Part shown: piece by piece, positions 1 to 57,225 of the stretch
Position numbering within the stretch: position 1 is the stretch's first letter
How the letters are laid out: each line of letters starts with the position of its first letter
Source: a virus
Taxonomy: Duplodnaviria; Caudoviricetes
DNA length: 57,225 nt
IMG/VR virus record: IMGVR_UViG_3300012952_000001
Span: 1 to 57,225 of that record
Strand: one strand, 5' to 3'
Program-made: the position numbers and the translations under genes
The notes under the pieces: generated by a model
Told to the model about the DNA's origin: nothing
The model's input: only the letters and a program-made list of their open reading frames with translations
The model's database searches: none

Positions 1-123
1 ATAATGTTTTTTTATTTCTTAAAAACAGGAAGACAATAGTAATATGTCGAGTAGACCATAATAAAACTTTGGTTTGGTGCATACAGGCAAGTGCCACTAG
101 GGGGGTATACGATACGTATATAC
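1..123. repeat. Direct terminal repeat, left copy (123 bp)
   Basis: 1-123 is identical to 57103-57225. Confidence 0.95.
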
Positions 124-237
124 ACATATACACAGATTAGGAAAATTAAGTGTTAACCACATTGTAAATTTGTAAATTTATATACATAAGTGTTGCAAAA
201 ATACAACAATAATAAGTAAAATAATTAATTTTAGGGG

Positions 238-266
238 TTGACAGCGCAGGTACTTTCGTGTATAAT
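238..266 (+). promoter_or_regulatory. sigma70-type promoter
   Basis: TTGACA(238-243)-17 bp-TATAAT(261-266), perfect consensus, at the start of the + arm. Confidence 0.8.
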
Positions 267-397
267 TATATATAATATAACATATTAATATATTATATAA
301 TATATAACTCTAAAAAAGATATACTAATATTAATATACTAATATAATATATTATACACCCCAGTAAAACAGTATTATTCGTACTAATTTAATTTTTT

Positions 398-432
398 TAC
401 TTGACAATGCCTAAAAAATCCGTAAAACTATA
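398..432 (+). promoter_or_regulatory. Variant promoter-like motif TTGACW-N16-TAWAACTATA, copy 1
   Basis: Recurs at 14279 and 22715. Confidence 0.5.
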
Positions 433-619
433 TACAGATAACGTGTTAGATGCTTTTTATGAAGGTATCCGTACTAACACACTACATAAATTACATATAC
501 CCCATAGTGATGTATTCTATGCTCGTGCTGCTATTGAGGCTCGGTATGGAAAAAGGTACAGTTTAAAGCGTGTAGAGGACGCTATGAGAGCTGAAGGGTG
601 GAAAGAAAAGGACGAATAA
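407..619 (+). CDS. Conserved hypothetical phage protein
   Basis: ORF 401..619, likely ATG 407; HIPHSDVFY motif; stop overlaps the next ATG. Confidence 0.7.
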   Translation: MPKKSVKLYTDNVLDAFYEGIRTNTLHKLHIPHSDVFYARAAIEARYGKRYSLKRVEDAMRAEGWKEKDE

Positions 620-1095
620 TGGAAACATTAGCTAATTTAAGAAAATTAATCAAAAAAGAAAACAAATTTCAAAAATTAAGCCCTAAAGAAAAATCATTTT
701 TGTATGCTTACGAAAAAACTTTAGGGGGAGATGTTACTTCTGAACAGCTTGAAGCTGCAAGAGAAAAAATGAATAGTATAGACCTATCTCCTGAAGTAAA
801 AGGTAACTTAAAAAGTATGCTTATGAAGGACCGCAATAGAGAAGAGGCATTAAAAAAAGATAGAGGTGGAGATATATCTAAAAAATCTAATAAAAAAGAT
901 AAAATAGCCGTAATGATAGCCGTAGGTAAACCTAAAATGGCTTACGGTGGCTCTGTAAAGGGTAAAAAACATTTCTATAGTAATGGTGGCTCTGTAAAAG
1001 ATAATGCAGGCTTAATAGCTTTAGGTAAGCAAAGTCCTTCAACCTATAAAAAAATTACAGGTAAAGAATTTAAGAATGAGTACAAAGGTCCGTAA
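619..1095 (+). CDS. Basic hypothetical protein with xxxGG motifs
   Basis: TAATG coupling at 617-621; KMAYGGSV and FYSNGGSV motifs. Confidence 0.75.
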   Translation: METLANLRKLIKKENKFQKLSPKEKSFLYAYEKTLGGDVTSEQLEAAREKMNSIDLSPEVKGNLKSMLMKDRNREEALKKDRGGDISKKSNKKDKIAVMIAVGKPKMAYGGSVKGKKHFYSNGGSVKDNAGLIALGKQSPSTYKKITGKEFKNEYKGP

Positions 1096-1342
1096 GTATA
1101 AAAGTGAGTACGCTCGCTACCAAGCAGCAGATTTACAAAAAAAGAAGAGAGCAGCTCGTAATAAAGCTCGTAGAATGATGGTAAAAGCAGGTGCAGTGCG
1201 CCCTGGAGATAAAAAAGATGTCGCACATAGAAACGGTAATCCTCTAGATAATCGAAGGTCTAATCTTACTGTTCAATCACAAACTAAAAATCGTTCATAC
1301 CCTCGTAATAGAAAAGCAGGTAAACGATTTCATGGCAGCTAA
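1076..1342 (+). CDS. HNH-like endonuclease
   Basis: KDVAH-RNGNPLDN-RRSNL-..NRS, an HNH-type motif. Confidence 0.7.
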   Translation: MSTKVRKYKSEYARYQAADLQKKKRAARNKARRMMVKAGAVRPGDKKDVAHRNGNPLDNRRSNLTVQSQTKNRSYPRNRKAGKRFHGS

Positions 1343-1356
1343 AGGGAGAATGTAAT

Positions 1357-1488
1357 ATGCCAATGCATAAAAAGAAAAAAGGTATGTCTAAAGGTGGCGC
1401 AATGAAGCCTAGAAAAATGATGGGTGGTGGCACTATGATGAAAAAGAAAAAAGGCTATGCTAGAGGTGGAGCTGCTAGACGTAGATAA
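1357..1488 (+). CDS. 43-aa Lys/Met/Gly-rich basic peptide (not in ORF track)
   Basis: GGGAG RBS; MPMHKKKKGMSKGGAMKPRKMMGGGTMMKKKKGYARGGAARRR; TAATG coupling to the next gene. Confidence 0.75.
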   Translation: MPMHKKKKGMSKGGAMKPRKMMGGGTMMKKKKGYARGGAARRR

Positions 1489-2213
1489 TGCCGTATCTCA
1501 TTAGTAACGTACCCCATTTTCATTGTTGGGTACGGAAAGAGTTTACGTCTAATCATTTAAAATACCACGGTGAATTTTTACACGCTATGGTATTTGCAGT
1601 TAATACAATACCTGACAGGTCACTCAGCTTTCAATTAGTATTTACAGGTTGTGAAGCAGACTTTGAAGATGGACCTGATAAAAATATACATGGTGGAGCT
1701 ATGTGGGCTAGAATGCCAATACAAGCACTTGTAGCCGACATACCACTAGATGAATGGTCAGAACCTATGGAAGACCATTTAGCACAACCTTGGGATTGTG
1801 AATCAAGACATCACAGTGTAGTCGTGATGGATAGAGTAAGTTCAAGCCCTTGGCTCTGTAAGATTGGTGGAGAGTTTTACAGGGGTAAATATTTATTTAC
1901 AGTAGACTATACAGATAGCGATATAGCAGATGACCCTGCTCAACATAAACAGTCGCATGTGTTATACTTACTAGACGCAGGGAAATGGACAGGAAATCTT
2001 GTTGCTTTACCTAATAACAGAGTTCGTGCAACAAGTCCTGCTTTGTGGGAAACTGGAGAAGGTGCGCCAGACTTTATGCCGTCTCAGTGGACGCACTCAG
2101 CAGAAAACCACGAAAGTTACCTAGACCCTAGTACAACCTTTGATAATTTATATAATGACAACAAAAGCAAAAAAAGTAATAAAAAAAGTAGCAGGCAAAT
2201 TAAAAAAAGCTAG
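1488..2213 (+). CDS. Conserved hypothetical marine phage protein
   Basis: 241-aa ORF, coupled start, globular composition. Confidence 0.8.
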   Translation: MPYLISNVPHFHCWVRKEFTSNHLKYHGEFLHAMVFAVNTIPDRSLSFQLVFTGCEADFEDGPDKNIHGGAMWARMPIQALVADIPLDEWSEPMEDHLAQPWDCESRHHSVVVMDRVSSSPWLCKIGGEFYRGKYLFTVDYTDSDIADDPAQHKQSHVLYLLDAGKWTGNLVALPNNRVRATSPALWETGEGAPDFMPSQWTHSAENHESYLDPSTTFDNLYNDNKSKKSNKKSSRQIKKS

Positions 2214-2436
2214 TAAAGCTCACGCAGGTCAAGCAAAGGCTTTATCAGCTTTAAAGCTAAATAAAGGTAGCTCTGTAAATAAAGCAGGCAACTACACTAA
2301 ACCTACAATGCGTAAAAGATTATTTAATTCTATTAAGGCAGGTAGTAAAGGTGGAAACCCAGGTCAATGGTCAGCTAGAAAAGCACAGTTACTTGCAAAT
2401 AGATATAAAAAAGCAGGTGGAGGTTATCGTGGATAA
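2155..2436 (+). CDS. Basic protein, N-terminal half of a DUF5872-like domain
   Basis: YTKPTMRKR...KGGNPGQWSARKAQLLA..YKKAGGGY. Confidence 0.7.
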   Translation: MTTKAKKVIKKVAGKLKKASKAHAGQAKALSALKLNKGSSVNKAGNYTKPTMRKRLFNSIKAGSKGGNPGQWSARKAQLLANRYKKAGGGYRG

Positions 2437-2593
2437 TGACTATATGCCTGAAGAAATAAATGACCTACAAAAAATAAATGTAGATATGAAAGAATTACCA
2501 CAACCCACCAAATCTTTCTTTACTTGGTTAGATGATATTACATCTAGAGAAGTAGGGAAAGATTTTTATACGTGGTTATTAGGAGATAAATAA
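2429..2593 (+). CDS. Small hypothetical protein
   Basis: GGAGG RBS then GTG at 2429; internal repeat FFTWL/FYTWL. Confidence 0.55.
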   Translation: MDNDYMPEEINDLQKINVDMKELPQPTKSFFTWLDDITSREVGKDFYTWLLGDK

Positions 2594-3138
2594 TGAAAAA
2601 AAATACCCCAACAAAAAAGAAATCTATTAAAGCCCATAGAGGTAGAATAGTATATGAAGGTAGAAGTCCTAGCCCTTTCCCTAGTCCTTTTCCTAGAAGA
2701 CCTAGAGGACCTAGACCATTTCCTATGCCGTTTAGAAGACCTGGACGACCTAGTATTTTAGGTAGACCTCCTAGAAGACCCCCCACAAAAGACCCTAGAG
2801 TAGGAACTCCTGTCTCATCACCTATGAGACCTACTCAGGTTGCAGAGAGACCTGCTATGAGTGTAGATAGGGTTGCTCCTACACAAAGAGCTACTAGAGT
2901 AGATATTCCTAGATATGCAAACCCTGCTATGTCTAGGGCAGAAGCACAAATGAGAGCAGCACAAGCTAGAGCAAGACGACTAATGCAAGCGGACTTATCA
3001 AATAGATTTCAAGCTGCACAACAACAACGATTAGCTAATAAAGGAATGGTTGTAACTAAAAAATCTATAGGTTCAAATGATTTTAGAAAAGGTGGATTAA
3101 CTTTATCTACAGTTGATAATAGAAAAAAAAGTAGCTAA
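2593..3138 (+). CDS. Pro/Arg-rich basic disordered protein
   Basis: PSPFP/RP repeats; ends DFRKGGLTLSTVDNRKKSS. Confidence 0.75.
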   Translation: MKKNTPTKKKSIKAHRGRIVYEGRSPSPFPSPFPRRPRGPRPFPMPFRRPGRPSILGRPPRRPPTKDPRVGTPVSSPMRPTQVAERPAMSVDRVAPTQRATRVDIPRYANPAMSRAEAQMRAAQARARRLMQADLSNRFQAAQQQRLANKGMVVTKKSIGSNDFRKGGLTLSTVDNRKKSS

Positions 3139-3150
3139 AAAGATAAATAA

Positions 3151-3630
3151 ATGATTGACCCCATCACTCTTTCAGCTGCTGTCACAGGTGCGACTACAGC
3201 CTACAATGCAGTTAAAAAAGCAATAATGCTAGGCAAAGAAGTAGAAGACTTATCTTCTGAACTAGGTCGTTGGATGACAGCTGTAAGTGATGTAGACAAC
3301 GTACATAAAAATGCTAATAATCCAACAACATTTGATAAATTATTTAATGGTTCTATTGAACAAGTAGCAATAGAAAGTTTTTCAGCTAAAAAGAAACTAG
3401 AAAAACAAAGAGAAGAACTACGAAATTTTTTAATTGCTCATTACGGCACACAAGCATGGGATGATTTACTAAGAGAGGAAGGTAGATTACGTAAGGCTAG
3501 ACAAAAAGCCATCTACGCAAAAGAAGAACAACAACGTAAAATAAGGGATTACACTATTATGGGATTAGCTTCTTTAGTAGGTGTAAGTGGTTTAGGTTGG
3601 ATGATATGGTTAATCAGCGTTTCTGTCTAA
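3151..3630 (+). CDS. Coiled-coil protein with C-terminal membrane anchor
   Basis: MIDPITL N-terminus, helical core, hydrophobic C-terminus. Confidence 0.75.
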   Translation: MIDPITLSAAVTGATTAYNAVKKAIMLGKEVEDLSSELGRWMTAVSDVDNVHKNANNPTTFDKLFNGSIEQVAIESFSAKKKLEKQREELRNFLIAHYGTQAWDDLLREEGRLRKARQKAIYAKEEQQRKIRDYTIMGLASLVGVSGLGWMIWLISVSV

Positions 3631-3911
3631 TTGTTTTAATTATTATATGTTTTATTATGCTATTTGGAATAGTAGCATTTTCAAAAGATAAAGAACCTAA
3701 AATGACTACTTGTAGATTAGCAAGTCAGATATTAGGAAATAATCAAAGGGTTTGTGTATTTGTAGGAGCAAATAATACTCAATATAGAGAATACGTACCA
3801 TATGATGCAGGACCTTGTCCTAGACAGTATAAATGTCCTTATAGACCAAATGAAGAACCTTTTGATATTAAAAGTGTAATTAAAAGTATAAAGGAACAAT
3901 TTAGAGACTAA
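3597..3911 (+). CDS. Small membrane-anchored or secreted Cys-containing protein
   Basis: N-terminal hydrophobic stretch; four Cys in the soluble part. Confidence 0.65.
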   Translation: MDDMVNQRFCLIVLIIICFIMLFGIVAFSKDKEPKMTTCRLASQILGNNQRVCVFVGANNTQYREYVPYDAGPCPRQYKCPYRPNEEPFDIKSVIKSIKEQFRD

Positions 3912-4162
3912 TGGCAACATTAAAAAAATCACAAAGGTCATTAAAGGCTTGGGGTAAACAAAAATGGAGAACTAAGTCTGGAAAGCCATCAAAACAAACA
4001 GGTGAAAGATATTTACCTACAGCAGCAATAAAATCACTAAGTCCTCAAGAGTATGCAGCAACGACAAAAGCAAAAAGAAAAGGGACTAGAGCAGGTAAAC
4101 AGTTTACAAAACAACCTAAAGGTATTGCAAAAAAGACTGCACGTTTTAGAAAATTTGCTTGA
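3911..4162 (+). CDS. Basic protein, C-terminal half of a DUF5872-like domain
   Basis: SQRSLKAWGKQKWRTKSGK..GERYLP..GKQF. Confidence 0.7.
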   Translation: MATLKKSQRSLKAWGKQKWRTKSGKPSKQTGERYLPTAAIKSLSPQEYAATTKAKRKGTRAGKQFTKQPKGIAKKTARFRKFA

Positions 4163-4187
4163 CAAACAAGATAATATCCTATATAAT
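4159..4187 (+). promoter_or_regulatory. sigma70-type promoter
   Basis: TTGACA(4159-4164)-17 bp-TATAAT(4182-4187). Confidence 0.7.
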
Positions 4188-4315
4188 AAAGTATATAACA
4201 TATTTAATAAGTGCATTTATGTTATTTATATTATTATATGCGATAACAATGGGAATAATAAACGATATTTGTAGCTGTGCAAACGACTATGCATTAACAA
4301 ACTTATGGAATTAGA

Positions 4316-4495
4316 ATGTTATGGATGTTATTTGTAATACTACATGGAACGGATATACAAGAAAATGTCTACTTCAATGATTTGGATACGTGCCTTGAAT
4401 ATGCAGGGAAAATGCGAGAGCAAGACTTACATCAAAGACAGGCAGGAGACAAAATCTTTCTCAAGGTTTATTGCATACCTAAAGAAAGTGAGTAA
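4316..4495 (+). CDS. 59-aa protein, hydrophobic N-terminus and Cys pair (not in ORF track)
   Basis: MLWMLFVILHG...FNDLDTCLEYA...VYCIPKESE; fills the gap up to 4499. Confidence 0.6.
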   Translation: MLWMLFVILHGTDIQENVYFNDLDTCLEYAGKMREQDLHQRQAGDKIFLKVYCIPKESE

Positions 4496-4498
4496 AAA

Positions 4499-4714
4499 AT
4501 GTGGATTCCAGTAATAACAATATTATGGGCATTGGGTGACAGTGCTACATGGGTAAATTTTCCGATGGTTAATTTTCCTTTTTCATCATCAGATAAATGC
4601 TATACATATATAGAGCATGCAAGAAATAAAATAATACAAGACCCTCAATATTTAAATGGTTACAGTACCTGTATTTATATGGGTGAACCTACAGGTAAAG
4701 GAGAAAATACATGA
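4499..4714 (+). CDS. 71-aa protein, hydrophobic N-terminus and Cys pair
   Basis: FSSSDKCY...YSTCIY; same layout as the preceding ORF. Confidence 0.65.
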   Translation: MWIPVITILWALGDSATWVNFPMVNFPFSSSDKCYTYIEHARNKIIQDPQYLNGYSTCIYMGEPTGKGENT

Positions 4715-4842
4715 TTGATTGGGATAAAATTAAATTTGAAATGTGGAATAAAAGATTTGGTGAAGGAACTAACTTTGACCTAGACTATGGCAAACTGCTT
4801 ATTATAGGTTTATTAGTCTATCACATATTTTTTCAAGGTTAA
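4711..4842 (+). CDS. 43-aa membrane peptide (not in ORF track)
   Basis: AAGGAG RBS; ATGA overlap; MIDWDKIKFEMWNKRFGEGTNFDLDYGKLLIIGLLVYHIFFQG. Confidence 0.65.
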   Translation: MIDWDKIKFEMWNKRFGEGTNFDLDYGKLLIIGLLVYHIFFQG

Positions 4843-4843
4843 T

Positions 4844-5119
4844 ATGGCAGAACGAGTTGACAAAGATAAACTTCCCTGTAATAAACCAAGACGGACTCCT
4901 AACCATCCTACTAAATCACATATTGTAAAAGCATGTGAGGGCGGCAAAGAAAAAATAATTCGTTTTGGTGAACAGGGTGCTAAAACTGCAGGCAAACCTA
5001 AAGCAGGAGAGTCAGCTCGTATGAAAGCAAAACGTAAGTCATTTAAAGCTAGACATGGTAGAAATATTAAAAAGGGTAAAATGTCAGCAGCTTATTGGGC
5101 AGATAAGGTAAAGTGGTAA
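4844..5119 (+). CDS. Conserved basic phage protein (DUF6321-like)
   Basis: KIIRFG...RKSFKARH...SAAYWA motif. Confidence 0.7.
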   Translation: MAERVDKDKLPCNKPRRTPNHPTKSHIVKACEGGKEKIIRFGEQGAKTAGKPKAGESARMKAKRKSFKARHGRNIKKGKMSAAYWADKVKW

Positions 5120-5526
5120 TGCTTGGATTAAGTACAATATTAGGACCTATTAGTAATCTTGCAGGAACTTGGTTACAAGGCAGGATGGATAAAGCTAAAG
5201 CCGAGACAGATGTAAAAGTTGCTCGTGCTAAAGCTGAAGCTAAAGTATATGAAACCGAAGCTACATCTTCTATGCTTATGGAACAGAACCTTACAGCACA
5301 AATGGCAGGTTCTTGGAAAGATGAGTTTTGGACAATAATTTTTGGTGGTATCTTAGTAGGGTGTTTTCTACCTTGGACACAACCATATGTAAAAGAAGGG
5401 TTTGATTTTTTAAATGCAAATACACCTTCTTGGTTTGCTAATTGTTTATACATTAGTATTGGAGCATCTTTTGGTTACAGGTTTGGTAAACAAGGGCTAC
5501 AGATAATGAATAACAGAAAGCAGTAA
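5113..5526 (+). CDS. Putative holin (3TM gene-transfer-release type)
   Basis: SWKDEFWT followed by hydrophobic segments and ASFG.R; upstream of lysozyme. Confidence 0.6.
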   Translation: MVMLGLSTILGPISNLAGTWLQGRMDKAKAETDVKVARAKAEAKVYETEATSSMLMEQNLTAQMAGSWKDEFWTIIFGGILVGCFLPWTQPYVKEGFDFLNANTPSWFANCLYISIGASFGYRFGKQGLQIMNNRKQ

Positions 5527-5527
5527 T

Positions 5528-5782
5528 ATGGCATGTGCGTGTGGAAAAGAAGACTGCAAATGCAGTTCAAATGATTTAATTCCTGATAAAATGGCATATC
5601 AGGTAAACAAAAGGAGGATGGCATGGGTTTTAATTATTCTTATGGGTATTACCACTATCCTGACTTTGGCATTCCCAAACAGACTCGCAGAGGCAGAAAG
5701 TATACTTATGACACAGTATATTTCAATGTGTGGACTGGTTGGAGCATACTTCGGTTTTAGTGCTTTAGGTAGTAAAAAGTGA
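5528..5782 (+). CDS. Two-TM membrane protein, possible holin
   Basis: RRMAW motif, two hydrophobic helices, GAYFG. Confidence 0.6.
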   Translation: MACACGKEDCKCSSNDLIPDKMAYQVNKRRMAWVLIILMGITTILTLAFPNRLAEAESILMTQYISMCGLVGAYFGFSALGSKK

Positions 5783-5955
5783 TTGAAGCAAATGGTTGGG
5801 ATAACCATGAAGATACATTTGAAGAAACAATAAGAAGAGAACTTTTAGCTGCACAGCAAACTATATATATCTTAAAAGAAGATAATAAAGAATTGACAAA
5901 AGCATATTATATATTATTAAAAGAAAATGAGAGACTTAAAACAAAAAAACATTAA
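5779..5955 (+). CDS. 58-aa coiled-coil protein (not in ORF track)
   Basis: GTGA overlap start; MIEANGWDNHEDTFEETIRRELL... Confidence 0.55.
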   Translation: MIEANGWDNHEDTFEETIRRELLAAQQTIYILKEDNKELTKAYYILLKENERLKTKKH

Positions 5956-5961
5956 ATTTTT

Positions 5962-6210
5962 ATGCAGGGGATTTTACAGTATTGGGAACAACTAGTATTT
6001 TTTCTAGGAGCTTTGGTTGTAGCTGTTAAGTTACATACTGAAGTAACTACACTAAGAAAAGATGTTGATAAGTTAGAAGAAGATTGTAAAACTGCTAATG
6101 AAAAAATACAGAATAATTTTGTAAGTTCGGTAAGAACTGAAAGTGCGGTAAAAGAGACGGAGAAAAAAATAGAGTCTTTGTTTCAGCTACATAATAAAAA
6201 GGATATTTAA
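5962..6210 (+). CDS. Membrane-anchored coiled-coil protein
   Basis: N-terminal TM segment plus heptad region, in the lysis cluster. Confidence 0.65.
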   Translation: MQGILQYWEQLVFFLGALVVAVKLHTEVTTLRKDVDKLEEDCKTANEKIQNNFVSSVRTESAVKETEKKIESLFQLHNKKDI

Positions 6211-6665
6211 TGATAACAATTACAGATAGATTAAGAGAGGAACTTAAAATAGATGAAGGATGTAAATACGAAGTATATTTGGACCACCTTGGATTACCTA
6301 CGTTTGGCATCGGACATCTCATCACTAAAGATGACCCTGAGTACCAAATGGGGATGGGGACACCTGTTGATGAAATACGAGTTAACGAAGCCTTCGAACA
6401 AGACATACATGTAACATTAGATGAATGTAGAAAGCTATTTGATGATTGGGATAAACTACCTGAAGAAGTAAGATTAATTACAGCTAATATGATGTTTAAT
6501 ATGGGCAGACCTAGACTATCTCAATTTAAAAAAATGATACAGGCTATTAGAGATGGTGACTGGAATGAAGCAGGAAATCAAATGCAGGACTCAAGATGGT
6601 ACAAACAAGTAACAAACAGAGCAGACAGACTTATATCTCGAATGAAAGCAGTAGGATTGAGTTAA
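6210..6665 (+). CDS. Endolysin, T4-type lysozyme (GH24)
   Basis: DEG..YLD..G.PTFGIGH catalytic E/D/T pattern; FNMG; SRWY.Q..RA. Confidence 0.9.
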   Translation: MITITDRLREELKIDEGCKYEVYLDHLGLPTFGIGHLITKDDPEYQMGMGTPVDEIRVNEAFEQDIHVTLDECRKLFDDWDKLPEEVRLITANMMFNMGRPRLSQFKKMIQAIRDGDWNEAGNQMQDSRWYKQVTNRADRLISRMKAVGLS

Positions 6666-6743
6666 AGAAACAAAAAATAAGAAAGAAACATATAGAAAAC
6701 TTAAAAGAGTTTTTTAAACCTAGAGAAAGAAAGTTTATAAAAC

Positions 6744-7121
6744 ATGGCTAGAAAACTAACAGAAAGACAACAAAAATTTATTGATGCATTATTTGCAGAT
6801 GCAAATGGTAATATTAGAGATGCTAAAGTTATTGCAGGATATTCTCCAAATACAAATAACCAAGAAATAATACAATCTTTAAAAGAAGAAATACTAGAAG
6901 CTACACAAATATATATGGCAAGTAACGCTCCTAAAGCTGCTATGGCTATGGTCGGTGGGTTATATGACCCAACAGAATTAGGTATTAAAGATAAAATGGC
7001 TGCTGCAAAAGAACTATTAGATAGAACTGGATTAATTAAAACAGAAAAAGTACAAGTAGAATCTTCAGGAGGTGTTATGTTAATGCCTGCTAAACAGGTA
7101 GTAAAAGAAGAAGATGAGTAG
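6744..7121 (+). CDS. Putative terminase small subunit
   Basis: LTERQQKF..A..AGYS HTH-like N-terminus; AAKELLDR; upstream of TerL. Confidence 0.65.
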   Translation: MARKLTERQQKFIDALFADANGNIRDAKVIAGYSPNTNNQEIIQSLKEEILEATQIYMASNAPKAAMAMVGGLYDPTELGIKDKMAAAKELLDRTGLIKTEKVQVESSGGVMLMPAKQVVKEEDE

Positions 7122-7530
7122 AAGTTTAGGTAAGTGGAAATTACCTCAACCTGCAGATATTAAAGAAGATAATGAATGGGTATCAATACCTCGTATAGCT
7201 AGAACAATACCATTTGGTTATAAACAAGATAGTGAAGACCCTGATATTTTAAGACCTGTAGCAAAAGAATTAGATTTATTAGAAAAAGCTAGAAAACATA
7301 TAAATCAATATTCCTATAGAGAAGTAGCTAATTGGCTAACAGCTAATACAGGTAGAAATATTTCTCATATAGGTTTAAGAAAAAGATTAATGAATGAAAG
7401 ACGACGTAAGGACAAAGCTAAAAGCATCCGTCAGTGGGCAGAATATGCGGAAAAGGCAATCGCCAAAGCGCATCAAATCGAAACCGAAAGAACAGGTGCA
7501 AATAAAAGAGCAGTCGCTACAGAATCATAA
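7114..7530 (+). CDS. Recombinase-like HTH DNA-binding protein
   Basis: IPFGY...SYREVANWL...ISHIGL pattern. Confidence 0.6.
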   Translation: MSRSLGKWKLPQPADIKEDNEWVSIPRIARTIPFGYKQDSEDPDILRPVAKELDLLEKARKHINQYSYREVANWLTANTGRNISHIGLRKRLMNERRRKDKAKSIRQWAEYAEKAIAKAHQIETERTGANKRAVATES

Positions 7531-8953
7531 TACCTTAGAATCTATACAAGAAGAAGAAGCTAATGTATTATTTAAACCAAACGAAGGACCTCAAACTGAT
7601 TTTTTAGCAGCTTCTGAAAGAGAAGTGTTATATGGTGGTTCTGCAGGAGGTGGTAAAAGTTATGCTATGTTAGCAGACCCTTTGAGATATATGGGTCATC
7701 CACAATTTAGTGGGTTGTTACTTAGACATACAACAGAAGAACTTAGAGAACTTATATTTAAATCTCAAGAGTTATATCCACAAATTTGGAAAGGTATCAA
7801 ATGGTACGAAAGAAAAATGCAGTGGGTAGCACCATCAGGTGCAAGATTATGGATGTCATATCTTGATAGAGATGAAGACGTTATGCGCTATCAAGGTTTG
7901 GCATTTAGTTGGATAGGCTTTGATGAATTAACACAGTGGGCTAGTCCTTTTGCTTGGAATTATATGCGTTCTAGATTACGTTCTACAGCAAATGACTTAC
8001 CAATATTTATGAGAGCTACTACCAACCCAGGGGGTGTAGGTCATCATTGGGTTAAAAAAATGTTTATTGACCCTGCTCCTTACGGAAAGGCATTTAGTGC
8101 AACAGACATTGAAACAGGAGAAGTTCTTAAATACCCATCAGGACATTCTAAAGCAGGCAAATCTTTATTCAAACGGAGATTTATTCCTGCAAGATTATCT
8201 GATAATCCATACCTCTCACAAGGTGGAGACTATGAAGCAATGCTTCTTTCCCTTCCTGAGCAACAAAGAAGACAATTACTTGACGGCGATTGGGATATTA
8301 AAGAGGGTGCAGCATTTACTGAGTTTGATAGGAGTATACATGTTATTGACCCCTATGAAATTCCTAATAACTGGGTTAAATTCCGTGCTTGCGACTACGG
8401 TTATGGTAGTTATTCAGGTGTTCTTTGGTTTGCTGTCTCTCCTGCGGAACAGCTTGTTGTATATCGTGAGCTTTATGTATCAAAGGTTTTAGCGACAGAC
8501 TTAGCAGATATGGTTCTAGATATAGAAGCAGGCGATGGCAATATTAAATATGGAGTATTGGATTCAAGTTTGTGGCATAAAAGAGGAGATACTGGCCCTT
8601 CATTAGCTGAACAAATGATTACTAGAGGGTGTCGTTGGAGACCTTCAGATAGAAGTAAAGGTTCTAGAGTAGCAGGTAAAAACGAAATACATAGAAGATT
8701 ACAGGTAGATGAATTTACAGAAGAACCTAGATTAATATTTTTTAATACCTGTACAAATATAGTGGCACAATTACCGTCTATACCTTTAGATAAAAAGAAT
8801 CCTGAAGATGTAGATACTAAATCTGAAGACCACTTGTATGATGCATTAAGATATGGTATAATGTCAAGACCTAGATTTAGTATATTTGATTATGACCCTA
8901 GAGGCAGACCTACAAAAGGAATGCCTGTAGCTGATACAACATTTGGATATTAA
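7394..8953 (+). CDS. terL: Terminase large subunit
   Basis: Walker A YGGSAGGGKS; Walker B IGFDE; TTNPGG; nuclease DYG and DHLYDALRY. Confidence 0.95.
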   Translation: MKDDVRTKLKASVSGQNMRKRQSPKRIKSKPKEQVQIKEQSLQNHNTLESIQEEEANVLFKPNEGPQTDFLAASEREVLYGGSAGGGKSYAMLADPLRYMGHPQFSGLLLRHTTEELRELIFKSQELYPQIWKGIKWYERKMQWVAPSGARLWMSYLDRDEDVMRYQGLAFSWIGFDELTQWASPFAWNYMRSRLRSTANDLPIFMRATTNPGGVGHHWVKKMFIDPAPYGKAFSATDIETGEVLKYPSGHSKAGKSLFKRRFIPARLSDNPYLSQGGDYEAMLLSLPEQQRRQLLDGDWDIKEGAAFTEFDRSIHVIDPYEIPNNWVKFRACDYGYGSYSGVLWFAVSPAEQLVVYRELYVSKVLATDLADMVLDIEAGDGNIKYGVLDSSLWHKRGDTGPSLAEQMITRGCRWRPSDRSKGSRVAGKNEIHRRLQVDEFTEEPRLIFFNTCTNIVAQLPSIPLDKKNPEDVDTKSEDHLYDALRYGIMSRPRFSIFDYDPRGRPTKGMPVADTTFGY

Positions 8954-8961
8954 GGAAAATT

Positions 8962-11061
8962 ATGGCAGAAGAAGATAAACTTATTATAGAAGACGAATCT
9001 ATAGCTTTAGAAGATTCAGAAGATAACGAAGATACTGAAGTTAAAGAAGAAAAAAACAGTACTATTATTGATTACGTAATGTCTAAATATAGAAGGGCAG
9101 AAAACTATAGAAGACAGGACGAAGATAGATGGCTAAAGGCTTATAGAAACTATAGAGGTTTGTATGGACCTGATGTTCAATTTACAGAAGCTGAAAAGTC
9201 TAGAGTCTTTATTAAGATAACTAAAACTAAAACTTTAGCTGCCTATGGACAAATTGTTGATGTACTATTTGGAAGTAATAAATTTCCTTTAAGTGTAGAC
9301 CCAACAGAACTACCTGAAGGTGTAGCTAAAGATGTACACTTTGACCCTAAACAGCCTGCAGGAGATTCAAGCCCTTATGGATTTGCAGGAGATGGTCAAG
9401 ACTTACCTACAGGAGCTACTGAAAAAAGTTTAGTAGATTTATTAGGACCTGTTAAAGAAAAGTTACAGGACGTTCCTAATTTAAAAGAAGGCATAGGGCA
9501 AACTCCTACATCCGTAACTGTTAGTCCTGCTATGATTGCAGCTAAAGGTATGGAAAAGAAAATACATGACCAATTAGAAGAATCAAATGCTAATAAACAT
9601 TTACGTAGTGTAGCATTTGAAATGTCGCTATTTGGTACAGGCATAATGAAAGGTCCTTTTGCTGTAGATAAAGAATATCCTAATTGGAGTGAAGGTGGAG
9701 ATTATAGTCCTACTATAAAAACAGTACCTCAATTAAATCAAGTATCTGTATGGAACTTTTATCCTGACCCTGATGCATATAATATGGATGAAGCTCAATA
9801 TGCCATAGAAAGACATAGAATGTCTAGAATGCAGCTAAGAAGTCTTAAGAAAAGACCATACTTTAGAGAAAATGTAATAGACTCTTGTATAGAAATGGGA
9901 GAAAACTATGTTAAGAAACATTGGGAAGACGACTTAACTGATTACTCACCTGAACATGACATTGACAGATTTTCTGTAATTGAGTATTGGGGAGTTATAG
10001 ACTCTGAAATATTTAAAGAAGAAAATATAGAAATACCTGAAGAACTAGAAGATGCAGATGAATTACAGGCTAATGCTTGGATATGTAATGGTAAATTAAT
10101 TAGACTAGTATTAAACCCATTTAAACCTGCAAGAATACCATATATGGCTGTTCCATATGAATTAAACCCATACTCTTTCTTTGGTGTAGGTATAGCTGAA
10201 AATATGGATGATACGCAAACACTAATGAATGGTTTTATGCGTATGGCTGTTGATAATGGAATATTGTCAGGAAATCTTCTTATTGAAGTAGACGAAACAA
10301 ATTTAGTTCCAGGTCAAGATTTATCTGTCTATCCAGGCAAAATATTTAGAAGACAAGGTGGCGCTCCAGGTCAAGCTATTTTTGGTACAAAGTATCCAAA
10401 TGTATCTTCAGAAAATATGCAGTTGTTTGATAAAGCTAGACAATTAGCCGATGAGTCAACAGGTTTTCCATCTTTTGCACATGGTCAAACAGGTATAACA
10501 GGTGTAGGTAGAACTGCATCAGGTATATCTATGTTAATGAATGCGGCAACAGGTAGTATACGAACTGTAATAAAAAATCTAGACGATTATTTATTAAGAC
10601 CTTTAGGAGAAGGATTTTTTAGGTTTAATATGCAATTTGATTTTGACCCTAAAATACGTGGTGACTTAGAGGTTAAGGCTAGAGGAACAGAAAGTCTAAT
10701 GGCTAATGAAGTACGTAGTCAGAGATTAATGCAATTTTTAGGTACAGCAAGTAATCCTGCTCTTGCTCCATTTGCTAAATTTCAGTATGTAATTAGAGAA
10801 ATAGCAAAGTCTTTAGATTTAGACCCTGATAAAGTTACGAATAATATGGATGAAGCTGCAATACAAGCAGAACTTATGAAAGGATTTCAATCACCTCCAA
10901 CTGAACAGTCTCCTGTTGCAGGAGCTGACCCAATGGATTCAGCAGGCACAGGTGGTGGAACTATAGGTACAGGTCAAGTGCCTTTACCACAAGAACAAGG
11001 ATTTACAGGAAATGAACAACCACAAGGAACTCCTCAGCAAGCTCAAGCCGTTGGTCAATAA
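8962..11061 (+). CDS. Portal protein
   Basis: 699 aa directly after TerL; FGTGIMKGP, FYPDP, RTASG.SML motifs of podovirus portals. Confidence 0.85.
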   Translation: MAEEDKLIIEDESIALEDSEDNEDTEVKEEKNSTIIDYVMSKYRRAENYRRQDEDRWLKAYRNYRGLYGPDVQFTEAEKSRVFIKITKTKTLAAYGQIVDVLFGSNKFPLSVDPTELPEGVAKDVHFDPKQPAGDSSPYGFAGDGQDLPTGATEKSLVDLLGPVKEKLQDVPNLKEGIGQTPTSVTVSPAMIAAKGMEKKIHDQLEESNANKHLRSVAFEMSLFGTGIMKGPFAVDKEYPNWSEGGDYSPTIKTVPQLNQVSVWNFYPDPDAYNMDEAQYAIERHRMSRMQLRSLKKRPYFRENVIDSCIEMGENYVKKHWEDDLTDYSPEHDIDRFSVIEYWGVIDSEIFKEENIEIPEELEDADELQANAWICNGKLIRLVLNPFKPARIPYMAVPYELNPYSFFGVGIAENMDDTQTLMNGFMRMAVDNGILSGNLLIEVDETNLVPGQDLSVYPGKIFRRQGGAPGQAIFGTKYPNVSSENMQLFDKARQLADESTGFPSFAHGQTGITGVGRTASGISMLMNAATGSIRTVIKNLDDYLLRPLGEGFFRFNMQFDFDPKIRGDLEVKARGTESLMANEVRSQRLMQFLGTASNPALAPFAKFQYVIREIAKSLDLDPDKVTNNMDEAAIQAELMKGFQSPPTEQSPVAGADPMDSAGTGGGTIGTGQVPLPQEQGFTGNEQPQGTPQQAQAVGQ

Positions 11062-11224
11062 TAAAAACCAGTGGGTTGATTTTACTGATTATATAGATTG
11101 CATAATAAGTCAACATCATAAAGTATTAGAACAAAGTAGTGATATTGTTATTATACATCAGGCTCAAGGAGCTATATCTACATTACGTAGATTAAAACTA
11201 TTAAGAGATGAAGTAAATGGTTGA
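11012..11224 (+). CDS. Small conserved portal-adjacent protein
   Basis: QAQGAI..LRRL..LRDEV motif. Confidence 0.7.
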   Translation: MNNHKELLSKLKPLVNNKNQWVDFTDYIDCIISQHHKVLEQSSDIVIIHQAQGAISTLRRLKLLRDEVNG

Positions 11225-13304
11225 AACACCAGTTAAAAAACCTAGCATAAAACAAAGATATAATTTAGGTTTAGAAAAAGATATGTTATCTGAGTTAGGT
11301 TTAGAACTAGCTGAAAAAGGCGAAGTAAATATATCTCGTTTATTTCAAAGTGGTTTTAATACACGTCCAAGTGCAATGGGTATGTATACAAGAACACAAC
11401 TTCCGCCTGATTCTAACGAAGCTAAAATACTTAAAAAATACGGAAAAGGAAATACTAGTTTTATAGGAGATAAAAATATTCCTCAAGTAATGTATTTTGC
11501 AGATAGATTTAAAAATGATGCAGAAAATATAGAAATTTTAAACCATGAATTACGTCATGCTGCATTAGATTATTTAAAAAAGTTATATCCTGAGTCTCCT
11601 GACAATAAATTAAAATTAAAAATGGGTGTGCCTTTTGAAGAGGCTCTTATGGATTATATTGATTTTGTTAGACATCAAAAAGCAAAAAAGATGTTTAATG
11701 AAGAAGGTTATCAAAATATTACAGACTCTAAACAATTTAATCGTTACGAAAAAGTAATGAAAAAGCTGACCTCTGAAGATAAAAATAAACTAAAAAATAA
11801 TTACAATTTATTATCAAAACTAGCAGAGCAAGAATTAAGAAATGTTAAAGGTGTACAAAAGGCTGAATATGAAGATGAGGAAGAGTTAAGAGATGCATCT
11901 AAAGAAGATTTAGCACCTAAAAGTTTTATAGAAAAAATGTTAGGTCTTTTTAAACGAACACAAAAATTTAATACTGGAGGAGTATCAATGGAAAAACAAA
12001 TGGAAATGTTTCAAGACGGTGGACTAGAACAAGACGGTGGTACAGTAGACCCTGTATCAGGTAATGATGTGCCTATGGGTTCAGCTCAAAAAGAAGTTCG
12101 AGATGATATACCTGCACAACTAAGTGAAGGAGAGTTTGTATTTCCTGCTGATGTAGTTAGATTTATAGGCTTAGAAAGATTAATGGAAATAAGACAAAGA
12201 GCTAAAGCAGGACTAAAGAAGATGGAAGCTATGGGTCAAATGGGTAACTCTGAAGAAGCTACTATACCTGATGATATTCCTTTTACTATAGATGATTTAG
12301 AAATGGAAGAAGAGGAAGAAGTTTCTGCATATAAGGGAGGAACAATTAAATTAGAAAGTGGTGGTACACCATACGTTGCACCTACTATTGCTGCAGTACC
12401 TACTGCAACAGCTCCTGAAACAATACCGACTCCTGAAGAGTTTATTCCTTCTGTAGCAGACGAATATAGAGAATATGTAAATGATGAAGGTCATGTTATT
12501 GATGTGCCTTATTTTAGGGGTAGTATACTTCCAGGTTATAATATGCCTGCAGGTTATAGACTTAAAGAAGATGAAACAGTTTCTACAGGACAAGATATTA
12601 CTGACACTGCAATGTTAGATATTGTAGATAAGGATGGAGATTCTACATCCCCTGAAAATATGCAAAAAGCTAGAGAAGATATGAATCGTAGTTATGATAA
12701 TGTTGTTAGTCAAGTGATGCAAGATAATCCAGGTGCTAGCCTTGAAGAAATTACAAAGAAAATAAAAGGTGGTGAATCTACTATAAATATTTTTGGTAAA
12801 AAAATAAATGCTCCAGGTTTTTTATTTAATGAAGATGAAATAACAGCTGCTTATGATAGGGCTTTTTCAGGACCTGTAATTGATGATGAAGCGGATATTG
12901 TACCTGAAGAACCTAAACGTAGAGGTACTTTAATAGCAACAGATAAAGAAGGTAAAGTTACTGATGACGTAGCTCCAGGCTCTGCTAAAAGTCTTAACAT
13001 GACAGAGTCTGAAAATAAAGCTGTTAAAGAAGCTGCAGAAGCTAAAGAGAAAAAAAGAAGGGCTGTAGAAACGGCAAGACTAGAAGCTATGGCAGAAGCA
13101 GAACAAAGCAGAAAAGACGAAGCTGAAGCTAACAGAGCAGAAAGAGCAGGTACAACAAGTCTAGGTAAAAAAGTAGATACGGCTAGTCTTAGAGGTACAG
13201 GCAGAAGAGGTGGACAAGGTATTGTTCGTGCAAAAGGTGGCATAGCATCTAAACCTAAAAAGAAAAAAGCTATGAAGCGTGGTGGGTTAGCTTCTAAAAA
13301 ATAA
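11217..13304 (+). CDS. Virion-associated protein: HExxH domain plus DDIPAQLSEGEFV domain; probable second start at 11988
   Basis: HELRH at 11544-11558; internal GGAGGAG then in-frame ATG 11988; six xxxGG motifs. Confidence 0.75.
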   Translation: MVETPVKKPSIKQRYNLGLEKDMLSELGLELAEKGEVNISRLFQSGFNTRPSAMGMYTRTQLPPDSNEAKILKKYGKGNTSFIGDKNIPQVMYFADRFKNDAENIEILNHELRHAALDYLKKLYPESPDNKLKLKMGVPFEEALMDYIDFVRHQKAKKMFNEEGYQNITDSKQFNRYEKVMKKLTSEDKNKLKNNYNLLSKLAEQELRNVKGVQKAEYEDEEELRDASKEDLAPKSFIEKMLGLFKRTQKFNTGGVSMEKQMEMFQDGGLEQDGGTVDPVSGNDVPMGSAQKEVRDDIPAQLSEGEFVFPADVVRFIGLERLMEIRQRAKAGLKKMEAMGQMGNSEEATIPDDIPFTIDDLEMEEEEEVSAYKGGTIKLESGGTPYVAPTIAAVPTATAPETIPTPEEFIPSVADEYREYVNDEGHVIDVPYFRGSILPGYNMPAGYRLKEDETVSTGQDITDTAMLDIVDKDGDSTSPENMQKAREDMNRSYDNVVSQVMQDNPGASLEEITKKIKGGESTINIFGKKINAPGFLFNEDEITAAYDRAFSGPVIDDEADIVPEEPKRRGTLIATDKEGKVTDDVAPGSAKSLNMTESENKAVKEAAEAKEKKRRAVETARLEAMAEAEQSRKDEAEANRAERAGTTSLGKKVDTASLRGTGRRGGQGIVRAKGGIASKPKKKKAMKRGGLASKK

Positions 13305-13312
13305 CCTACATA

Positions 13313-13358
13313 TTGTTGGCTACTTATACCCCCACAGTGGCTACTATGACCCCAACAA
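13313..13358 (+). promoter_or_regulatory. Structured RNA leader of the scaffold gene
   Basis: TTGTTGG/CCAACAA outer stem with two near-symmetric internal loops, abutting the AAGGAG RBS. Confidence 0.6.
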
Positions 13359-13369
13359 AGGAGAAAAAC

Positions 13370-14254
13370 ATGGCTGAAGAATTAGTTATGACAAAGGACG
13401 CAACACCTAAAAAAGCTGCATTTATGAGCAAACCTTATTCTAAAGAAGAAAAAATGAAAAAAGAAGAAGAGGAGCTTAAAAACTTACTAGATGAACAAAA
13501 GAAAGAATCATCTAGTGAAGAAGAAGAAGAAGCTGTTGAAGATAAAGAACCTGATAGCCCTGAAGAAAAAACATTTAAAAAGCGTTACGGAGATTTACGT
13601 AAACATCAACAGCAACAAAAGCAAGATTATGAATCTAAGATTAAAAACCTTCAAAATCAATTAGAGGAAGCTACTAAAAAAGAAATACAGTTTCCTAAAA
13701 CTGAAGAAGAAATAGAGTCTTGGGCAAATAAGTATCCTGATGTCGCAGCTATAATTGAAACTATAGCTATGAAAAAAGCAAACGAACAATCAAAGCATTT
13801 AGAAAAAAGGTTAGTTGAAATAAATGAGTTACAAAATACAGCTACAAAAGAAAAAGCTGAAGCTGAATTATTAAGACTGCATCCTGATTTTCAAGAAATT
13901 AGAGAAACAGAAGAGTTCCATGATTGGGCAGATAGTCAGCCTAACTGGGTACAAAATGCTTTATATGAAAATGATAATGATGCTAAGTCAGCTGCAAGAG
14001 CTATAGACTTATATAAAGTCGATAAAGGCATTACAGAAAAAAGTAAAAAACCTGTAAACAATAAAGATGCAGCTAGGTCTATATCTACTAAAAATGCTAA
14101 AACAAAACCTGTAGAAGACAGTTCAGCAAATTATTTTAAAGAATCTGACGTGCAAAAAATGTCAGCTGTAGAATACGAAAAGAATTCTGAAGCTATAATG
14201 GAGGCAATACGTTCTAATAAATTCGTATATGATGTCTCAGGTTCTGCACGATAG
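13370..14254 (+). CDS. Capsid scaffolding protein
   Basis: Charged coiled coil, FKKRYGDLR and HPDF motifs; precedes the capsid gene; ATG 13370 follows the RBS. Confidence 0.75.
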   Translation: MAEELVMTKDATPKKAAFMSKPYSKEEKMKKEEEELKNLLDEQKKESSSEEEEEAVEDKEPDSPEEKTFKKRYGDLRKHQQQQKQDYESKIKNLQNQLEEATKKEIQFPKTEEEIESWANKYPDVAAIIETIAMKKANEQSKHLEKRLVEINELQNTATKEKAEAELLRLHPDFQEIRETEEFHDWADSQPNWVQNALYENDNDAKSAARAIDLYKVDKGITEKSKKPVNNKDAARSISTKNAKTKPVEDSSANYFKESDVQKMSAVEYEKNSEAIMEAIRSNKFVYDVSGSAR

Positions 14255-14278
14255 ACCGTCAATTTTTTTAAAAAAGAG

Positions 14279-14310
14279 TTGACAAATAGTTATTTAACTA
14301 TATAACTATA
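14279..14310 (+). promoter_or_regulatory. Capsid promoter (variant motif, copy 2)
   Basis: TTGACA-16 bp-TATAACTATA. Confidence 0.6.
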
Positions 14311-14318
14311 TAATATAT

Positions 14319-14480
14319 AGTATATTATAACCTTATTATAACTACTTATAATATACTTACACGACTTTAAAGACTACCCAATTATGTGAGCCTACAATGG
14401 TTAGCTACCAATCGTACAACCTCAAACATGAATGGTCCTTATAAAGTAAAATGACTAGAATAGTACACAACTTTGTGTGC
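14319..14480 (+). promoter_or_regulatory. Structured 5' leader of the major capsid gene
   Basis: Three predicted hairpins: 14319-14357, 14364-14447, 14463-14480. Confidence 0.5.
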
Positions 14481-14510
14481 ATGAGATAAATGTTAAAAAG
14501 GAGAAAAATT

Positions 14511-15608
14511 ATGGCATTTACATCAGCAGCAGGTTATGGTAACTTACCAAACGGTAATTTTAGTCCTATTATTTACAGCAAACAGGTGCAACTTGCATTT
14601 CGCAAGTCATCAGTCGTTGAAGAAATCACTAATTCAGATTACTTTGGCGAAATTGCAAATATGGGCGATTCCGTTAAGGTTATTAAAGAACCTGAAATTA
14701 CAGTCAAGGAATACGCACGTGGTACAACTATTACTCCGCAAGACCTTGACGATGAAGAGTTCAGCCTAACTATCGACAAAGCTAATTACTTTGCGTTTAA
14801 GGTTGACGATATTGAAGAAGCTCACTCACATGTAAACTTTCAACAGCTAGCAAGTGACAGAGCTGCTTATAGGCTAGCCGACCAGTTTGACCAAGAAGTT
14901 CTTGGCTACTTGTCAGGTTTTAAACAAGCGTCACTTCACAGTGCTGCAAGTGCTGTTAATACAACAGTAAACGGTACTAAAGCTGTATCTTCAGCTTCTA
15001 GTGGTGCTAACTTAGTTGGTGCAGAATTATTGGCTTCAATGTCACTTGATTCTTCTGACTTTACACAAGCAGATGGTACTGCAGGTACTGCAAACCAAGC
15101 TATTGGTCTTGAGCCAAGAGCAGGGGGTGCAACAGCAGCCAAGAGTGGAACAACTGGTAATGCATTTCCATTACAAGTTATTGCACGTATGTCTAGATTG
15201 CTAGACCAACAAAATGTTGATACGGCAAATAGATGGTTAGTTCTTGACCCAGTATTTATCGAAATCTTAAAAGATGAAGATTCACGTCTTTTAAATGCTG
15301 ATTTTGGTGGTTCAGGACTACAAAATGGTCTTGTTTTAAATAATTTACATGGTTTTAAAATATACTCATCTAACAACCTTCCGTCACTAGGCACAGGTCC
15401 TGCGACAACAGGTGGTCAGAATGCGTCAAACTTTGGAATTATTGTAGCAGGTCATTCATCAGCTGTGGCTACTGCTGAACAAATCAATAAAACAGAAACT
15501 TACAGAGACCCTGACAGTTTCTCAGATATTGTTCGTGGTATGCATTTGTATGGCAGAAAGATACTTCGACCTGAAGCTATCGTAACTGCTGCATATTGTT
15601 TAGCGTAA
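14511..15608 (+). CDS. Major capsid protein
   Basis: AAGGAG RBS and ATG 14511; NFSPIIYSK, YFGEI..GDSVK, DIVRG..LYG.K.LRPE motifs of HK97-fold coat proteins. Confidence 0.92.
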   Translation: MAFTSAAGYGNLPNGNFSPIIYSKQVQLAFRKSSVVEEITNSDYFGEIANMGDSVKVIKEPEITVKEYARGTTITPQDLDDEEFSLTIDKANYFAFKVDDIEEAHSHVNFQQLASDRAAYRLADQFDQEVLGYLSGFKQASLHSAASAVNTTVNGTKAVSSASSGANLVGAELLASMSLDSSDFTQADGTAGTANQAIGLEPRAGGATAAKSGTTGNAFPLQVIARMSRLLDQQNVDTANRWLVLDPVFIEILKDEDSRLLNADFGGSGLQNGLVLNNLHGFKIYSSNNLPSLGTGPATTGGQNASNFGIIVAGHSSAVATAEQINKTETYRDPDSFSDIVRGMHLYGRKILRPEAIVTAAYCLA

Positions 15609-15621
15609 GGGAGAATAGATT

Positions 15622-16116
15622 ATGGCTGCAACAACAACATTGTTGGCGACAACAAATTCTACTCATGGACCTTCTTATGGAGTTAGTTCAAGAGTAAAGC
15701 CTTATCTAGTAGAGCATACTATAGACTTTTCAAATCAAAATATTGATGCGAATGGTAGTACTATGGAAGTAATAGATATTCCTGCAAATTGTATTTGTAT
15801 GTTTGCAGGTATTGAAGTTATGACTGCTTTAACTAACACGGCTTCAGACGCTACTGTAGACTTAGGTGCAAAAAGTGGAGACACTGATGCATGGGTAGAT
15901 GGATTTGATATTGATGGTGCATCTGCAGGTACATACGCAACTGTACTTGTAGCCACTGCAAATCCGCAAGTACATGATGGTGCTGACCCACTTAAGTTAA
16001 CTTTCGCAGGAACTGCAGGTACAATTAGCGCAGGTGTGCTACGTGTATTCGCAGTTGTTATGCCTGTCGGTGGATTAGACAAGCCTGACGAAGTAGATAG
16101 AGACGCTTTAGCGTAA
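15622..16116 (+). CDS. Minor capsid or decoration protein (putative)
   Basis: Beta-rich 164 aa directly after the MCP and before a terminator. Confidence 0.6.
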   Translation: MAATTTLLATTNSTHGPSYGVSSRVKPYLVEHTIDFSNQNIDANGSTMEVIDIPANCICMFAGIEVMTALTNTASDATVDLGAKSGDTDAWVDGFDIDGASAGTYATVLVATANPQVHDGADPLKLTFAGTAGTISAGVLRVFAVVMPVGGLDKPDEVDRDALA

Positions 16117-16128
16117 CTCATCCAATAT

Positions 16129-16159
16129 AAGGGGGCAGGGTAACTTGCCCTCTTTTTTT
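16129..16159 (+). terminator. Rho-independent terminator
   Basis: AAGGGGGCAGG-GTAA-CTTGCCCTCTT followed by a T tract. Confidence 0.85.
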
Positions 16160-16172
16160 AAGGAATAAATAT

Positions 16173-16631
16173 ATGGCAATTACAACAGCGTTATGTACAA
16201 GTTTTAAAGGTGAGCTTCTTGGAGGAACTCACGATTTAGACACACATACTTTAAAAATGGCATTAATAAAACCCTCAATGTCAGGAACTTATGATAAAAC
16301 AACTACTAATTATTCAGATGTTACAGGGAATTCAGACGAAGCTACAGGGTCAAATTACTCTGCAGGAGGAAACAATTTAGATAGTGTTACTATTTCTACA
16401 GATGCGTCTTCAGGAAGAGCGTTTGTAGATATTGCTGATGAAGTATTTACAAATGTAACAACAAGTGCGAGAGGATGCATAATATATAATTCTAGTGCTT
16501 CTAATAAAGCTATCGCTGTTATTGATTTTGGTGGTACTATAACTGCAACTGCAGGTGATTTAACAGTTCAGTTTCCTGCTATTGGTTCAGGTGGTGCAAC
16601 TGCAATCATACGTTTAGACCCTCCATCTTAA
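16173..16631 (+). CDS. Virion structural protein
   Basis: MAITTALCTSFK..K.AL..YSAGG..ARG.IIYN..DFG pattern common in marine phage tail modules. Confidence 0.7.
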   Translation: MAITTALCTSFKGELLGGTHDLDTHTLKMALIKPSMSGTYDKTTTNYSDVTGNSDEATGSNYSAGGNNLDSVTISTDASSGRAFVDIADEVFTNVTTSARGCIIYNSSASNKAIAVIDFGGTITATAGDLTVQFPAIGSGGATAIIRLDPPS

Positions 16632-16644
16632 TAGGAAATAAAAT

Positions 16645-17583
16645 ATGGCTTTAGTTCTACTTGATAGAGCAAAAGTAGTTGCTACTAGTATGAGTGGTAC
16701 TGGAGATAACTATACTCTAACCAATGCTCCACCAACAGGTTTTGTAGACTTTACAGGTGTGGGTGATGGTAATACTACTTATTATGTAGCAACCGATACT
16801 GCAGGTAATTTTGAAATAGGTATAGGTACATTTGCTACATCAGGAGAAGTGTTAACACGAACTGATGGAAATGTTATTAAAAGTACAAATAGTAATAACA
16901 AAGTTAGTTGGCCTTCTAATTCTACACCTACAGTTTTTATATCACAACCTGCTGATAAAGCAGCATTTTTAGATGCCAATAATGATTTAACTATAACATC
17001 TACAGATGATACAAATAACGCAGACCCTTCTTTAATATTATACAGAAATTCTGCAAGTCCTGATGACCAAGATTACATGGGTCAAATGTTTTTTAAAGGC
17101 AGGAATTGGGATGGAAGTGCTACAGTGCATGATGTAGATTACGCTAAAATAATGGCTAAAGCTGTAGATGTAACTGATGGCACTGAAGATGGCAACCTTG
17201 AATTTTATGTTGCTCAAAATAGTAATAATAGTCAAAGACTAGCTCTTAAAGGAAGTGGTGACACAGTCTTTAGTAACAAAGATGTTAAACTTAATACAGG
17301 TGTTGATTTGCTTTTTGAAGGTGCAACACAAAACGATTTTGAAACAACATTAACCCTTACAGACCCTACTGCTGATAACACCATAACTTTACCTGATGCT
17401 ACAGGCACTGTAATAACAACAGGTAACTCAGATACACCGACAACTACGACATCAAGTGGTGATGCAGATTTTGTATTAGTAGATGATGGAGGTACAATGA
17501 AAAAAATAACCCCAACTAATTTAGGTATAGGCAGTGGAATAAATACAGGAAAAGCTATAGCAATGTCTATGGTCTTTGGATAA
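16645..17583 (+). CDS. Tail or head fibre protein
   Basis: MALVLLDR N-terminus; DPTADNTITLPDATGT; ends GKAIAMSMVFG. Confidence 0.7.
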   Translation: MALVLLDRAKVVATSMSGTGDNYTLTNAPPTGFVDFTGVGDGNTTYYVATDTAGNFEIGIGTFATSGEVLTRTDGNVIKSTNSNNKVSWPSNSTPTVFISQPADKAAFLDANNDLTITSTDDTNNADPSLILYRNSASPDDQDYMGQMFFKGRNWDGSATVHDVDYAKIMAKAVDVTDGTEDGNLEFYVAQNSNNSQRLALKGSGDTVFSNKDVKLNTGVDLLFEGATQNDFETTLTLTDPTADNTITLPDATGTVITTGNSDTPTTTTSSGDADFVLVDDGGTMKKITPTNLGIGSGINTGKAIAMSMVFG

Positions 17584-17601
17584 AGAAAGAGAGAATAAAA
17601 T

Positions 17602-17976
17602 ATGGCAGCTCCAAATATAGTCAATGTAACTTCAATACTAGGTAAAACAGTTCACGACCAAGACATAAGTACAAGTAATGATACCTTATTAGAAAATGCT
17701 GCAGGCAGTAATAAACTATTAAAAATTAATTCACTTATTATTGCTAACATTGATGGTACAAACGCAGCAGATATAACTGTTACACTTTGTCAAGCAGATG
17801 GTACTCTTTTAGCAACTTTAGCTCATACAATTTCAGTTCCTGCAGATGCTACTCTTGTTGTTATATCTAAAGATACAAGTATTTATTTAGAAGAAGATAT
17901 GGAAATTAAATTAGACGCGAGTGCTGCAGGAGATTTAAGCGCTGTTTGTTCTTATGAAGAAATAGATGATGCATAA
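17602..17976 (+). CDS. Fibre-associated structural protein
   Basis: MAAPNIVNVTSI...ISVPADATL...SYEEI. Confidence 0.65.
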   Translation: MAAPNIVNVTSILGKTVHDQDISTSNDTLLENAAGSNKLLKINSLIIANIDGTNAADITVTLCQADGTLLATLAHTISVPADATLVVISKDTSIYLEEDMEIKLDASAAGDLSAVCSYEEIDDA

Positions 17977-17978
17977 TC

Positions 17979-18989
17979 GTGGCTTTCAACTATTTTAATA
18001 ATCAAAATGTTGTTGGGATAAAATATCGTGATAGCAATGCAGGTATATCTAATTTAGATACTAATAGATTAAATACCTCACCAGTAGGGGGCGCATTGTT
18101 TCGTAACACATCTGGTGCAACAGCTAGTGTATCAGCTTATACACATACTTGGACAGTTCCTGATTTGGTAACTTCTGTGTCTGTTGTTTGTATTGGTGGT
18201 GGTGGAGGTGGTATGGTTTATAGCTATAATAATTCATATATTCAATATGCAATGAATGGTGGTGGAGGAGGCGCTCTAGCTTGGTTAAATGATATAACTG
18301 TTACCCCTGGTGAAAGTATTTCAATACAAGTAGGTGCTTATGGAACGTACGGTTACTATACTACTGGTTCACGTGCAGGCGGAGACAGTTTTTTTAAAAA
18401 TGCATCTACAATAAATGCAGGTGGTGGAAGCCCAGGAAGATATAATACAACTATAAGTGGGGGTACTAAAACTATTTCAACTTCATATGGAACTTATGGA
18501 GGTGGAGATGGTGGTGATTCAGTAAACTTAGGCTATTATTCAGGACCTTCAGGTGGTGGAGGTGCAGGAGGTTATAGTGGAGATGGTGGTGATGGAAAGG
18601 CAGGAACTGCTACTGGAGATAATGGCGCAGGTGGTGGTGGTGCAGGTGGCGCAGGTGCTACAGGAACTTATGCCTACCACATATCAGGCGGAGGAGGAGG
18701 AGTAGCTCCTTACGGTGAAGGCACTAGTGGTTCAGGCGGCTCGGCAGGTGAAGCAGGTGGTGGTTCAGGTGGTGATGATTCTTCAGTACCTACAAATGTA
18801 AATGGCACACAAGTAGGTGGCAACTACGGAGGTGGTGGTGGTGGTAAATCATCAAATTATTGGGGTGGTCATGCAGGAAATGGCGGACAAGGTGTAGTTA
18901 GAGTTATATGGGGTTCAGGAAGAGCTTTTCCATCAACAAATGTGGGACAAAATTACTTAGGTATTGCAGAAACAACCTATACAAACTAG
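17979..18989 (+). CDS. Glycine-rich fibre or adhesin protein
   Basis: WTVP..V..VSVVCIGGGGGG, polyglycine runs, GGQGVVRVIW. Confidence 0.75.
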   Translation: MAFNYFNNQNVVGIKYRDSNAGISNLDTNRLNTSPVGGALFRNTSGATASVSAYTHTWTVPDLVTSVSVVCIGGGGGGMVYSYNNSYIQYAMNGGGGGALAWLNDITVTPGESISIQVGAYGTYGYYTTGSRAGGDSFFKNASTINAGGGSPGRYNTTISGGTKTISTSYGTYGGGDGGDSVNLGYYSGPSGGGGAGGYSGDGGDGKAGTATGDNGAGGGGAGGAGATGTYAYHISGGGGGVAPYGEGTSGSGGSAGEAGGGSGGDDSSVPTNVNGTQVGGNYGGGGGGKSSNYWGGHAGNGGQGVVRVIWGSGRAFPSTNVGQNYLGIAETTYTN

Positions 18990-18998
18990 AAATTAAAA

Positions 18999-20447
18999 AT
19001 GAAAAGAAATAGTGGATTTATTGGAAGTAAAGTAAGTACATCATTGACATCAGCTAGCGGTGTCCACGATATACACGACCAACATCAAGAAATATTAGAT
19101 AGTAAATGGCCGCCAACTAAAAAAATTACATCTATAACACCTTCTTCACTTACTGTTACTGAAGGTGTTCAATTTACCATAGTTGTTAATGGTGACGGTT
19201 GGCTTACTTCTGATACTGTCTATTATAAATTTCATACTGTTTCAGGTACTACGTTAGTTCAAGCTGATTTTGTTCAAGGTAGTCCTGATGGTAATTTTAG
19301 TTTTACACAAAATTCTCCTACCAGTAATACTATTACACTTTATTATATATTTAAAGCAGAAATTGGAGGACTTTCTGAAAATAATGTTGTTAAATTTCAA
19401 CTATATAAAGATTCAGGTCTTACTGATTTAATTGACGAAACTGCAAATATTACTGTTACCGATGCAACAGGAGCATATACTAGTTGGGCAGTAAGTAATC
19501 CATCTATTCAGTGGATATGGGAAGCAAATGGATTTTTAACAGATACTACAGGAACAATATCTGCTAATACTGCAACTGAAAATCAAGACAGATGGGGATT
19601 TTATAATAATAATGCAGGAAATGGAGGAACATTAACCGAAACGGATTGGATTGCCGATAAGAATATAGTAAAAACATCATACACAACTAGTAACGGTAAA
19701 TTATTATATTACTTAACTTTTGAAAATGACCTTGATTTTTGTCCAAATTCAAATACTTCAAACGGAGCTGATGTTATTACAAACGGAGGATACACTTATT
19801 TTTTTGTAAATATGCCGTTTAATTATCAATATGATGAAAATTATGCATATAATGGACCGTATGCTAGATATATGACATATCAAGGTTTTTCTGCTTATAC
19901 TGCTAATTTTACTGGTGGAAGAAATCCTACTTCTACTAATCAACATTCAAATCCAGGTCATTATGCCTATAAAACCTTGAATAGTGCATCTAATGATACT
20001 TCGCTATATTATCATCCAAGAGGCACAGGCGATACTGGAAGCGCAAATTCTGCAACTTCTAGTAAACCGTATGTATTTCATAACAAAGACTGGATTAGAT
20101 TTTCCGTAGTTGTTTTTGAGTTTGGGACTGCAGACGGTACAGGTTCAGGTTACTATAGTAGCACTTATAAAGTAAGTACTAAAGTTCAAAATACATTAAC
20201 AGGCGCTGCTATAACTTCTTATGCAAATGACATATATGGAGGGCAAAATACAACGTCATCTAGTGGTCGACGACAATACGTTAACACAACTGCAAATGGG
20301 GCTAGACCATTTTTTCACGATTCTGCATATGGTCAGGATGGAGCGCATGATACTCGATGGGTGATGGCAGGATTTGCAAATAGACCATATACAACTACAG
20401 AACAAAATAATTTATTAAACGAGCTTGATAGTTTATACGGAGCTTAA
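18999..20447 (+). CDS. Putative receptor-binding or structural protein
   Basis: MKRNSGFIG N-terminus; beta-rich, S/T/N/Y-rich 482 aa. Confidence 0.6.
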   Translation: MKRNSGFIGSKVSTSLTSASGVHDIHDQHQEILDSKWPPTKKITSITPSSLTVTEGVQFTIVVNGDGWLTSDTVYYKFHTVSGTTLVQADFVQGSPDGNFSFTQNSPTSNTITLYYIFKAEIGGLSENNVVKFQLYKDSGLTDLIDETANITVTDATGAYTSWAVSNPSIQWIWEANGFLTDTTGTISANTATENQDRWGFYNNNAGNGGTLTETDWIADKNIVKTSYTTSNGKLLYYLTFENDLDFCPNSNTSNGADVITNGGYTYFFVNMPFNYQYDENYAYNGPYARYMTYQGFSAYTANFTGGRNPTSTNQHSNPGHYAYKTLNSASNDTSLYYHPRGTGDTGSANSATSSKPYVFHNKDWIRFSVVVFEFGTADGTGSGYYSSTYKVSTKVQNTLTGAAITSYANDIYGGQNTTSSSGRRQYVNTTANGARPFFHDSAYGQDGAHDTRWVMAGFANRPYTTTEQNNLLNELDSLYGA

Positions 20448-20469
20448 CAAATTAATAAGGAAAATTATA

Positions 20470-20928
20470 ATGACTAAAATGTACAGCATAAATAAAGCCT
20501 ATCCTGTGAGTAGTCTACCACATAGAATTACATTTTCTGATGGTTCTACTAAAACAGATAATACAACATTTACTGAAGAAGATTTAAAAAATGTAAATAT
20601 TGTAGAAGTAGATTCTCCACCATCAATTTCTACAACACAAACTTTATCTTGGAGTGGAACTGAATGGGTAGTAAAAAATTTATCACAAGCAGAAGAACAA
20701 GCTAGAAAAGAAAAACAATGGGGTATTGTTAGAAAAGAAAGAGATAATTTAATTAGTAATCAGAGTAAGTATATTGAACAGTATCTAAGTGAAGTTAGAA
20801 GAGAAGTAACACCGACTATTGATATTGCAGTTGTAGATAAATATGTAGAAGAGTTAAGGCAAGTACCACAAAAAAATAGTGACCCTTTTAATATTAATTG
20901 GCCTGAAGACTGGACACTAAATGTTTAG
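20470..20928 (+). CDS. Tail fibre assembly chaperone-like protein
   Basis: W..VR.ERD.L...LRQVPQ..DPFNINWP. Confidence 0.7.
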   Translation: MTKMYSINKAYPVSSLPHRITFSDGSTKTDNTTFTEEDLKNVNIVEVDSPPSISTTQTLSWSGTEWVVKNLSQAEEQARKEKQWGIVRKERDNLISNQSKYIEQYLSEVRREVTPTIDIAVVDKYVEELRQVPQKNSDPFNINWPEDWTLNV

Positions 20929-21661
20929 TACCAATCCATTTTCATCTACCGAGTTTTCATCCGAAGGTGTAATATCTTCTGTTGTTTTAGATAGTGTTTC
21001 TACAAAACCAAATGTAAGCACTGTAACTGTTCTTCAAGATGGTTTATTTATAATAGCAAGTGTTAGTGCAAAAGCAGCTATAGGTTCTATAGGTGCAAAT
21101 GTAAATGTTGCGTTAACAGGAGTTAGTACAAAACCTAATGTAAATACAGTAACAGTAGTAAACGATAGTTCGATTGTAGCTACAGCAATAAGCTCTAAAC
21201 CAAATGTAGGCACTGTAAGTATAGTACACGATAGTTCGCTTACAGTTTCTAGTGTAAATACTAAATCTGATATAACTGCACCTACTGTAAATATAAGTAT
21301 TGTTCCTGCAAGTTTATCGGTAAAACCAAATGTAAATACTGTAAGTCTCACTAATACAAGTTCACTTACAATTACAGCAGTATCTTCTAAAGCTAATATA
21401 TCAACAAGTACAACTGCTTCAGGTGTAACTTTTGATTTTAATGCAGTTAGAGATACATTTAGTCAAAAACGAACGGTATACGTACCTAGACAAACTACAT
21501 CATCTGATAGAACCGTAAACGTAGATAGTGTAGATAGAACATCTTTTGTTGAAAGACAGACAACATCAGCTGATAGAACTGTTTTTATAATTTTTGAAGA
21601 TAGAAAAGTATATATACCTAGACAAACAACTTCTGCAGAAAGAACTGCAAGAGTAGCATAG
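20921..21661 (+). CDS. Repetitive structural protein
   Basis: Repeated S.KPNV.TV units and C-terminal RT..V.RQTTS repeats. Confidence 0.7.
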   Translation: MFSTNPFSSTEFSSEGVISSVVLDSVSTKPNVSTVTVLQDGLFIIASVSAKAAIGSIGANVNVALTGVSTKPNVNTVTVVNDSSIVATAISSKPNVGTVSIVHDSSLTVSSVNTKSDITAPTVNISIVPASLSVKPNVNTVSLTNTSSLTITAVSSKANISTSTTASGVTFDFNAVRDTFSQKRTVYVPRQTTSSDRTVNVDSVDRTSFVERQTTSADRTVFIIFEDRKVYIPRQTTSAERTARVA

Positions 21662-21669
21662 GAGAAAAT

Positions 21670-21993
21670 ATGTCTTTTAGATGGCCAAATAAAGACCCTG
21701 ATGAGCAATTAGACTATAGTATGGATTGGTCAAGATTTCTTGGCAGTGCTACTATAAGTAGTGTAGTGTGGTCTGTAAACAATGCGAGTGGAGTTAAAAC
21801 TACTATTACTGGAGGTGCTACAGTAAATGGTATTCAAAATGTTTCTCAAACTCAAAGTAGCGATAATAAAACAGCTACTATTAATATAGGTTTAGGTACA
21901 AACAATGTAGAGTATACGTTTTTCTGTAGAATTACTGATAGCACAGGTAGTCAAGCAGAACGCAGTGTTAAATTAAAGATAAGGGAAAAATAA
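21670..21993 (+). CDS. Fibre-tail adaptor-like protein
   Basis: WPNKDPDEQLDYSMDWS motif. Confidence 0.65.
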   Translation: MSFRWPNKDPDEQLDYSMDWSRFLGSATISSVVWSVNNASGVKTTITGGATVNGIQNVSQTQSSDNKTATINIGLGTNNVEYTFFCRITDSTGSQAERSVKLKIREK

Positions 21994-22718
21994 TGGCATA
22001 TGATTTTTTAGGATTAGTTAATAAAGTAAATAGGCGATTAAATGAAGTAGAATTAACTTCAAACAATTTTGCATCAGCTATAGGATTTTATTCGCAAGCA
22101 AAGGATGCTATAAATGCTTCAATACGTTATATTAATCAAAATGAGTATAACTGGCCTTATAACCATGTTACTCAAGAAGATGTACTTACAGCAAATACAT
22201 TAAGGTATGGATTACCTGATGATTCTAAAATACTAGATGTTAATACTTTTAGAATAAAAGAAAGTTCTAGCTTAAATGTACAAACTAAAAAATTAAGAAT
22301 ATTAAGCTACGAAGAGTATTTAGAAAAATATATACATTATGAATATGATGAAGATAATGGTAGCTCAGGAGTACCTGATTTTGTTTTTAGAACACCCTCT
22401 CAAGAATATGGTTTAGTTCCTGCTCCTGACAAAGCATATACGCTTGTATATGAATATTATAGAATACCAGTAGATTTAGAAAATGCTACGGATGTTCCTT
22501 CTATACCTGAACGATTTGCTCACATTATAGTTGATGGAGCAATGCATTATGCATATCTATTTAGGGGAAATTCTCAAGATGCTATAATAGCTAAAGAAAA
22601 ATTTGCAGAGGGCATAAAGCACATGCGTAGTTTATTAATTAATAGATACGACTACATTCGGTCAACAGCTGTTAGCAGAAGTACAAGTGGTTCTTTAACT
22701 TCTACAGTTATTACTTGA
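21993..22718 (+). CDS. Tail tubular protein A (adaptor)
   Basis: FL.LVN.V.RRLNE, WP, P.PDKAY, IPERF; gene position. Confidence 0.7.
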   Translation: MAYDFLGLVNKVNRRLNEVELTSNNFASAIGFYSQAKDAINASIRYINQNEYNWPYNHVTQEDVLTANTLRYGLPDDSKILDVNTFRIKESSSLNVQTKKLRILSYEEYLEKYIHYEYDEDNGSSGVPDFVFRTPSQEYGLVPAPDKAYTLVYEYYRIPVDLENATDVPSIPERFAHIIVDGAMHYAYLFRGNSQDAIIAKEKFAEGIKHMRSLLINRYDYIRSTAVSRSTSGSLTSTVIT

Positions 22719-22746
22719 CTTTTGCTAAAAAATATGTAAAACTATA
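22712..22746 (+). promoter_or_regulatory. Variant promoter-like motif, copy 3
   Basis: TTGACT-16 bp-TAAAACTATA; 29/35 identical to 398-432. Confidence 0.55.
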
Positions 22747-22759
22747 AGAGCGTACTAAT

Positions 22760-24295
22760 ATGGCAGATTCATGGCAAACATTTCCTATAGAGTTTAGAGG
22801 TGGGTTGTTAACAAACCAAAGTCCTTTACAACAGGGTGTTAACAGTCCAGGAAGTGCTTCAGTACTACAAAACTTTGAACCCTCTGTTGAAGGCGGCTAT
22901 AGAAAAATAGAAGGCTACTCTAAATTTGATACTAATCAAATAGCAGGAAGCGGAAATATAAGAGGTATTACTCGTTTTGAAGGTGCTGTAATAGTTGCTA
23001 GAGGAACTCATTTATATCGTTCATCAGGAAGTGGTTGGACTCAGTTAACAGACAATGGAAGTTTTAGTAGTGTTGGTATAAATATAAGTGGTTCAGGAAG
23101 AGTCAGATTTGCAGAATATAACTTTACAGGCACTAGTAAATTATTTATTGTTGATGGGAATGCAAAACCTTATATCTTTACAGGAACTGCATTAACACAG
23201 CAAACAAGTCTTGCAAGCGATTTTACAGGTGCTGATTTTGTAACTGTGCATTTAGATAGATTATTTGTTGCTATTGAAAATAAAATTATCTGTACAGCAA
23301 CTGCAAGTGCTACTAGTGATAATTTTTCAGGAAGTACTTCTTTTACTTTTGACGAAACTATAAATGATTTTATAAGTTTTAGAGAACAATTAATTATATT
23401 TACAGAAAACAATATACAAAAACTTACAGGTAACACTACAGATACTTTTGCTGTACTGCCTATATCTAATGATTTAGGAGCTGTTGCTGCAGATACTGTT
23501 CAAGAAGTAGGCGCTGATATAATGTTTTTAGCAGCTGATGGTTTAAGGTTATTAGGTGCTACTGAAAGAATAGGTGACTTTAGTTTAGCAGTAGTATCTA
23601 AAAATATTCAGTCAGAGTTTGCTAGTTTTATTGCAAACTCCACGAGTTTTTCAAGTATAACTATAAGAAATAAAAGTCAATATAGAATATTTGGATATAA
23701 TGCAGGTTTTTCTGATGCAGGTGCTTTAGGTATATTAGGTACACAGTTTGCTCTTCAAGGTGGTGAAGGAATGGCTTGGGGAGAAACAAGAGGGATAAAT
23801 GCATTAGTAGCACATAGTTCATTGGAAGATGGAGCTGAATTTATTCATTTTGCTAATGATGATGGTTATGTATATAGATTAGAATCAGGAAATTCTTTTG
23901 ATGGCAGTAATATAACTGCAACATTTCAGTCTCCTTTTTTTCCTATTAATGACCCAAGAATGAGAAAAACTTTTTATAAATTAATATTATATACTGACCC
24001 TGTAGGAAGTTTAGATGCTACTGTAGACTTAAAATTAGATTTTGAAAAAGATTCAAATTTTCAACCTACTTCTATAAGTTTTTCAAGTGCGGCTGAAAAT
24101 GCTTTTTTTTATGATAATCCTTCAGCAGTTTTTAATACTGCTACTTATGGTTCAGGTTCAACACAAAGTCAGTTTGAATCTCAACTTGTAGGTTCAGGGT
24201 TTACAGCTGCTCTTAAAGTAATAAGTGAGGATACTAATCCTCCATTTTCATTAGACTCAGCGACTATAGAATACGCAATTAACGAAAGAAGATAA
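22760..24295 (+). CDS. Tail tubular protein B (nozzle, beta-propeller)
   Basis: GGL..N, NFEP...GGYR.I.G, IMFLAADGLR; follows the adaptor. Confidence 0.75.
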   Translation: MADSWQTFPIEFRGGLLTNQSPLQQGVNSPGSASVLQNFEPSVEGGYRKIEGYSKFDTNQIAGSGNIRGITRFEGAVIVARGTHLYRSSGSGWTQLTDNGSFSSVGINISGSGRVRFAEYNFTGTSKLFIVDGNAKPYIFTGTALTQQTSLASDFTGADFVTVHLDRLFVAIENKIICTATASATSDNFSGSTSFTFDETINDFISFREQLIIFTENNIQKLTGNTTDTFAVLPISNDLGAVAADTVQEVGADIMFLAADGLRLLGATERIGDFSLAVVSKNIQSEFASFIANSTSFSSITIRNKSQYRIFGYNAGFSDAGALGILGTQFALQGGEGMAWGETRGINALVAHSSLEDGAEFIHFANDDGYVYRLESGNSFDGSNITATFQSPFFPINDPRMRKTFYKLILYTDPVGSLDATVDLKLDFEKDSNFQPTSISFSSAAENAFFYDNPSAVFNTATYGSGSTQSQFESQLVGSGFTAALKVISEDTNPPFSLDSATIEYAINERR

Positions 24296-24296
24296 C

Positions 24297-26915
24297 ATGG
24301 GAAATTCATATACATTTGGCTCAGGGGGCAACATTCAATCAGGTAGTATTATCCGAGCGCAAGATTTTACTACAGAATTTACAAATTTAAACTCAGCTTT
24401 TGACGGTACAGGTGGACATATACATGATGGTACTGCAGGAGAAGGTGGAAGAATATTAGAAATAGGTCCTGCAGGACAAGTTGTAGTAGATGCAAATACA
24501 ATAAAACAATCATCTAGTAAGGCTTTAGAAATAGGTGCTACTAATAACTTATTTAAAAATGTATTTATTGCTGATGATAATTACGTTAAGTTTGGTGATT
24601 CTCAAGATGCTACAATAGGTTATGATGAAACCTCAACAGATAGACTGTTGTTTACTGGTGCTAATATACGTATAGGCAATACTAATAAAATAATTGAATT
24701 TGGCGATGCTGCTTCATTTATTCAACAAGCAAGTGATGGTGTACTTAGAATAGACGGTGAAGCAACTATTAATCTTAATGCATCAACAGCAGTAGCTGTA
24801 AGTGTTGATTTAACAGTAGGTAATGATTTAAAATTAAATACTGATAGCTCTATTTTAGGTTTTGGTCAGGACAACGATACTACTCTTACGCATACTGATG
24901 GTACAGGTCTTACTCTTAATTCTACAAATAAATTATGTTTTAATGATGCAACTCAGTTTATTCAAGGTTCTAGTGCAACAGTATTAAGTTTAGGTGCTAC
25001 GGATGAAATAGATTTAACTGCTACAACTATAGATGTTAATGCTACTACTCTTGATATATCAGGAGATATATCTATTGGAGGAAATATTGTAACTGTAAGT
25101 AATACTAACATTGATTTGTTACCACATGGTAGTGGTAAAATTATTATGGATGGTAATGGCTCAACAGGGGGTATATCTGTTTCAGATGGTTTAATTGATA
25201 TACGTACAGGTACAGGCGCAGTTGCTAAAGTAAAATTCTATTGTGAAGATGCTAATCAGCATGCACAAACATTACAAGCACAACCTCACTCAGCAAGTAG
25301 TAGTGCTGTTGTAGTTCTACCTATAGCATCAGGAACTTTATTAGGTTCAGGTGATGCTGTATCCATTAAAAATTCTTATTTATTAGACACAGATATAAAA
25401 ATTGGCGAAGATGATGAAACTAAAATAGATTTTGAAACAGCAGATGAAATACATTTTTATGCAGCTAATGTAGAACAAGTTTATTTAGCCGACAATATTT
25501 TTGGACCTCAATCAGATAGTGATGTAGATTTAGGTACTACAGGCGTTAGATGGAAAGATGCTTACGTAGATAGTGTAACAGTAACTGACAATGTAACTAT
25601 AGGAGGTACTTTAACAGTTAATGGAACTACGACTACAGTTAACAGCACTGTAACAACAATAGCAGACCCTATTATAACTTTAGGTGCAAACGCATCTGAT
25701 GACAATAAAGACAGAGGTATAGAATTTAAATATAATGATGGTTCTGCGAGAGTAGGATTTTTTGGTTACGACGATAGTGTTTCAAAATTTACTATGTTAA
25801 CTGCTGCAACAAATAGTTCAGAAGTATTTAGTGGTACAACAGGTACATTGGTTGCAAATGTAGAAGGTAACGTAACAGGAGATGTAACAGGTATACATAT
25901 AGGAACAATAAAAGCAGGAGCAAGTACTCAAGCGTTTACTTTTCCAGATGCAGATGGAAGTGCAGGACAGTTTTTAAAGACTGATGCAGCAGGTAATTTA
26001 TCTTTTAGTACAGTTAGTACAGATACTGTAACAGATAATTTAGCTTTTACATCTGACGATGCTAAACTTACTTTTGGTGTTAACAATGAAATAGAGTTAA
26101 TACATGACCATAATGTAGGATTAAAACTTAAACACACAGCAACAACAGACAATAATCCTGTATCATTAACATTACAAACAGGCGAGACAGTTATTGCCAC
26201 AGATGATATACTAGGGCAAGTACAGTTTCAAGCACCTGCAGAAAGTGACGGTGGTGATGCACAAGAAGTTGCTGCAAGTGTAGTCGCTATAGCAGAAAAT
26301 GCATTTACTTCTACTGCAAATCCAACAACATTACAATTTAAAACTGGTTCAAGTGAAGCTGCTACGACTAAAATGCATATAACTAGCACAGGTATAGTGT
26401 CTATACCTAGTGCTGGAAGCACTTCATCAAATTGTCTTTCTATTGGTCCTGCAGGTGACATAAAAATATTTCACGATGGAACTGATGGTGTTTTAAAAGA
26501 AATAACAGGCAACTTTGATATTGAAACCACAACTGATAACCCTGTAGTAATAAAACATCAAAGTTCAGAAAAATTAAGAACCACTACAACTGGCATAAGC
26601 ATAACAGGAAATTGTTCTGTATCTCAAACTTTATCTGCTAACGAAGTCACAGCCACATCAGATGAAAGATTAAAGTCAGATATAAAAACAATAGATAACG
26701 CTTTAGACAAAGTAATGAATATGCGTGGTGTGTCTTATATAAAACAAGCTGAAAAAGGTATTGGTGTAATTGCTCAAGAGGTAGAAAAGATTTTACCTGA
26801 GGTAGTAACAGATGGTGAATATAAATCCGTAGCATATGGCAATATGGTTGGTATTCTTATAGAAGCAATAAAAGAACAACAAAAACAAATTGATGAATTA
26901 AAGAAAGATAAGTAA
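24297..26915 (+). CDS. Tail fibre with C-terminal intramolecular chaperone (peptidase S74)
   Basis: SDERLKSDI...GVIAQEVE.ILPE...V.Y...L.EAIKE; GHIHDG near the N-terminus. Confidence 0.9.
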   Translation: MGNSYTFGSGGNIQSGSIIRAQDFTTEFTNLNSAFDGTGGHIHDGTAGEGGRILEIGPAGQVVVDANTIKQSSSKALEIGATNNLFKNVFIADDNYVKFGDSQDATIGYDETSTDRLLFTGANIRIGNTNKIIEFGDAASFIQQASDGVLRIDGEATINLNASTAVAVSVDLTVGNDLKLNTDSSILGFGQDNDTTLTHTDGTGLTLNSTNKLCFNDATQFIQGSSATVLSLGATDEIDLTATTIDVNATTLDISGDISIGGNIVTVSNTNIDLLPHGSGKIIMDGNGSTGGISVSDGLIDIRTGTGAVAKVKFYCEDANQHAQTLQAQPHSASSSAVVVLPIASGTLLGSGDAVSIKNSYLLDTDIKIGEDDETKIDFETADEIHFYAANVEQVYLADNIFGPQSDSDVDLGTTGVRWKDAYVDSVTVTDNVTIGGTLTVNGTTTTVNSTVTTIADPIITLGANASDDNKDRGIEFKYNDGSARVGFFGYDDSVSKFTMLTAATNSSEVFSGTTGTLVANVEGNVTGDVTGIHIGTIKAGASTQAFTFPDADGSAGQFLKTDAAGNLSFSTVSTDTVTDNLAFTSDDAKLTFGVNNEIELIHDHNVGLKLKHTATTDNNPVSLTLQTGETVIATDDILGQVQFQAPAESDGGDAQEVAASVVAIAENAFTSTANPTTLQFKTGSSEAATTKMHITSTGIVSIPSAGSTSSNCLSIGPAGDIKIFHDGTDGVLKEITGNFDIETTTDNPVVIKHQSSEKLRTTTTGISITGNCSVSQTLSANEVTATSDERLKSDIKTIDNALDKVMNMRGVSYIKQAEKGIGVIAQEVEKILPEVVTDGEYKSVAYGNMVGILIEAIKEQQKQIDELKKDK

Positions 26916-26917
26916 AT

Positions 26918-27859
26918 ATGGCTTTACCGTCTAGTGGACAAATATTTTTAAATACAGATAGTGGGTCTAACGATAGTGTAAAAACTTTTTTTAGTGGCAC
27001 ATCAAATGACCTTACAGCCTATGTAAAGGGTGGGAGTTTTGTTCCTAGTCCTGCTAGTTATGCAGTAAGTAATTTTACTGTAGTAAATTCTAGCACTAAT
27101 GATGGTTTACCTGTTACATTATATGATAATGGTGGTGTTGTTCCATCGCTAGATACTGAAGCAAATCAAAATATTCCGTCAGGAACTATTTCACCTAGTA
27201 ATACTATTAGCTTAACTGATTTTTATAGTGGCTATAAAATAGTTAACCCAACTGTAACTAAAGCTAGTGACGGAAGTTCAGGTGTTGATTTAATTTCATA
27301 TGCAGCTCAAGTAGGTCGTTGGTCTGCAAACTCAATGCGACCAGATGCGGCTAATGGTGGCTATGCTTCTAATTATCAAGATGCAAATAGTGTTGTAACA
27401 TATAGATATAACTATGGTCAGTTAGCAACAATAATAGGTACTGCTTATGGAGGTGGTACATATACTGGACACACTGAAATACAGTTTAAAGTTTCCCATG
27501 CAGGTATATATACCCTTCATGGTATTCATGCAGGAGGAGAAACAAATGGTGGGTATATTAGCTTAACTGGTTCAGGAGTCAGTTTAAAAGTAGGCAATAG
27601 AAGTGTTCGTGATTCAGGTTCTTATGACGATGGAGATAGTGTATCAGGAAACATAGGAATAGCATTAAATAGTCATCTTTTTCTTGAAGCAACATTACCT
27701 GCGGCTACAACATTAACTTTAAGGGCGCAAACAACATCAGGAAGTGGTGGAGATTATATGATAGCTCAATTAAGAACAAATTGTAATTATAGAAGGGCTG
27801 ATTCTGGGGGAACAAGTTCTTCTGCTTCTACAAACAACAATATGTTAACGCAAGGATAA
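26918..27859 (+). CDS. Fibre-tip or receptor-binding protein
   Basis: MALPSSG..I...IPSG...ISLTDFY N-terminal module typical of genes after S74 fibres. Confidence 0.6.
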   Translation: MALPSSGQIFLNTDSGSNDSVKTFFSGTSNDLTAYVKGGSFVPSPASYAVSNFTVVNSSTNDGLPVTLYDNGGVVPSLDTEANQNIPSGTISPSNTISLTDFYSGYKIVNPTVTKASDGSSGVDLISYAAQVGRWSANSMRPDAANGGYASNYQDANSVVTYRYNYGQLATIIGTAYGGGTYTGHTEIQFKVSHAGIYTLHGIHAGGETNGGYISLTGSGVSLKVGNRSVRDSGSYDDGDSVSGNIGIALNSHLFLEATLPAATTLTLRAQTTSGSGGDYMIAQLRTNCNYRRADSGGTSSSASTNNNMLTQG

Positions 27860-27862
27860 ACT

Positions 27863-28093
27863 ATGGAAATAAACCCTATATTATTTTGGAATGGAATACT
27901 TACAGTTGTAATAGCTCCTGCTATATGGGTCTTTCGTGGTATGTTTATGGAAATAAAAAGACTTGACATATTGCTAAATAAAACAAGAGAAGAGTATGCG
28001 AAGCGTGATGACGTTAAAGAAGATATGCATACTGTAATGGATGCTCTTCAAAGATTAGAAGACAAGTTAGATAAAATATTAATAGGTAAATAG
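27863..28093 (+). CDS. Small TM plus coiled-coil protein
   Basis: FWN..LT...ILLNKTREEY...RLEDKLD. Confidence 0.65.
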   Translation: MEINPILFWNGILTVVIAPAIWVFRGMFMEIKRLDILLNKTREEYAKRDDVKEDMHTVMDALQRLEDKLDKILIGK

Positions 28094-28094
28094 T

Positions 28095-29966
28095 ATGGCA
28101 CAATTTAAAGCATTTAAACCTGCAGCAATGGAACGTATAGCTCGCAGTATGGGTTATCAAGGAGACATGAATTTATTTTCACAGTTTTTAGATAGAAACC
28201 CTGAACAAAAACATAAAATGGATAGATATAAAGATAAAGCTATACAAATGGCAAAGGGTGGTTACACTCTTAAATTACAAGAAGGTGGGGACACAACAGA
28301 AGGAGATACCACTGCTCCTCAAAATCTACCACAGGCAATGGTTAAACAAGCAGTACAACCTGAAGTACCTACAGGAGGAGCTGTAACTGTATCAGCTATA
28401 CCTGAAGCTGATTCTCAATTTATAGGTGAAGGTACAGGTCAGGTAGGAGATACTACACCTGTTGATGCCACTCAAGCAAACACTCAAACAGTAGACCCTG
28501 TAGCTACAAAAGCAGCTAATAAAATGGAAGCTACTGAAACAGGTCCTGCAGTAGATAGTGCTTTAAATTCTGTACAAGCTGCACAAACAAACCCTGACGA
28601 CCCTAGAGCTAAAGTAGTTGCTGCAGAACAAACTAAAACAGCTGTAGGCGATATAAAAGGTGCTAAAGGTGAAGCTATCCTAATGGATAGTCCTAACCAA
28701 AGAGAAATACAAGATGGTGAATTAATTGATGGTGTAGCTAATTCACAAAAAGCAGCTGAGTTTACAGAGCAAATACAGGCAGCTCAAGCTACTCCTTCAG
28801 CAAAAGCTACTGTAGCAGGACAATTAGATTCATTAATGCAACAATTTGAAGGTGGTAGAACTCCACCTTGGGCATCAGGTGCTATGCGAGCTGTTGCTGA
28901 AAGAATGGCAGCTAGAGGTCTTTCTTCTAGTTCTATAGAAGCACAGGCTATGATTCAAGCTACAATGGAATCAGCCTTACCTATTGCATCAGCAGACGCT
29001 AGTACACAAGCAAGATTTGAAGAGTTAAATTTATCTAATAGACAACAAAGAGCTATGCAAGCAGCTGAACAACGTGCTGCTTTTATGGGTCAAGAGTTTG
29101 ACCAAGCCTTTCAAGCTAGAGTACAGAATGCAAGTAAAATAGCAGATGTAGCTAATATGAACTTTACTGCAGAGCAACAAGTAGCTCTTGAAAATAGTCG
29201 TATAGCTAATACTATGAATTTACAAAATTTATCCAATACTCAGGCTTTAATTATGGCTGAGGCATCTTCTGTAGCTAATCTAGAACTAACAAGTTTAAAT
29301 AATAGACAACAAGCTGCAGTACAAAATTCTAAAAATTTCTTAGAAATGGATTTAGCTAATTTAAGTAATAAACAACAAACAGCAGTATTTAAGGCTCAAC
29401 AAGTTGTTCAAAGTATTTTTAATGACCAAGCAGCTGAAAATGCAGCTAGACAATTTAATGCTACGTCTCAAAATCAAACAGACCAATTTTTTGCAAACTT
29501 ATCTCAGCGAACAAAAGAGTTTAATGCATCTCAAACAAATGCACAGGCTCAGTTTAACGCAGGCGAAACAAACGCAATGGCTAAATTTAATGCAGAAATA
29601 GATAATCAACGTGACCAGTATAATGCTACTAATCAACTACAAATTGCTCAGTCTAACGCTGTATGGAGAAGAGAAATAGCTACTGCTGATACAGCCGCTG
29701 TAAATAGAGCAAATGAGTTAAATGCTAAAGCTATACTAGATATATCTTCAACAGCATATTCTAATCTTTGGGGTTATTATCAAGACACTATGGAGTTTGC
29801 GTGGAAAGCATCAGATAATGAATTAGATAGAATGAATCAATTAGCTATAGCACAGTTAGACGCAGACGCACAAGTAAGAGCAGAAAATATAAGAAGTAGA
29901 ACTTCTGCAGGAACAGCACTAGGTTCTTTAATAGGTACTTTAGGCACTACTTGGATGACAATGTAA
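28095..29966 (+). CDS. Putative internal virion (ejection) protein
   Basis: Ala/Gln/Asn-rich helical repeats (NLSNxQQ, QFNA). Confidence 0.7.
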   Translation: MAQFKAFKPAAMERIARSMGYQGDMNLFSQFLDRNPEQKHKMDRYKDKAIQMAKGGYTLKLQEGGDTTEGDTTAPQNLPQAMVKQAVQPEVPTGGAVTVSAIPEADSQFIGEGTGQVGDTTPVDATQANTQTVDPVATKAANKMEATETGPAVDSALNSVQAAQTNPDDPRAKVVAAEQTKTAVGDIKGAKGEAILMDSPNQREIQDGELIDGVANSQKAAEFTEQIQAAQATPSAKATVAGQLDSLMQQFEGGRTPPWASGAMRAVAERMAARGLSSSSIEAQAMIQATMESALPIASADASTQARFEELNLSNRQQRAMQAAEQRAAFMGQEFDQAFQARVQNASKIADVANMNFTAEQQVALENSRIANTMNLQNLSNTQALIMAEASSVANLELTSLNNRQQAAVQNSKNFLEMDLANLSNKQQTAVFKAQQVVQSIFNDQAAENAARQFNATSQNQTDQFFANLSQRTKEFNASQTNAQAQFNAGETNAMAKFNAEIDNQRDQYNATNQLQIAQSNAVWRREIATADTAAVNRANELNAKAILDISSTAYSNLWGYYQDTMEFAWKASDNELDRMNQLAIAQLDADAQVRAENIRSRTSAGTALGSLIGTLGTTWMTM

Positions 29967-29979
29967 TAAGGGAGTAAAT

Positions 29980-30228
29980 ATGGCTTTAACAAATCCTGCC
30001 AAATCACTGTATTATAATGCAGAACAATATTATAAACTAAAAAAAGAACAAACTAATAATACACCTAAAACAGGTTTATTAGGACAAAAAAATAATAGTA
30101 ACTTTATGAGTACTAAAATTTCTTCTAATAATGGAGAAGAGTCTCCTGCACAAAGAGCAGCTAATTATTTTATTACACTTAGAAATAAAAGAATGGAATT
30201 AAACAATGGCAACACTAGAACAACCTGA
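29980..30228 (+). CDS. Hypothetical protein, internal virion module
   Basis: GGGAG RBS; 82 aa. Confidence 0.65.
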   Translation: MALTNPAKSLYYNAEQYYKLKKEQTNNTPKTGLLGQKNNSNFMSTKISSNNGEESPAQRAANYFITLRNKRMELNNGNTRTT

Positions 30229-30700
30229 ATTTAACGCACCTATTCCAGGCATGGGAATGACTGCAGAACTAGGTGGAAGACCTTGGCAAGTACCCCCACA
30301 ATATAATACTATTGAAGAAGCACTAGATTATTATATTCCTCGTATAACATCTAAGGAATTTAGAAGAAAATTATTTGATACACTTGAACTTGGAGTTCCT
30401 GTAACTACAATAGCAAACACACTTCAGCTATCAGGTGTTATAGAAAGTAAACATACGGTAGATGTAGGTATGCTATTAATTCCTGTACTAATGGAATTTA
30501 TAATGCTTATGGCAGATGAAGTAAATATTAAATACACTTCAGGTTTAGAAGAGCCTAAAAAACTTAGAGATTCTGCTATAGAATTAGCTTCTTCAAAATT
30601 TGAAGACGCAATGATGAATGTAAAACAAGATGTCGAAGAAAAACCTGACGAAGAAGAAAGTAAAGAGTCTAAGGGTTTAATGGCAAAGAGAGGTAAGTAA
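30206..30700 (+). CDS. Conserved internal virion module protein
   Basis: FNAPIPG...PWQ.PPQY; ends KGLMAKRGK. Confidence 0.7.
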   Translation: MATLEQPEFNAPIPGMGMTAELGGRPWQVPPQYNTIEEALDYYIPRITSKEFRRKLFDTLELGVPVTTIANTLQLSGVIESKHTVDVGMLLIPVLMEFIMLMADEVNIKYTSGLEEPKKLRDSAIELASSKFEDAMMNVKQDVEEKPDEEESKESKGLMAKRGK

Positions 30701-33027
30701 TGTCGTTTTTTAGTGGTTTAGCTACAGGTGTAATGACTAGTATAGATAGAACTCTACAGAGAGAACTGCAAGAGACTCGTGATTACAATAAAGAAATAAA
30801 TAAAATTAGATTTAAAGAACAGATGGAAGAAAAAGACGAGTGGGATGATGATGTAGAAGAAGCAAAAAAAGCATTAGAAAATGGTGCTTCTGTATTTACT
30901 ATGCCTGATGGAAGTAGAGACCCTAGAGGAGTTTACTATGCTGCAGCTGCTTTAAAAAGAAGTGGTTCTTTAACTGACTATAATGCGTTTATAGCTAACT
31001 TAAAAACAGCTAAAAGCTCAGGAGACATTAATCCTATTGAATATTTTTCTCAACTTCCTGAAGATTATACAATAGGTTCAGCAACAGATTATGCTCAGGC
31101 ATTTGTAGGTCCTATGGCAGATTATTCTGAAATAGAACCGTATTCTATTAAAACTCCTGCTCTTAAATTTTTAAGTAATATAATGGGTAAACCTTTAAAT
31201 AGTAGAAAACAAATGAATAAAATATTAGAACAAAAGTTAAAAGCTGCAGGAATAGATAATATGGCTATTAATTCTAGTATAAGTTTACCAACTCTTAATT
31301 TTTTAGATTATAAGTTTACTTTAGAGCAGTTAGACCCTTCATCTAGAATAACAAAAATTAAATCTGAGTTAATGAAACCTGAGATAAATAAAAGTTATAA
31401 CGCAGATAAAAAAGAATATTATTTAAATATGAGAAAAAAGACTTTAGATATTATAAAAGCAGAAGGAAATCTTACAGAACAAATAGAAGCAAATCAACTT
31501 GTAATAGATTCATTAGATAACGATAATCCTGAAGATGCAGCTATAATACTAGAACTACAACAAGAAAATGTTCAATTAAATGATACTAAAAAAAGAAGAG
31601 AATTAGTTTTAGATGGTAATCCATTAAAAATTATTGACCATGATATAGATATACTAGCAAGAGAAATACAACAGGCTAAAAACTCAAGTAAATCGGATAA
31701 AAATTCTACATTAGCTTCTTTAAGAGAAGAATTAAATGAAAAATTAGAAGAAAAGTACTCAATAGGAATAGAAAGTGACACAATTACTAATAGCGAGAAA
31801 CTACAACTTATGAAAGATAGGTTTGCTAGACTAGTAAACAATCCAGACTATGTAAATAGCGAAGACGCTAAAGTTGATGAACTTGCTATTTTTAATTTAG
31901 ATAGAGATATTAGACTATTAAATATTGGACCTTTTGATTCTATTAAATTTAATACTTGGCAAAAAGCAGTAGATACTGAGATATATAATAAGCTAAGACA
32001 AGATTTAAATCTTAGAAAGTTTTTAGAGTTTAGCCAAGATGGCAGTGCAACAGTAACAATTAATATGGCAGCTGTAGAAAAAGCAAAAAGTACTGGAGCA
32101 GATGCCGACGCTATAATTTCAGATATACAAGCTGCGAAAATTCGTATAGGAAAAACTTATCTTGACCAAAGGTTAGAAATATTTGAAGAGGTATTTGAAC
32201 CTGAACTTTTTAAAGTTGCTGAGTTATATTATGCAGACCCTAAAAATAACCTTGGTAAAATAGATGACTCTTTTAGAACGTCTTACAAAATAAGAGGTTC
32301 AGTAATAGATGATTTAAGAAAGGGAAAATTAAAAGAGCCTATGTTAAGTACTAGTAGTGAAGATAGCGATGATAATGCAGCAAGTAGCACTAGTAATAAA
32401 ACAAGTACTAATAATCAAACAGAAGAAATATTAGAGTCTTCAGATATTGAATCACCAGTTAAAAAACCTAGTATAGCTGAAAGAAGTAAAACTGATTTTT
32501 CATTAACTGATACAGGAATTGATAACTTTGTAAAAAAATCTTTAGAAGTAGATAAAAATGCTACTGCATCAGAAATAGTTGAAGCATTAGAAAAATTACA
32601 CGAAGATAAAAACTTAAAAATTTCTGATAAGCAGTTAAGTTTAATTAAAAGTAAAATAGTAGATTATTCTAAACCAACTAGTGCAAGCGTTACTGCAAAG
32701 GAAAAAAGTGTTGATGAAGAAGGCTCTGAATCATCTAATGTTCTTAAAGATATGATTAACAATATTCCAAAGATTCCTGGAAAAATTGTAGGTGCTTATC
32801 AACGTAGTAGAGTTATAAATACTGCAAAACAAGAATATAATAAATTAAGAGATAGACAAGATATTAGTGCAACAAGAAAACAGTCTGATATTTTAGAAGA
32901 TTTAAAAATTTTTCTAAGAGATAATAATTATAGCTCAGACGAAATAAGGTATGAAATAGAAAATATCGTTAGACCTGTAAAAAAATTAATGAAAAATAGT
33001 TCAGGTGGATTAATGAGTAGGAGTTAA
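30700..33027 (+). CDS. Putative internal virion (ejection) protein
   Basis: MSFFSGLATG N-terminus, helical 775 aa, ends GGLMSRS. Confidence 0.7.
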   Translation: MSFFSGLATGVMTSIDRTLQRELQETRDYNKEINKIRFKEQMEEKDEWDDDVEEAKKALENGASVFTMPDGSRDPRGVYYAAAALKRSGSLTDYNAFIANLKTAKSSGDINPIEYFSQLPEDYTIGSATDYAQAFVGPMADYSEIEPYSIKTPALKFLSNIMGKPLNSRKQMNKILEQKLKAAGIDNMAINSSISLPTLNFLDYKFTLEQLDPSSRITKIKSELMKPEINKSYNADKKEYYLNMRKKTLDIIKAEGNLTEQIEANQLVIDSLDNDNPEDAAIILELQQENVQLNDTKKRRELVLDGNPLKIIDHDIDILAREIQQAKNSSKSDKNSTLASLREELNEKLEEKYSIGIESDTITNSEKLQLMKDRFARLVNNPDYVNSEDAKVDELAIFNLDRDIRLLNIGPFDSIKFNTWQKAVDTEIYNKLRQDLNLRKFLEFSQDGSATVTINMAAVEKAKSTGADADAIISDIQAAKIRIGKTYLDQRLEIFEEVFEPELFKVAELYYADPKNNLGKIDDSFRTSYKIRGSVIDDLRKGKLKEPMLSTSSEDSDDNAASSTSNKTSTNNQTEEILESSDIESPVKKPSIAERSKTDFSLTDTGIDNFVKKSLEVDKNATASEIVEALEKLHEDKNLKISDKQLSLIKSKIVDYSKPTSASVTAKEKSVDEEGSESSNVLKDMINNIPKIPGKIVGAYQRSRVINTAKQEYNKLRDRQDISATRKQSDILEDLKIFLRDNNYSSDEIRYEIENIVRPVKKLMKNSSGGLMSRS

Positions 33028-33028
33028 T

Positions 33029-36000
33029 ATGAGTGATTTATTAAACTCTGTATTAAAAAACACTTATGGTACTTCTGCTTTAGATACACAAACTAATATT
33101 TTTGATAGTGAAAAAGAAAAAAAAGAAGAACAAAATAATTTAGAGCTAGAAAATACAGATAATATTTTAAATGGTAACATTATTACTTACGGACAAATGA
33201 AAAGAAATAAGTCTGTAATAGAAGCAGCTAAAAGATTTGCTAGAGATAGAAATAATATTAAACAAGAGTTAAGTGATGAAGAAGCTGTAAAAAACTTTAT
33301 ATCACATTTTAGGTCATTTAATGTAAATGAACTTACTGCAGGAGGTGACTGGAATTACATATCAGGTGTATCTGCTGATTCAAAAAGAGATGATACTATA
33401 AATACTACTGAAAGAGATTTATCTGACATAGCTCAAAAAAAATTAGACGACTATACTTTTTTATATAAAAAATTTCATCAACTTCCAGACTTTTATGAAG
33501 AAGGTGGAGCAGGCGGTGCTTTTAAAGATTATGCTTATGGTATAGCATCTGCTCCTTCTACTCTCGTAGGTCTTATTCCCATGTTTGGGCAAGTAGCTAA
33601 AGGTGGTGCGTTAGCTGCCACTACAGCTGCTAAAATAGCTGTATCAAAAGCTGTAAAACAAGCTGCTCAAAAATCCATATTAAAAACACCATTAACAAGT
33701 TTAGCTGCAACTGTTGGCAGACACCCTATAAAAGCAAGTATGTTATTAGAAGGTGCAGCAGGTGGACTACAAGATGTATCTAGACAAAATGTAGAAATGG
33801 AAATAGGTTTAAAAGACGAATATAAAGCAGGAGAAACTGCTATAGGTGTAGGTGCAGGAATGGCTGCCCCTGCGTTTTTAGGTGTTGTTGGCGCTAAAAA
33901 AGTTGCAAGTGCAGGAATAAGTAAATTAGGTAAAGGAAGTAAATTAACTGAAAGTGTATTAAAAGATATAGACAAATCAATATTAAAGAAAACTATAAAA
34001 GCAAATAAAGAAGCTAATAAAACATTAAAACAAAAAGCTGAATTAAAAAATAAATTATCCGAAGTATTGCCTGCATTAAATCCTGATGAAGTTGCTAAAG
34101 GAACTCAATTAGGTAGAGAAATAATCGGAGAAAAATTAGTACCTGATGCAATTTTGTCAATAGACCCTGCTAGAACTAAAAGAATATTAGCTGCTGTATC
34201 TGAAATGATTTCTACAAATGGTAATATAGAAAGGTCTTTTTTAAAAAATGCTAAAGATGCAGATGGTAACTGGAAAATAAGACCTACTCAAGCTGTAGCT
34301 GATTTATTAAAACAAAAGAGAGTAGGTGGTAAAACAAGAGAAGAATTTTTATCTGAGATATTTGAAAAGTATAATATAAATGGCGATGATATGGCTAATT
34401 TATTTTTAGCTACATTTTCTAATGCAGGTAGAACTCTTGTTCAAGCAAAACAATTTAAAAAATTATTTAGTGATATAAGCGATGACACTTATGATTTACT
34501 AGGTATGGATTTAGAAATAAAAGAAGTATTTAAAAAAGCAAAAGATTTAGGAAATAGTAGAAATGCTAGACAGGCATTAGAAGTTATAGACGACACACAA
34601 AAATTTAGATTTTTTAGACCTTTAGATGATATAAGATTAGCAGCTATGACTTCTCAATTAGGAACTACAGTTAGAAATACTGCATCAGGTTATACAAGAA
34701 TTGGATTAGATACGGCTGTTAATTTAGTAGATAGAGGTATTACAACAGTAGTAAGAGGGCTAACTCTTGGTCAAAAAGGTAAAGGTACGGTAAGTCTTTT
34801 TGATGATACTCCTAATGATGATATATTTTCTTTAGTATTTGGTTTAACAAATAAAACTGAAACTGAAGCAATAGATAGTTTATTTAGATTAAATTTTCAT
34901 AAACAAGCCCAGACTCTATATAGAGAATTACAAGATATAGATAATGCTATTGGTGGAGTAGGTAAAGGAAATAAAAGATTAACTAAAGCTAGAGCTATAG
35001 GTAAACAATTAAACGCTTTAAATACACTGTCGGATAATTATTTTAAGCGTGTAGCATTTGTAAGTTCTTTAAAGAAACGACTTAATCAAAGCTATATAAG
35101 AACCATGCAAGAACTACGAGAAGGGTTTACAGGCAAAATAAATAAAACTAAACTAAAAAAAGCTGTTGAGGAAGCAGGTTTTAATACTAATTTAAAAAAA
35201 GCAATATTAGATGGTAAAAGTATAGATGATATAACACCTATTGTAAAAAAAGAATACGATATACATGACATGTTAAAAGGTAATAGATTTGCTTCTTACA
35301 TAAATGGTAAACAAGGTTCTAAAATGTTGAATGATACTATTAAAGATACTTTGTATTTTACATACCAAAAAACACCTGATAATCCTGTAGGAAAAGCAAT
35401 AATAAACTTTGCACATAAAACTCCTTTTCTTACTTCTTCACTTGTACCTTTTCCTAGATTTATAATGAATGCTATGAGATTTACATACGAGTATTCACCT
35501 GCATATTTAATCTCTCCATTTAATAACGCATTTAGAAAAAGTCTTGCAAAAGATTCTGAAAATTATGCTGAAGTAGCAAAAGGTTTAGTTGGAAGTGGTG
35601 CTTTACTTGGAGCTGCAGCTTATAGGTATCACTCATTAAATGGTAACGAAATGGGTGGAGAAAATTGGTGGGAAGGTAGATTGCCTAACGGTAACACTTT
35701 TGACCTAAGACCGTTTTTTCCTGCTGCTCCTTATTTATTTGTTGGTGACTTAATAGCTAGAGCTTATATGGGTGAAAAATTAGCAAACAGTAGGTCTCTT
35801 ACTAAAGAATCTTTTCAAGCATTATCAGGTACTCAGTTTAGAGCAGGATTAGGTTTATGGATAATAGATGAGGGAATAGAAGATATATTTGCTTCAGAAA
35901 AAGGGTATGACCAACACGAAGCTGCAGGTAAATTTGCAGCTCAATATGCAGGTAATATTTTAAATACATTTACAATACCAATAACTCCTATATCAGATAT

Positions 36001-36772
36001 ATATACTACTTGGATTGGTAGTGATGATTCAAGAATAGCTAGAGAAACTAAATCATCAGATATGTTTTCATTATTTATAAACAAATCTATATCAAGGCTT
36101 CCTGCAAATCATAGAATAGAAGAAATACTTTCTAAGTCTTTAGGAACTAGAGCAGCTAATATGTATGAAACTCCTTTAAAAGGTGAACCTATAAGAAGAA
36201 TAACACCTATAACTAGACAGACATACGGTATATTACAATCACCTCCTAAAAATTACTTAGAAAAAGAAATAGCTAGAATGAAACTAGATAAACGATTACT
36301 AAATAGAAACTCAGGAGTTCCTGAAGCTGATGCATTAATAAATGATTTAATCGGAGAATGGTCTAGTACGTATTTATCTCCTTTATTAGAAAAAAGTGAA
36401 GTTTACCAAAGTTTAAATAGTGATAATTTAAAAAAAGAGTTTATATTAAAACAAAAAGATGCTTGGAAAGGTAAAATAGTAGAATTAGTAGAGGCTATGC
36501 AAGAAAGTGAAGCAAGATATAGTAGCCAAACTGGTTTAACATTAGATGATGAATACGGTTTTAATCCGCTAAAAAAGAAAAAAGTAGAAACTAAATTTAC
36601 AGGTGGAGATAAAGTATACTTAAATCAGGCAATAGAATTATATAATAAAAAACACGGTATGCCACAGGATAAATTATCTTATGATTATGATTTAGTTCTT
36701 TTATACGCTAATCGTTTTAAAGAAATAGGAGATGCAAAACTATCTCCATTAAATACAATGGATTTACAATAG
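33029..36772 (+). CDS. Large internal virion (ejection) protein
   Basis: 1247 aa, last gene of the + arm; hydrophobic Ala/Gly segment; VPFPRF. Confidence 0.7.
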   Translation: MSDLLNSVLKNTYGTSALDTQTNIFDSEKEKKEEQNNLELENTDNILNGNIITYGQMKRNKSVIEAAKRFARDRNNIKQELSDEEAVKNFISHFRSFNVNELTAGGDWNYISGVSADSKRDDTINTTERDLSDIAQKKLDDYTFLYKKFHQLPDFYEEGGAGGAFKDYAYGIASAPSTLVGLIPMFGQVAKGGALAATTAAKIAVSKAVKQAAQKSILKTPLTSLAATVGRHPIKASMLLEGAAGGLQDVSRQNVEMEIGLKDEYKAGETAIGVGAGMAAPAFLGVVGAKKVASAGISKLGKGSKLTESVLKDIDKSILKKTIKANKEANKTLKQKAELKNKLSEVLPALNPDEVAKGTQLGREIIGEKLVPDAILSIDPARTKRILAAVSEMISTNGNIERSFLKNAKDADGNWKIRPTQAVADLLKQKRVGGKTREEFLSEIFEKYNINGDDMANLFLATFSNAGRTLVQAKQFKKLFSDISDDTYDLLGMDLEIKEVFKKAKDLGNSRNARQALEVIDDTQKFRFFRPLDDIRLAAMTSQLGTTVRNTASGYTRIGLDTAVNLVDRGITTVVRGLTLGQKGKGTVSLFDDTPNDDIFSLVFGLTNKTETEAIDSLFRLNFHKQAQTLYRELQDIDNAIGGVGKGNKRLTKARAIGKQLNALNTLSDNYFKRVAFVSSLKKRLNQSYIRTMQELREGFTGKINKTKLKKAVEEAGFNTNLKKAILDGKSIDDITPIVKKEYDIHDMLKGNRFASYINGKQGSKMLNDTIKDTLYFTYQKTPDNPVGKAIINFAHKTPFLTSSLVPFPRFIMNAMRFTYEYSPAYLISPFNNAFRKSLAKDSENYAEVAKGLVGSGALLGAAAYRYHSLNGNEMGGENWWEGRLPNGNTFDLRPFFPAAPYLFVGDLIARAYMGEKLANSRSLTKESFQALSGTQFRAGLGLWIIDEGIEDIFASEKGYDQHEAAGKFAAQYAGNILNTFTIPITPISDIYTTWIGSDDSRIARETKSSDMFSLFINKSISRLPANHRIEEILSKSLGTRAANMYETPLKGEPIRRITPITRQTYGILQSPPKNYLEKEIARMKLDKRLLNRNSGVPEADALINDLIGEWSSTYLSPLLEKSEVYQSLNSDNLKKEFILKQKDAWKGKIVELVEAMQESEARYSSQTGLTLDDEYGFNPLKKKKVETKFTGGDKVYLNQAIELYNKKHGMPQDKLSYDYDLVLLYANRFKEIGDAKLSPLNTMDLQ

Positions 36773-36773
36773 A

Positions 36774-37142
36774 CTAACGATTATCTCCTGAACCACCCAA
36801 TACCCCACGTGTTTTTCTAGAGTGTAGTTTTTCAATATTGTTTTCCATAATCTTACCAAGATTTAAATTAAGTTCTTCAGCTAGTAAAGCACAGTACCAT
36901 AGTACATCGCCTATCTCAGCGCCTAAATCTGTAGGATTTAACTTACCTTTATCTCGTATAATTTTTTTAATCTTTCCTGCCACTTCCCCAGACTCAGAAG
37001 ATAACCCTAGGGCTAAATACTCTAGGGCTTTTTCTTTTGGAAATATAGCAGTTACCTTAGCTTTATCTTGATATTCTGTAGCAGTTATATTACTCATATT
37101 TTTCCTTTTAAGAAACTCTTTTGCTTCTTCTTCTAGCTTCAT
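36774..37142 (-). CDS. mazG: MazG-like NTP pyrophosphohydrolase
   Basis: LGL.SESGEVA.K.KK..RD...EIGDVLWY...N..KL..R. Confidence 0.9.
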   Translation of the reverse strand: MKLEEEAKEFLKRKNMSNITATEYQDKAKVTAIFPKEKALEYLALGLSSESGEVAGKIKKIIRDKGKLNPTDLGAEIGDVLWYCALLAEELNLNLGKIMENNIEKLHSRKTRGVLGGSGDNR

Positions 37143-37323
37143 ACTTTTTAATTCTTTCTAAATTATTAAAGAAAGCAAAGTTATAACCTCTTTGCCATTC
37201 TCTATGCTGCATGGTATTCCTATTATACATAGGTCCTTTATTTTTAAAGAAGGCATGTTGCCCCTTTTTAAATTGAATACTTAAAGGGGCATCATACTTA
37301 GCAAGATTATTTCTTCTTTTCAT
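37108..37323 (-). CDS. Hypothetical protein
   Basis: REWQRGYN motif; likely start MKRRNN. Confidence 0.6.
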   Translation of the reverse strand: MKRRNNLAKYDAPLSIQFKKGQHAFFKNKGPMYNRNTMQHREWQRGYNFAFFNNLERIKKYEARRRSKRVS

Positions 37324-37549
37324 CTTCCTTTTTCTCTTCTTTTTGTACAAAGAATTTTTCTAGTACTTCTATCTTATCATGGTAATCAGCAATCTTACCT
37401 AGTTCTACTTCTATAACTGATTGTATGTCTTGATGAGAATCTTCACCAATACCTACTGGTCTTGTTAATAAAACTTCAACATTTGCAATGTGCCTATTAA
37501 TTAAACCGACATAATAAGTTTTTGCAGCATTAATCATTAATTCACGCAT
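37307..37549 (-). CDS. Conserved hypothetical marine phage protein
   Basis: HIANVEV.L..PVGIGE motif. Confidence 0.7.
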   Translation of the reverse strand: MRELMINAAKTYYVGLINRHIANVEVLLTRPVGIGEDSHQDIQSVIEVELGKIADYHDKIEVLEKFFVQKEEKKEDEKKK

Positions 37550-37970
37550 TAGCTTTCTCCTTTTCTTTAAATGCTTTTATAACGTCTGATGAAAATAGTT
37601 TTTGTATATTTAACAAATACATTTTCGATGCCATGTTATCCCCTCCTGATACACTTCGTTTATAATCTAACTTGTCAATGATACGTTTTAAACTTTTCGT
37701 TTCAAAGACAAGAGTAGCAAATGTGTCTTCACCGACACATAAATTATGAAACCAATAATCCGCTTCCGTACTACAGATACCACTAGGTTTTCCATAACAC
37801 TCGTATTCAATCGCGATATTGCCTGTTTTTTGCCATATGTCTCTTTCACTTTTTACCTCTATCTTTTTATTTTCTAGCATCTCTGCTATCTTTTTTTCTC
37901 TAACTTTGCCATATTGCAGGTCTAAGTCAAATTTCTTTTGATTTTTCTTGTTAGGTTCTAAATGCTGCAT
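37542..37970 (-). CDS. PD-(D/E)XK-like nuclease-fold protein
   Basis: FD.DL.YG...IEVK....TGNIAIE...G.PSGI..T.ADYW; GGAG RBS before ATG 37970. Confidence 0.6.
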   Translation of the reverse strand: MQHLEPNKKNQKKFDLDLQYGKVREKKIAEMLENKKIEVKSERDIWQKTGNIAIEYECYGKPSGICSTEADYWFHNLCVGEDTFATLVFETKSLKRIIDKLDYKRSVSGGDNMASKMYLLNIQKLFSSDVIKAFKEKEKANA

Positions 37971-38065
37971 AAAATGCTCCAAAATAGTTAATGTTTAAAA
38001 AAAAGTCTTGATATAAAGACCCTCAGAGGGGTAGAATGCACCCTCCGAAGGGTAATATACCTGAA

Positions 38066-40048
38066 TTATGTGTTGCCTATGTCTACGACCTCGCAAACTC
38101 CAGCAGTGCAAGCTAACTCTTTTGACCCTGCTGTTGTATCATCTTTTTCGTATTTTGTCAAGTTATTCCAATTAATTTGCTTAGGCATCTTTTTTAGTAG
38201 CTTTTTATACTCCTCTTTGTTAATTTCTTGGTAAGGTGCTTGTGCATAAGTATGGTCACTATGTGGTAAGAAACTAATACCTGATATTTTATCAAAGTTT
38301 CTATATACCCATGAACCTACTTCCATCCATTCTTCTTCTCTAACAGAAATTGTTACAGATGGTTTGTGTTCACACCAATATTCTTGATAAGTTTGCCACA
38401 TACGTAACTGGTCAATAGCAGATAAACTATTTCTAGTTACAGCTCCTTCAGGTGACTTCATAGGAAAACTAAATACTGTAACACTGTCAGGCTTCATAAC
38501 ATCAGGCTCATTAGGAATACCACTGCCAATCATAAACTGTGTTAATGGGTCTTTGTTATCTCCACGAACAGTACGAATATAATAGTCACTATGTCTACTA
38601 TGTATTCCACTTGCACTATCTACAAGTTGTGAAACTGTACCACTAGGTTTGACACAAGTAATTGCAGTCGATTGTGGTATGTTAAGTATATCTGAATACT
38701 TTTTATTTACTTCGATAGCTTTTTCTTTCAGTCTAGTTAATATTTGACCAACTCTTAAACCATCAAATACTCTTTGACCATCTTCAAAAAAGATTGTATT
38801 ATGGTCATTAAATAATTTATTATCCATAATACCAGTAAGAGATACACCAAGCAATCTTTCTTCTTCAGTATTATCTTTCCATATTTTACGTAAGTATCTA
38901 AAGTCGGTAAGAGTTGCTTGAAATGTACCTAGTATTGTAGCCATTTCTACTTTTTCCATTAATATTTCTTCTGTATCATCAGCTCTAATAACTACTTCAG
39001 ATAAATTACAGAATTGATATGGTCTAAGTATAATCTCACTACAAGGATTACATCCAAATTCATAGTTAGTTTTACGTCTACTATTTCTCATAGCCTGTTC
39101 TTTTGCAGACTTACGATTAAAGATACCACGCTCTCCTGACTTACTTTCTACAAGAGATAACCACTCTCGCATAAAAGTTTCCATTTGTATTTTAGATTTA
39201 TAGGCAACGCTGTTATTAGCTAGCGCACGTTGCCCTTCAGTTTCCCACCACTGTCCAGACTTAGCATGACGCATTTGGTCATCACCAAGATTGGAAAGAC
39301 TGATAAGTGCGCTACGTCGTACCCCACCAACGACAACTACCTCACCAATCTTACACATTATATCGTGACATTCAATAGGATACAGTCTTCTACCTGCTGC
39401 ATTTTTGAATATCTCAATACAAAATTCAAATAAATCTACTAATGGTGCAGGACCTGATGCTCTGCCACCAAATGTTTTTAACCTTGCTCCTGCAGGTCGT
39501 ACATCAGATACGTCCCACTGTGGGATTTGTCCCACGTATAGCATAGCTATTAACTCACGTAATGCTCTAGCCCAACCTGCACGAGAATCAGATACTTTAA
39601 TGGACGTAGTACTATTTTCAAAATGCTCGTTTACTGTGGGTAACTTATCTATGTTCTCTCTTTCAACTGAGAATCCTACACCTGTACCACACATAAGAAT
39701 ATACATGGTTTCATCAAATGCCCTTGGGCTATCTACAGGCAAGTACGAACAATTATATCCTGCTACATTACATCTATCTAATGCTTTACCTGCAGTCATT
39801 AAAGCTCTCATAGATGGCATTACATCTAAGTTTACAATAGCATTATATAGCCTGTCTCTTAATTCATAAAAAATAACTTCATCAAAATTATATTTTTGAG
39901 TTAAGTGGTCTTGCATATAATCTAAATATCTATTGACAGTTTCTGACCAATTTTCTCTTCTGTTTTCTTCAGGTATCCATCTTGCATAACGAGATAGGGC
40001 TATAAAGTTTTGATAGTCCGTAGGTAGAACTACATTATTTTTAATCAT
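38066..40048 (-). CDS. nrdJ: Class II (adenosylcobalamin-dependent) ribonucleotide reductase, monomeric RTPR type
   Basis: YNC, VGGVRRSA, NPCSEI, CNL, TCVKPSGTVS, C-terminal CTAGVC; no NrdB gene. Confidence 0.92.
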   Translation of the reverse strand: MIKNNVVLPTDYQNFIALSRYARWIPEENRRENWSETVNRYLDYMQDHLTQKYNFDEVIFYELRDRLYNAIVNLDVMPSMRALMTAGKALDRCNVAGYNCSYLPVDSPRAFDETMYILMCGTGVGFSVERENIDKLPTVNEHFENSTTSIKVSDSRAGWARALRELIAMLYVGQIPQWDVSDVRPAGARLKTFGGRASGPAPLVDLFEFCIEIFKNAAGRRLYPIECHDIMCKIGEVVVVGGVRRSALISLSNLGDDQMRHAKSGQWWETEGQRALANNSVAYKSKIQMETFMREWLSLVESKSGERGIFNRKSAKEQAMRNSRRKTNYEFGCNPCSEIILRPYQFCNLSEVVIRADDTEEILMEKVEMATILGTFQATLTDFRYLRKIWKDNTEEERLLGVSLTGIMDNKLFNDHNTIFFEDGQRVFDGLRVGQILTRLKEKAIEVNKKYSDILNIPQSTAITCVKPSGTVSQLVDSASGIHSRHSDYYIRTVRGDNKDPLTQFMIGSGIPNEPDVMKPDSVTVFSFPMKSPEGAVTRNSLSAIDQLRMWQTYQEYWCEHKPSVTISVREEEWMEVGSWVYRNFDKISGISFLPHSDHTYAQAPYQEINKEEYKKLLKKMPKQINWNNLTKYEKDDTTAGSKELACTAGVCEVVDIGNT

Positions 40049-40217
40049 ATATTTTCTCCATAGTAGTTTTAATACTTTTAATATCCATACCATCATAGTC
40101 GTGAAACATTTCTTTTATCACGTCTTTTACTTCTTCATTAACTCTTTCATCAGCAGGCATGGGGTACTCTGATTCATCTATTATAACAGTCATTGTAACT
40201 TTAACTTTCGTTACCAT
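40041..40217 (-). CDS. 58-aa hypothetical protein (not in ORF track)
   Basis: MVTKVKVTMTVIIDESEYPMPADERV...; fills the gap and overlaps both neighbours. Confidence 0.65.
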   Translation of the reverse strand: MVTKVKVTMTVIIDESEYPMPADERVNEEVKDVIKEMFHDYDGMDIKSIKTTMEKIYD

Positions 40218-40461
40218 GTTTTATCCTGACTAATTTATTTAAATACCACTGGGCTTTTTTTAAATCCTCTATGCCATTTTTATATCTATATCTCCAAAGG
40301 TATTTAATTATATTGCCCTGTAAATAATACTCAAAGCCTTCATCTGTAGCAGCTTCTATGGCATCAATACACTCTATACCTTTTTGGTTGTAATGTGGTG
40401 GATGATTAACCATATCAGCTGTATCCTTTTGAAAATCAATTAAATCTTTAATATTAGCCAT
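40201..40461 (-). CDS. DUF3310 / T7 gp1.7-like protein
   Basis: DMVNHPPHY...IECID...GN.IKY.WR...KNG.EDL.KA.WY. Confidence 0.85.
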   Translation of the reverse strand: MANIKDLIDFQKDTADMVNHPPHYNQKGIECIDAIEAATDEGFEYYLQGNIIKYLWRYRYKNGIEDLKKAQWYLNKLVRIKHGNES

Positions 40462-40784
40462 TAAGCACTCCCATTAGTTTTAGATTTAAAATTTAAGTTT
40501 ATCACATTACCCTGCTTACTTACAATCTTTTTAGTAGACTTATTACTTTTTTGTTCTACTTTCATATACTTTTCTAATTCTACAATTATATCAGGGTTGT
40601 CATCCATGTAAGGAACTACAGAGGATATTAGTTGGCATAAATGAAATATTTGATTATACCCATCATCATCTATAGGATTTACATTTGATGTAACAATATT
40701 AACTTGTAATGTACCTAACCAATTTTTATTTTTATCTAAGTCAGGTACAAGCTGTATATAAAAATCTTCGTTGTTTATCCGCAT
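40461..40784 (-). CDS. Hypothetical protein
   Basis: 107 aa; ends GNVINLNF.SKT.GSA. Confidence 0.7.
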   Translation of the reverse strand: MRINNEDFYIQLVPDLDKNKNWLGTLQVNIVTSNVNPIDDDGYNQIFHLCQLISSVVPYMDDNPDIIVELEKYMKVEQKSNKSTKKIVSKQGNVINLNFKSKTNGSA

Positions 40785-40785
40785 G

Positions 40786-41238
40786 CTATCTCCTTATTTT
40801 TTTATTTTTATATTTTATAAATTTAGGATACTTATTACTACCCTTTTCTTTTAACCAGTCTTCAGGTATTATTCTGTCAAAGTACCTAAAACCATGTTTA
40901 ATACACCACTCTGCATATGAAGACTTAGCTCCTTTACGTAACTTATTTCTACTATTTGTAAAGATAAATCTTATGTCTAATTCAGGATGTTGCTTTTTGA
41001 TAGCGAGATGTTTTCTCCTATCTAATGCGATAAACCTTCCTTTTGTTTCTATTATTATTCCATTATCCAATATAAAATCAGGGGTATAGGTGCGATATGC
41101 GAGGTCTTCCCACTCAATCTTAATTTTTTCATATAGGAAATTGACGTTTTGTTTTATAAGATAAGTAGCAACTTTATCCTCTAAACCACTCCTATACCCA
41201 TGTTTACGTGCTATTTGGGTAGCACTATACGCTGACAT
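40786..41238 (-). CDS. Endonuclease I (T7 gp3-like Holliday junction resolvase)
   Basis: YRSGLE...YTPDF.L.NGIIIETKG...HPELDIRF. Confidence 0.92.
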   Translation of the reverse strand: MSAYSATQIARKHGYRSGLEDKVATYLIKQNVNFLYEKIKIEWEDLAYRTYTPDFILDNGIIIETKGRFIALDRRKHLAIKKQHPELDIRFIFTNSRNKLRKGAKSSYAEWCIKHGFRYFDRIIPEDWLKEKGSNKYPKFIKYKNKKIRR

Positions 41239-41442
41239 TTATAACCAATAACGATAGGTTGCAGTGTCATAACCAAGAGCTTTCATCTCGTCACGTACTA
41301 GTTTTTCAGCTTCTTTTTTTTGTTCTAGTGCATGACGTAAGCCTTCGGTTCTACGTTCGCGATATTCTTTTTTAAGTTCAAAGAGTTCTTTTTCTTTTTC
41401 CTTAATCATTTCTGCCATATCATCTGCTTTAAAATCTGACAT
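41239..41442 (-). CDS. Small coiled-coil protein
   Basis: 67 aa, coupled to its neighbours. Confidence 0.65.
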   Translation of the reverse strand: MSDFKADDMAEMIKEKEKELFELKKEYRERRTEGLRHALEQKKEAEKLVRDEMKALGYDTATYRYWL

Positions 41443-42191
41443 TATTTATCTCCCCATATTTTCTTTGCTTCTTTCTTTAAGTAATCACTCCAAGTCCATG
41501 AATCATAGTTTGGATAGATTAAAGAAGCTAGCTCATGTTTGTCATTACTAATAGACAAAAACTTCTGTATACTAAAAGCTACCTTTTTAAGTTGATTTTT
41601 ATATACAGATAAATTTTTAAGCGTAAACTTTTTATAATCTTTTGGTGTAGCAAAAAATAAATCTACACTATTATTTGGGTATGCCATAGAATACAATGCC
41701 ATCTGTCTTCTTTGTGCTTCAGTAGGTTGACTTGGCATTCTCGTAGATGTTTTTAAATCAACAATCTTGTCTTTAAATCTAAAGTCAATGTACCCAATTA
41801 CAGGAACAGGCATATCATCAAACTGTACTTCAACTTTTTCTTGATATTCTTCTAAATTTTCATACTTAAAATTTTTATCAAGAATGTCACCAAACTTTCT
41901 AAGTAAACCTTTTTCTTTAGCTACTTTAGGATTGTTTAAATTAATATTAGATTCTGCACACATATCCATAAATTGTATTTCTAATAAATTAAAATCAAAC
42001 TTTCCTGTAGTGTACTTATTAGCTAGCACAGCTTCTTGTACAGTACCTCTGATAGCACCTGCTCCACTACCTGATTTAATACCAAATAGATACCTAGCTA
42101 CCCACATAGGCATATCGCTTATGTAGGTATTCATGCTGCTAGGTGATAGGTAGTTAATGTTATGCACCTCAAAAGGATTATTTTTTAACAT
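41442..42191 (-). CDS. PD-(D/E)XK (RecB-like) exonuclease
   Basis: LSPSS, GYID, IVDLKT, Q.ALY. Confidence 0.85.
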   Translation of the reverse strand: MLKNNPFEVHNINYLSPSSMNTYISDMPMWVARYLFGIKSGSGAGAIRGTVQEAVLANKYTTGKFDFNLLEIQFMDMCAESNINLNNPKVAKEKGLLRKFGDILDKNFKYENLEEYQEKVEVQFDDMPVPVIGYIDFRFKDKIVDLKTSTRMPSQPTEAQRRQMALYSMAYPNNSVDLFFATPKDYKKFTLKNLSVYKNQLKKVAFSIQKFLSISNDKHELASLIYPNYDSWTWSDYLKKEAKKIWGDK

Positions 42192-42195
42192 TAGT

Positions 42196-43125
42196 TTACG
42201 CTACCTCAGTGTCGTCAATGTCTACGAAAGACTCTACAGTTTTCATGTCGTTTTTTGATGGCTCTGCATCTGCAGACTTTTCAGACCATTGTGTGTTGAC
42301 ATAATCATTATAGTTTTTAATATATTCCATAAAGTCTTTAAACACTTCTTGGTCAGAGTCTACAATATCAATAGAGTTTTTCATATCGACAGTGGCGACT
42401 GGTGTATAGTAACTAGTGCCATTAGGCAATTCATTCTTTTCAGTTACTAAACTTATATTGTGTTGAATAGGCAATCTCTTTTTCTTTTCAACTTCAGATA
42501 ATACCTCTCCTAAATGAGCGACAGCATTTCTATTATCTATCTCCCATATCACATGTGTAGTATCTAATTTAGTAGGTTTACCGTCTGAATCAACAGGGTC
42601 TACTAGAGTTGCATATCCAAACAAGACTCTTACTTTTCTTATTTGTCTAAGTAAGTCTTGCATGTTTTGAGGAAGTGCTTTAAAGTCTTTTACATAACCT
42701 GAAGGTTTGCCACAATTAAAACCACCCATATTATCCTTTAAATCAAAAGATAAACTATCTGCCATTAATGTTCTATGGAAAGAACCTTTTGGCTCATTAG
42801 GTTTAGGGTTTTTATTGGCAACAAATCTTCGCCACATAAATCTTTGTGCAAAGACTCTAAAGGTTGCCGACTTAGAAAATATAAAAGTCGAATCACCGCC
42901 CTCTTCTTTTGAAGGTATTTCCAGTCTGTATGAACCACCTTCAACAACTTCTACATTAGCAGTTTTACCATTAACTTTGGCTTGTCCCATAATAGGTTGA
43001 TGCCATATCCTAAATCTAGGAAGTATAACTGCTTTCGCAGAAGATTTTTTGTTTTCGCTAGCAAAGCCCATAGCTTTTGCCATTACTGCGTAATTATCAG
43101 TATTAATATTCATTATATCATTCAT
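42196..43125 (-). CDS. Putative single-stranded DNA-binding protein
   Basis: Directly downstream of the polymerase; acidic C-terminal tail; FNCGKP motif. Confidence 0.55.
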   Translation of the reverse strand: MNDIMNINTDNYAVMAKAMGFASENKKSSAKAVILPRFRIWHQPIMGQAKVNGKTANVEVVEGGSYRLEIPSKEEGGDSTFIFSKSATFRVFAQRFMWRRFVANKNPKPNEPKGSFHRTLMADSLSFDLKDNMGGFNCGKPSGYVKDFKALPQNMQDLLRQIRKVRVLFGYATLVDPVDSDGKPTKLDTTHVIWEIDNRNAVAHLGEVLSEVEKKKRLPIQHNISLVTEKNELPNGTSYYTPVATVDMKNSIDIVDSDQEVFKDFMEYIKNYNDYVNTQWSEKSADAEPSKNDMKTVESFVDIDDTEVA

Positions 43126-43154
43126 ATATAATATCTCCTTTAATAAGTTTTTAT

Positions 43155-43183
43155 GTTATATCACAAAACATCCACTGTGTCAA
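43155..43183 (-). promoter_or_regulatory. sigma70-type promoter
   Basis: Minus strand TTGACA-17 bp-TATAAC, upstream of the AAGGAG RBS of the SSB-like gene. Confidence 0.65.
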
Positions 43184-45200
43184 GCCAATTTTTACCTATT
43201 TTTGCTTCTAGTGCTAAAGGCACATTAAATACTATGTTCCACTTATTTTGTATTAAGTCAGTAAGTATTTTATTTGTTGAGTCAATTATATAGATAACTT
43301 GGTTTTCCTCTTGTGGATGTACATCAATAACTATACTGTCGTGTACAGTATTGACAATGCAAGATTTCATATCTGTAAGTCTTTTCTCTATATAAAGTAA
43401 AGCGACTGGTACAATATCAGCCGTAGCAAAAGACTGCACAGGGTAATTCTTTATCTGTGTAAAGTGAGATACTCCACCTCGCATTCTTCTTTCTACATCA
43501 GGAAAAGCAAACTGCCTACCTGACGGTGTGGTAATTTTACCTGTGTTTAAAGCCTCCTTAGCCAATTTATTATGCCAAAGCGAGATACCCTTGTACTTGT
43601 CCGTGAACTGTTCATAATATGCTGCTTCAGCAGTTGTCCTCCCAAACCCTGTAGCTCCGTAGAGTGGTGCGAACGTATGAGCCTTTCCTTCCTGACGAGT
43701 GGTAGCCTGCCCATTATCCGAAATAACTTTCGCGGTATATGCGTGAACATCGAAACCATTTTCTATCTCCTTTATTGCTGTTTTATCTTGTGATAAGAAA
43801 GCTGCTGCCCTAAACTCTAACTGAGCAAAGTCAGCTTCTAATATCATGCCTTTAGTCCACTGTGATTTAAATACTCTTTTTACAGGGAATGTACCACCTC
43901 TCGGCATGTTCTGCATGTTAGGGTCTGCCCCACTTAATCTACCTGTAGATGTTCTGTGTTGCAATAATCTTACATGCAACTTACCATCAGGTTTTATGTG
44001 TGTTTTAATACCCTCTACAAAGGAAGATAAGTATGTGTCTACTGCACTTAGTCTTCTTACTTTATATAAGAACTCTTCTGCTGTCTTCAATCCCCTTTGC
44101 TTTGCAGCTTTTTCTAATACCTCTAAGTTAGCCTTAGATGTACTAAAACCATGTGCGCTTACCCATTTAGATTTAGGCGCATTAAACTTTAATCCTGCCT
44201 GCTCATTTGTAGGAATAAAATGATAACCTTGTGTATCACAAGAAGGACATCTAGATGGTTTAGCATATGGGCTACCATCTTTTTTAGTCTTTGTATAATA
44301 ACCTTTACCTCTACAATTACTACATTGTTTAGCTTTAGTTTTGTACACAACTTGACTATTCATACTTACTTCTTTTCTAAAGTCTGACGTATGCATATTA
44401 GGTACAAAATTGCTTGACCAGGTAGCTTTATCCTGGGGTTTTCTACTGTATATAACTGTAGATAGTTGCTCAGGACTATTTAAATTAATAGGTGTATCTC
44501 CCATTAATTCAGATACCATATTAGATAAATCTTTTTGTAGCTGTAATTGCTCTTGTTCAAACTCTATTTGCACATTATCTAAAGCATCGGTATCTACCGA
44601 AAACCCTCTTTGATATATCTTAGCAATAACTAAACACAGGTCATTAGTTAAGTCTACTGTTTTTGCTAAAGGCATTGCGTCATTATTTAAACGATTACAT
44701 ATTTTATCATGTAACTGTTTAGTAGCATGTAAGTCAGAAGATAAGTAACTAGATAACTCATCAAAAGGAATATCCCTAGTAGTATAACCCTTTTTAAAAT
44801 ATTCTTTTAGAGTATCTTGTTTTCTAGTTTCTAATCTATATCTTTCAGCACAGGCTTCTAAAGATAACGGTTCTTTTATACCACGTTGTAATACATATTC
44901 GCCTAGCATAGTATCAAATACTTTACCGTTGTAACTAAATCCTGACTCCCATAACCATACTAAATCATATGCTATGTTATGTCCTACAAGTAAAGTAGTC
45001 TTGTCTAAAGCATTCTGTACCAAATTAGTACCATTTAAAGTATTAGATTTTTCTGCATGGTCAAATACAACTTGTACTTCTTTACCTTCTTCCATAAGCA
45101 TACCAACCATCACTAAAGAATTAGTAGGCTCAAAAGGGTCTAGGTGCATTTTACCATCACGATTGGTAACTGTGTTTTCTACATCAAGGACTAACTTCAT
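43161..45200 (-). CDS. polA: Family A DNA polymerase with DnaJ-like Zn-finger insert
   Basis: Exonuclease DVE/HN..YD; TGRLS..PN.QN; motif A EADFAQLE; motif B K..TF..LYG; motif C VHDS; CSNCRGKG...CPSCDTQG. Confidence 0.95.
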   Translation of the reverse strand: MKLVLDVENTVTNRDGKMHLDPFEPTNSLVMVGMLMEEGKEVQVVFDHAEKSNTLNGTNLVQNALDKTTLLVGHNIAYDLVWLWESGFSYNGKVFDTMLGEYVLQRGIKEPLSLEACAERYRLETRKQDTLKEYFKKGYTTRDIPFDELSSYLSSDLHATKQLHDKICNRLNNDAMPLAKTVDLTNDLCLVIAKIYQRGFSVDTDALDNVQIEFEQEQLQLQKDLSNMVSELMGDTPINLNSPEQLSTVIYSRKPQDKATWSSNFVPNMHTSDFRKEVSMNSQVVYKTKAKQCSNCRGKGYYTKTKKDGSPYAKPSRCPSCDTQGYHFIPTNEQAGLKFNAPKSKWVSAHGFSTSKANLEVLEKAAKQRGLKTAEEFLYKVRRLSAVDTYLSSFVEGIKTHIKPDGKLHVRLLQHRTSTGRLSGADPNMQNMPRGGTFPVKRVFKSQWTKGMILEADFAQLEFRAAAFLSQDKTAIKEIENGFDVHAYTAKVISDNGQATTRQEGKAHTFAPLYGATGFGRTTAEAAYYEQFTDKYKGISLWHNKLAKEALNTGKITTPSGRQFAFPDVERRMRGGVSHFTQIKNYPVQSFATADIVPVALLYIEKRLTDMKSCIVNTVHDSIVIDVHPQEENQVIYIIDSTNKILTDLIQNKWNIVFNVPLALEAKIGKNWLDTVDVL

Positions 45201-46423
45201 TACTCTTCATACCTTCCTACTTCATAGTTAAGCTCGCAGGTAACAATACCATGCCAACCTGTTAGTTTATTCTTTACCACGTTTATATGCCTTTGTAAAT
45301 CTTCTTCATCTCCCTCATTCTTCATAGGGTTTTTAGATACTAGTAGCATTAAGTCAGCTTCAGCGGCTTTACCTGTACGACTACCTTCCATCATACTTTG
45401 ATTAAGAATAATCTTACCCTCAGCTTCTGCTGATAACTGTGACATATAAAACACAGCGCACTGGTATTCTTTAGCTATTTGTCTAGCATGTATTGCATTT
45501 ACTTTTAATGCTTCATCTGCTCTAGCAAAACCACCCATCTTAGCAAACTTATCTCCCATATCTAGTACAAGTATGTCAGGTTTAAATGTCTTACATACAC
45601 TTTCTACCCAAGACATATCTCTTGATGTAGCATCTTTTATTTTAATATTATCTCGTACAGGGCTATAAGCATCTCCTGCTTTTATCATGTTATGTTGAAT
45701 CTCTCCAACAGTCATACCTGATGCAGCAGTAAGATACCTAGCGCCTACACGATGGGCAGCTTCTTCATTACAAAGTATTACACACTTAGCTCCCTGTCTA
45801 GCAAAACCATTTATTCCTGCAATCATACTTGCGTGAAAAGATGTCTTACCAGTATTAGGTCTAGCGCCTACTTCTATAAGATGCCCTGCATTTACACCTG
45901 CTACTTTTCTAGATAAACTAGGAATATTAAACTTCCATCTAGTCTCCATATCATTTTTAGATAAAAGAGTTTCAATAGATATGTCTTCCCATTCTATATT
46001 TAAGTTAGGTGTAAAGTCATCACTATATTGTTCTAATATATTACGTAGTGGTTCTAAACTATTCTTTGTACCATTAACATAATCAAAGCCTATGTTGGCT
46101 ATGTCTTCACCAATAACTTGTTGAAATAGTTTAGATAAAACTTCTTGGGCTACGTCTGTACCCATAGCTTCTTCTTTCTTTATCTGTCTAAATAAAGTAT
46201 CGTAGCTAGTTTTTTGTGATGTAGTAAGAGTAGGATTACTAGATATAAACAATGCTTCAATTTCATCAGGGGTAACACTTCTTTCATATCTACCCATAGC
46301 ATCATCTATAGCTGACTTAATCTTACGAACATCTTTGCTAAATAGTCTGTCAGGACATTTAGAACCTCTATGCTCATCATAAAAGTTTTTGTCCATCAAA
46401 CTTCGTATTAAGGCTAGTTCCAT
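45200..46423 (-). CDS. DnaB-like SF4 replicative helicase
   Basis: GARPNTGKT, NEE, LD, SQL, K..EAD, KNK. Confidence 0.9.
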   Translation of the reverse strand: MELALIRSLMDKNFYDEHRGSKCPDRLFSKDVRKIKSAIDDAMGRYERSVTPDEIEALFISSNPTLTTSQKTSYDTLFRQIKKEEAMGTDVAQEVLSKLFQQVIGEDIANIGFDYVNGTKNSLEPLRNILEQYSDDFTPNLNIEWEDISIETLLSKNDMETRWKFNIPSLSRKVAGVNAGHLIEVGARPNTGKTSFHASMIAGINGFARQGAKCVILCNEEAAHRVGARYLTAASGMTVGEIQHNMIKAGDAYSPVRDNIKIKDATSRDMSWVESVCKTFKPDILVLDMGDKFAKMGGFARADEALKVNAIHARQIAKEYQCAVFYMSQLSAEAEGKIILNQSMMEGSRTGKAAEADLMLLVSKNPMKNEGDEEDLQRHINVVKNKLTGWHGIVTCELNYEVGRYEE

Positions 46424-47178
46424 GCCATCTCCTTTAGTTTGTTAATGTCAGTTTCGTTTTCATACTTTAAGTCATCTATTATATTTAAAATTTTTACATT
46501 GTCAACCCAACCACGTAATTCTTTAGCCATTGCCATAGTCTTGGGCAAAGCGTCAGGGTCTAGTGCTACAATAACTTTTTTAAATACACTTAGATATTTT
46601 CTGTATTCTTCAAGCAAACTTGTACCTAAAATGGCTACAGCAGGGACACCTTGTTTAGCACAGACTAAAGCGCTAATGCAGTCCTCTACAACGACACATA
46701 CATCTGACGCGTCGTGAGGACTGGTGATGATAGTACCTGCCCCATCTAAAGCTATAAAATATGGCACTCTACTTTTCCCATACCGTTTCCATTTAGGTAG
46801 TTTGTACTTGCTTTCAGCTTTACCTACAGCATCAACTAGTACACCCTTTTCATCATGTATAAGATAGACGACTCTATTATCTTTTACATCATACATAGTA
46901 TGTCTAGACTTTTTAACTATGTATTCAGGTAATTCAAAGGGTTCTTGCTTTTGTGCTTCACTGTTACGTGAGTCAGCTATTTTACGCATGTCTTCTATAG
47001 ACATATGCATTCTAGCCCTACCACTAGCGTCGCACGATGCCTTAAAACAATTCCATAGCCTTGTACCCATGCTATTTGTAACAGTAAATGTCTTTAAACC
47101 ATTACACATGGGACAATTTATTCGCATAGTCTCATTTACAGGCAAATCTAAATCACGAACATATTCGTATAAGTTCAT
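46414..47178 (-). CDS. DNA primase (Zn finger plus TOPRIM)
   Basis: CPMC...CFKASC; VVED; AILGT; ALDPD. Confidence 0.85.
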   Translation of the reverse strand: MNLYEYVRDLDLPVNETMRINCPMCNGLKTFTVTNSMGTRLWNCFKASCDASGRARMHMSIEDMRKIADSRNSEAQKQEPFELPEYIVKKSRHTMYDVKDNRVVYLIHDEKGVLVDAVGKAESKYKLPKWKRYGKSRVPYFIALDGAGTIITSPHDASDVCVVVEDCISALVCAKQGVPAVAILGTSLLEEYRKYLSVFKKVIVALDPDALPKTMAMAKELRGWVDNVKILNIIDDLKYENETDINKLKEMAWN

Positions 47179-47966
47179 GCAATCTCCATAAGTTTATTAG
47201 GATTGTCATAGATTGTGTCAACTTTTGGGTGTTCTATATCAGTAAATTCCAAGTCACAAAAGTTACCACAGTCAGGCATAACCATAGGTGTGTGTCGACC
47301 TGCTTCAGGGTCTAACTCATCAAGAAATGTATGTCTAATACAAGAGTTACCCACATACCTTTCAGCCTTAGCCATCTTATCAAAATAGTCAGGGAAGTCC
47401 ACCCTAATCTTATTCCAATAGCCTTTACCACCCTTTACACAACCTATACAGTTATTATTTGTATAGCCAAGCGTATACATAAGTGGTCGTTCTATACCTT
47501 GTTTCTCTAGAAAATATAAACACTCAGGTTTAGTCATTTTACTATCTATTAGTGGAAACAAAGGCTTTGCATTAGGATATTGTTCTCTAAACCTAATAGC
47601 CCTATTTATTTCTTTCTTAGAATATTCAAAACCAAATATCTGTCCACTATAATCTAATTCTTTTTCTAGATTAATCCTAATCTTTTTCTTGAGTTCTAGT
47701 GTACACCTAGCACCACTTGGACCATTTACGTATCGTTCTTTATGTATTACGTCAAACTGGTCGCCATACTTTGCCGACTGTTTTACAACTATATCTCTAC
47801 CATACCACTCTTCACACTGTTCTTTAAATCTATTATTATCTTTGTGTGCTGAGTCAATATGAAAATAAATAGGCACTACATTATCTTTACCATATTTATC
47901 TATTGCTAGTTTAGTTGCAACAGCGCTAGTAACACCTGCACTCCACCAAGCTATTATCATTATCAA
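47175..47966 (-). CDS. PAPS-reductase-like PP-loop protein
   Basis: WWSAGVTSA PP-loop; ARCT.ELK; E..RA; NNCIGCVKGG. Confidence 0.75.
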   Translation of the reverse strand: MIMIIAWWSAGVTSAVATKLAIDKYGKDNVVPIYFHIDSAHKDNNRFKEQCEEWYGRDIVVKQSAKYGDQFDVIHKERYVNGPSGARCTLELKKKIRINLEKELDYSGQIFGFEYSKKEINRAIRFREQYPNAKPLFPLIDSKMTKPECLYFLEKQGIERPLMYTLGYTNNNCIGCVKGGKGYWNKIRVDFPDYFDKMAKAERYVGNSCIRHTFLDELDPEAGRHTPMVMPDCGNFCDLEFTDIEHPKVDTIYDNPNKLMEIA

Positions 47967-47986
47967 TCTCCTATATTATTAATATA

Positions 47987-48172
47987 TTACCCTCGGACAG
48001 CTGACTGTCTTATATACGATAAATCATCATCTGTCAAGCCCCTAATTTCAAAATCTTCAGATAATAAAAACTTATCTGCATGAAAATGACCTATATTTTC
48101 GTCATCTCTTTTTAAAAAGTCCTCCATTTCCTTAACAAAATTATCATTTTTAGTATTTTTATCCATTAGCAT
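47987..48172 (-). CDS. Small hypothetical protein
   Basis: 61-aa ORF overlapping the integrase stop. Confidence 0.45.
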   Translation of the reverse strand: MLMDKNTKNDNFVKEMEDFLKRDDENIGHFHADKFLLSEDFEIRGLTDDDLSYIRQSAVRG

Positions 48173-49259
48173 TCTCCTTTCTTAGTTTTAATGCGTTATT
48201 TGCACTAGCAAATGTATTTTTTAGATAAGGTTTTACACTTTGTGGGTTGACATGACCAGTCACCGACATAATTTGTCCCATACTGACCCCTGCATCAACC
48301 ATTTCCATCGTTCCTGTACGTCTTAGGTCCGATAATCTTAAATCTTGAGATAAACCTGCCTTATCCATTACTCTACGTGCAATATTAGGCAGTTTATATT
48401 GGCTGTAAGGGTTATAAGAGCCTCGTCTAGGAGAAGGATTGGGTACAACCCACTCTTGAAAGCCAAAATCATTCTCTTGCTCCCTTAACATCTCACATAA
48501 ATCGTCTTCTATAGGTAAAAATACCTTAGCTCGACGTTTAGATTGTTCTATATTAACTCTTTGTCTAGGTAAGTCAAGACTTGACCATTGCAATAAACGC
48601 ATATCACCAACTCTTTGACACCATTCGTATGACATCTGTGCTATAAGCCCTACGTTTCTAGTTTTAAAGTCAGAGTATGCTACTTCTAGAAATCTCATGA
48701 CATTTTCTTTTGTCCAAACAACTCTCCTAGATTGTGTAGCATGTTTCTTGACATTACTAAACGGATTTATCTCACAGTAGTCCATATTTATACCATGTGA
48801 GTACACAACTCGTGAACACGACATAACGTGGTTTGCCATATAAACGCCACGTTTACACCACATTTCATAAGCTGTCCTAGCCATGCCTGTGCTAATAGAA
48901 TTATATCTATGTAGACGTAGAGACCTGCCATTGACTACAGTATCTAACAGCACACCTAAAAAGTATTTATATTGTGCTTTAGTTTCATCACGTAACTCAT
49001 TGAATTCATACGATAAATAATAATCATGCACTAGACCATTTAAAGTTTTGTCACTCATTGCATTTGGTCTAGCTTTTAGTTGTTTTTCGTAATCTTTTAT
49101 TAAGGCATTTAACTTTGCACCCTGCTTGATAGCATCTGCCTTATTTGCACCTAAATTACATCTTTTAACAATCCCCTCCTCCACATAACGTGAAGGGGGG
49201 TTGTAACGATAATAGGTGCTACCATCAGTTAGTTTTGCCTGTCTTATATATTTTGTCAT
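48159..49259 (-). CDS. int: Tyrosine recombinase / integrase
   Basis: QRVGD (R), QSK, SDLRRT, TGH, Y; SAM-like core-binding region ending NPF. Confidence 0.88.
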   Translation of the reverse strand: MTKYIRQAKLTDGSTYYRYNPPSRYVEEGIVKRCNLGANKADAIKQGAKLNALIKDYEKQLKARPNAMSDKTLNGLVHDYYLSYEFNELRDETKAQYKYFLGVLLDTVVNGRSLRLHRYNSISTGMARTAYEMWCKRGVYMANHVMSCSRVVYSHGINMDYCEINPFSNVKKHATQSRRVVWTKENVMRFLEVAYSDFKTRNVGLIAQMSYEWCQRVGDMRLLQWSSLDLPRQRVNIEQSKRRAKVFLPIEDDLCEMLREQENDFGFQEWVVPNPSPRRGSYNPYSQYKLPNIARRVMDKAGLSQDLRLSDLRRTGTMEMVDAGVSMGQIMSVTGHVNPQSVKPYLKNTFASANNALKLRKENANG

Positions 49260-50119
49260 TAGGCAGCTTCTAGTTGTTTAAATTGTGGGCTAGCTATCCA
49301 CTTGGCTACTTCTTGCTCACGAAGCCACATAGTTTGGGCTTGTGTGTCATTACCAGTGTTTCTCATCCTAAACCCATTTCTCTCATCTGCATAACTTGCA
49401 TAGTTAGTAAAGGCACTATACAAAGCAAACACAGTTTTACCTCGCTTGGATACCTCTTGTTTGTACAAACCAAACATCTTCTCTGATTTACTTTCAGAAC
49501 CCATCAAAGAATCTAGCATAGCTTTAATATCAAACTTGCCTATAGGACTAAATGCCCATTGTTGAAACTTATCCATTTGAGTATCAAAGTCTCGCCTAGA
49601 ATTCTTAAGTTCATCTATAAATCTATCCATACTAAAGTTAGAGCTATTCTTTCTACGAACCTTGTCGTAGTCGCCTGTAATCATACCATTTGTACAAAAC
49701 GTATCTATCGCACCATAGTATACTTGATTAGAACACGAGCCATCAATGGCATGTAGTGCTATAAATCGTTGATTTACAGTAGTCTGGTGCTTATCCGACA
49801 CTATAGTACGTTGTACGTTGGGCAGGGTAATATCCATCATACCCCAAGAGTTATTCCTAGCACTTCGCCACGTTACTTTGGCATTATCTAGTTGGGAACT
49901 ATCTAAATTCTCAGTCATAGCATCTTCTACACCCTGAAAAAAGGGGCGATGGTCTGCACAACTAAAATTGTGACCAACAACACCCAAGTATTCACCTGTT
50001 ACGTCGTTGATAACATATTTTTTATCTTGAACCTTAGTTGGCTCAAATTGCACACCAAAATCTAACTTAGTTGGCATGTCTAGTAGTAAGTTATTATCAT
50101 TTACAAAATCTAATGGCAT
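49259..50119 (-). CDS. DUF932 family protein
   Basis: LGVVG..., DGS, FCTNGM, T..ALY.AFT.Y. Confidence 0.7.
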   Translation of the reverse strand: MPLDFVNDNNLLLDMPTKLDFGVQFEPTKVQDKKYVINDVTGEYLGVVGHNFSCADHRPFFQGVEDAMTENLDSSQLDNAKVTWRSARNNSWGMMDITLPNVQRTIVSDKHQTTVNQRFIALHAIDGSCSNQVYYGAIDTFCTNGMITGDYDKVRRKNSSNFSMDRFIDELKNSRRDFDTQMDKFQQWAFSPIGKFDIKAMLDSLMGSESKSEKMFGLYKQEVSKRGKTVFALYSAFTNYASYADERNGFRMRNTGNDTQAQTMWLREQEVAKWIASPQFKQLEAA

Positions 50120-50137
50120 ATTTATCTCCTTTGCCTG

Positions 50138-50644
50138 TTAGTTGGGGTTAAACCACGAGGGTTTGTCTCTACCATTGTTATACCTAGCAAATCTAGCTTT
50201 GTCAACAATATAAAATTGTCGGTAGGCTTTCAATGGATAGAATTCGTCAGTCTTTAGTTCATCAAGACCACTAAAACATTGTGGGTGTCTAGTTGTACCA
50301 CCTGCACGAGACCACGGCATATACATCCTAGCAGTTAATAACACATCTTGATGTTTACTAGCGCCATGAATTTTACCGTATCTATTTGTATACTCCTGTA
50401 GCATAGCATGATATAATTGCCAAGCAAATGTGTAGTTTGACCTATTGCGTTTTGCCCACAGTGTACATGGGTGTTTTTGATGCACTGGTCTATACAGATT
50501 ATGTTCTTCTGCATAATTGGGTGCATGATGCCACACAGCAGTGCATAGCATTTGCGCTTCTTCTAGTGGCATCTTAACTATATGTTGGTCACATAAAGAT
50601 TCAGCAATCTTTTGTGGTGTATCTTCTATAAGAAATCTATTCAT
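50138..50644 (-). CDS. Pyrimidine-dimer DNA glycosylase (DenV-like family)
   Basis: D.HIVKM.LE.AQML..HPCT.W...EY..RYGK.H...AYR.FY. Confidence 0.75.
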   Translation of the reverse strand: MNRFLIEDTPQKIAESLCDQHIVKMPLEEAQMLCTAVWHHAPNYAEEHNLYRPVHQKHPCTLWAKRNRSNYTFAWQLYHAMLQEYTNRYGKIHGASKHQDVLLTARMYMPWSRAGGTTRHPQCFSGLDELKTDEFYPLKAYRQFYIVDKARFARYNNGRDKPSWFNPN

Positions 50645-50948
50645 GCTCTCCTCCATTACCTCTACCTAGACCTCTCTCTTTGTACCAATGGTCAAAGTAA
50701 GTAGACCTACGCTTTGATATTTCAAACACAGCCACAGTCATAACTATGGCAAATATTAAGATTAGATGAACAATGGCAGTAAAACCAAATATCCACATAC
50801 TACCTACCCACATAGAAAATGCTACGCACCACATCCATGCAAGTAGTTGCATAACCATATGTCTAACATGTAAGTCCTGTATATTACTCAATGGATTACG
50901 TTCATAGTTCATCACTGTTTCCCAACAATCATATATAAATTTATTCAT
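50637..50948 (-). CDS. Two-TM membrane protein
   Basis: NPL..I.D...RH..MQ.LAWMWC plus hydrophobic helices. Confidence 0.7.
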   Translation of the reverse strand: MNKFIYDCWETVMNYERNPLSNIQDLHVRHMVMQLLAWMWCVAFSMWVGSMWIFGFTAIVHLILIFAIVMTVAVFEISKRRSTYFDHWYKERGLGRGNGGEHE

Positions 50949-51255
50949 ACATTGCTTCTCCATTTTTATTAAATTTAATTTTACTGTTATTTATACCTGT
51001 TATAATAACATCTGTGTGTGTATGACCCATAGCATGACCTATACCATGTCCTATATCATGTTGTTTTACATGACCATCTAGATAAACTACCTCTCCTCTG
51101 ATACCATGTATTGCCCAACCTTTCATATATTTTATGTGTGCATCTATGGCTTCTTCTAATGTGTTACCTTGAACATATTCAACTCTAGTTATTGGGTCAT
51201 TTAGAACTGAATCATATCTACTATTAGCAACGTAGACTACTGTGTATTTATTCAT
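50941..51255 (-). CDS. Hypothetical protein with His/Gly repeats
   Basis: HDIGHGIGHAMGH; overlaps both neighbours. Confidence 0.6.
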   Translation of the reverse strand: MNKYTVVYVANSRYDSVLNDPITRVEYVQGNTLEEAIDAHIKYMKGWAIHGIRGEVVYLDGHVKQHDIGHGIGHAMGHTHTDVIITGINNSKIKFNKNGEAMYE

Positions 51256-51682
51256 AATTAATATCCCATCTATAGAAGATATGGTCTTCTATTCTAGTTA
51301 TATAAGTTTTAGTACTCGCCCACTCAGGTGTTACATAGTATGCATGGTAATGCGTAGCACCCTCTACGAAGTCGTCCAGGTTGCCATAATACACACCATT
51401 AGCTACATTAATGGCTGTGTCCCATGCATGTGGCTCTTTCGGTGCATCACTTTTACCATCACAATACCAACTAAATTGGCAACGATTGCGGATTGGAAAG
51501 TCAGGTTTCCATGAATATGTTGGACCTTGCTCTACAACCTCGCACACTGTGTCAGGGTATCTTTCGTCTTTCACTCTATTCATTACCACTTGGGCAACAG
51601 CTATCTGTCCAATTAAGGGCTGATTCTTTGCTTCATGGTACACGTTAAGTGCAAGACATAATATTGCTTCAGCTATTAGCAT
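51248..51682 (-). CDS. Cell wall hydrolase, SleB / Hydrolase_2 family
   Basis: CLALNVYHEA, VA.VV.NRV, CQFSW, GATHYH, HIFY. Confidence 0.9.
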   Translation of the reverse strand: MLIAEAILCLALNVYHEAKNQPLIGQIAVAQVVMNRVKDERYPDTVCEVVEQGPTYSWKPDFPIRNRCQFSWYCDGKSDAPKEPHAWDTAINVANGVYYGNLDDFVEGATHYHAYYVTPEWASTKTYITRIEDHIFYRWDINYE

Positions 51683-51697
51683 TTACTTCTCCTTTCA

Positions 51698-52702
51698 TTA
51701 TAAGTAACATCTAAGTTTTTCATCTAAATCGCCTGTGCCATCATAGTATTTATCCTCTATGTGCCTAATAATCTCGGCATCGGATATGTGACCACCCAAA
51801 GCCTCACGTAATAGGTTGGCTGTGATGTCAGGGTAGTCGGCTATGGTCTCGGTCAGCATGTCGTCATACGTACCATAACCTTTGTATTTGTTTGGACCGA
51901 TAGACCAATAGTTACTATACTCAGCCACTGTTGGGTCACGTTTAGCAGGTAGCTTGGCAAACTCATTACCATACTCACACATATAACTACACAGTGATAT
52001 AGCATGAGGTATGTCCTGATACTCTTTGCCTGTATGCTGATTAAAGTAACCCACCGAGATATTAGTACACTCGGATATAATACCTGCATAGTTATCTGTA
52101 TCAGTAAACGAACCTGTTTGGTCTAGTTTATAGAAATACACATCTTGCAATAGATTAGCAAGAGCATTGCCAAAGGTATCCGAACAGCATCGCATACCAC
52201 CTTGATGGGTGATAACACTATCTTGCCCATACCTATCAAAGGCAATAGCTATGTCAATACATTCTATCAGCTCAGGTGTTTCATCTCTAATATAACTAGA
52301 GCCTATACCACCACACTCTTCTTCTCGGTGAAAGATATACAAGCCCTCTATACCATGACGTATCATATTCATCATAATCCATACACCAGTACCACAATCA
52401 GCACCCAAAGGTTTACCATCAGTCTTAAATATCTTGGTAGGACTATTAGAGCCATCAAGAGTAATAGTCTGTCGGTATTTGCTTTTACTATTATGCACAG
52501 TATCAGTATGGCACGACCACATAATAGTAGGGCTGTTGCCAATCGTCTTGTACAGATTACCTGCCTTGTCTTCTCTAACACCCAAAGGTCGAATGTATTT
52601 ATTTATCATTTTACGTTCACCTTTACTGTTAGCTGAACGGCAGTAGTTCAGTATGTCGTAGAGTTCTTTGATGTCTACCCTACTAGACTTTTTAAGTTGC
52701 AT
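51698..52702 (-). CDS. M28/M20-family Zn peptidase
   Basis: HTDTV, LGAD, EE.G..GS, FDR, N.SVGY..H. Confidence 0.85.
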   Translation of the reverse strand: MQLKKSSRVDIKELYDILNYCRSANSKGERKMINKYIRPLGVREDKAGNLYKTIGNSPTIMWSCHTDTVHNSKSKYRQTITLDGSNSPTKIFKTDGKPLGADCGTGVWIMMNMIRHGIEGLYIFHREEECGGIGSSYIRDETPELIECIDIAIAFDRYGQDSVITHQGGMRCCSDTFGNALANLLQDVYFYKLDQTGSFTDTDNYAGIISECTNISVGYFNQHTGKEYQDIPHAISLCSYMCEYGNEFAKLPAKRDPTVAEYSNYWSIGPNKYKGYGTYDDMLTETIADYPDITANLLREALGGHISDAEIIRHIEDKYYDGTGDLDEKLRCYL

Positions 52703-53933
52703 TATTGTTTTGCTCCTGTTCTAATTGTAATTGTTCATTATGTTTATCTGCTTCAACTTCTTTCTCATGTTCTGCGTTGCAGTCTTCACACCTACACATC
52801 TCGTCCTCTTCAGAGTAAGTACCCTCTTCAAACCATTGGTCACAGCTCTCACAGTAGTAGTGATTATCTGTACAACAATCACATACCCATATAGAATCTG
52901 TACCACGTTCGGTACGAGTAAGGTATCGCTTTGTCTTGGGGTCTTGCTCTGTAGTCGTTATAGTTCGAGTAAAGAACCGAATGACTTCTCTCATATTATC
53001 ATTATGCACTACTTCATTACACTCTTCACACGTCATAAAGCTATTCTCATAACAAGACCAACATATATCACCTGTGCCATCGACGTATATAGAGTCGTCG
53101 CCCTCGCATTGAGACTCTTCACACCAAGCACACCACCAACCACATTCTTCATGCAGTCCGTGTGTATACTGAGCGCAGTAGTCATAGCTATGCGACATGG
53201 TAAAATGGTCTCTGTCACTAGAATACCTAACACCATACTCATTATCTAAGTACGGCATAATATAGCCGTCAGGGTTGTCATTACACCTAACTAATTTAAC
53301 CTTAGCACCCTCGAAGTCATCGCCCTTGTCAGGTTTGTAACCACTCTTGTCAAGTATAGATTTAAGCCTAGCAACATCACCATAGATAGTGCTATACACC
53401 TTTTTCTTGAGATATACTAATGCCCTACCTCTAGGTTTAGCCAAGCCACCAATATAGGCAATGCCTAAATCTCCAGACCCATACACAACGGTAGGGTGTT
53501 GAGAACTAGAGAAGTGGCTAGTATCATGCGACATACATGAATTAGGTCCATTTGTATAGACCTGCACAATATCTTTAGATGTCGTCGCTATCTCTAACTC
53601 ACCTGTATCGAAGCAGGCATTGTGAGATTCTACTACCTCACGTATCCTGTCCTCAGTCAGCCCTTTAGTGAACCGATTGAGATACCTACCAACTTTGATA
53701 GGTGTTTGTCTGTCAGCATGACCCTTAGCAGAGTTCTCTGTGTATGCTAACATAGATGGATTATTGAGAGATACGTGGACAAAATGGTTGTCGGTGTCAG
53801 GTCGTATAAAAGCACCTAGCACATCATCAAAACCATCATCAAACCAAATAGGTTTAGAATACTCATTATTTAAAAACCTATCACGTTCTCGCTCAATCCA
53901 TACTGAGTCGTCATTGTCACAACTACTACACAT
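52692..53933 (-). CDS. Protein with SCM-motif domain and C-terminal CxxC repeats
   Basis: GPNSCM, GRALV, PYLD, then about six CxxC pairs. Confidence 0.7.
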   Translation of the reverse strand: MCSSCDNDDSVWIERERDRFLNNEYSKPIWFDDGFDDVLGAFIRPDTDNHFVHVSLNNPSMLAYTENSAKGHADRQTPIKVGRYLNRFTKGLTEDRIREVVESHNACFDTGELEIATTSKDIVQVYTNGPNSCMSHDTSHFSSSQHPTVVYGSGDLGIAYIGGLAKPRGRALVYLKKKVYSTIYGDVARLKSILDKSGYKPDKGDDFEGAKVKLVRCNDNPDGYIMPYLDNEYGVRYSSDRDHFTMSHSYDYCAQYTHGLHEECGWWCAWCEESQCEGDDSIYVDGTGDICWSCYENSFMTCEECNEVVHNDNMREVIRFFTRTITTTEQDPKTKRYLTRTERGTDSIWVCDCCTDNHYYCESCDQWFEEGTYSEEDEMCRCEDCNAEHEKEVEADKHNEQLQLEQEQNNNAT

Positions 53934-53947
53934 AATAACCTCCTTGT

Positions 53948-54118
53948 TTAAGTAGTTTGTCCATAAAGTAAGGCTCGTTCCTGTCGCTTATACTTTATCT
54001 TGCGACGTACTTGCCTTTGCGATTTGTGGTAATCCCTAGCCTTTGGGCTACCACTATGTTTAATCCTAATCTTTTCAAAGACTGGACTAACCATCATCTT
54101 TTCTATGTTCTTTGACAT
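53948..54118 (-). CDS. 56-aa basic protein (not in ORF track)
   Basis: AAGGAG RBS; MSKNIEKMMVSPVFEKIRIK... Confidence 0.6.
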   Translation of the reverse strand: MSKNIEKMMVSPVFEKIRIKHSGSPKARDYHKSQRQVRRKIKYKRQERALLYGQTT

Positions 54119-54251
54119 ATTTATCTTTCTCCTTAGCTCTATTGAATGAGCCTTTGCCCTTTTTAGAGGGAACTATCTGTTGCCGTCTCCTACTATTAAG
54201 CAGGGCTTTGGCTATAGGATTTACTATATTATTTATACCAAATTTGCTCAT
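54087..54251 (-). CDS. ArfA-like alternative ribosome-rescue factor (54 aa, not in ORF track)
   Basis: NPIAKALLNSRRRQQIVPSKKGKGSFNR; GAGGGAG RBS. Confidence 0.7.
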   Translation of the reverse strand: MSKFGINNIVNPIAKALLNSRRRQQIVPSKKGKGSFNRAKEKDKYVKEHRKDDG

Positions 54252-54260
54252 GGCTGTCAA
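54232..54260 (-). promoter_or_regulatory. sigma70-type promoter
   Basis: Minus strand TTGACA-17 bp-TATAAA. Confidence 0.55.
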
Positions 54261-54276
54261 GCTCCCTCTAAAATTA

Positions 54277-54293
54277 TTATGCGCGACGCATAA
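54277..54293. promoter_or_regulatory. 17-bp palindrome, copy 1
   Basis: TTATGCGC-G-ACGCATAA. Confidence 0.65.
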
Positions 54294-54295
54294 AA

Positions 54296-54616
54296 CTAGG
54301 CTACTCTTTTCTTAGCTTTCGCTAGTCTACCAAAGTTTTTATTCACCTTAGCACCAAGACTAAGTTGAAGAGTACAAGCATCAATCTCCTTAGTCAGGAT
54401 TATATTGAAGTTTTTAGGTGCAGACACATTAATCTGCGTACCGTAGGCAGTCTTCTCAACTCTAGCCTTTGTAAGAGCCTTGTTAAGAAAAGCAGTCACC
54501 TTGTTAAACTTGCGACCATAAGCCTTTTGGTAGACAACCTTTAACTTGTCTAACTTAATTCGGTTTTGGTCAGTAAAACAGGCAAGGTGTTTACCTGTGT
54601 TGTATAAATAAGCCAT
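54296..54616 (-). CDS. Early hypothetical protein
   Basis: AGGAG RBS; basic 106 aa. Confidence 0.7.
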   Translation of the reverse strand: MAYLYNTGKHLACFTDQNRIKLDKLKVVYQKAYGRKFNKVTAFLNKALTKARVEKTAYGTQINVSAPKNFNIILTKEIDACTLQLSLGAKVNKNFGRLAKAKKRVA

Positions 54617-54648
54617 TCGTCAATCTCCTATGGCATAACACACCTGAA

Positions 54649-54738
54649 CTATTTCAGGCGATTCTTATAATCGTTGATGCACCAGTTAGTACATACTACG
54701 ATAAAAACTATAAATATTAAATGTAATAATATAAGCAT
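54649..54738 (-). CDS. 29-aa hydrophobic peptide (not in ORF track)
   Basis: GGAG RBS; MLILLHLIFIVFIVVCTNWCINDYKNRLK. Confidence 0.4.
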   Translation of the reverse strand: MLILLHLIFIVFIVVCTNWCINDYKNRLK

Positions 54739-54740
54739 TG

Positions 54741-54839
54741 TTAAACTCCAATATTCATAAATACATCATACAAAATTAAACAAGCACTACAAAAAGCAAA
54801 TGCAAACAGCACAAGCAAGGTGATAATAAAATACCTCAT
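54741..54839 (-). CDS. 32-aa hydrophobic peptide (not in ORF track)
   Basis: TAATG coupling; MRYFIITLLVLFAFAFCSACLILYDVFMNIGV. Confidence 0.45.
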   Translation of the reverse strand: MRYFIITLLVLFAFAFCSACLILYDVFMNIGV

Positions 54840-55036
54840 TATACAAATCTCCTTCCATCATTCATTATTTCATCAATAGTTCTAAGCCTTTGTGCTTTAT
54901 TCCTTTGCTCCTCAGCCATTTCTAATGTTACTCTTAAACCACAAGGTGAACATCTAGCTATACCATCAATTATAACTGTTTTTTGCCTGGTGCAATTTTT
55001 GCAATTAGCATCAACTTCATAACATTTATTACACAT
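54839..55036 (-). CDS. Small Zn-ribbon-like protein
   Basis: Three CxxC pairs; GGAGG RBS. Confidence 0.65.
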   Translation of the reverse strand: MCNKCYEVDANCKNCTRQKTVIIDGIARCSPCGLRVTLEMAEEQRNKAQRLRTIDEIMNDGRRFV

Positions 55037-55250
55037 TTAATCCTCCATTGCCTATTCTTTCAATAGCTATACCATCAGGGAATCTTTTATAAACTCCCTT
55101 ACAATACCTATCTACTAACTCTTCAAAAATTACATAACGCTCAGCAGAATTTGAACCATAGTATTTTTTATAATCTTTATTCATTATTCCCAAAGTTGTA
55201 ACTGAGCATCTCTTTACATATGCTTTTAATTCGTCAATCTTATTAGTCAT
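55029..55250 (-). CDS. Early hypothetical protein
   Basis: GGAGG RBS. Confidence 0.65.
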   Translation of the reverse strand: MTNKIDELKAYVKRCSVTTLGIMNKDYKKYYGSNSAERYVIFEELVDRYCKGVYKRFPDGIAIERIGNGGLNV

Positions 55251-55493
55251 TTAATCCTCCATTTTTAGAAAGTCATTAATTAAATCATCAGTGATACGGT
55301 GCAGAGCTTGACGTTCTCTAACGTGTACCATCAATGGGTGAGTTTCGCCAATTCGATATAGATAATTTTCTTTTTCTAAGTAATCGCCTTGACCTCCTAG
55401 CTTACCTGTAGGGCTAGTAGTATAGTTGGCTTTATCAACAGTATCACTATAAACAAGCCGTATTTTATAGTCTGTATAATCGTTATTGCTCAA
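55251..55493 (-). CDS. Early hypothetical protein
   Basis: AGGAG RBS, TTG start. Confidence 0.6.
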   Translation of the reverse strand: MSNNDYTDYKIRLVYSDTVDKANYTTSPTGKLGGQGDYLEKENYLYRIGETHPLMVHVRERQALHRITDDLINDFLKMED

Positions 55494-55494
55494 A

Positions 55495-55689
55495 TTAATC
55501 TCCTGAAATAGTATTATTTAATTTAGTCATTAGTGAATTAAGTTGCTTTAAAGCTCGATTATTCATAGAACTACCATCATTTATCATTTCTCTAATTAAA
55601 AGTAATTCATCTCTTTTTATATTATACCAAGTTTTTTTAATATTGTTTAACTTGTCATAATTAGATTTATTTAATTTAGTATAATCCAT
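55495..55689 (-). CDS. Early hypothetical protein
   Basis: GGAG RBS. Confidence 0.6.
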   Translation of the reverse strand: MDYTKLNKSNYDKLNNIKKTWYNIKRDELLLIREMINDGSSMNNRALKQLNSLMTKLNNTISGD

Positions 55690-55706
55690 TTAATGCTCCG
55701 TAACTA

Positions 55707-55723
55707 TTATGCGTTACGCATAA
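55707..55723. promoter_or_regulatory. 17-bp palindrome, copy 2 (perfect)
   Basis: TTATGCGT-T-ACGCATAA. Confidence 0.7.
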
Positions 55724-55766
55724 TTCTTTAATTAGTAATAGTTTTAAGTAATTCTTCATTGTTATT

Positions 55767-55796
55767 AATATATCACAAATATATAGGTGTTGTCAA
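55767..55796 (-). promoter_or_regulatory. sigma70-type early promoter
   Basis: Minus strand TTGACA-18 bp-TATATT with TG extension. Confidence 0.55.
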
Positions 55797-55896
55797 ATTT
55801 ATGACAATAAAATATCACAGTTGCACCAATGCCTTTAAAACCAGTATCGCTGCCCCACTACTATCATTAAGTACTATCATTTTGGTGCAACAATTT

Positions 55897-55913
55897 TTAT
55901 TCGCTACGCATAA
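55897..55913. promoter_or_regulatory. 17-bp palindrome, copy 3 (degenerate)
   Basis: TTATTCGC-T-ACGCATAA. Confidence 0.55.
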
Positions 55914-56025
55914 TTTTTTTACTGGAAATTTTTTTGGCTGCAGCATCGGAAAATTTGTCCAGTCCTATCGCCCTAGCACTATCGCCCTAACACTACTATC
56001 ATAATTTTGTTAGCAAAATTTAGAC

Positions 56026-56061
56026 AAAAAAATAGCCCTAGCAAAATTAATTGCTAGAGCT
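56026..56061 (-). terminator. Rho-independent terminator
   Basis: Minus strand AGCTCTAGCAA-loop-TTGCTAGGGCT plus T tract, after the 229-aa gene. Confidence 0.75.
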
Positions 56062-56082
56062 TTTTAAATTATTTAGTTTTAT

Positions 56083-56772
56083 TTATTTTGCAATAACTGA
56101 TTTAGTTGCTACCTTGTCAGCTATTCTTTGATTATATTCTTGATACTGTTTAATATCAAAGCCGTTAACATCTAATAATTTTTTAAGGTATTTTTCAACT
56201 TGGTTTTTAATATCTTTAATATCCAAATCATTAGGTAATTCAAAACTTGTCAAGTCATCTTCTGACTTTTCAATTTCTGAATTAGCTTTTTTAACTAGGT
56301 TTTTTACACCTTGTTCAGCGTTAGCAACTTTTTTAGCATCTTTTTCAATACCATAAATCGCTTTATTATCCATCATTGTCGTAATAGCTGTATGATTATA
56401 ATGCAAAGCTAATTCCTGAATTTTAGAAATTGGTAAATTACATTTAGTAAAAAACGTATGAATTTTTGATACTAGAGTTTGGTTAACATTGTATTCCATT
56501 TCAAAACTACCATCTTTTTTTGTAGATACGATTTTTCTATATCCTATGCTATCGTCAAATAGTTGAGTTGCAACTTGTTTATTTTTTAGCTTATTTTTTT
56601 TCAAGTATTCTTTATCGTCATATTTAGAAATTTCTTTAGCTCTAAAATTCATATTATTTTTTATTTCTAAATAGAACGGCAAGTTATCAGCAAAACTTTT
56701 AGCTTGTTCTTTTTCAATAGTATTTAATTTAGTAAAATCATTAGCAATTTTTTTAGTATTTAATTGTGTCAT
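56083..56772 (-). CDS. First early gene, hypothetical protein
   Basis: AGGAG RBS; 229 aa; followed by its own terminator. Confidence 0.75.
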   Translation of the reverse strand: MTQLNTKKIANDFTKLNTIEKEQAKSFADNLPFYLEIKNNMNFRAKEISKYDDKEYLKKNKLKNKQVATQLFDDSIGYRKIVSTKKDGSFEMEYNVNQTLVSKIHTFFTKCNLPISKIQELALHYNHTAITTMMDNKAIYGIEKDAKKVANAEQGVKNLVKKANSEIEKSEDDLTSFELPNDLDIKDIKNQVEKYLKKLLDVNGFDIKQYQEYNQRIADKVATKSVIAK

Positions 56773-56921
56773 TTTTTATCTCCTATATGACTTGTCAATA
56801 TTTTGACGATTAAAGTTATAAGACAATATGTCTTAATATCTATTCTAAACTAAAAATTAAGCATTGTCTATTTTTTTAACTGTTTTATACAAATTAAATT
56901 TTAATACTTGGTCTTTAATTA

Positions 56922-56938
56922 TTATGCGTAACGCATAA
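56922..56938. promoter_or_regulatory. 17-bp palindrome, copy 4 (perfect)
   Basis: TTATGCGT-A-ACGCATAA. Confidence 0.7.
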
Positions 56939-57102
56939 AACTTTACTAGGTATATATTGCGTAAAAGTATTTTATGCAACGCCATTGCATTTTGTGTAAT
57001 TTCTGAAAAGTCAGGCGGCGACCACATCAATAAAAATAACAACTGATAATATAACAGCTATCAACAACAGCTATAATTTAAATATAGCTTTAAATAAGGT
57101 GA

Positions 57103-57225
57103 ATAATGTTTTTTTATTTCTTAAAAACAGGAAGACAATAGTAATATGTCGAGTAGACCATAATAAAACTTTGGTTTGGTGCATACAGGCAAGTGCCACT
57201 AGGGGGGTATACGATACGTATATAC
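57103..57225. repeat. Direct terminal repeat, right copy (123 bp)
   Basis: Identical to 1-123. Confidence 0.95.

What the first reader, a model, noticed from the sequence alone, without database searches (positions are those of the whole stretch)
619..33027. Shared hydrophobic-x-x-G-G peptide tag on small basic and internal virion proteins: candidate head-loading or cleavage system
Seen: a motif close to [KRG]-[MFYL]-x-x-G-G-x-[VILMA] recurs in otherwise unrelated proteins. 619-1095 has KMAYGGSV and FYSNGGSV. 1357-1488 has GMSKGGAM, KMMGGGTM and GYARGGAA. 2155-2436 has the variant KLNKGSSV, and 2593-3138 has DFRKGGLT. 11217-13304 has KFNTGGVS, MFQDGGLE, SAYKGGTI, KLESGGTP, VRAKGGIA and AMKRGGLA. 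28095-29966 has QMAKGGYT and KLQEGGDT, and 30700-33027 has KNSSGGLM. It often sits at termini or domain borders, and I did not see this form in the capsid or scaffold proteins. From recall, not a search: the DDIPAQLSEGEFV-type domain of 11217-13304 also occurs in tape-measure proteins flanked by F/Y-A-x-G-G motifs. That gene lies between portal and scaffold, the usual place of a prohead protease. Inference: a phage-wide signal for cleaving or loading cargo into the head, read by this domain, analogous to T4 capsid-targeting sequences.
Basis: partly seen in the sequence, partly recalled or inferred. Interest (0 to 1): 0.8.

Follow-up and report, generated by a model that had tools for sequence, protein, structure and literature searches.

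The report
Shared glycine-pair tag on ejection proteins
A short hydrophobic-x-x-Gly-Gly peptide is conserved in several internal proteins of an abundant marine phage and beside a small module that tape-measure proteins also carry, which suggests a common docking signal for proteins that are packed into the head and shot into the host, though what reads the signal is still unknown.

Summary
The window is a complete 57,225-bp HMO-2011-type podophage. All 17 quoted strings are there. Enrichment inside this one proteome is modest (17 vs 9.0±2.9 in shuffles). The motif is nonetheless clustered in tandem pairs (5 vs 0.43, 0/1000) and strongly conserved in orthologues: 20/20, 11/11, 56/61 and 223/224 sequences in four families.

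The gene 11217-13304 is not a prohead protease. It is a portal-adjacent polyvalent-type protein with a variable N-terminal cargo domain, an almost invariant ~95-aa module, a C-domain and a basic C-terminal tag. In this window the cargo is a rare HExxH domain.

The module with flanking motifs also occurs near the C-termini of siphophage tape-measure proteins and in ejection-type proteins of four other phage lineages.

Best reading (0.4): a non-covalent docking/assembly motif of the packaged, ejected protein set. Cleavage has no supporting evidence and no conserved protease was found in the proteins scanned. Whether the module reads the motif stays open. I found no published description.

The parts
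619..1095 (+). Small basic protein (net charge +19). Its N-part is variable. Its conserved C-terminal region carries a tandem motif pair at aa 106-113 and 119-126 (nt 934-957 and 973-996).
   Evidence: Searches give the strings. Searches show M107, G110, G111, Y120 and G124 invariant in 20 of 20 distinct orthologues. One search shows that HMO-2011 gp67 keeps both motifs. One search gives the charge.
1357..1488 (+). 43-aa, very basic protein that is an array of three Lys/Arg-flanked motif repeats.
   Evidence: 10 loci hold relatives with a variable number of repeats. Pelagibacter phage HTVC115P has a comparable 45-aa protein (gp73) between its portal gene and its module gene.
2155..2436 (+). 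Basic protein with a conserved C-terminal domain (phrog_17747). Here the motif is only a degenerate variant (KLNKGSSV). This is a weak member of the set.
   Evidence: phrog_17747, E 1.9e-33; some orthologues carry a regular x-A-K-G-G motif upstream of the domain; the window's copy does not fit the core.
2593..3138 (+). Pro/Arg-rich basic protein (net +33) whose only conserved part is a C-terminal tag, DFRKGG followed by a hydrophobic stretch and a basic end (nt 3079-3135).
   Evidence: 11 of 11 relatives share the last ~25 aa, while their N-parts (about 45 to 430 aa) do not align. HMO-2011 gp68 ends in the same kind of tag.
11217..11861 (+). N-terminal cargo domain of the portal-adjacent protein. 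It is zincin-like, with HELRH at aa 110-114 and a Glu pair at aa 141-142.
   Evidence: the HExxH and the EE are invariant in 5 of 5 sequences; only 4 homologues were found. AF2 pTM 0.67, with HExxH in helix 101-123; the best fold match is a zincin-like metalloprotease, E 0.1, not significant.
11964..11987 (+). Junction motif (KFNTGGVS) between the cargo and the conserved core of the protein.
   Evidence: a strict motif lies 43-49 aa before the core in 145 of 164 N-extended relatives. Relatives without an extension start about 38-42 aa before the core.
11997..12284 (+). Conserved module, aa ~261-356. It comprises the M-F-x-D-G-G-L motif, the DDIPAQLSEGEFV core and the following helix.
   Evidence: 44 invariant columns between aa 268 and 352 in 101 sequences; 6840 relatives; 2990 cluster representatives; hhalign 92% to a tape-measure C-terminus and 94.6% to HTVC115P gp72. 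AF2 pLDDT only about 50-70 here.
12324..12371 (+). Motif pair after the module (SAYKGGTI and KLESGGTP).
   Evidence: a strict motif lies 60-100 aa after the core in 211 of 224 relatives.
12444..12866 (+). Folded C-domain of the portal-adjacent protein (aa ~410-550).
   Evidence: pLDDT 85-96 in two stretches; this part is shared, with divergence, by most relatives; no significant match in the PDB.
13224..13301 (+). Basic C-terminal tag with two motifs. The protein ends in MKRGGLASKK.
   Evidence: 153 of 245 relatives end in this type of tail, and exactly this 10-mer ends 69 of them. Many of the other relatives are fragments from contig ends.
28095..29966 (+). 623-aa Gln/Asn/Ala-rich protein with a hydrophobic C-terminus, a candidate ejection protein. 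It has a tandem motif pair at aa 51-67 (nt 28245-28295).
   Evidence: 56 of 61 distinct orthologues (52-72% identical) keep two motifs at about 52 and 60-66. HMO-2011 gp25 has them at the same positions, and CRP-1 gp35 has them at 497 and 506 behind an N-terminal extension.
30206..30700 (+). 164-aa protein with an acidic stretch and a different conserved C-terminal tail of the G-L-M-A-[KR]-R type (nt 30674-30697).
Evidence: 63 of 65 distinct orthologues have G-L-M-x-[RK] in the last 12 aa.
30700..33027 (+). 775-aa protein whose C-terminus (KNSSGGLMSRS, nt 32992-33024) belongs to the G-G-L-M tail type, not to the hydrophobic-x-x-G-G motif.
   Evidence: it does not fit the core; 5 of 11 orthologues end in G-G-L-M-x-[RK].
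8962..11061 (+). Portal protein, the upstream neighbour of the module gene (context). It is strongly acidic (net -37) and free of the motif.
   Evidence: phrog_332 and phrog_1216. (SU10_portal, E 2.7e-24)..

Best explanation
The hydrophobic-x-x-Gly-Gly-hydrophobic peptide is a short linear docking or assembly motif. It marks the set of proteins that this phage packs into its head and ejects with the DNA.

The hub of that set is the portal-adjacent protein 11217-13304. It has an almost invariant ~95-aa module that itself begins with one such motif and is followed by another. It also carries a variable N-terminal cargo domain (here a zincin-like one) and ends in a basic tag with two more motifs. 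Free proteins carry the same motif, usually in pairs 6-17 aa apart and often next to Lys/Arg runs: 619-1095, 1357-1488, 2593-3138 and the N-terminal region of 28095-29966.

I propose that these motifs act as small hydrophobic knobs on otherwise disordered chains. They would plug non-covalently into a conserved site of the internal assembly, either the module itself or another conserved part at the portal vertex. In this way cargo and basic proteins would be co-packaged and leave through the tail channel with the DNA. Siphophage tape-measure proteins, the functional counterparts of podophage ejection proteins, use the same module-plus-motif unit near their C-terminus.

Shown: the conservation, the positions, the modular architecture and the tape-measure homology. 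Inferred: presence in the virion, ejection, non-covalent docking, and what the receptor is.
For: (1) Purifying selection acts on the motif while its surroundings diverge. Both motifs are invariant in 20 of 20 relatives of 619-1095. The tag is kept in 11 of 11 relatives of 2593-3138 whose N-parts do not align. The pair is kept in 56 of 61 relatives of 28095-29966. HMO-2011 and CRP-1 orthologues keep them.

(2) In 224 relatives of 11217-13304 the motif lies exactly 31 aa before the core in 223. It lies 60-100 aa after the core in 211. It sits at the cargo-core junction in 145 of 164 N-extended forms. A tail ending in the motif plus basic residues closes 153 of 245.

(3) Relatives carry unrelated N-terminal domains: methyltransferase, L5 gp82-like, ART-PolyVal, phage lysozyme, GH19, DUF6782 peptidase and LPD23. 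This is the signature of virion-packaged, injected polyvalent proteins (passages of PMC5512222). The gene sits directly after the portal gene here, in HMO-2011, in CRP-1 and in HTVC115P.

(4) The module has 44 invariant columns, yet it is not predicted as a confident autonomous fold (pLDDT about 50-70). This fits a segment that folds on a partner.

(5) The same core with a motif just before it, and a second motif 25-35 aa after it in 4 of the 5 copies, occurs in five tape-measure copies from four phages: Burkholderia phiBt-TXDOH, Nitrincola 1M3-16, JBD30 gp46 and Douge gp16 (two copies) (hhalign 92%, E 6e-7). It also occurs, preceded by one to three motif pairs, in proteins of Rhizobium phage RHph_TM3_14A, HTVC027P, 023Pt_psg01 and HTVC115P.

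(6) The motifs are clustered in pairs (5 vs 0.43 expected, 0 of 1000 shuffles). They are confined to the late strand (16 vs 1, p = 0.009).

(7) Precedent: extended segments that plug into neighbouring subunits hold the pre-ejectosome of cyanopodophage A4 together (passages of PMC12002296). The authors of the JBD30 structure predicted the module stretch (aa 1022-1066) to be a hook that anchors the tape measure inside the baseplate (passages of PMC11445458).
Against: - No data show that the tagged small proteins are in virions. No virion proteomics of an HMO-2011-type phage turned up.
- The receptor is unidentified.
- Enrichment within the single proteome is weak, and my motif definitions were chosen after seeing the instances.
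- Fused cargo does not need a docking peptide, yet the junction motif is kept in 145 of 164 fused forms. A cleavage model explains this more naturally.
- HMO-2011 gp49 and CRP-1 gp49 lack the basic C-terminal tag, so that tag is not essential for the family.
- Three orthologues of 28095-29966 lack the pair at the usual place.
- The occurrence in tape measures, which are not head proteins, means that 'head loading' cannot be the whole story.
- The hydrophobic-x-x-G-G-hydrophobic pattern is also what a helix C-cap looks like (my recollection of helix-capping rules; AF2 puts a helix up to the Gly pair at aa 258-267). Part of the pattern may therefore be purely structural.
Confidence: 0.4

Rival explanations
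1. The motif and the module work after ejection, not in assembly. They would be part of the envelope-crossing conduit, for example by anchoring in the tail channel exit, binding cell wall or membrane, or self-assembling into the trans-periplasmic tube. The small basic proteins would be co-ejected helpers. This is the feature that podophage ejection proteins and siphophage tape measures have in common.
For: - The module-plus-motif unit lies near the C-terminus of tape measures, the end that leaves the tail first (passages of PMC10038345 and PMC11445458).
- In HTVC027P gp82 and 023Pt_psg01 it follows Gly-rich hydrophobic, membrane-like segments.
- Relatives of 11217-13304 carry lysozyme, GH19 and cell-wall hydrolase domains.
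- The core is near-identical across phages of Proteobacteria and Actinobacteria. This suggests a universal partner rather than a lineage-specific virion protein.
Against: - It does not explain C-terminal tags on unrelated small basic proteins, nor the junction motif in fused cargo.
- No cell-wall-binding or membrane family matches the module.
- It is not exclusive of the docking reading.
Confidence: 0.2
2. The Gly pair marks proteolytic processing sites. A phage or host protease would cut after or near G-G. This would release cargo domains from the polyvalent protein, trim C-terminal tails and chop the basic repeat protein into short DNA-binding peptides. From my recollection it resembles the Gly-Gly-X maturation of core proteins in adenovirus and African swine fever virus.
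For: - The motif sits at the cargo-core junction in 145 of 164 fused forms, and at further borders in long relatives.
- Polyvalent proteins often carry metallopeptidase domains proposed to process them (passages of PMC5512222). This window's protein has an HExxH domain.
- Tape measures of T5 and lambda are cleaved near their C-terminal part during assembly (passages of PMC10038345).
Against: - No protease family was found in the 29 window proteins scanned against Pfam and/or PHROGs. The coat is P22-like in HMO-2011, and from recollection that system needs no prohead protease.
- The HExxH domain is present in only 5 sequences of a family of thousands, so it cannot be the general enzyme.
- Cutting after the last Gly pair would remove only 5-13 residues. 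Those residues are themselves conserved: one identical 10-mer ends 69 of 245 relatives.
- The mapped T5 site is after an Arg, not a Gly pair.
- From recollection, adenovirus-type sites have the hydrophobic residue one position closer to the Gly pair.
Confidence: 0.15
3. The motif-bearing proteins are internal DNA-condensing or charge-neutralising proteins. The Lys/Arg runs do the work, and the motif is a spacer or helix cap between them, with no specific protein partner.
For: - Seven small proteins between nt 598 and 5119 have net charges of +16 to +33.
- The motifs in 619-1095, 1357-1488, 2593-3138 and at the end of 11217-13304 have 4-9 Lys/Arg within about 20 aa and at most two acidic residues.
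- The repeat number of the 43-aa protein varies freely.
Against: - The best-conserved copies lie in acidic or neutral surroundings. The copy at aa 265 has 5 Asp/Glu and 1 Lys/Arg nearby. The second motif of 28095-29966 has 4 Asp/Glu.
- Three of the seven basic small proteins have no motif.
- Tape-measure copies are not basic.
Confidence: 0.12
4. There is no common function. The pattern would be a by-product of Gly- and Lys-rich low-complexity composition and of post-hoc motif definition.
For:
- Several extra hits in tail-fibre-like proteins look like chance.
Against: - Position-specific conservation holds across hundreds of diverged orthologues in four families.
- The motif recurs next to the same module in unrelated phage lineages.
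- Pair clustering was reached by 0 of 1000 shuffles.
Confidence: 0.04

Closest known systems
Polyvalent proteins and MuF (SPP1 gp7 / Mu F)-anchored effector fusions of phages (Iyer et al. 2017, PMC5512222, passages read)
   Same: - The gene sits next to the portal gene.
- One conserved anchor is combined with many unrelated enzymatic domains in orthologues.
- Relatives carry the Pfam families ART-PolyVal and LPD23, which were defined on polyvalent proteins.
- The predicted fate is packaging into the head and injection.
   Different: - There is no MuF domain and no other Pfam, PHROG or NCBIfam family on the anchor.
- The anchor is a new ~95-aa module shared with tape measures.
- Cargo is N-terminal to the anchor.
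- A short motif shared with separate small proteins has not been described for those systems in the passages I read.
C-terminal 'hook' region of siphophage tape-measure proteins (JBD30 gp46 aa 1022-1066, PDB 8rk3; Douge gp16, PDB 8zdo)
   Same: - The core sequence matches. Burkholderia tape-measure C-terminus vs PDB chains: 8rk3_A E 2.6e-10, 8zdo_S E 3.5e-8. HTVC115P gp72 vs PDB chains: 8zdo_S E 2.2e-7, 8rk3_A E 2.8e-4. hhalign of the window's family against a tape measure: 92%.
- The motif stands directly before the core in all five copies and again about 30 aa after it in four of them.
   Different: - The tape measures are tail proteins of long-tailed phages. Here the module sits in a head-module gene of a podophage, with about 20 extra residues between the motif and the core.
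- The region is not resolved in either structure. Only the last 33 and 42 residues were built.
- Its proposed anchor role is the JBD30 authors' speculation. Their Appendix figure S8 could not be seen.
T4 capsid-targeting sequences of internal proteins
   Same: A short peptide shared by unrelated proteins that end up inside the head and are injected.
   Different: - T4's signal is N-terminal and is removed by the prohead protease.
- Here the motif is internal or C-terminal and often doubled.
- No protease was found.
Encapsulin cargo-loading peptides (my recollection, no call)
   Same: Short C-terminal peptides made of Gly, hydrophobic and basic residues, attached to diverse cargo. They bind the inner face of an HK97-fold shell. 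The C-terminal tags of 2593-3138 and 11217-13304 and the G-L-M-A-R-R tail of 30206-30700 have that general look.
   Different: - No homology or binding was tested.
- The occurrence in tape measures argues against a capsid-wall receptor for the motif itself.
Pre-ejectosomes and ejection proteins of podophages (T7 core, cyanophage A4, SU10 gp20-24; passages of PMC12002296 and PMC9509320)
   Same: - Several large proteins are encoded at the end of the structural operon, stored in the head and expelled.
- Extended segments act as plugs between subunits in A4.
- The portal and the adaptor here belong to SU10-type families.
   Different: No sequence similarity of the motif-bearing proteins to those proteins was detected. 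No shared short motif is reported in the passages read.

Membership tests
Prohead (maturation) protease | A recognisable protease fold with catalytic residues, conserved in all relatives of the gene | tested here: not met
   Pfam, PHROGs and NCBIfam give no protease family for 11217-13304. The HExxH domain is found in only 5 sequences, against 6840 relatives of the module.
Prohead (maturation) protease | Gene lies between the portal gene and the scaffold or capsid genes | tested here: met
   Gene order is portal 8962-11061, 11217-13304, scaffold-like 13313-14254, capsid 14490-15608. MuF-type minor head proteins take the same position, so position alone does not decide.
Polyvalent proteins (Iyer et al. 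2017) | Two or more domains of disparate activity in one polypeptide, varying among orthologues | tested here: met
   Relatives carry methyltransferase, ART-PolyVal, L5 gp82-like, lysozyme, GH19, DUF6782 and LPD23 domains N-terminal to the same module. The window's own protein has a zincin-like domain, the module and a C-domain.
Polyvalent proteins (Iyer et al. 2017) | Encoded among virion genes, packaged and injected | tested here: inconclusive
   The neighbourhood criterion is met. Packaging and injection cannot be tested here, and no proteomics was found.
MuF / SPP1 gp7 minor head protein family | Match to the Phage_Mu_F domain | tested here: not met
   No such hit at E <= 0.1 in Pfam, nor in PHROGs or NCBIfam.
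Tape-measure proteins | Long, largely helical protein encoded between tail-tube/chaperone genes and tail-tip genes of a long-tailed phage | tested here: not met
   The window has podophage tail genes: an SU10-type adaptor, a tubular-tail-B homologue and fibres. The gene lies in the head module. Only the ~33-65-aa core of the module is shared.
Tape-measure C-terminal module (unnamed; not covered by Pfam) | Core of the S/D-D-S/D-I-P-A-x-L-S-x-G-E-F-V type, preceded and followed by hydrophobic-x-x-G-G | tested here: met
   Window aa 296-308, with motifs at aa 265 and 379. hhalign 92% and 94.6%. Pfam families on the tape measures cover other parts.
T4-type capsid-targeting sequence | N-terminal peptide removed by the prohead protease at a defined site | tested here: not met
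   The motifs are internal or C-terminal, and no prohead protease was found. Removal itself cannot be tested with these tools.
Gly-Gly-X processing by adenain/Ulp1-like or C39-like cysteine proteases | Presence of such a protease in the genome | tested here: inconclusive
   None appeared in the 29 window proteins scanned with Pfam and/or PHROGs. Most small ORFs and the early-strand genes were not scanned, and a host enzyme cannot be excluded.

The most novel reading that the evidence does not exclude
HMO-2011-type phages, and more widely phages whose ejection or tape-measure proteins carry this module, would use a modular cargo code. The ~95-aa module would be a hub that binds hydrophobic-x-x-G-G knobs in cis and in trans. 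Any protein given such a knob, whether a free basic protein or a fused enzyme, would then be loaded into the pre-ejectosome and delivered into the host. That would be a phage counterpart of encapsulin cargo-loading peptides. It would explain how thousands of variants of one gene swap effector domains freely.
Probability: 0.2. Interest if true: 0.85.

Novelty: new variant of a known kind. Interest (0 to 1): 0.6.

Why it matters
HMO-2011-type phages are among the most abundant viruses in the sea (abstract of PMC9038755). Yet their portal-adjacent gene and their small basic genes are annotated 'hypothetical' in every record seen.

This work shows three things:
- The portal-adjacent gene is a hypervariable effector-delivery protein built on an unrecognised anchor module, with 6840 relatives and many enzymatic cargo types.
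- The same module links podophage internal proteins to siphophage tape measures.
- A short conserved motif is shared with several other proteins.

Together these give a concrete, testable handle on two open questions: how internal and ejected proteins are recruited in protease-less podophages, and what the unresolved C-proximal part of tape measures does. If the motif is a transferable loading tag, it could also be used to load foreign proteins into phage heads.

Tried and rejected
- **Complex prediction.** I tested the module (aa 256-369, alignment A1) against the C-terminal 67 aa of 619-1095 (alignment A2). Verdict: no answer, score 0.00, controls not run. This is evidence neither for nor against binding.
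- **AF2 of aa 240-695**. The module gets low confidence. Foldseek against the PDB gives no match with E <= 0.001.
- **Sequence search of the whole protein against the PDB.** Nothing at E <= 1.
- **Pfam, PHROGs and NCBIfam on the motif-bearing proteins.** No informative family except phrog_17747 (unknown function) for 2155-2436.
- **Protein Atlas.** The nearest named cluster was a crAss cargo-protein domain at score 0.84. This is below the level at which such hits mean anything, and Pfam does not confirm it.
- **Signal-peptidase/LexA-type serine motif.** I considered that the tape-measure form of the core resembles the catalytic-serine motif of these peptidases. That resemblance is recalled, not tested by alignment. 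I rejected it as unsupported: no such Pfam hit at E <= 0.1, the HMO-2011-type core has Asp at that place, and the predicted structure after the core is helical.
- **Longer, fused forms of the 619-1095 tag.** None found (weak evidence by the tool's own note).
- **N-terminal domain fold search.** The best hit is a zincin-like protease at E 0.1 only.
- **Not seen.** Supplements (for example the JBD30 Appendix Fig. S8 with the predicted hook) and the original HMO-2011 description were not seen. They may bear on virion composition.

Full report
**What the window is.** The window is a complete virus record of 57,225 bp with direct terminal repeats. Genes run on the + strand from about 400 to 36,772 and on the - strand from there to the end.

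- The + strand holds small genes, the large terminase, the portal, head, tail and large internal proteins.
- The - strand holds the replication genes.
- tblastn of the 695-aa product of 11217-13304 finds 14 phage records. All but one unclassified Caudoviricetes record are Puniceispirillum phage HMO-2011 or roseophages of the HMO-2011 type.
- In all but one record the match covers only residues ~245-350.
- The portal and the adaptor match SU10-type families. The capsid protein matches major-head PHROGs. 22760-24295 is the tubular-tail-B-type protein that is annotated 'amidase' in HMO-2011.

- The simpler core [MFYL]-x-x-G-G fits 12.
- KLNKGSSV, SAYKGGTI and VRAKGGIA are off-register variants.
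- KNSSGGLM belongs to a separate tail type (below).
- The portal, the scaffold-like protein and the capsid protein have no core motif.

**Chance, within the window's own proteome.** I took 83 ORFs from a simple longest-ORF call and shuffled each protein on its own. The enrichment is modest:

| Pattern | Observed | Shuffled | Shuffles reaching it |
|---|---|---|---|
| Plain core | 23 | 17.9±3.9 | 60 of 500 |
| Core with a polar residue before the Gly pair | 17 | 9.0±2.9 | 4 of 500 |

These definitions were chosen after seeing the instances. Two further statistics are stronger:

- Neighbouring motifs within 20 aa: 5 pairs against 0.43±0.63, reached by 0 of 1000 shuffles.
- Restriction to the late strand: 16 in 11,563 aa against 1 in 6,597 aa, Fisher p = 0.009, with the Gly-rich ORF 17979-18989 left out.

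**Conservation, which decides the matter.** I fetched 80 loci around relatives of the terminase and 80 around relatives of 28095-29966 from viral contigs. I compared ORFs by BLAST and MAFFT.

1. *619-1095 family.*
   - It has 20 distinct sequences that are 29-46% identical overall.
   - The N-parts hardly align.
   - The C-terminal ~55 aa keep both motifs: M107, G110, G111, Y120 and G124 are invariant.
   - HMO-2011 gp67 has the same pair.
2. *1357-1488 family.*
   - Relatives in 10 loci are arrays of Lys-flanked Met-rich motif repeats with a varying copy number.
   - Pelagibacter phage HTVC115P has a similar 45-aa protein directly between its portal gene and its module gene.
3. *2593-3138 family.*
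   - 11 of 11 relatives share only the last ~25 residues: a DFRKGG-type motif, a hydrophobic stretch and a basic end.
   - The N-parts range from about 45 to 430 aa.
   - HMO-2011 gp68 ends the same way.
4. *28095-29966 family.*
   - 56 of 61 distinct N-complete orthologues keep two motifs at about residue 52 and 60-66.
   - HMO-2011 gp25 has them at 52 and 61. CRP-1 gp35 has them at 497 and 506, behind an N-terminal extension.
   - Five of the 61 lack a full pair at the usual place. Three of these (L090, L091, L144) have no motif there at all and carry motifs at residues 7 and 88 instead.
5. *2155-2436.*
   - This is a weak case. Its conserved part is a different domain (phrog_17747), and only some relatives have a regular motif upstream.

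**The gene 11217-13304.** A word-indexed search with residues 240-350 returns 6840 proteins of 382-1217 aa. An exhaustive HMMER search returns 2990 cluster representatives, 788 of them below 1e-30.

- *The module.* In an alignment of 101 of these proteins, 44 columns between residues 268 and 352 are invariant, while the mean column identity is 12%.
- *The N-terminal side differs from protein to protein.*
  - Pfam finds methyltransferase, L5 gp82-like, ART-PolyVal, phage tail lysozyme, GH19, DUF6782 (putative metallopeptidase) and LPD23 domains in seven of ten relatives scanned.
  - Short forms begin 38-42 residues before the core.
- *The window's own N-terminal 240 residues.*
  - They have only four homologues.
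  - In all five sequences HELRH and a Glu pair 27 residues later are invariant.
  - AF2 gives a β-sheet plus an active-site-helix arrangement (pTM 0.67).
  - The best, non-significant, fold matches include zincin-like proteases (E 0.1).
  - I read this as one more cargo domain of the peptidase kind that is common in polyvalent proteins (passages of PMC5512222). I do not read it as a head-maturation protease.

The family thus has the hallmarks of polyvalent, virion-delivered proteins, but its anchor is not MuF or any family known to Pfam, PHROGs or NCBIfam.

**The motif inside that family.** I examined 245 relatives, 224 of which match my core expression. Two further relatives were added for the junction count (226 with a core).

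- A strict motif lies exactly 31 aa before the core in 223 of 224.
- It lies 60-100 aa after the core in 211 of 224.
- It lies 43-49 aa before the core, at the cargo-core junction, in 145 of the 164 that have an N-terminal extension.
- 153 of 245 end in a motif followed by Leu/Ile-Ala-Ser and basic residues. One identical 10-mer, MKRGGLASKK, ends 69 of them. Many of the remainder are contig-end fragments.
- HMO-2011 gp49 and CRP-1 gp49 have another C-terminal domain instead.
- Inside the long cargo parts the motif is only mildly enriched: 62 against 44.3±6.6, reached by 3 of 200 shuffles.

- tblastn of the module gives weak hits to tape measures (E 0.5-1) and to pelagiphages (E 0.006-0.01).
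- Read in full, the tape measures of Burkholderia phage phiBt-TXDOH and Nitrincola phage 1M3-16 show three elements in order: the motif; three or four residues later a Gly/Thr-rich turn and the S-D-S-I-P-A...G-E-F-V core; and a second motif about 30 aa downstream.
- The same unit is in JBD30 gp46 (PDB 8rk3) and twice in mycobacteriophage Douge gp16 (PDB 8zdo).
- The family profile aligns to the Nitrincola tape measure with 92% probability (E 6e-7, 33 columns). It aligns to HTVC115P gp72 with 94.6% (65 columns, including the downstream motif).
- Further proteins carry one to three motif pairs followed by the core: Rhizobium phage RHph_TM3_14A, HTVC027P gp82 and phage 023Pt_psg01. In the latter two the unit follows Gly-rich hydrophobic segments.
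- In both solved phages only the last 33 or 42 residues of the tape measure were built, so the unit has no experimental structure.
- The JBD30 authors predicted residues 1022-1066 to form a hook and speculated that it anchors the tape measure in the baseplate after release of the C-terminal domain. I could not see their appendix figure.
- Pfam families on these tape measures cover other regions.

**Structure and binding attempts.**

- AF2 on residues 240-695 with 101 sequences gives pLDDT about 50-70 for the module and 85-96 for a C-domain at about residues 410-550.
- A highly conserved stretch that is not predicted to fold alone fits a segment that folds on a partner or in an oligomer. This is an inference.
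- Neither model finds a significant PDB neighbour.

**Is there a protease?** I scanned 29 window proteins with Pfam and/or PHROGs. They comprise the motif-bearing proteins, the portal, the scaffold-like, capsid, adaptor and tail proteins, and the large terminal proteins. None matched a protease family. The early genes and most small ORFs were not scanned. The cleavage variant therefore has sites but no enzyme. The conservation of the few residues that follow the last Gly pair also argues that they are part of the signal and not a discarded stub.

**Other tails.**

- The 164-aa protein 30206-30700 ends, after an acidic run, in a G-L-M-A-[KR]-R-type tail in 63 of 65 distinct orthologues.
- The 775-aa protein's G-G-L-M-S-R end recurs in 5 of 11.

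**Reading.** I commit to the docking/assembly reading (0.4).

- *Main rival (0.2).* The unit acts only after ejection, in the envelope-crossing conduit. The tape-measure and membrane-like contexts favour this. The two readings are not exclusive.
- *Cleavage (0.15).* It is kept alive by the junction position of the motif.
- *Plain DNA-condensing role (0.12).* It fits the basic proteins but not the acidic, best-conserved copies.
- *Chance (0.04).* It is disfavoured by the position-specific conservation.

**Literature.** The searches were:

- HMO-2011-type phages: 19 papers listed, passages of PMC9038755 read.
- HMO-2011 virion proteomics.
- Polyvalent proteins.
- Motif strings SDSIPA, LSEGEFV, LSNGEFV and DDIPAQL: none of the listed top-ranked papers holds any of them, and the hits are an unrelated medical acronym.
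- Tape-measure and ejection-protein motifs.

I found no description of the module or of the shared motif. Subscription journals, supplements and the original HMO-2011 paper were not available to me.

Noticed in passing
window 11217-11861: The N-terminal domain of the portal-adjacent protein carries an invariant HELRH plus a Glu pair 27 residues later. This is a zincin-like arrangement. Only 4 homologues were found, all fused to the same kind of module.
   Followed up: yes
window 30206-30700 and 30700-33027: A second kind of conserved C-terminal tail is present. G-L-M-x-[RK] follows an acidic run in 63 of 65 orthologues of the 164-aa protein. G-G-L-M-x-[RK] ends 5 of 11 orthologues of the 775-aa protein.
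   Followed up: partly
window 598-5119: There is a cluster of seven small, very basic proteins (net +16 to +33) at the start of the late strand. Only four of them carry the motif or a variant of it. 3911-4162 and 4844-5119 have none.
   Followed up: partly
window 1076-1342: An 88-aa basic ORF matches the HNH_3 endonuclease family (E 1.1e-5, just above the gathering score). It overlaps the end of 619-1095.
   Followed up: no
window 1488-2213: A 241-aa protein matches phrog_3704 (E 1.6e-29). That family is labelled ferredoxin / auxiliary metabolic gene. The gene sits among the small basic genes.
   Followed up: no
window 17979-18989: A Gly-rich protein (Pfam Gly_rich_2, 42 Gly-Gly dipeptides) inflates any raw count of Gly pairs. 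It was left out of several statistics for that reason.
   Followed up: partly
window 11012-11224: A 70-aa helical ORF overlaps the portal's end and abuts the module gene. It is conserved in 54 of 80 loci and corresponds to HMO-2011 gp50. Its function is unknown.
   Followed up: no
L090, L091, L144 (orthologues of 28095-29966): Three orthologues lack the motif pair at residues ~52/60. They have motifs at residues 7 and 88 instead, so the motif seems to have moved rather than been lost.
   Followed up: no
P0085 (relative of 11217-13304): The junction motif with its following K-Q-M stretch occurs twice: once between two cargo parts (about aa 377) and once before the module (about aa 598). It looks as if a tagged cargo cassette had been inserted.
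   Followed up: no
L170 (phage 023Pt_psg01) 5989-7605 and L169 (HTVC027P) 6052-6891: The genes downstream of the module genes in these phages start with one to three motifs within their first 40 residues. Motif-bearing partners next to the module gene may therefore be general.
   Followed up: no
For 26918-27859 no orthologues were recovered in the 80 loci. The conservation of all four hits is untested, and they may be chance.
   Followed up: no

Follow-up and report, generated by a model that had tools for sequence, protein, structure and literature searches.

Does a marine tailed phage encode its own member of the ArfA family, and would such a protein rescue stalled ribosomes? The question is raised by a 54-codon open reading frame near one end of the window, i.e. 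the whole stretch of DNA analysed here, which is the 57,225 bp record of a complete virus with terminal repeats (exact repeat 123 bp) and a GC content of 34.3%. As expected of a tailed phage, the plus strand bears genes for a portal, a major head protein, a tail fibre and the large terminase; the minus-strand arm encodes an integrase and ribonucleotide reductase alongside primase, helicase and DNA polymerase. Across its whole length the polymerase shares 67% identity with its counterparts in Puniceispirillum phage HMO-2011 and in the Roseobacter phages CRP-345 and CRP-1, and this kinship identifies the window phage as a marine podophage of the HMO-2011 type. Cultured members of the HMO-2011 group infect Alphaproteobacteria. 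The ArfA-like ORF is one of the small genes that open the leftward arm, some 3 kb in from the right end, and its HMO-2011 homologue occupies the interval separating gp01 from gp02, close to the left end of the HMO-2011 record; both positions fit the early expression assigned to the gene in a preliminary description. Across the window, scans for tRNA and tmRNA genes and for Rfam families returned no match, and neither did a megablast search of the ArfA-like region against cultured phages.

The coding sequence occupies positions 54,087–54,251 on the minus strand, with an ATG at 54,251–54,249 and a TAG stop at 54,089–54,087. A purine-rich Shine-Dalgarno sequence, AGAGGGAG, is read at 54,269–54,262, 10 nt 5′ of the ATG, and both this ribosome binding site and the translation are exactly those first described. 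An in-frame TTG at 54,260 is an unlikely start since it lies 1 nt from the Shine-Dalgarno sequence. Overlapping the 3′ end of the gene by 32 nt, in another frame, is ORF2 (53,948–54,118, minus), which encodes a very basic protein of 56 aa belonging to no known family. The ArfA-like gene had been described as uncalled, and this holds for reference records, the homologous ORF being unannotated in the HMO-2011 RefSeq record and a different frame being annotated in CRP-1, but public gene callers do predict the protein, and the exact 54-aa sequence is present in 182 contigs. A search of 5.8 billion proteins recovered eight close clusters, of which JGI had named one ArfA, and the wider set of relatives comprises 24 representatives among 1.84 billion proteins and 26 viral loci. 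Among homologues of type B, the group that includes HMO-2011, pS was 0.38–0.71 and pN 0.02–0.14, synonymous changes prevailing in 10/10 pairs over 27 codons (five sequences; L004 was left out because of one extra residue). These codon comparisons indicate that the type-B homologues are under purifying selection.

The homology to ArfA had been claimed from the letters alone, with a quoted E. coli ArfA core that proved correct against arfA fetched from NC_000913.3, and it is borne out by searches that agree with each other. The Pfam family ArfA (PF03889) was the best match of the window protein (E 1e-5), covering protein residues 15–41 and profile positions 15–42 of 44. The score in this profile search, which had been proposed as a check, was 25.3 bits, just under the gathering cut-off of 25.5. 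PF03889 was matched at E≤0.01 by 24 of the 26 aligned relatives, and a precomputed PF03889 label is attached to 4/8 relatives, two of the four being close (93–96% identical). When a profile of the 26 relatives was compared with 177,635 PDB sequences, the six best matches were ArfA entries (E 7e-4 to 2e-3) and the next were at E 0.43 or worse; at E<0.01 only E. coli ArfA chains were retrieved. A single-sequence phmmer search of the PDB with the window protein gave chance matches only (E>0.1) and no ArfA, and PHROGs and NCBIfam gave no match to the protein. BLASTP aligned phage residues 11–38 to E. coli residues 14–41 without a gap and with 12/28 identities, and hhalign returned a probability of 86% against E. 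coli ArfA alone and of 91% against 11 enterobacterial ArfAs. The ArfA kinship is well supported, and we hold it to be very probable. The ORF is real and belongs to the ArfA family; its product is a divergent, phage-borne member with a length (54 aa) equal to that reported for the active truncated form of E. coli ArfA (54–55 aa; PMC8012679).

The order of parts is that of E. coli ArfA (YhdL; PF03889; PDB 5MDV, 5MGP, 5U4I and 5H5U), in which a helix is followed by a strand and then by KKGKGS-aromatic-x-R. In the window protein these correspond to a modelled helix at residues 12–19, an Arg-rich linker at 21–23, the strand-like segment QQIV at 24–27, KKGKGSFNR at 30–38 and a tail that is first basic and then acidic; the AlphaFold2 model (mean pLDDT 69) has helices at 12–19 and 38–49. 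Residues 15–24 of E. coli ArfA are described as the decoding-centre helix, with Ala18 in its core (PMC8012679; PMC5378476), and this equivalent helix is said to touch the decoding centre and to control the opening of RF2 (PMC8012679). The phage equivalent of Ala18 is A16 according to hhalign and K15 according to the ungapped BLASTP alignment. The A16 column varies among the phage proteins, with I, L, V or T in some of them, and N11, P12 and A14 are invariant; the conservation of these helix columns speaks for something beyond a mere basic plug. E. coli residues Gln27–Glu30 are reported to add a strand to RF2 (PMC8012679; PMC5378476); phage residues Q24–V27 align to E. coli QRVE, and strand-favouring residues are abundant in this segment. 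That no strand appears at QQIV in the monomer model is uninformative, since in E. coli this segment becomes a strand on the ribosome, when it pairs with RF2. The basic tail of E. coli ArfA, which extends to about residues 46–48 and includes the KH motif, is described as filling the mRNA channel (PMC8012679; PMC5378476). The channel motif is kept in the phage protein, K30–R38 aligning to E. coli K33–R41, and this is the part matched in the ArfA chains of the PDB.

Other parts are reduced or lost. A patch of Leu19, Leu24 and Phe25 that binds Trp319 of RF2 accounts, as reported, for the RF2 specificity of E. coli ArfA (PMC5378476), and in the phage protein it is largely missing: only Leu19 is matched (L17), and in the hhalign alignment Leu24 is replaced by Arg and Phe25 by a gap. 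Residues 1–14 of E. coli ArfA are described as a minidomain that becomes ordered when RF2 opens and that stabilises open RF2 (PMC8012679; PMC5378476). Here the helix is preceded by 10 unrelated residues, and by 3–6 in many relatives, versus 13 in E. coli. The KH motif is absent, with E41/K42 opposite E. coli K44/H45 (hhalign). With the patch, the long minidomain and the KH motif missing, release-factor recruitment is plausible rather than proven, and the recruitment of RF2 suggested in the preliminary description becomes uncertain, the helix, the strand segment and the KKGKGS motif speaking for it and the altered patch and shortened minidomain against it. The small, basic, release-factor-dependent rescue peptides BrfA (B. 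subtilis) and ArfT (Francisella) enter the mRNA channel, and BrfA is reported to recruit its release factor by strand addition (PMC8012679). The same review describes BrfA as unrelated in sequence beyond the KH motif, the very motif that the window protein lacks.

The C-terminus is as first described, in that the frame closes at its own in-frame TAG and an acidic/basic tail stands in place of the hydrophobic one. The last 17–18 residues of E. coli ArfA are hydrophobic, regulatory and missing from the active form, as reviewed in PMC8012679, and E. coli arfA is in addition regulated through a non-stop mRNA (3′ hairpin and RNase III); the window gene has neither feature. A hairpin of the E. coli kind that would yield a non-stop mRNA is not evident in the window gene, nor is one needed, because the ORF ends at a stop codon and ORF2 overlaps its end. 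The stop codon and the lack of a hydrophobic tail imply an output that is not gated by trans-translation, unlike that of E. coli arfA. The window gene differs further from its E. coli counterpart in being carried by a phage, of a group infecting Alphaproteobacteria, and in being coupled to ORF2.

Release-factor-dependent ribosome rescue is the best reading of these comparisons, and, weakened as it is by the loss of the RF2 patch, we assign it a probability of about 0.5. On ribosomes that have stalled at the 3′ end of a truncated mRNA, the basic KKGKGS-F-x-R segment and the tail would thread into the vacant mRNA entry channel, and the conserved NP-I-A-K-A-L-L helix would be placed at the decoding centre. 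The QQIV segment would join the domain 2/4 sheet of a class-I release factor as an added strand, the recruited factor would then hydrolyse the peptidyl-tRNA, and ribosomes would be freed for phage protein synthesis without tmRNA tagging. The ArfA-like protein would be made together with the translationally coupled 56-aa ORF2 product, and the two probably share a target. That the ArfA-like protein binds ribosomes, recruits a release factor and benefits the phage is our inference.

The same losses are compatible with a protein that binds ribosomes and recruits no release factor; derived from ArfA, it would inhibit or modulate rather than rescue. By filling vacant A sites and mRNA channels in competition with tmRNA-SmpB, it would prevent phage proteins from being tagged and degraded, or else hold or silence ribosomes. 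The missing Leu24/Phe25 equivalents and the short minidomain speak for such a binder, as do two precedents: peptides of the SmpB tail interfere with trans-translation, so that a peptide binding in the channel can inhibit, and the ArfA(A18T) variant illustrates that binding without activation is possible, both as described in PMC8012679. The pattern of conservation points the other way, since the helix and the strand segment, the parts that serve RF2 recruitment and activation in E. coli, are the best conserved in the phage family; a pure plug would require the basic tail alone, and type-B relatives change the KKGKGS motif and keep the helix. We regard a binder of this kind as possible but rather unlikely. 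The channel-blocking mimic offered as an alternative in the preliminary description is a possible reading as well.

The relatives form a graded series across SAR11-like and pelagiphage forms, type A and type B. The SAR11-like and pelagiphage forms have P-K-Y where E. coli has P-L-F, plus KKGKGSF; type A, to which the window protein belongs, has the Arg-rich linker and KKGKGSF; and type B combines the Arg-rich linker with a D-K-T-K-Y-N-R-K-K tail. The type-B tail variant is shared with the annotated ArfA of Pseudoalteromonas phage J2-1 (DKTKY-x-RKK), a CDS annotated in GenBank MF988720.1. As annotations, phage ArfA genes are already known. In addition to J2-1, gp30 of Pelagibacter phage HTVC027P is annotated as ArfA, with transcripts reported high at 3 hpi and at 12–15 hpi (PMC12753301), and g10 of Citromicrobium phage RXM is so annotated according to PMC8953757. 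A tblastn search with the window protein gave a match inside HTVC027P gp30. Like the window protein, the products of gp30, g10 and the J2-1 CDS are small, stop-terminated proteins with an ArfA domain, a likeness that for RXM g10 is taken from its annotation. Homologues in phages of gammaproteobacteria were also found as gp99c of Arash, where the record name is 'ribosomal protein L2', and as an uncalled ORF of pf16; these and the J2-1 protein have a core of 47–52 aa, their own stop and no hydrophobic tail. The clades differ in that the P-K-Y aromatic is retained, and ORF2 is lacking, in gp30 and the SAR11-like forms, whereas the clade of the window has lost the aromatic and has ORF2. A literature search found no functional study of any phage ArfA.

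The group of phages to which the window belongs, infecting Alphaproteobacteria, lies outside the range reported for ArfA. The factor is described as restricted to some beta- and gammaproteobacteria (PMC8012679), and Table 1 of a survey of 15,259 genomes places ArfA in some beta- and gammaproteobacteria, with BrfA in Bacillus, and in 0/2,376 Alphaproteobacteria (PMC11633108). Among 101 sampled genomes of Pelagibacterales we found PF03889 in 32 at E≤0.01, with 11 of the 32 over the cut-off, and in a control set of 14 genomes E. coli was the sole match. Thirty of the 32 matches are in open frames of 33–70 aa; two weak matches, in frames of 366 aa, are probably spurious. The SAR11 ArfA-like genes encode 35–54 aa with their own stop, an N-P-I-A-K helix start and KKGKGSF-K-R (one example, L032, is from an unpublished genome). 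These copies are cellular and sit in conserved housekeeping neighbourhoods, beside a PfkB-type kinase gene or a photolyase-like gene, and they keep P-K-Y and have no ORF2. The short, stop-terminated form is consequently no peculiarity of phages, despite the contrast with cellular ArfA drawn in the preliminary description, the SAR11 chromosomal copies being equally short and equally closed by a stop. SmpB was present in 4/4 SAR11 genomes checked, and these four hold only two RF-1-domain genes, of 348–367 aa, and thus no gene of ArfB size. No paper on ArfA in SAR11 was found in a literature search.

ORF2 accompanies many of the phage genes. Its Shine-Dalgarno sequence, AAGGAG, is read at 54,129–54,134 (minus), inside the ArfA-like CDS and 10 nt before the ORF2 ATG. 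The overlapping arrangement is present in the window, in 17/26 ArfA-seeded loci, in HMO-2011 and in CRP-1; the ORF2 profile was built from eleven of those sequences, which therefore match by construction. A search seeded with ORF2 alone yielded 27 loci, and an ArfA-like ORF was directly upstream and overlapping in all 27, 14 of these loci being contigs new to the analysis. The linkage of the two genes, observed here as a genomic arrangement, is new. ORF2 falls into 159 clusters, all unnamed or 'hypothetical' bar one with an odd label. It had no credible match in Pfam or PHROGs and nothing in the PDB at E≤5, and in the ESM Atlas it matched unnamed viral clusters only, with scores <0.9. A K-R-D-x-W-K/R motif gave the idea that ORF2 mimics the SmpB tail. 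This idea was rejected, as hhalign returned a probability of 0.13%, with no match at E≤10 in four SAR11 genomes and none in the PDB at E≤5.

Expression of the ArfA-like gene may be restrained. The Shine-Dalgarno sequence is buried in a predicted 14-bp stem, the 5′ arm of which lies at 54,260–54,273 and the 3′ arm at 54,161–54,174 (both minus), the latter being codons 26–31 of the ORF itself; both arms were identified from the MFE fold and the duplex energy. The MFE fold of 53,930–54,310 (minus) had a z of −5.24 against shuffles, and the stem duplex an energy of −25.2 kcal/mol versus −15.0±2.5 kcal/mol in shuffles, 0/200 of which equalled it. As a family-wide trait such masking was rejected, since z<−3 was reached in only 2/22 distinct loci, the window and L063 (three loci lacking an ATG start were not scored); L065 scored z −2.1 and the remaining loci were near 0. 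Within the 5′ end of the gene lies a putative sigma-70-like promoter (54,232–54,260, minus) with TTGACA at 54,260–54,255, a 17-nt spacer with a TG extension and TATAAA at 54,237–54,232. The TTGACA sits between the Shine-Dalgarno sequence and the ATG, and the predicted transcription start is near 54,225, in codon 9–10. Transcripts from this predicted promoter would encode ORF2 and not the ArfA-like protein. The layout recurs in 17/25 distinct HMO-type upstream sequences, with the T and A of the −10 element kept despite varying encoded residues; an automatic promoter scan omitted it because its rule demands T at position 6 of the −10 hexamer. In HMO-2011, L017 and L071 a −10-like TATACT, a 5′ hairpin and AAGGAG precede the ArfA-like ATG instead. 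A terminator-like 7-bp hairpin or palindrome at 54,277–54,293 (minus), which represents one copy of a 15-bp palindrome that occurs four times, lies between the stop of the upstream ORF and the Shine-Dalgarno sequence. With a masked Shine-Dalgarno sequence and a putative internal promoter that would yield start-less transcripts, the amount of ArfA-like protein may be low or conditional, and the earlier characterisation of the factor as constitutively active is not upheld. The public runs containing the sequence are marine DNA metagenomes only, with no RNA run listed.

The constancy of the gene pair invites a further reading, in which the ArfA-like peptide works only with ORF2 and the functional unit is the overlapping pair. 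ORF2, modelled as one long basic helix of 28 residues (25–52; pLDDT ~90), would fill the mRNA channel or supply the contact that the ArfA-like peptide has lost. Besides the shared arrangement and the 27/27 ORF2-seeded loci, this reading draws on the Phe25 region, where an aromatic is present in none of the ORF2-linked ArfA-like proteins and in 8/9 loci without ORF2, a pattern that follows clades and hence amounts to few independent events. Against an obligate pair, ORF2 has neither a detectable relation to the SmpB tail nor a family in Pfam, PHROGs or the PDB, the predicted internal promoter suggests that ORF2 is expressed also without the ArfA-like protein, and the window protein retains a full basic tail of its own. 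We consider an obligate pair quite improbable. That the ORF arose by chance, or is conserved solely as regulatory DNA or RNA (a promoter and 5′ hairpins for ORF2), is hardly credible, for although the frame is short, the genome AT-rich and the conserved promoter and hairpins do sit within it, synonymous changes far outnumber non-synonymous ones, a promoter cannot account for the ArfA matches obtained with Pfam, the PDB and hhalign, and relatives occur in other contexts without this promoter.

A bolder view is that the ArfA-like/ORF2 pair is a phage-specific two-peptide device acting on ribosomes with an empty channel and that the ArfA family is native to SAR11; this combined proposal is tentative and on balance unlikely. 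Such a device, derived from ArfA and stripped of the RF2-specific patch, may bring in a release factor by a new route or may exclude tmRNA-SmpB during infection. Should these peptides turn out to rescue or seize non-stop ribosomes, the phage would have in them a compact tool that could sustain translation during the destruction of host mRNA or when RNA-cleaving defences fire. Natural variants without the RF2-binding patch or without the KKGKGS motif are ready probes of ArfA action, and the obligate partner ORF2 represents an unstudied protein family of 159 clusters. Reference annotation is also affected, in that ArfA-like genes are overlooked or wrongly named in several phage records. By occurring in abundant marine phages as well as on SAR11 chromosomes, the ArfA family extends beyond the beta- and gammaproteobacteria to which the factor had been assigned, and if ArfA is native to SAR11, release-factor-dependent rescue would be widespread in marine Alphaproteobacteria and their phages.

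The ArfA-like gene belongs to an arrangement in the HMO-2011-type phages in which its 3′ end is always overlapped by ORF2 (window 53948-54118, minus strand). ORF2 proteins are conserved, basic and predicted to be helical, 45-56 aa long and assigned to no family, and none of the 159 clusters in public predictions carries a meaningful name. Counterparts lie at 1405-1557 in HMO-2011, at 2187-2324 in CRP-1 and in the ORF2-seeded loci L052-L078. The gene directly 3′ of ORF2 (52692-53933, minus strand) encodes a 413-aa product whose sole match is to PHROG 6980, itself of unknown function; its C-terminal half is rich in Cys.

Reference phage records are incomplete or misleading at the corresponding loci. 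In HMO-2011 both small genes, at 1287-1448 and at the position of the ORF2 counterpart, are without annotation, and in CRP-1 the stretch of the ArfA-like ORF (2033-2215) is covered by gp04, a call made in a different frame. The ArfA homologue of Salmonella phage Arash, gp99c (217-441 of locus L049), is labelled 'ribosomal protein L2', while the ArfA-like ORF of Pseudomonas phage pf16 (295-438 of locus L050) is uncalled and an ORF on the opposite strand is annotated instead.

Candidate expression signals and RNA structures are predicted in and around the 5′ part of the gene. A sigma-70-like promoter is predicted within the start of the ORF (54232-54260, minus strand), consisting of TTGACA, a 17-nt spacing and a TG-extended TATAAA, and among the 25 distinct upstream sequences of relatives, 17 preserve it as DNA. 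Judged from the sequence, transcripts from this promoter would begin within ArfA-like codon 9-10. In type-B genes a predicted 9-bp hairpin recurs, pairing the A-L-L codons with the Q-V-V-P codons; it is located inside the ArfA-like ORFs of L004, L010, L014, L018, HMO-2011 and CRP-1, and would be positioned near the 5′ end of such internal transcripts. A separate 14-bp stem on the minus strand (54260-54273 paired with 54161-54174) is predicted to sequester the ArfA-like SD; it is significant in the window, equalled by none of 200 shuffles, and is absent from most relatives.

Just 5′ of the SD lies one copy of the 15-bp palindrome TATGCG-N3-CGCATA, which occurs four times in the window (54278-54292, 55708-55722, 55898-55912 and 56923-56937; one copy with a single mismatch) against 0.02 expected. 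All four copies are intergenic, between early-arm ORFs, and might serve as operators or form hairpins in RNA. At the equivalent place, locus L001 carries a palindrome of another sequence.

Outside marine systems, a further phage-borne ArfA-like gene may be present in a goat-rumen MAG of the Acholeplasmatales (contig L029, 1001-1159). Its 52-aa protein bears a KKGKGSF-K-R motif, and an overlapping ORF comes next.

ArfA-like matches were also obtained in 32 of 101 Pelagibacterales (SAR11) genomes. The chromosomal genes, such as those at 2989-3111 in L028, 2989-3099 in L030 and 1498-1605 (minus strand) in L040, encode 35-54 aa and each has its own stop codon. The four SAR11 genomes checked possess SmpB, and an ArfB-sized RF-1-domain gene was not found in these four. 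The presence of ArfA-like genes on SAR11 chromosomes conflicts with the published range of ArfA, which is restricted to beta- and gammaproteobacteria.
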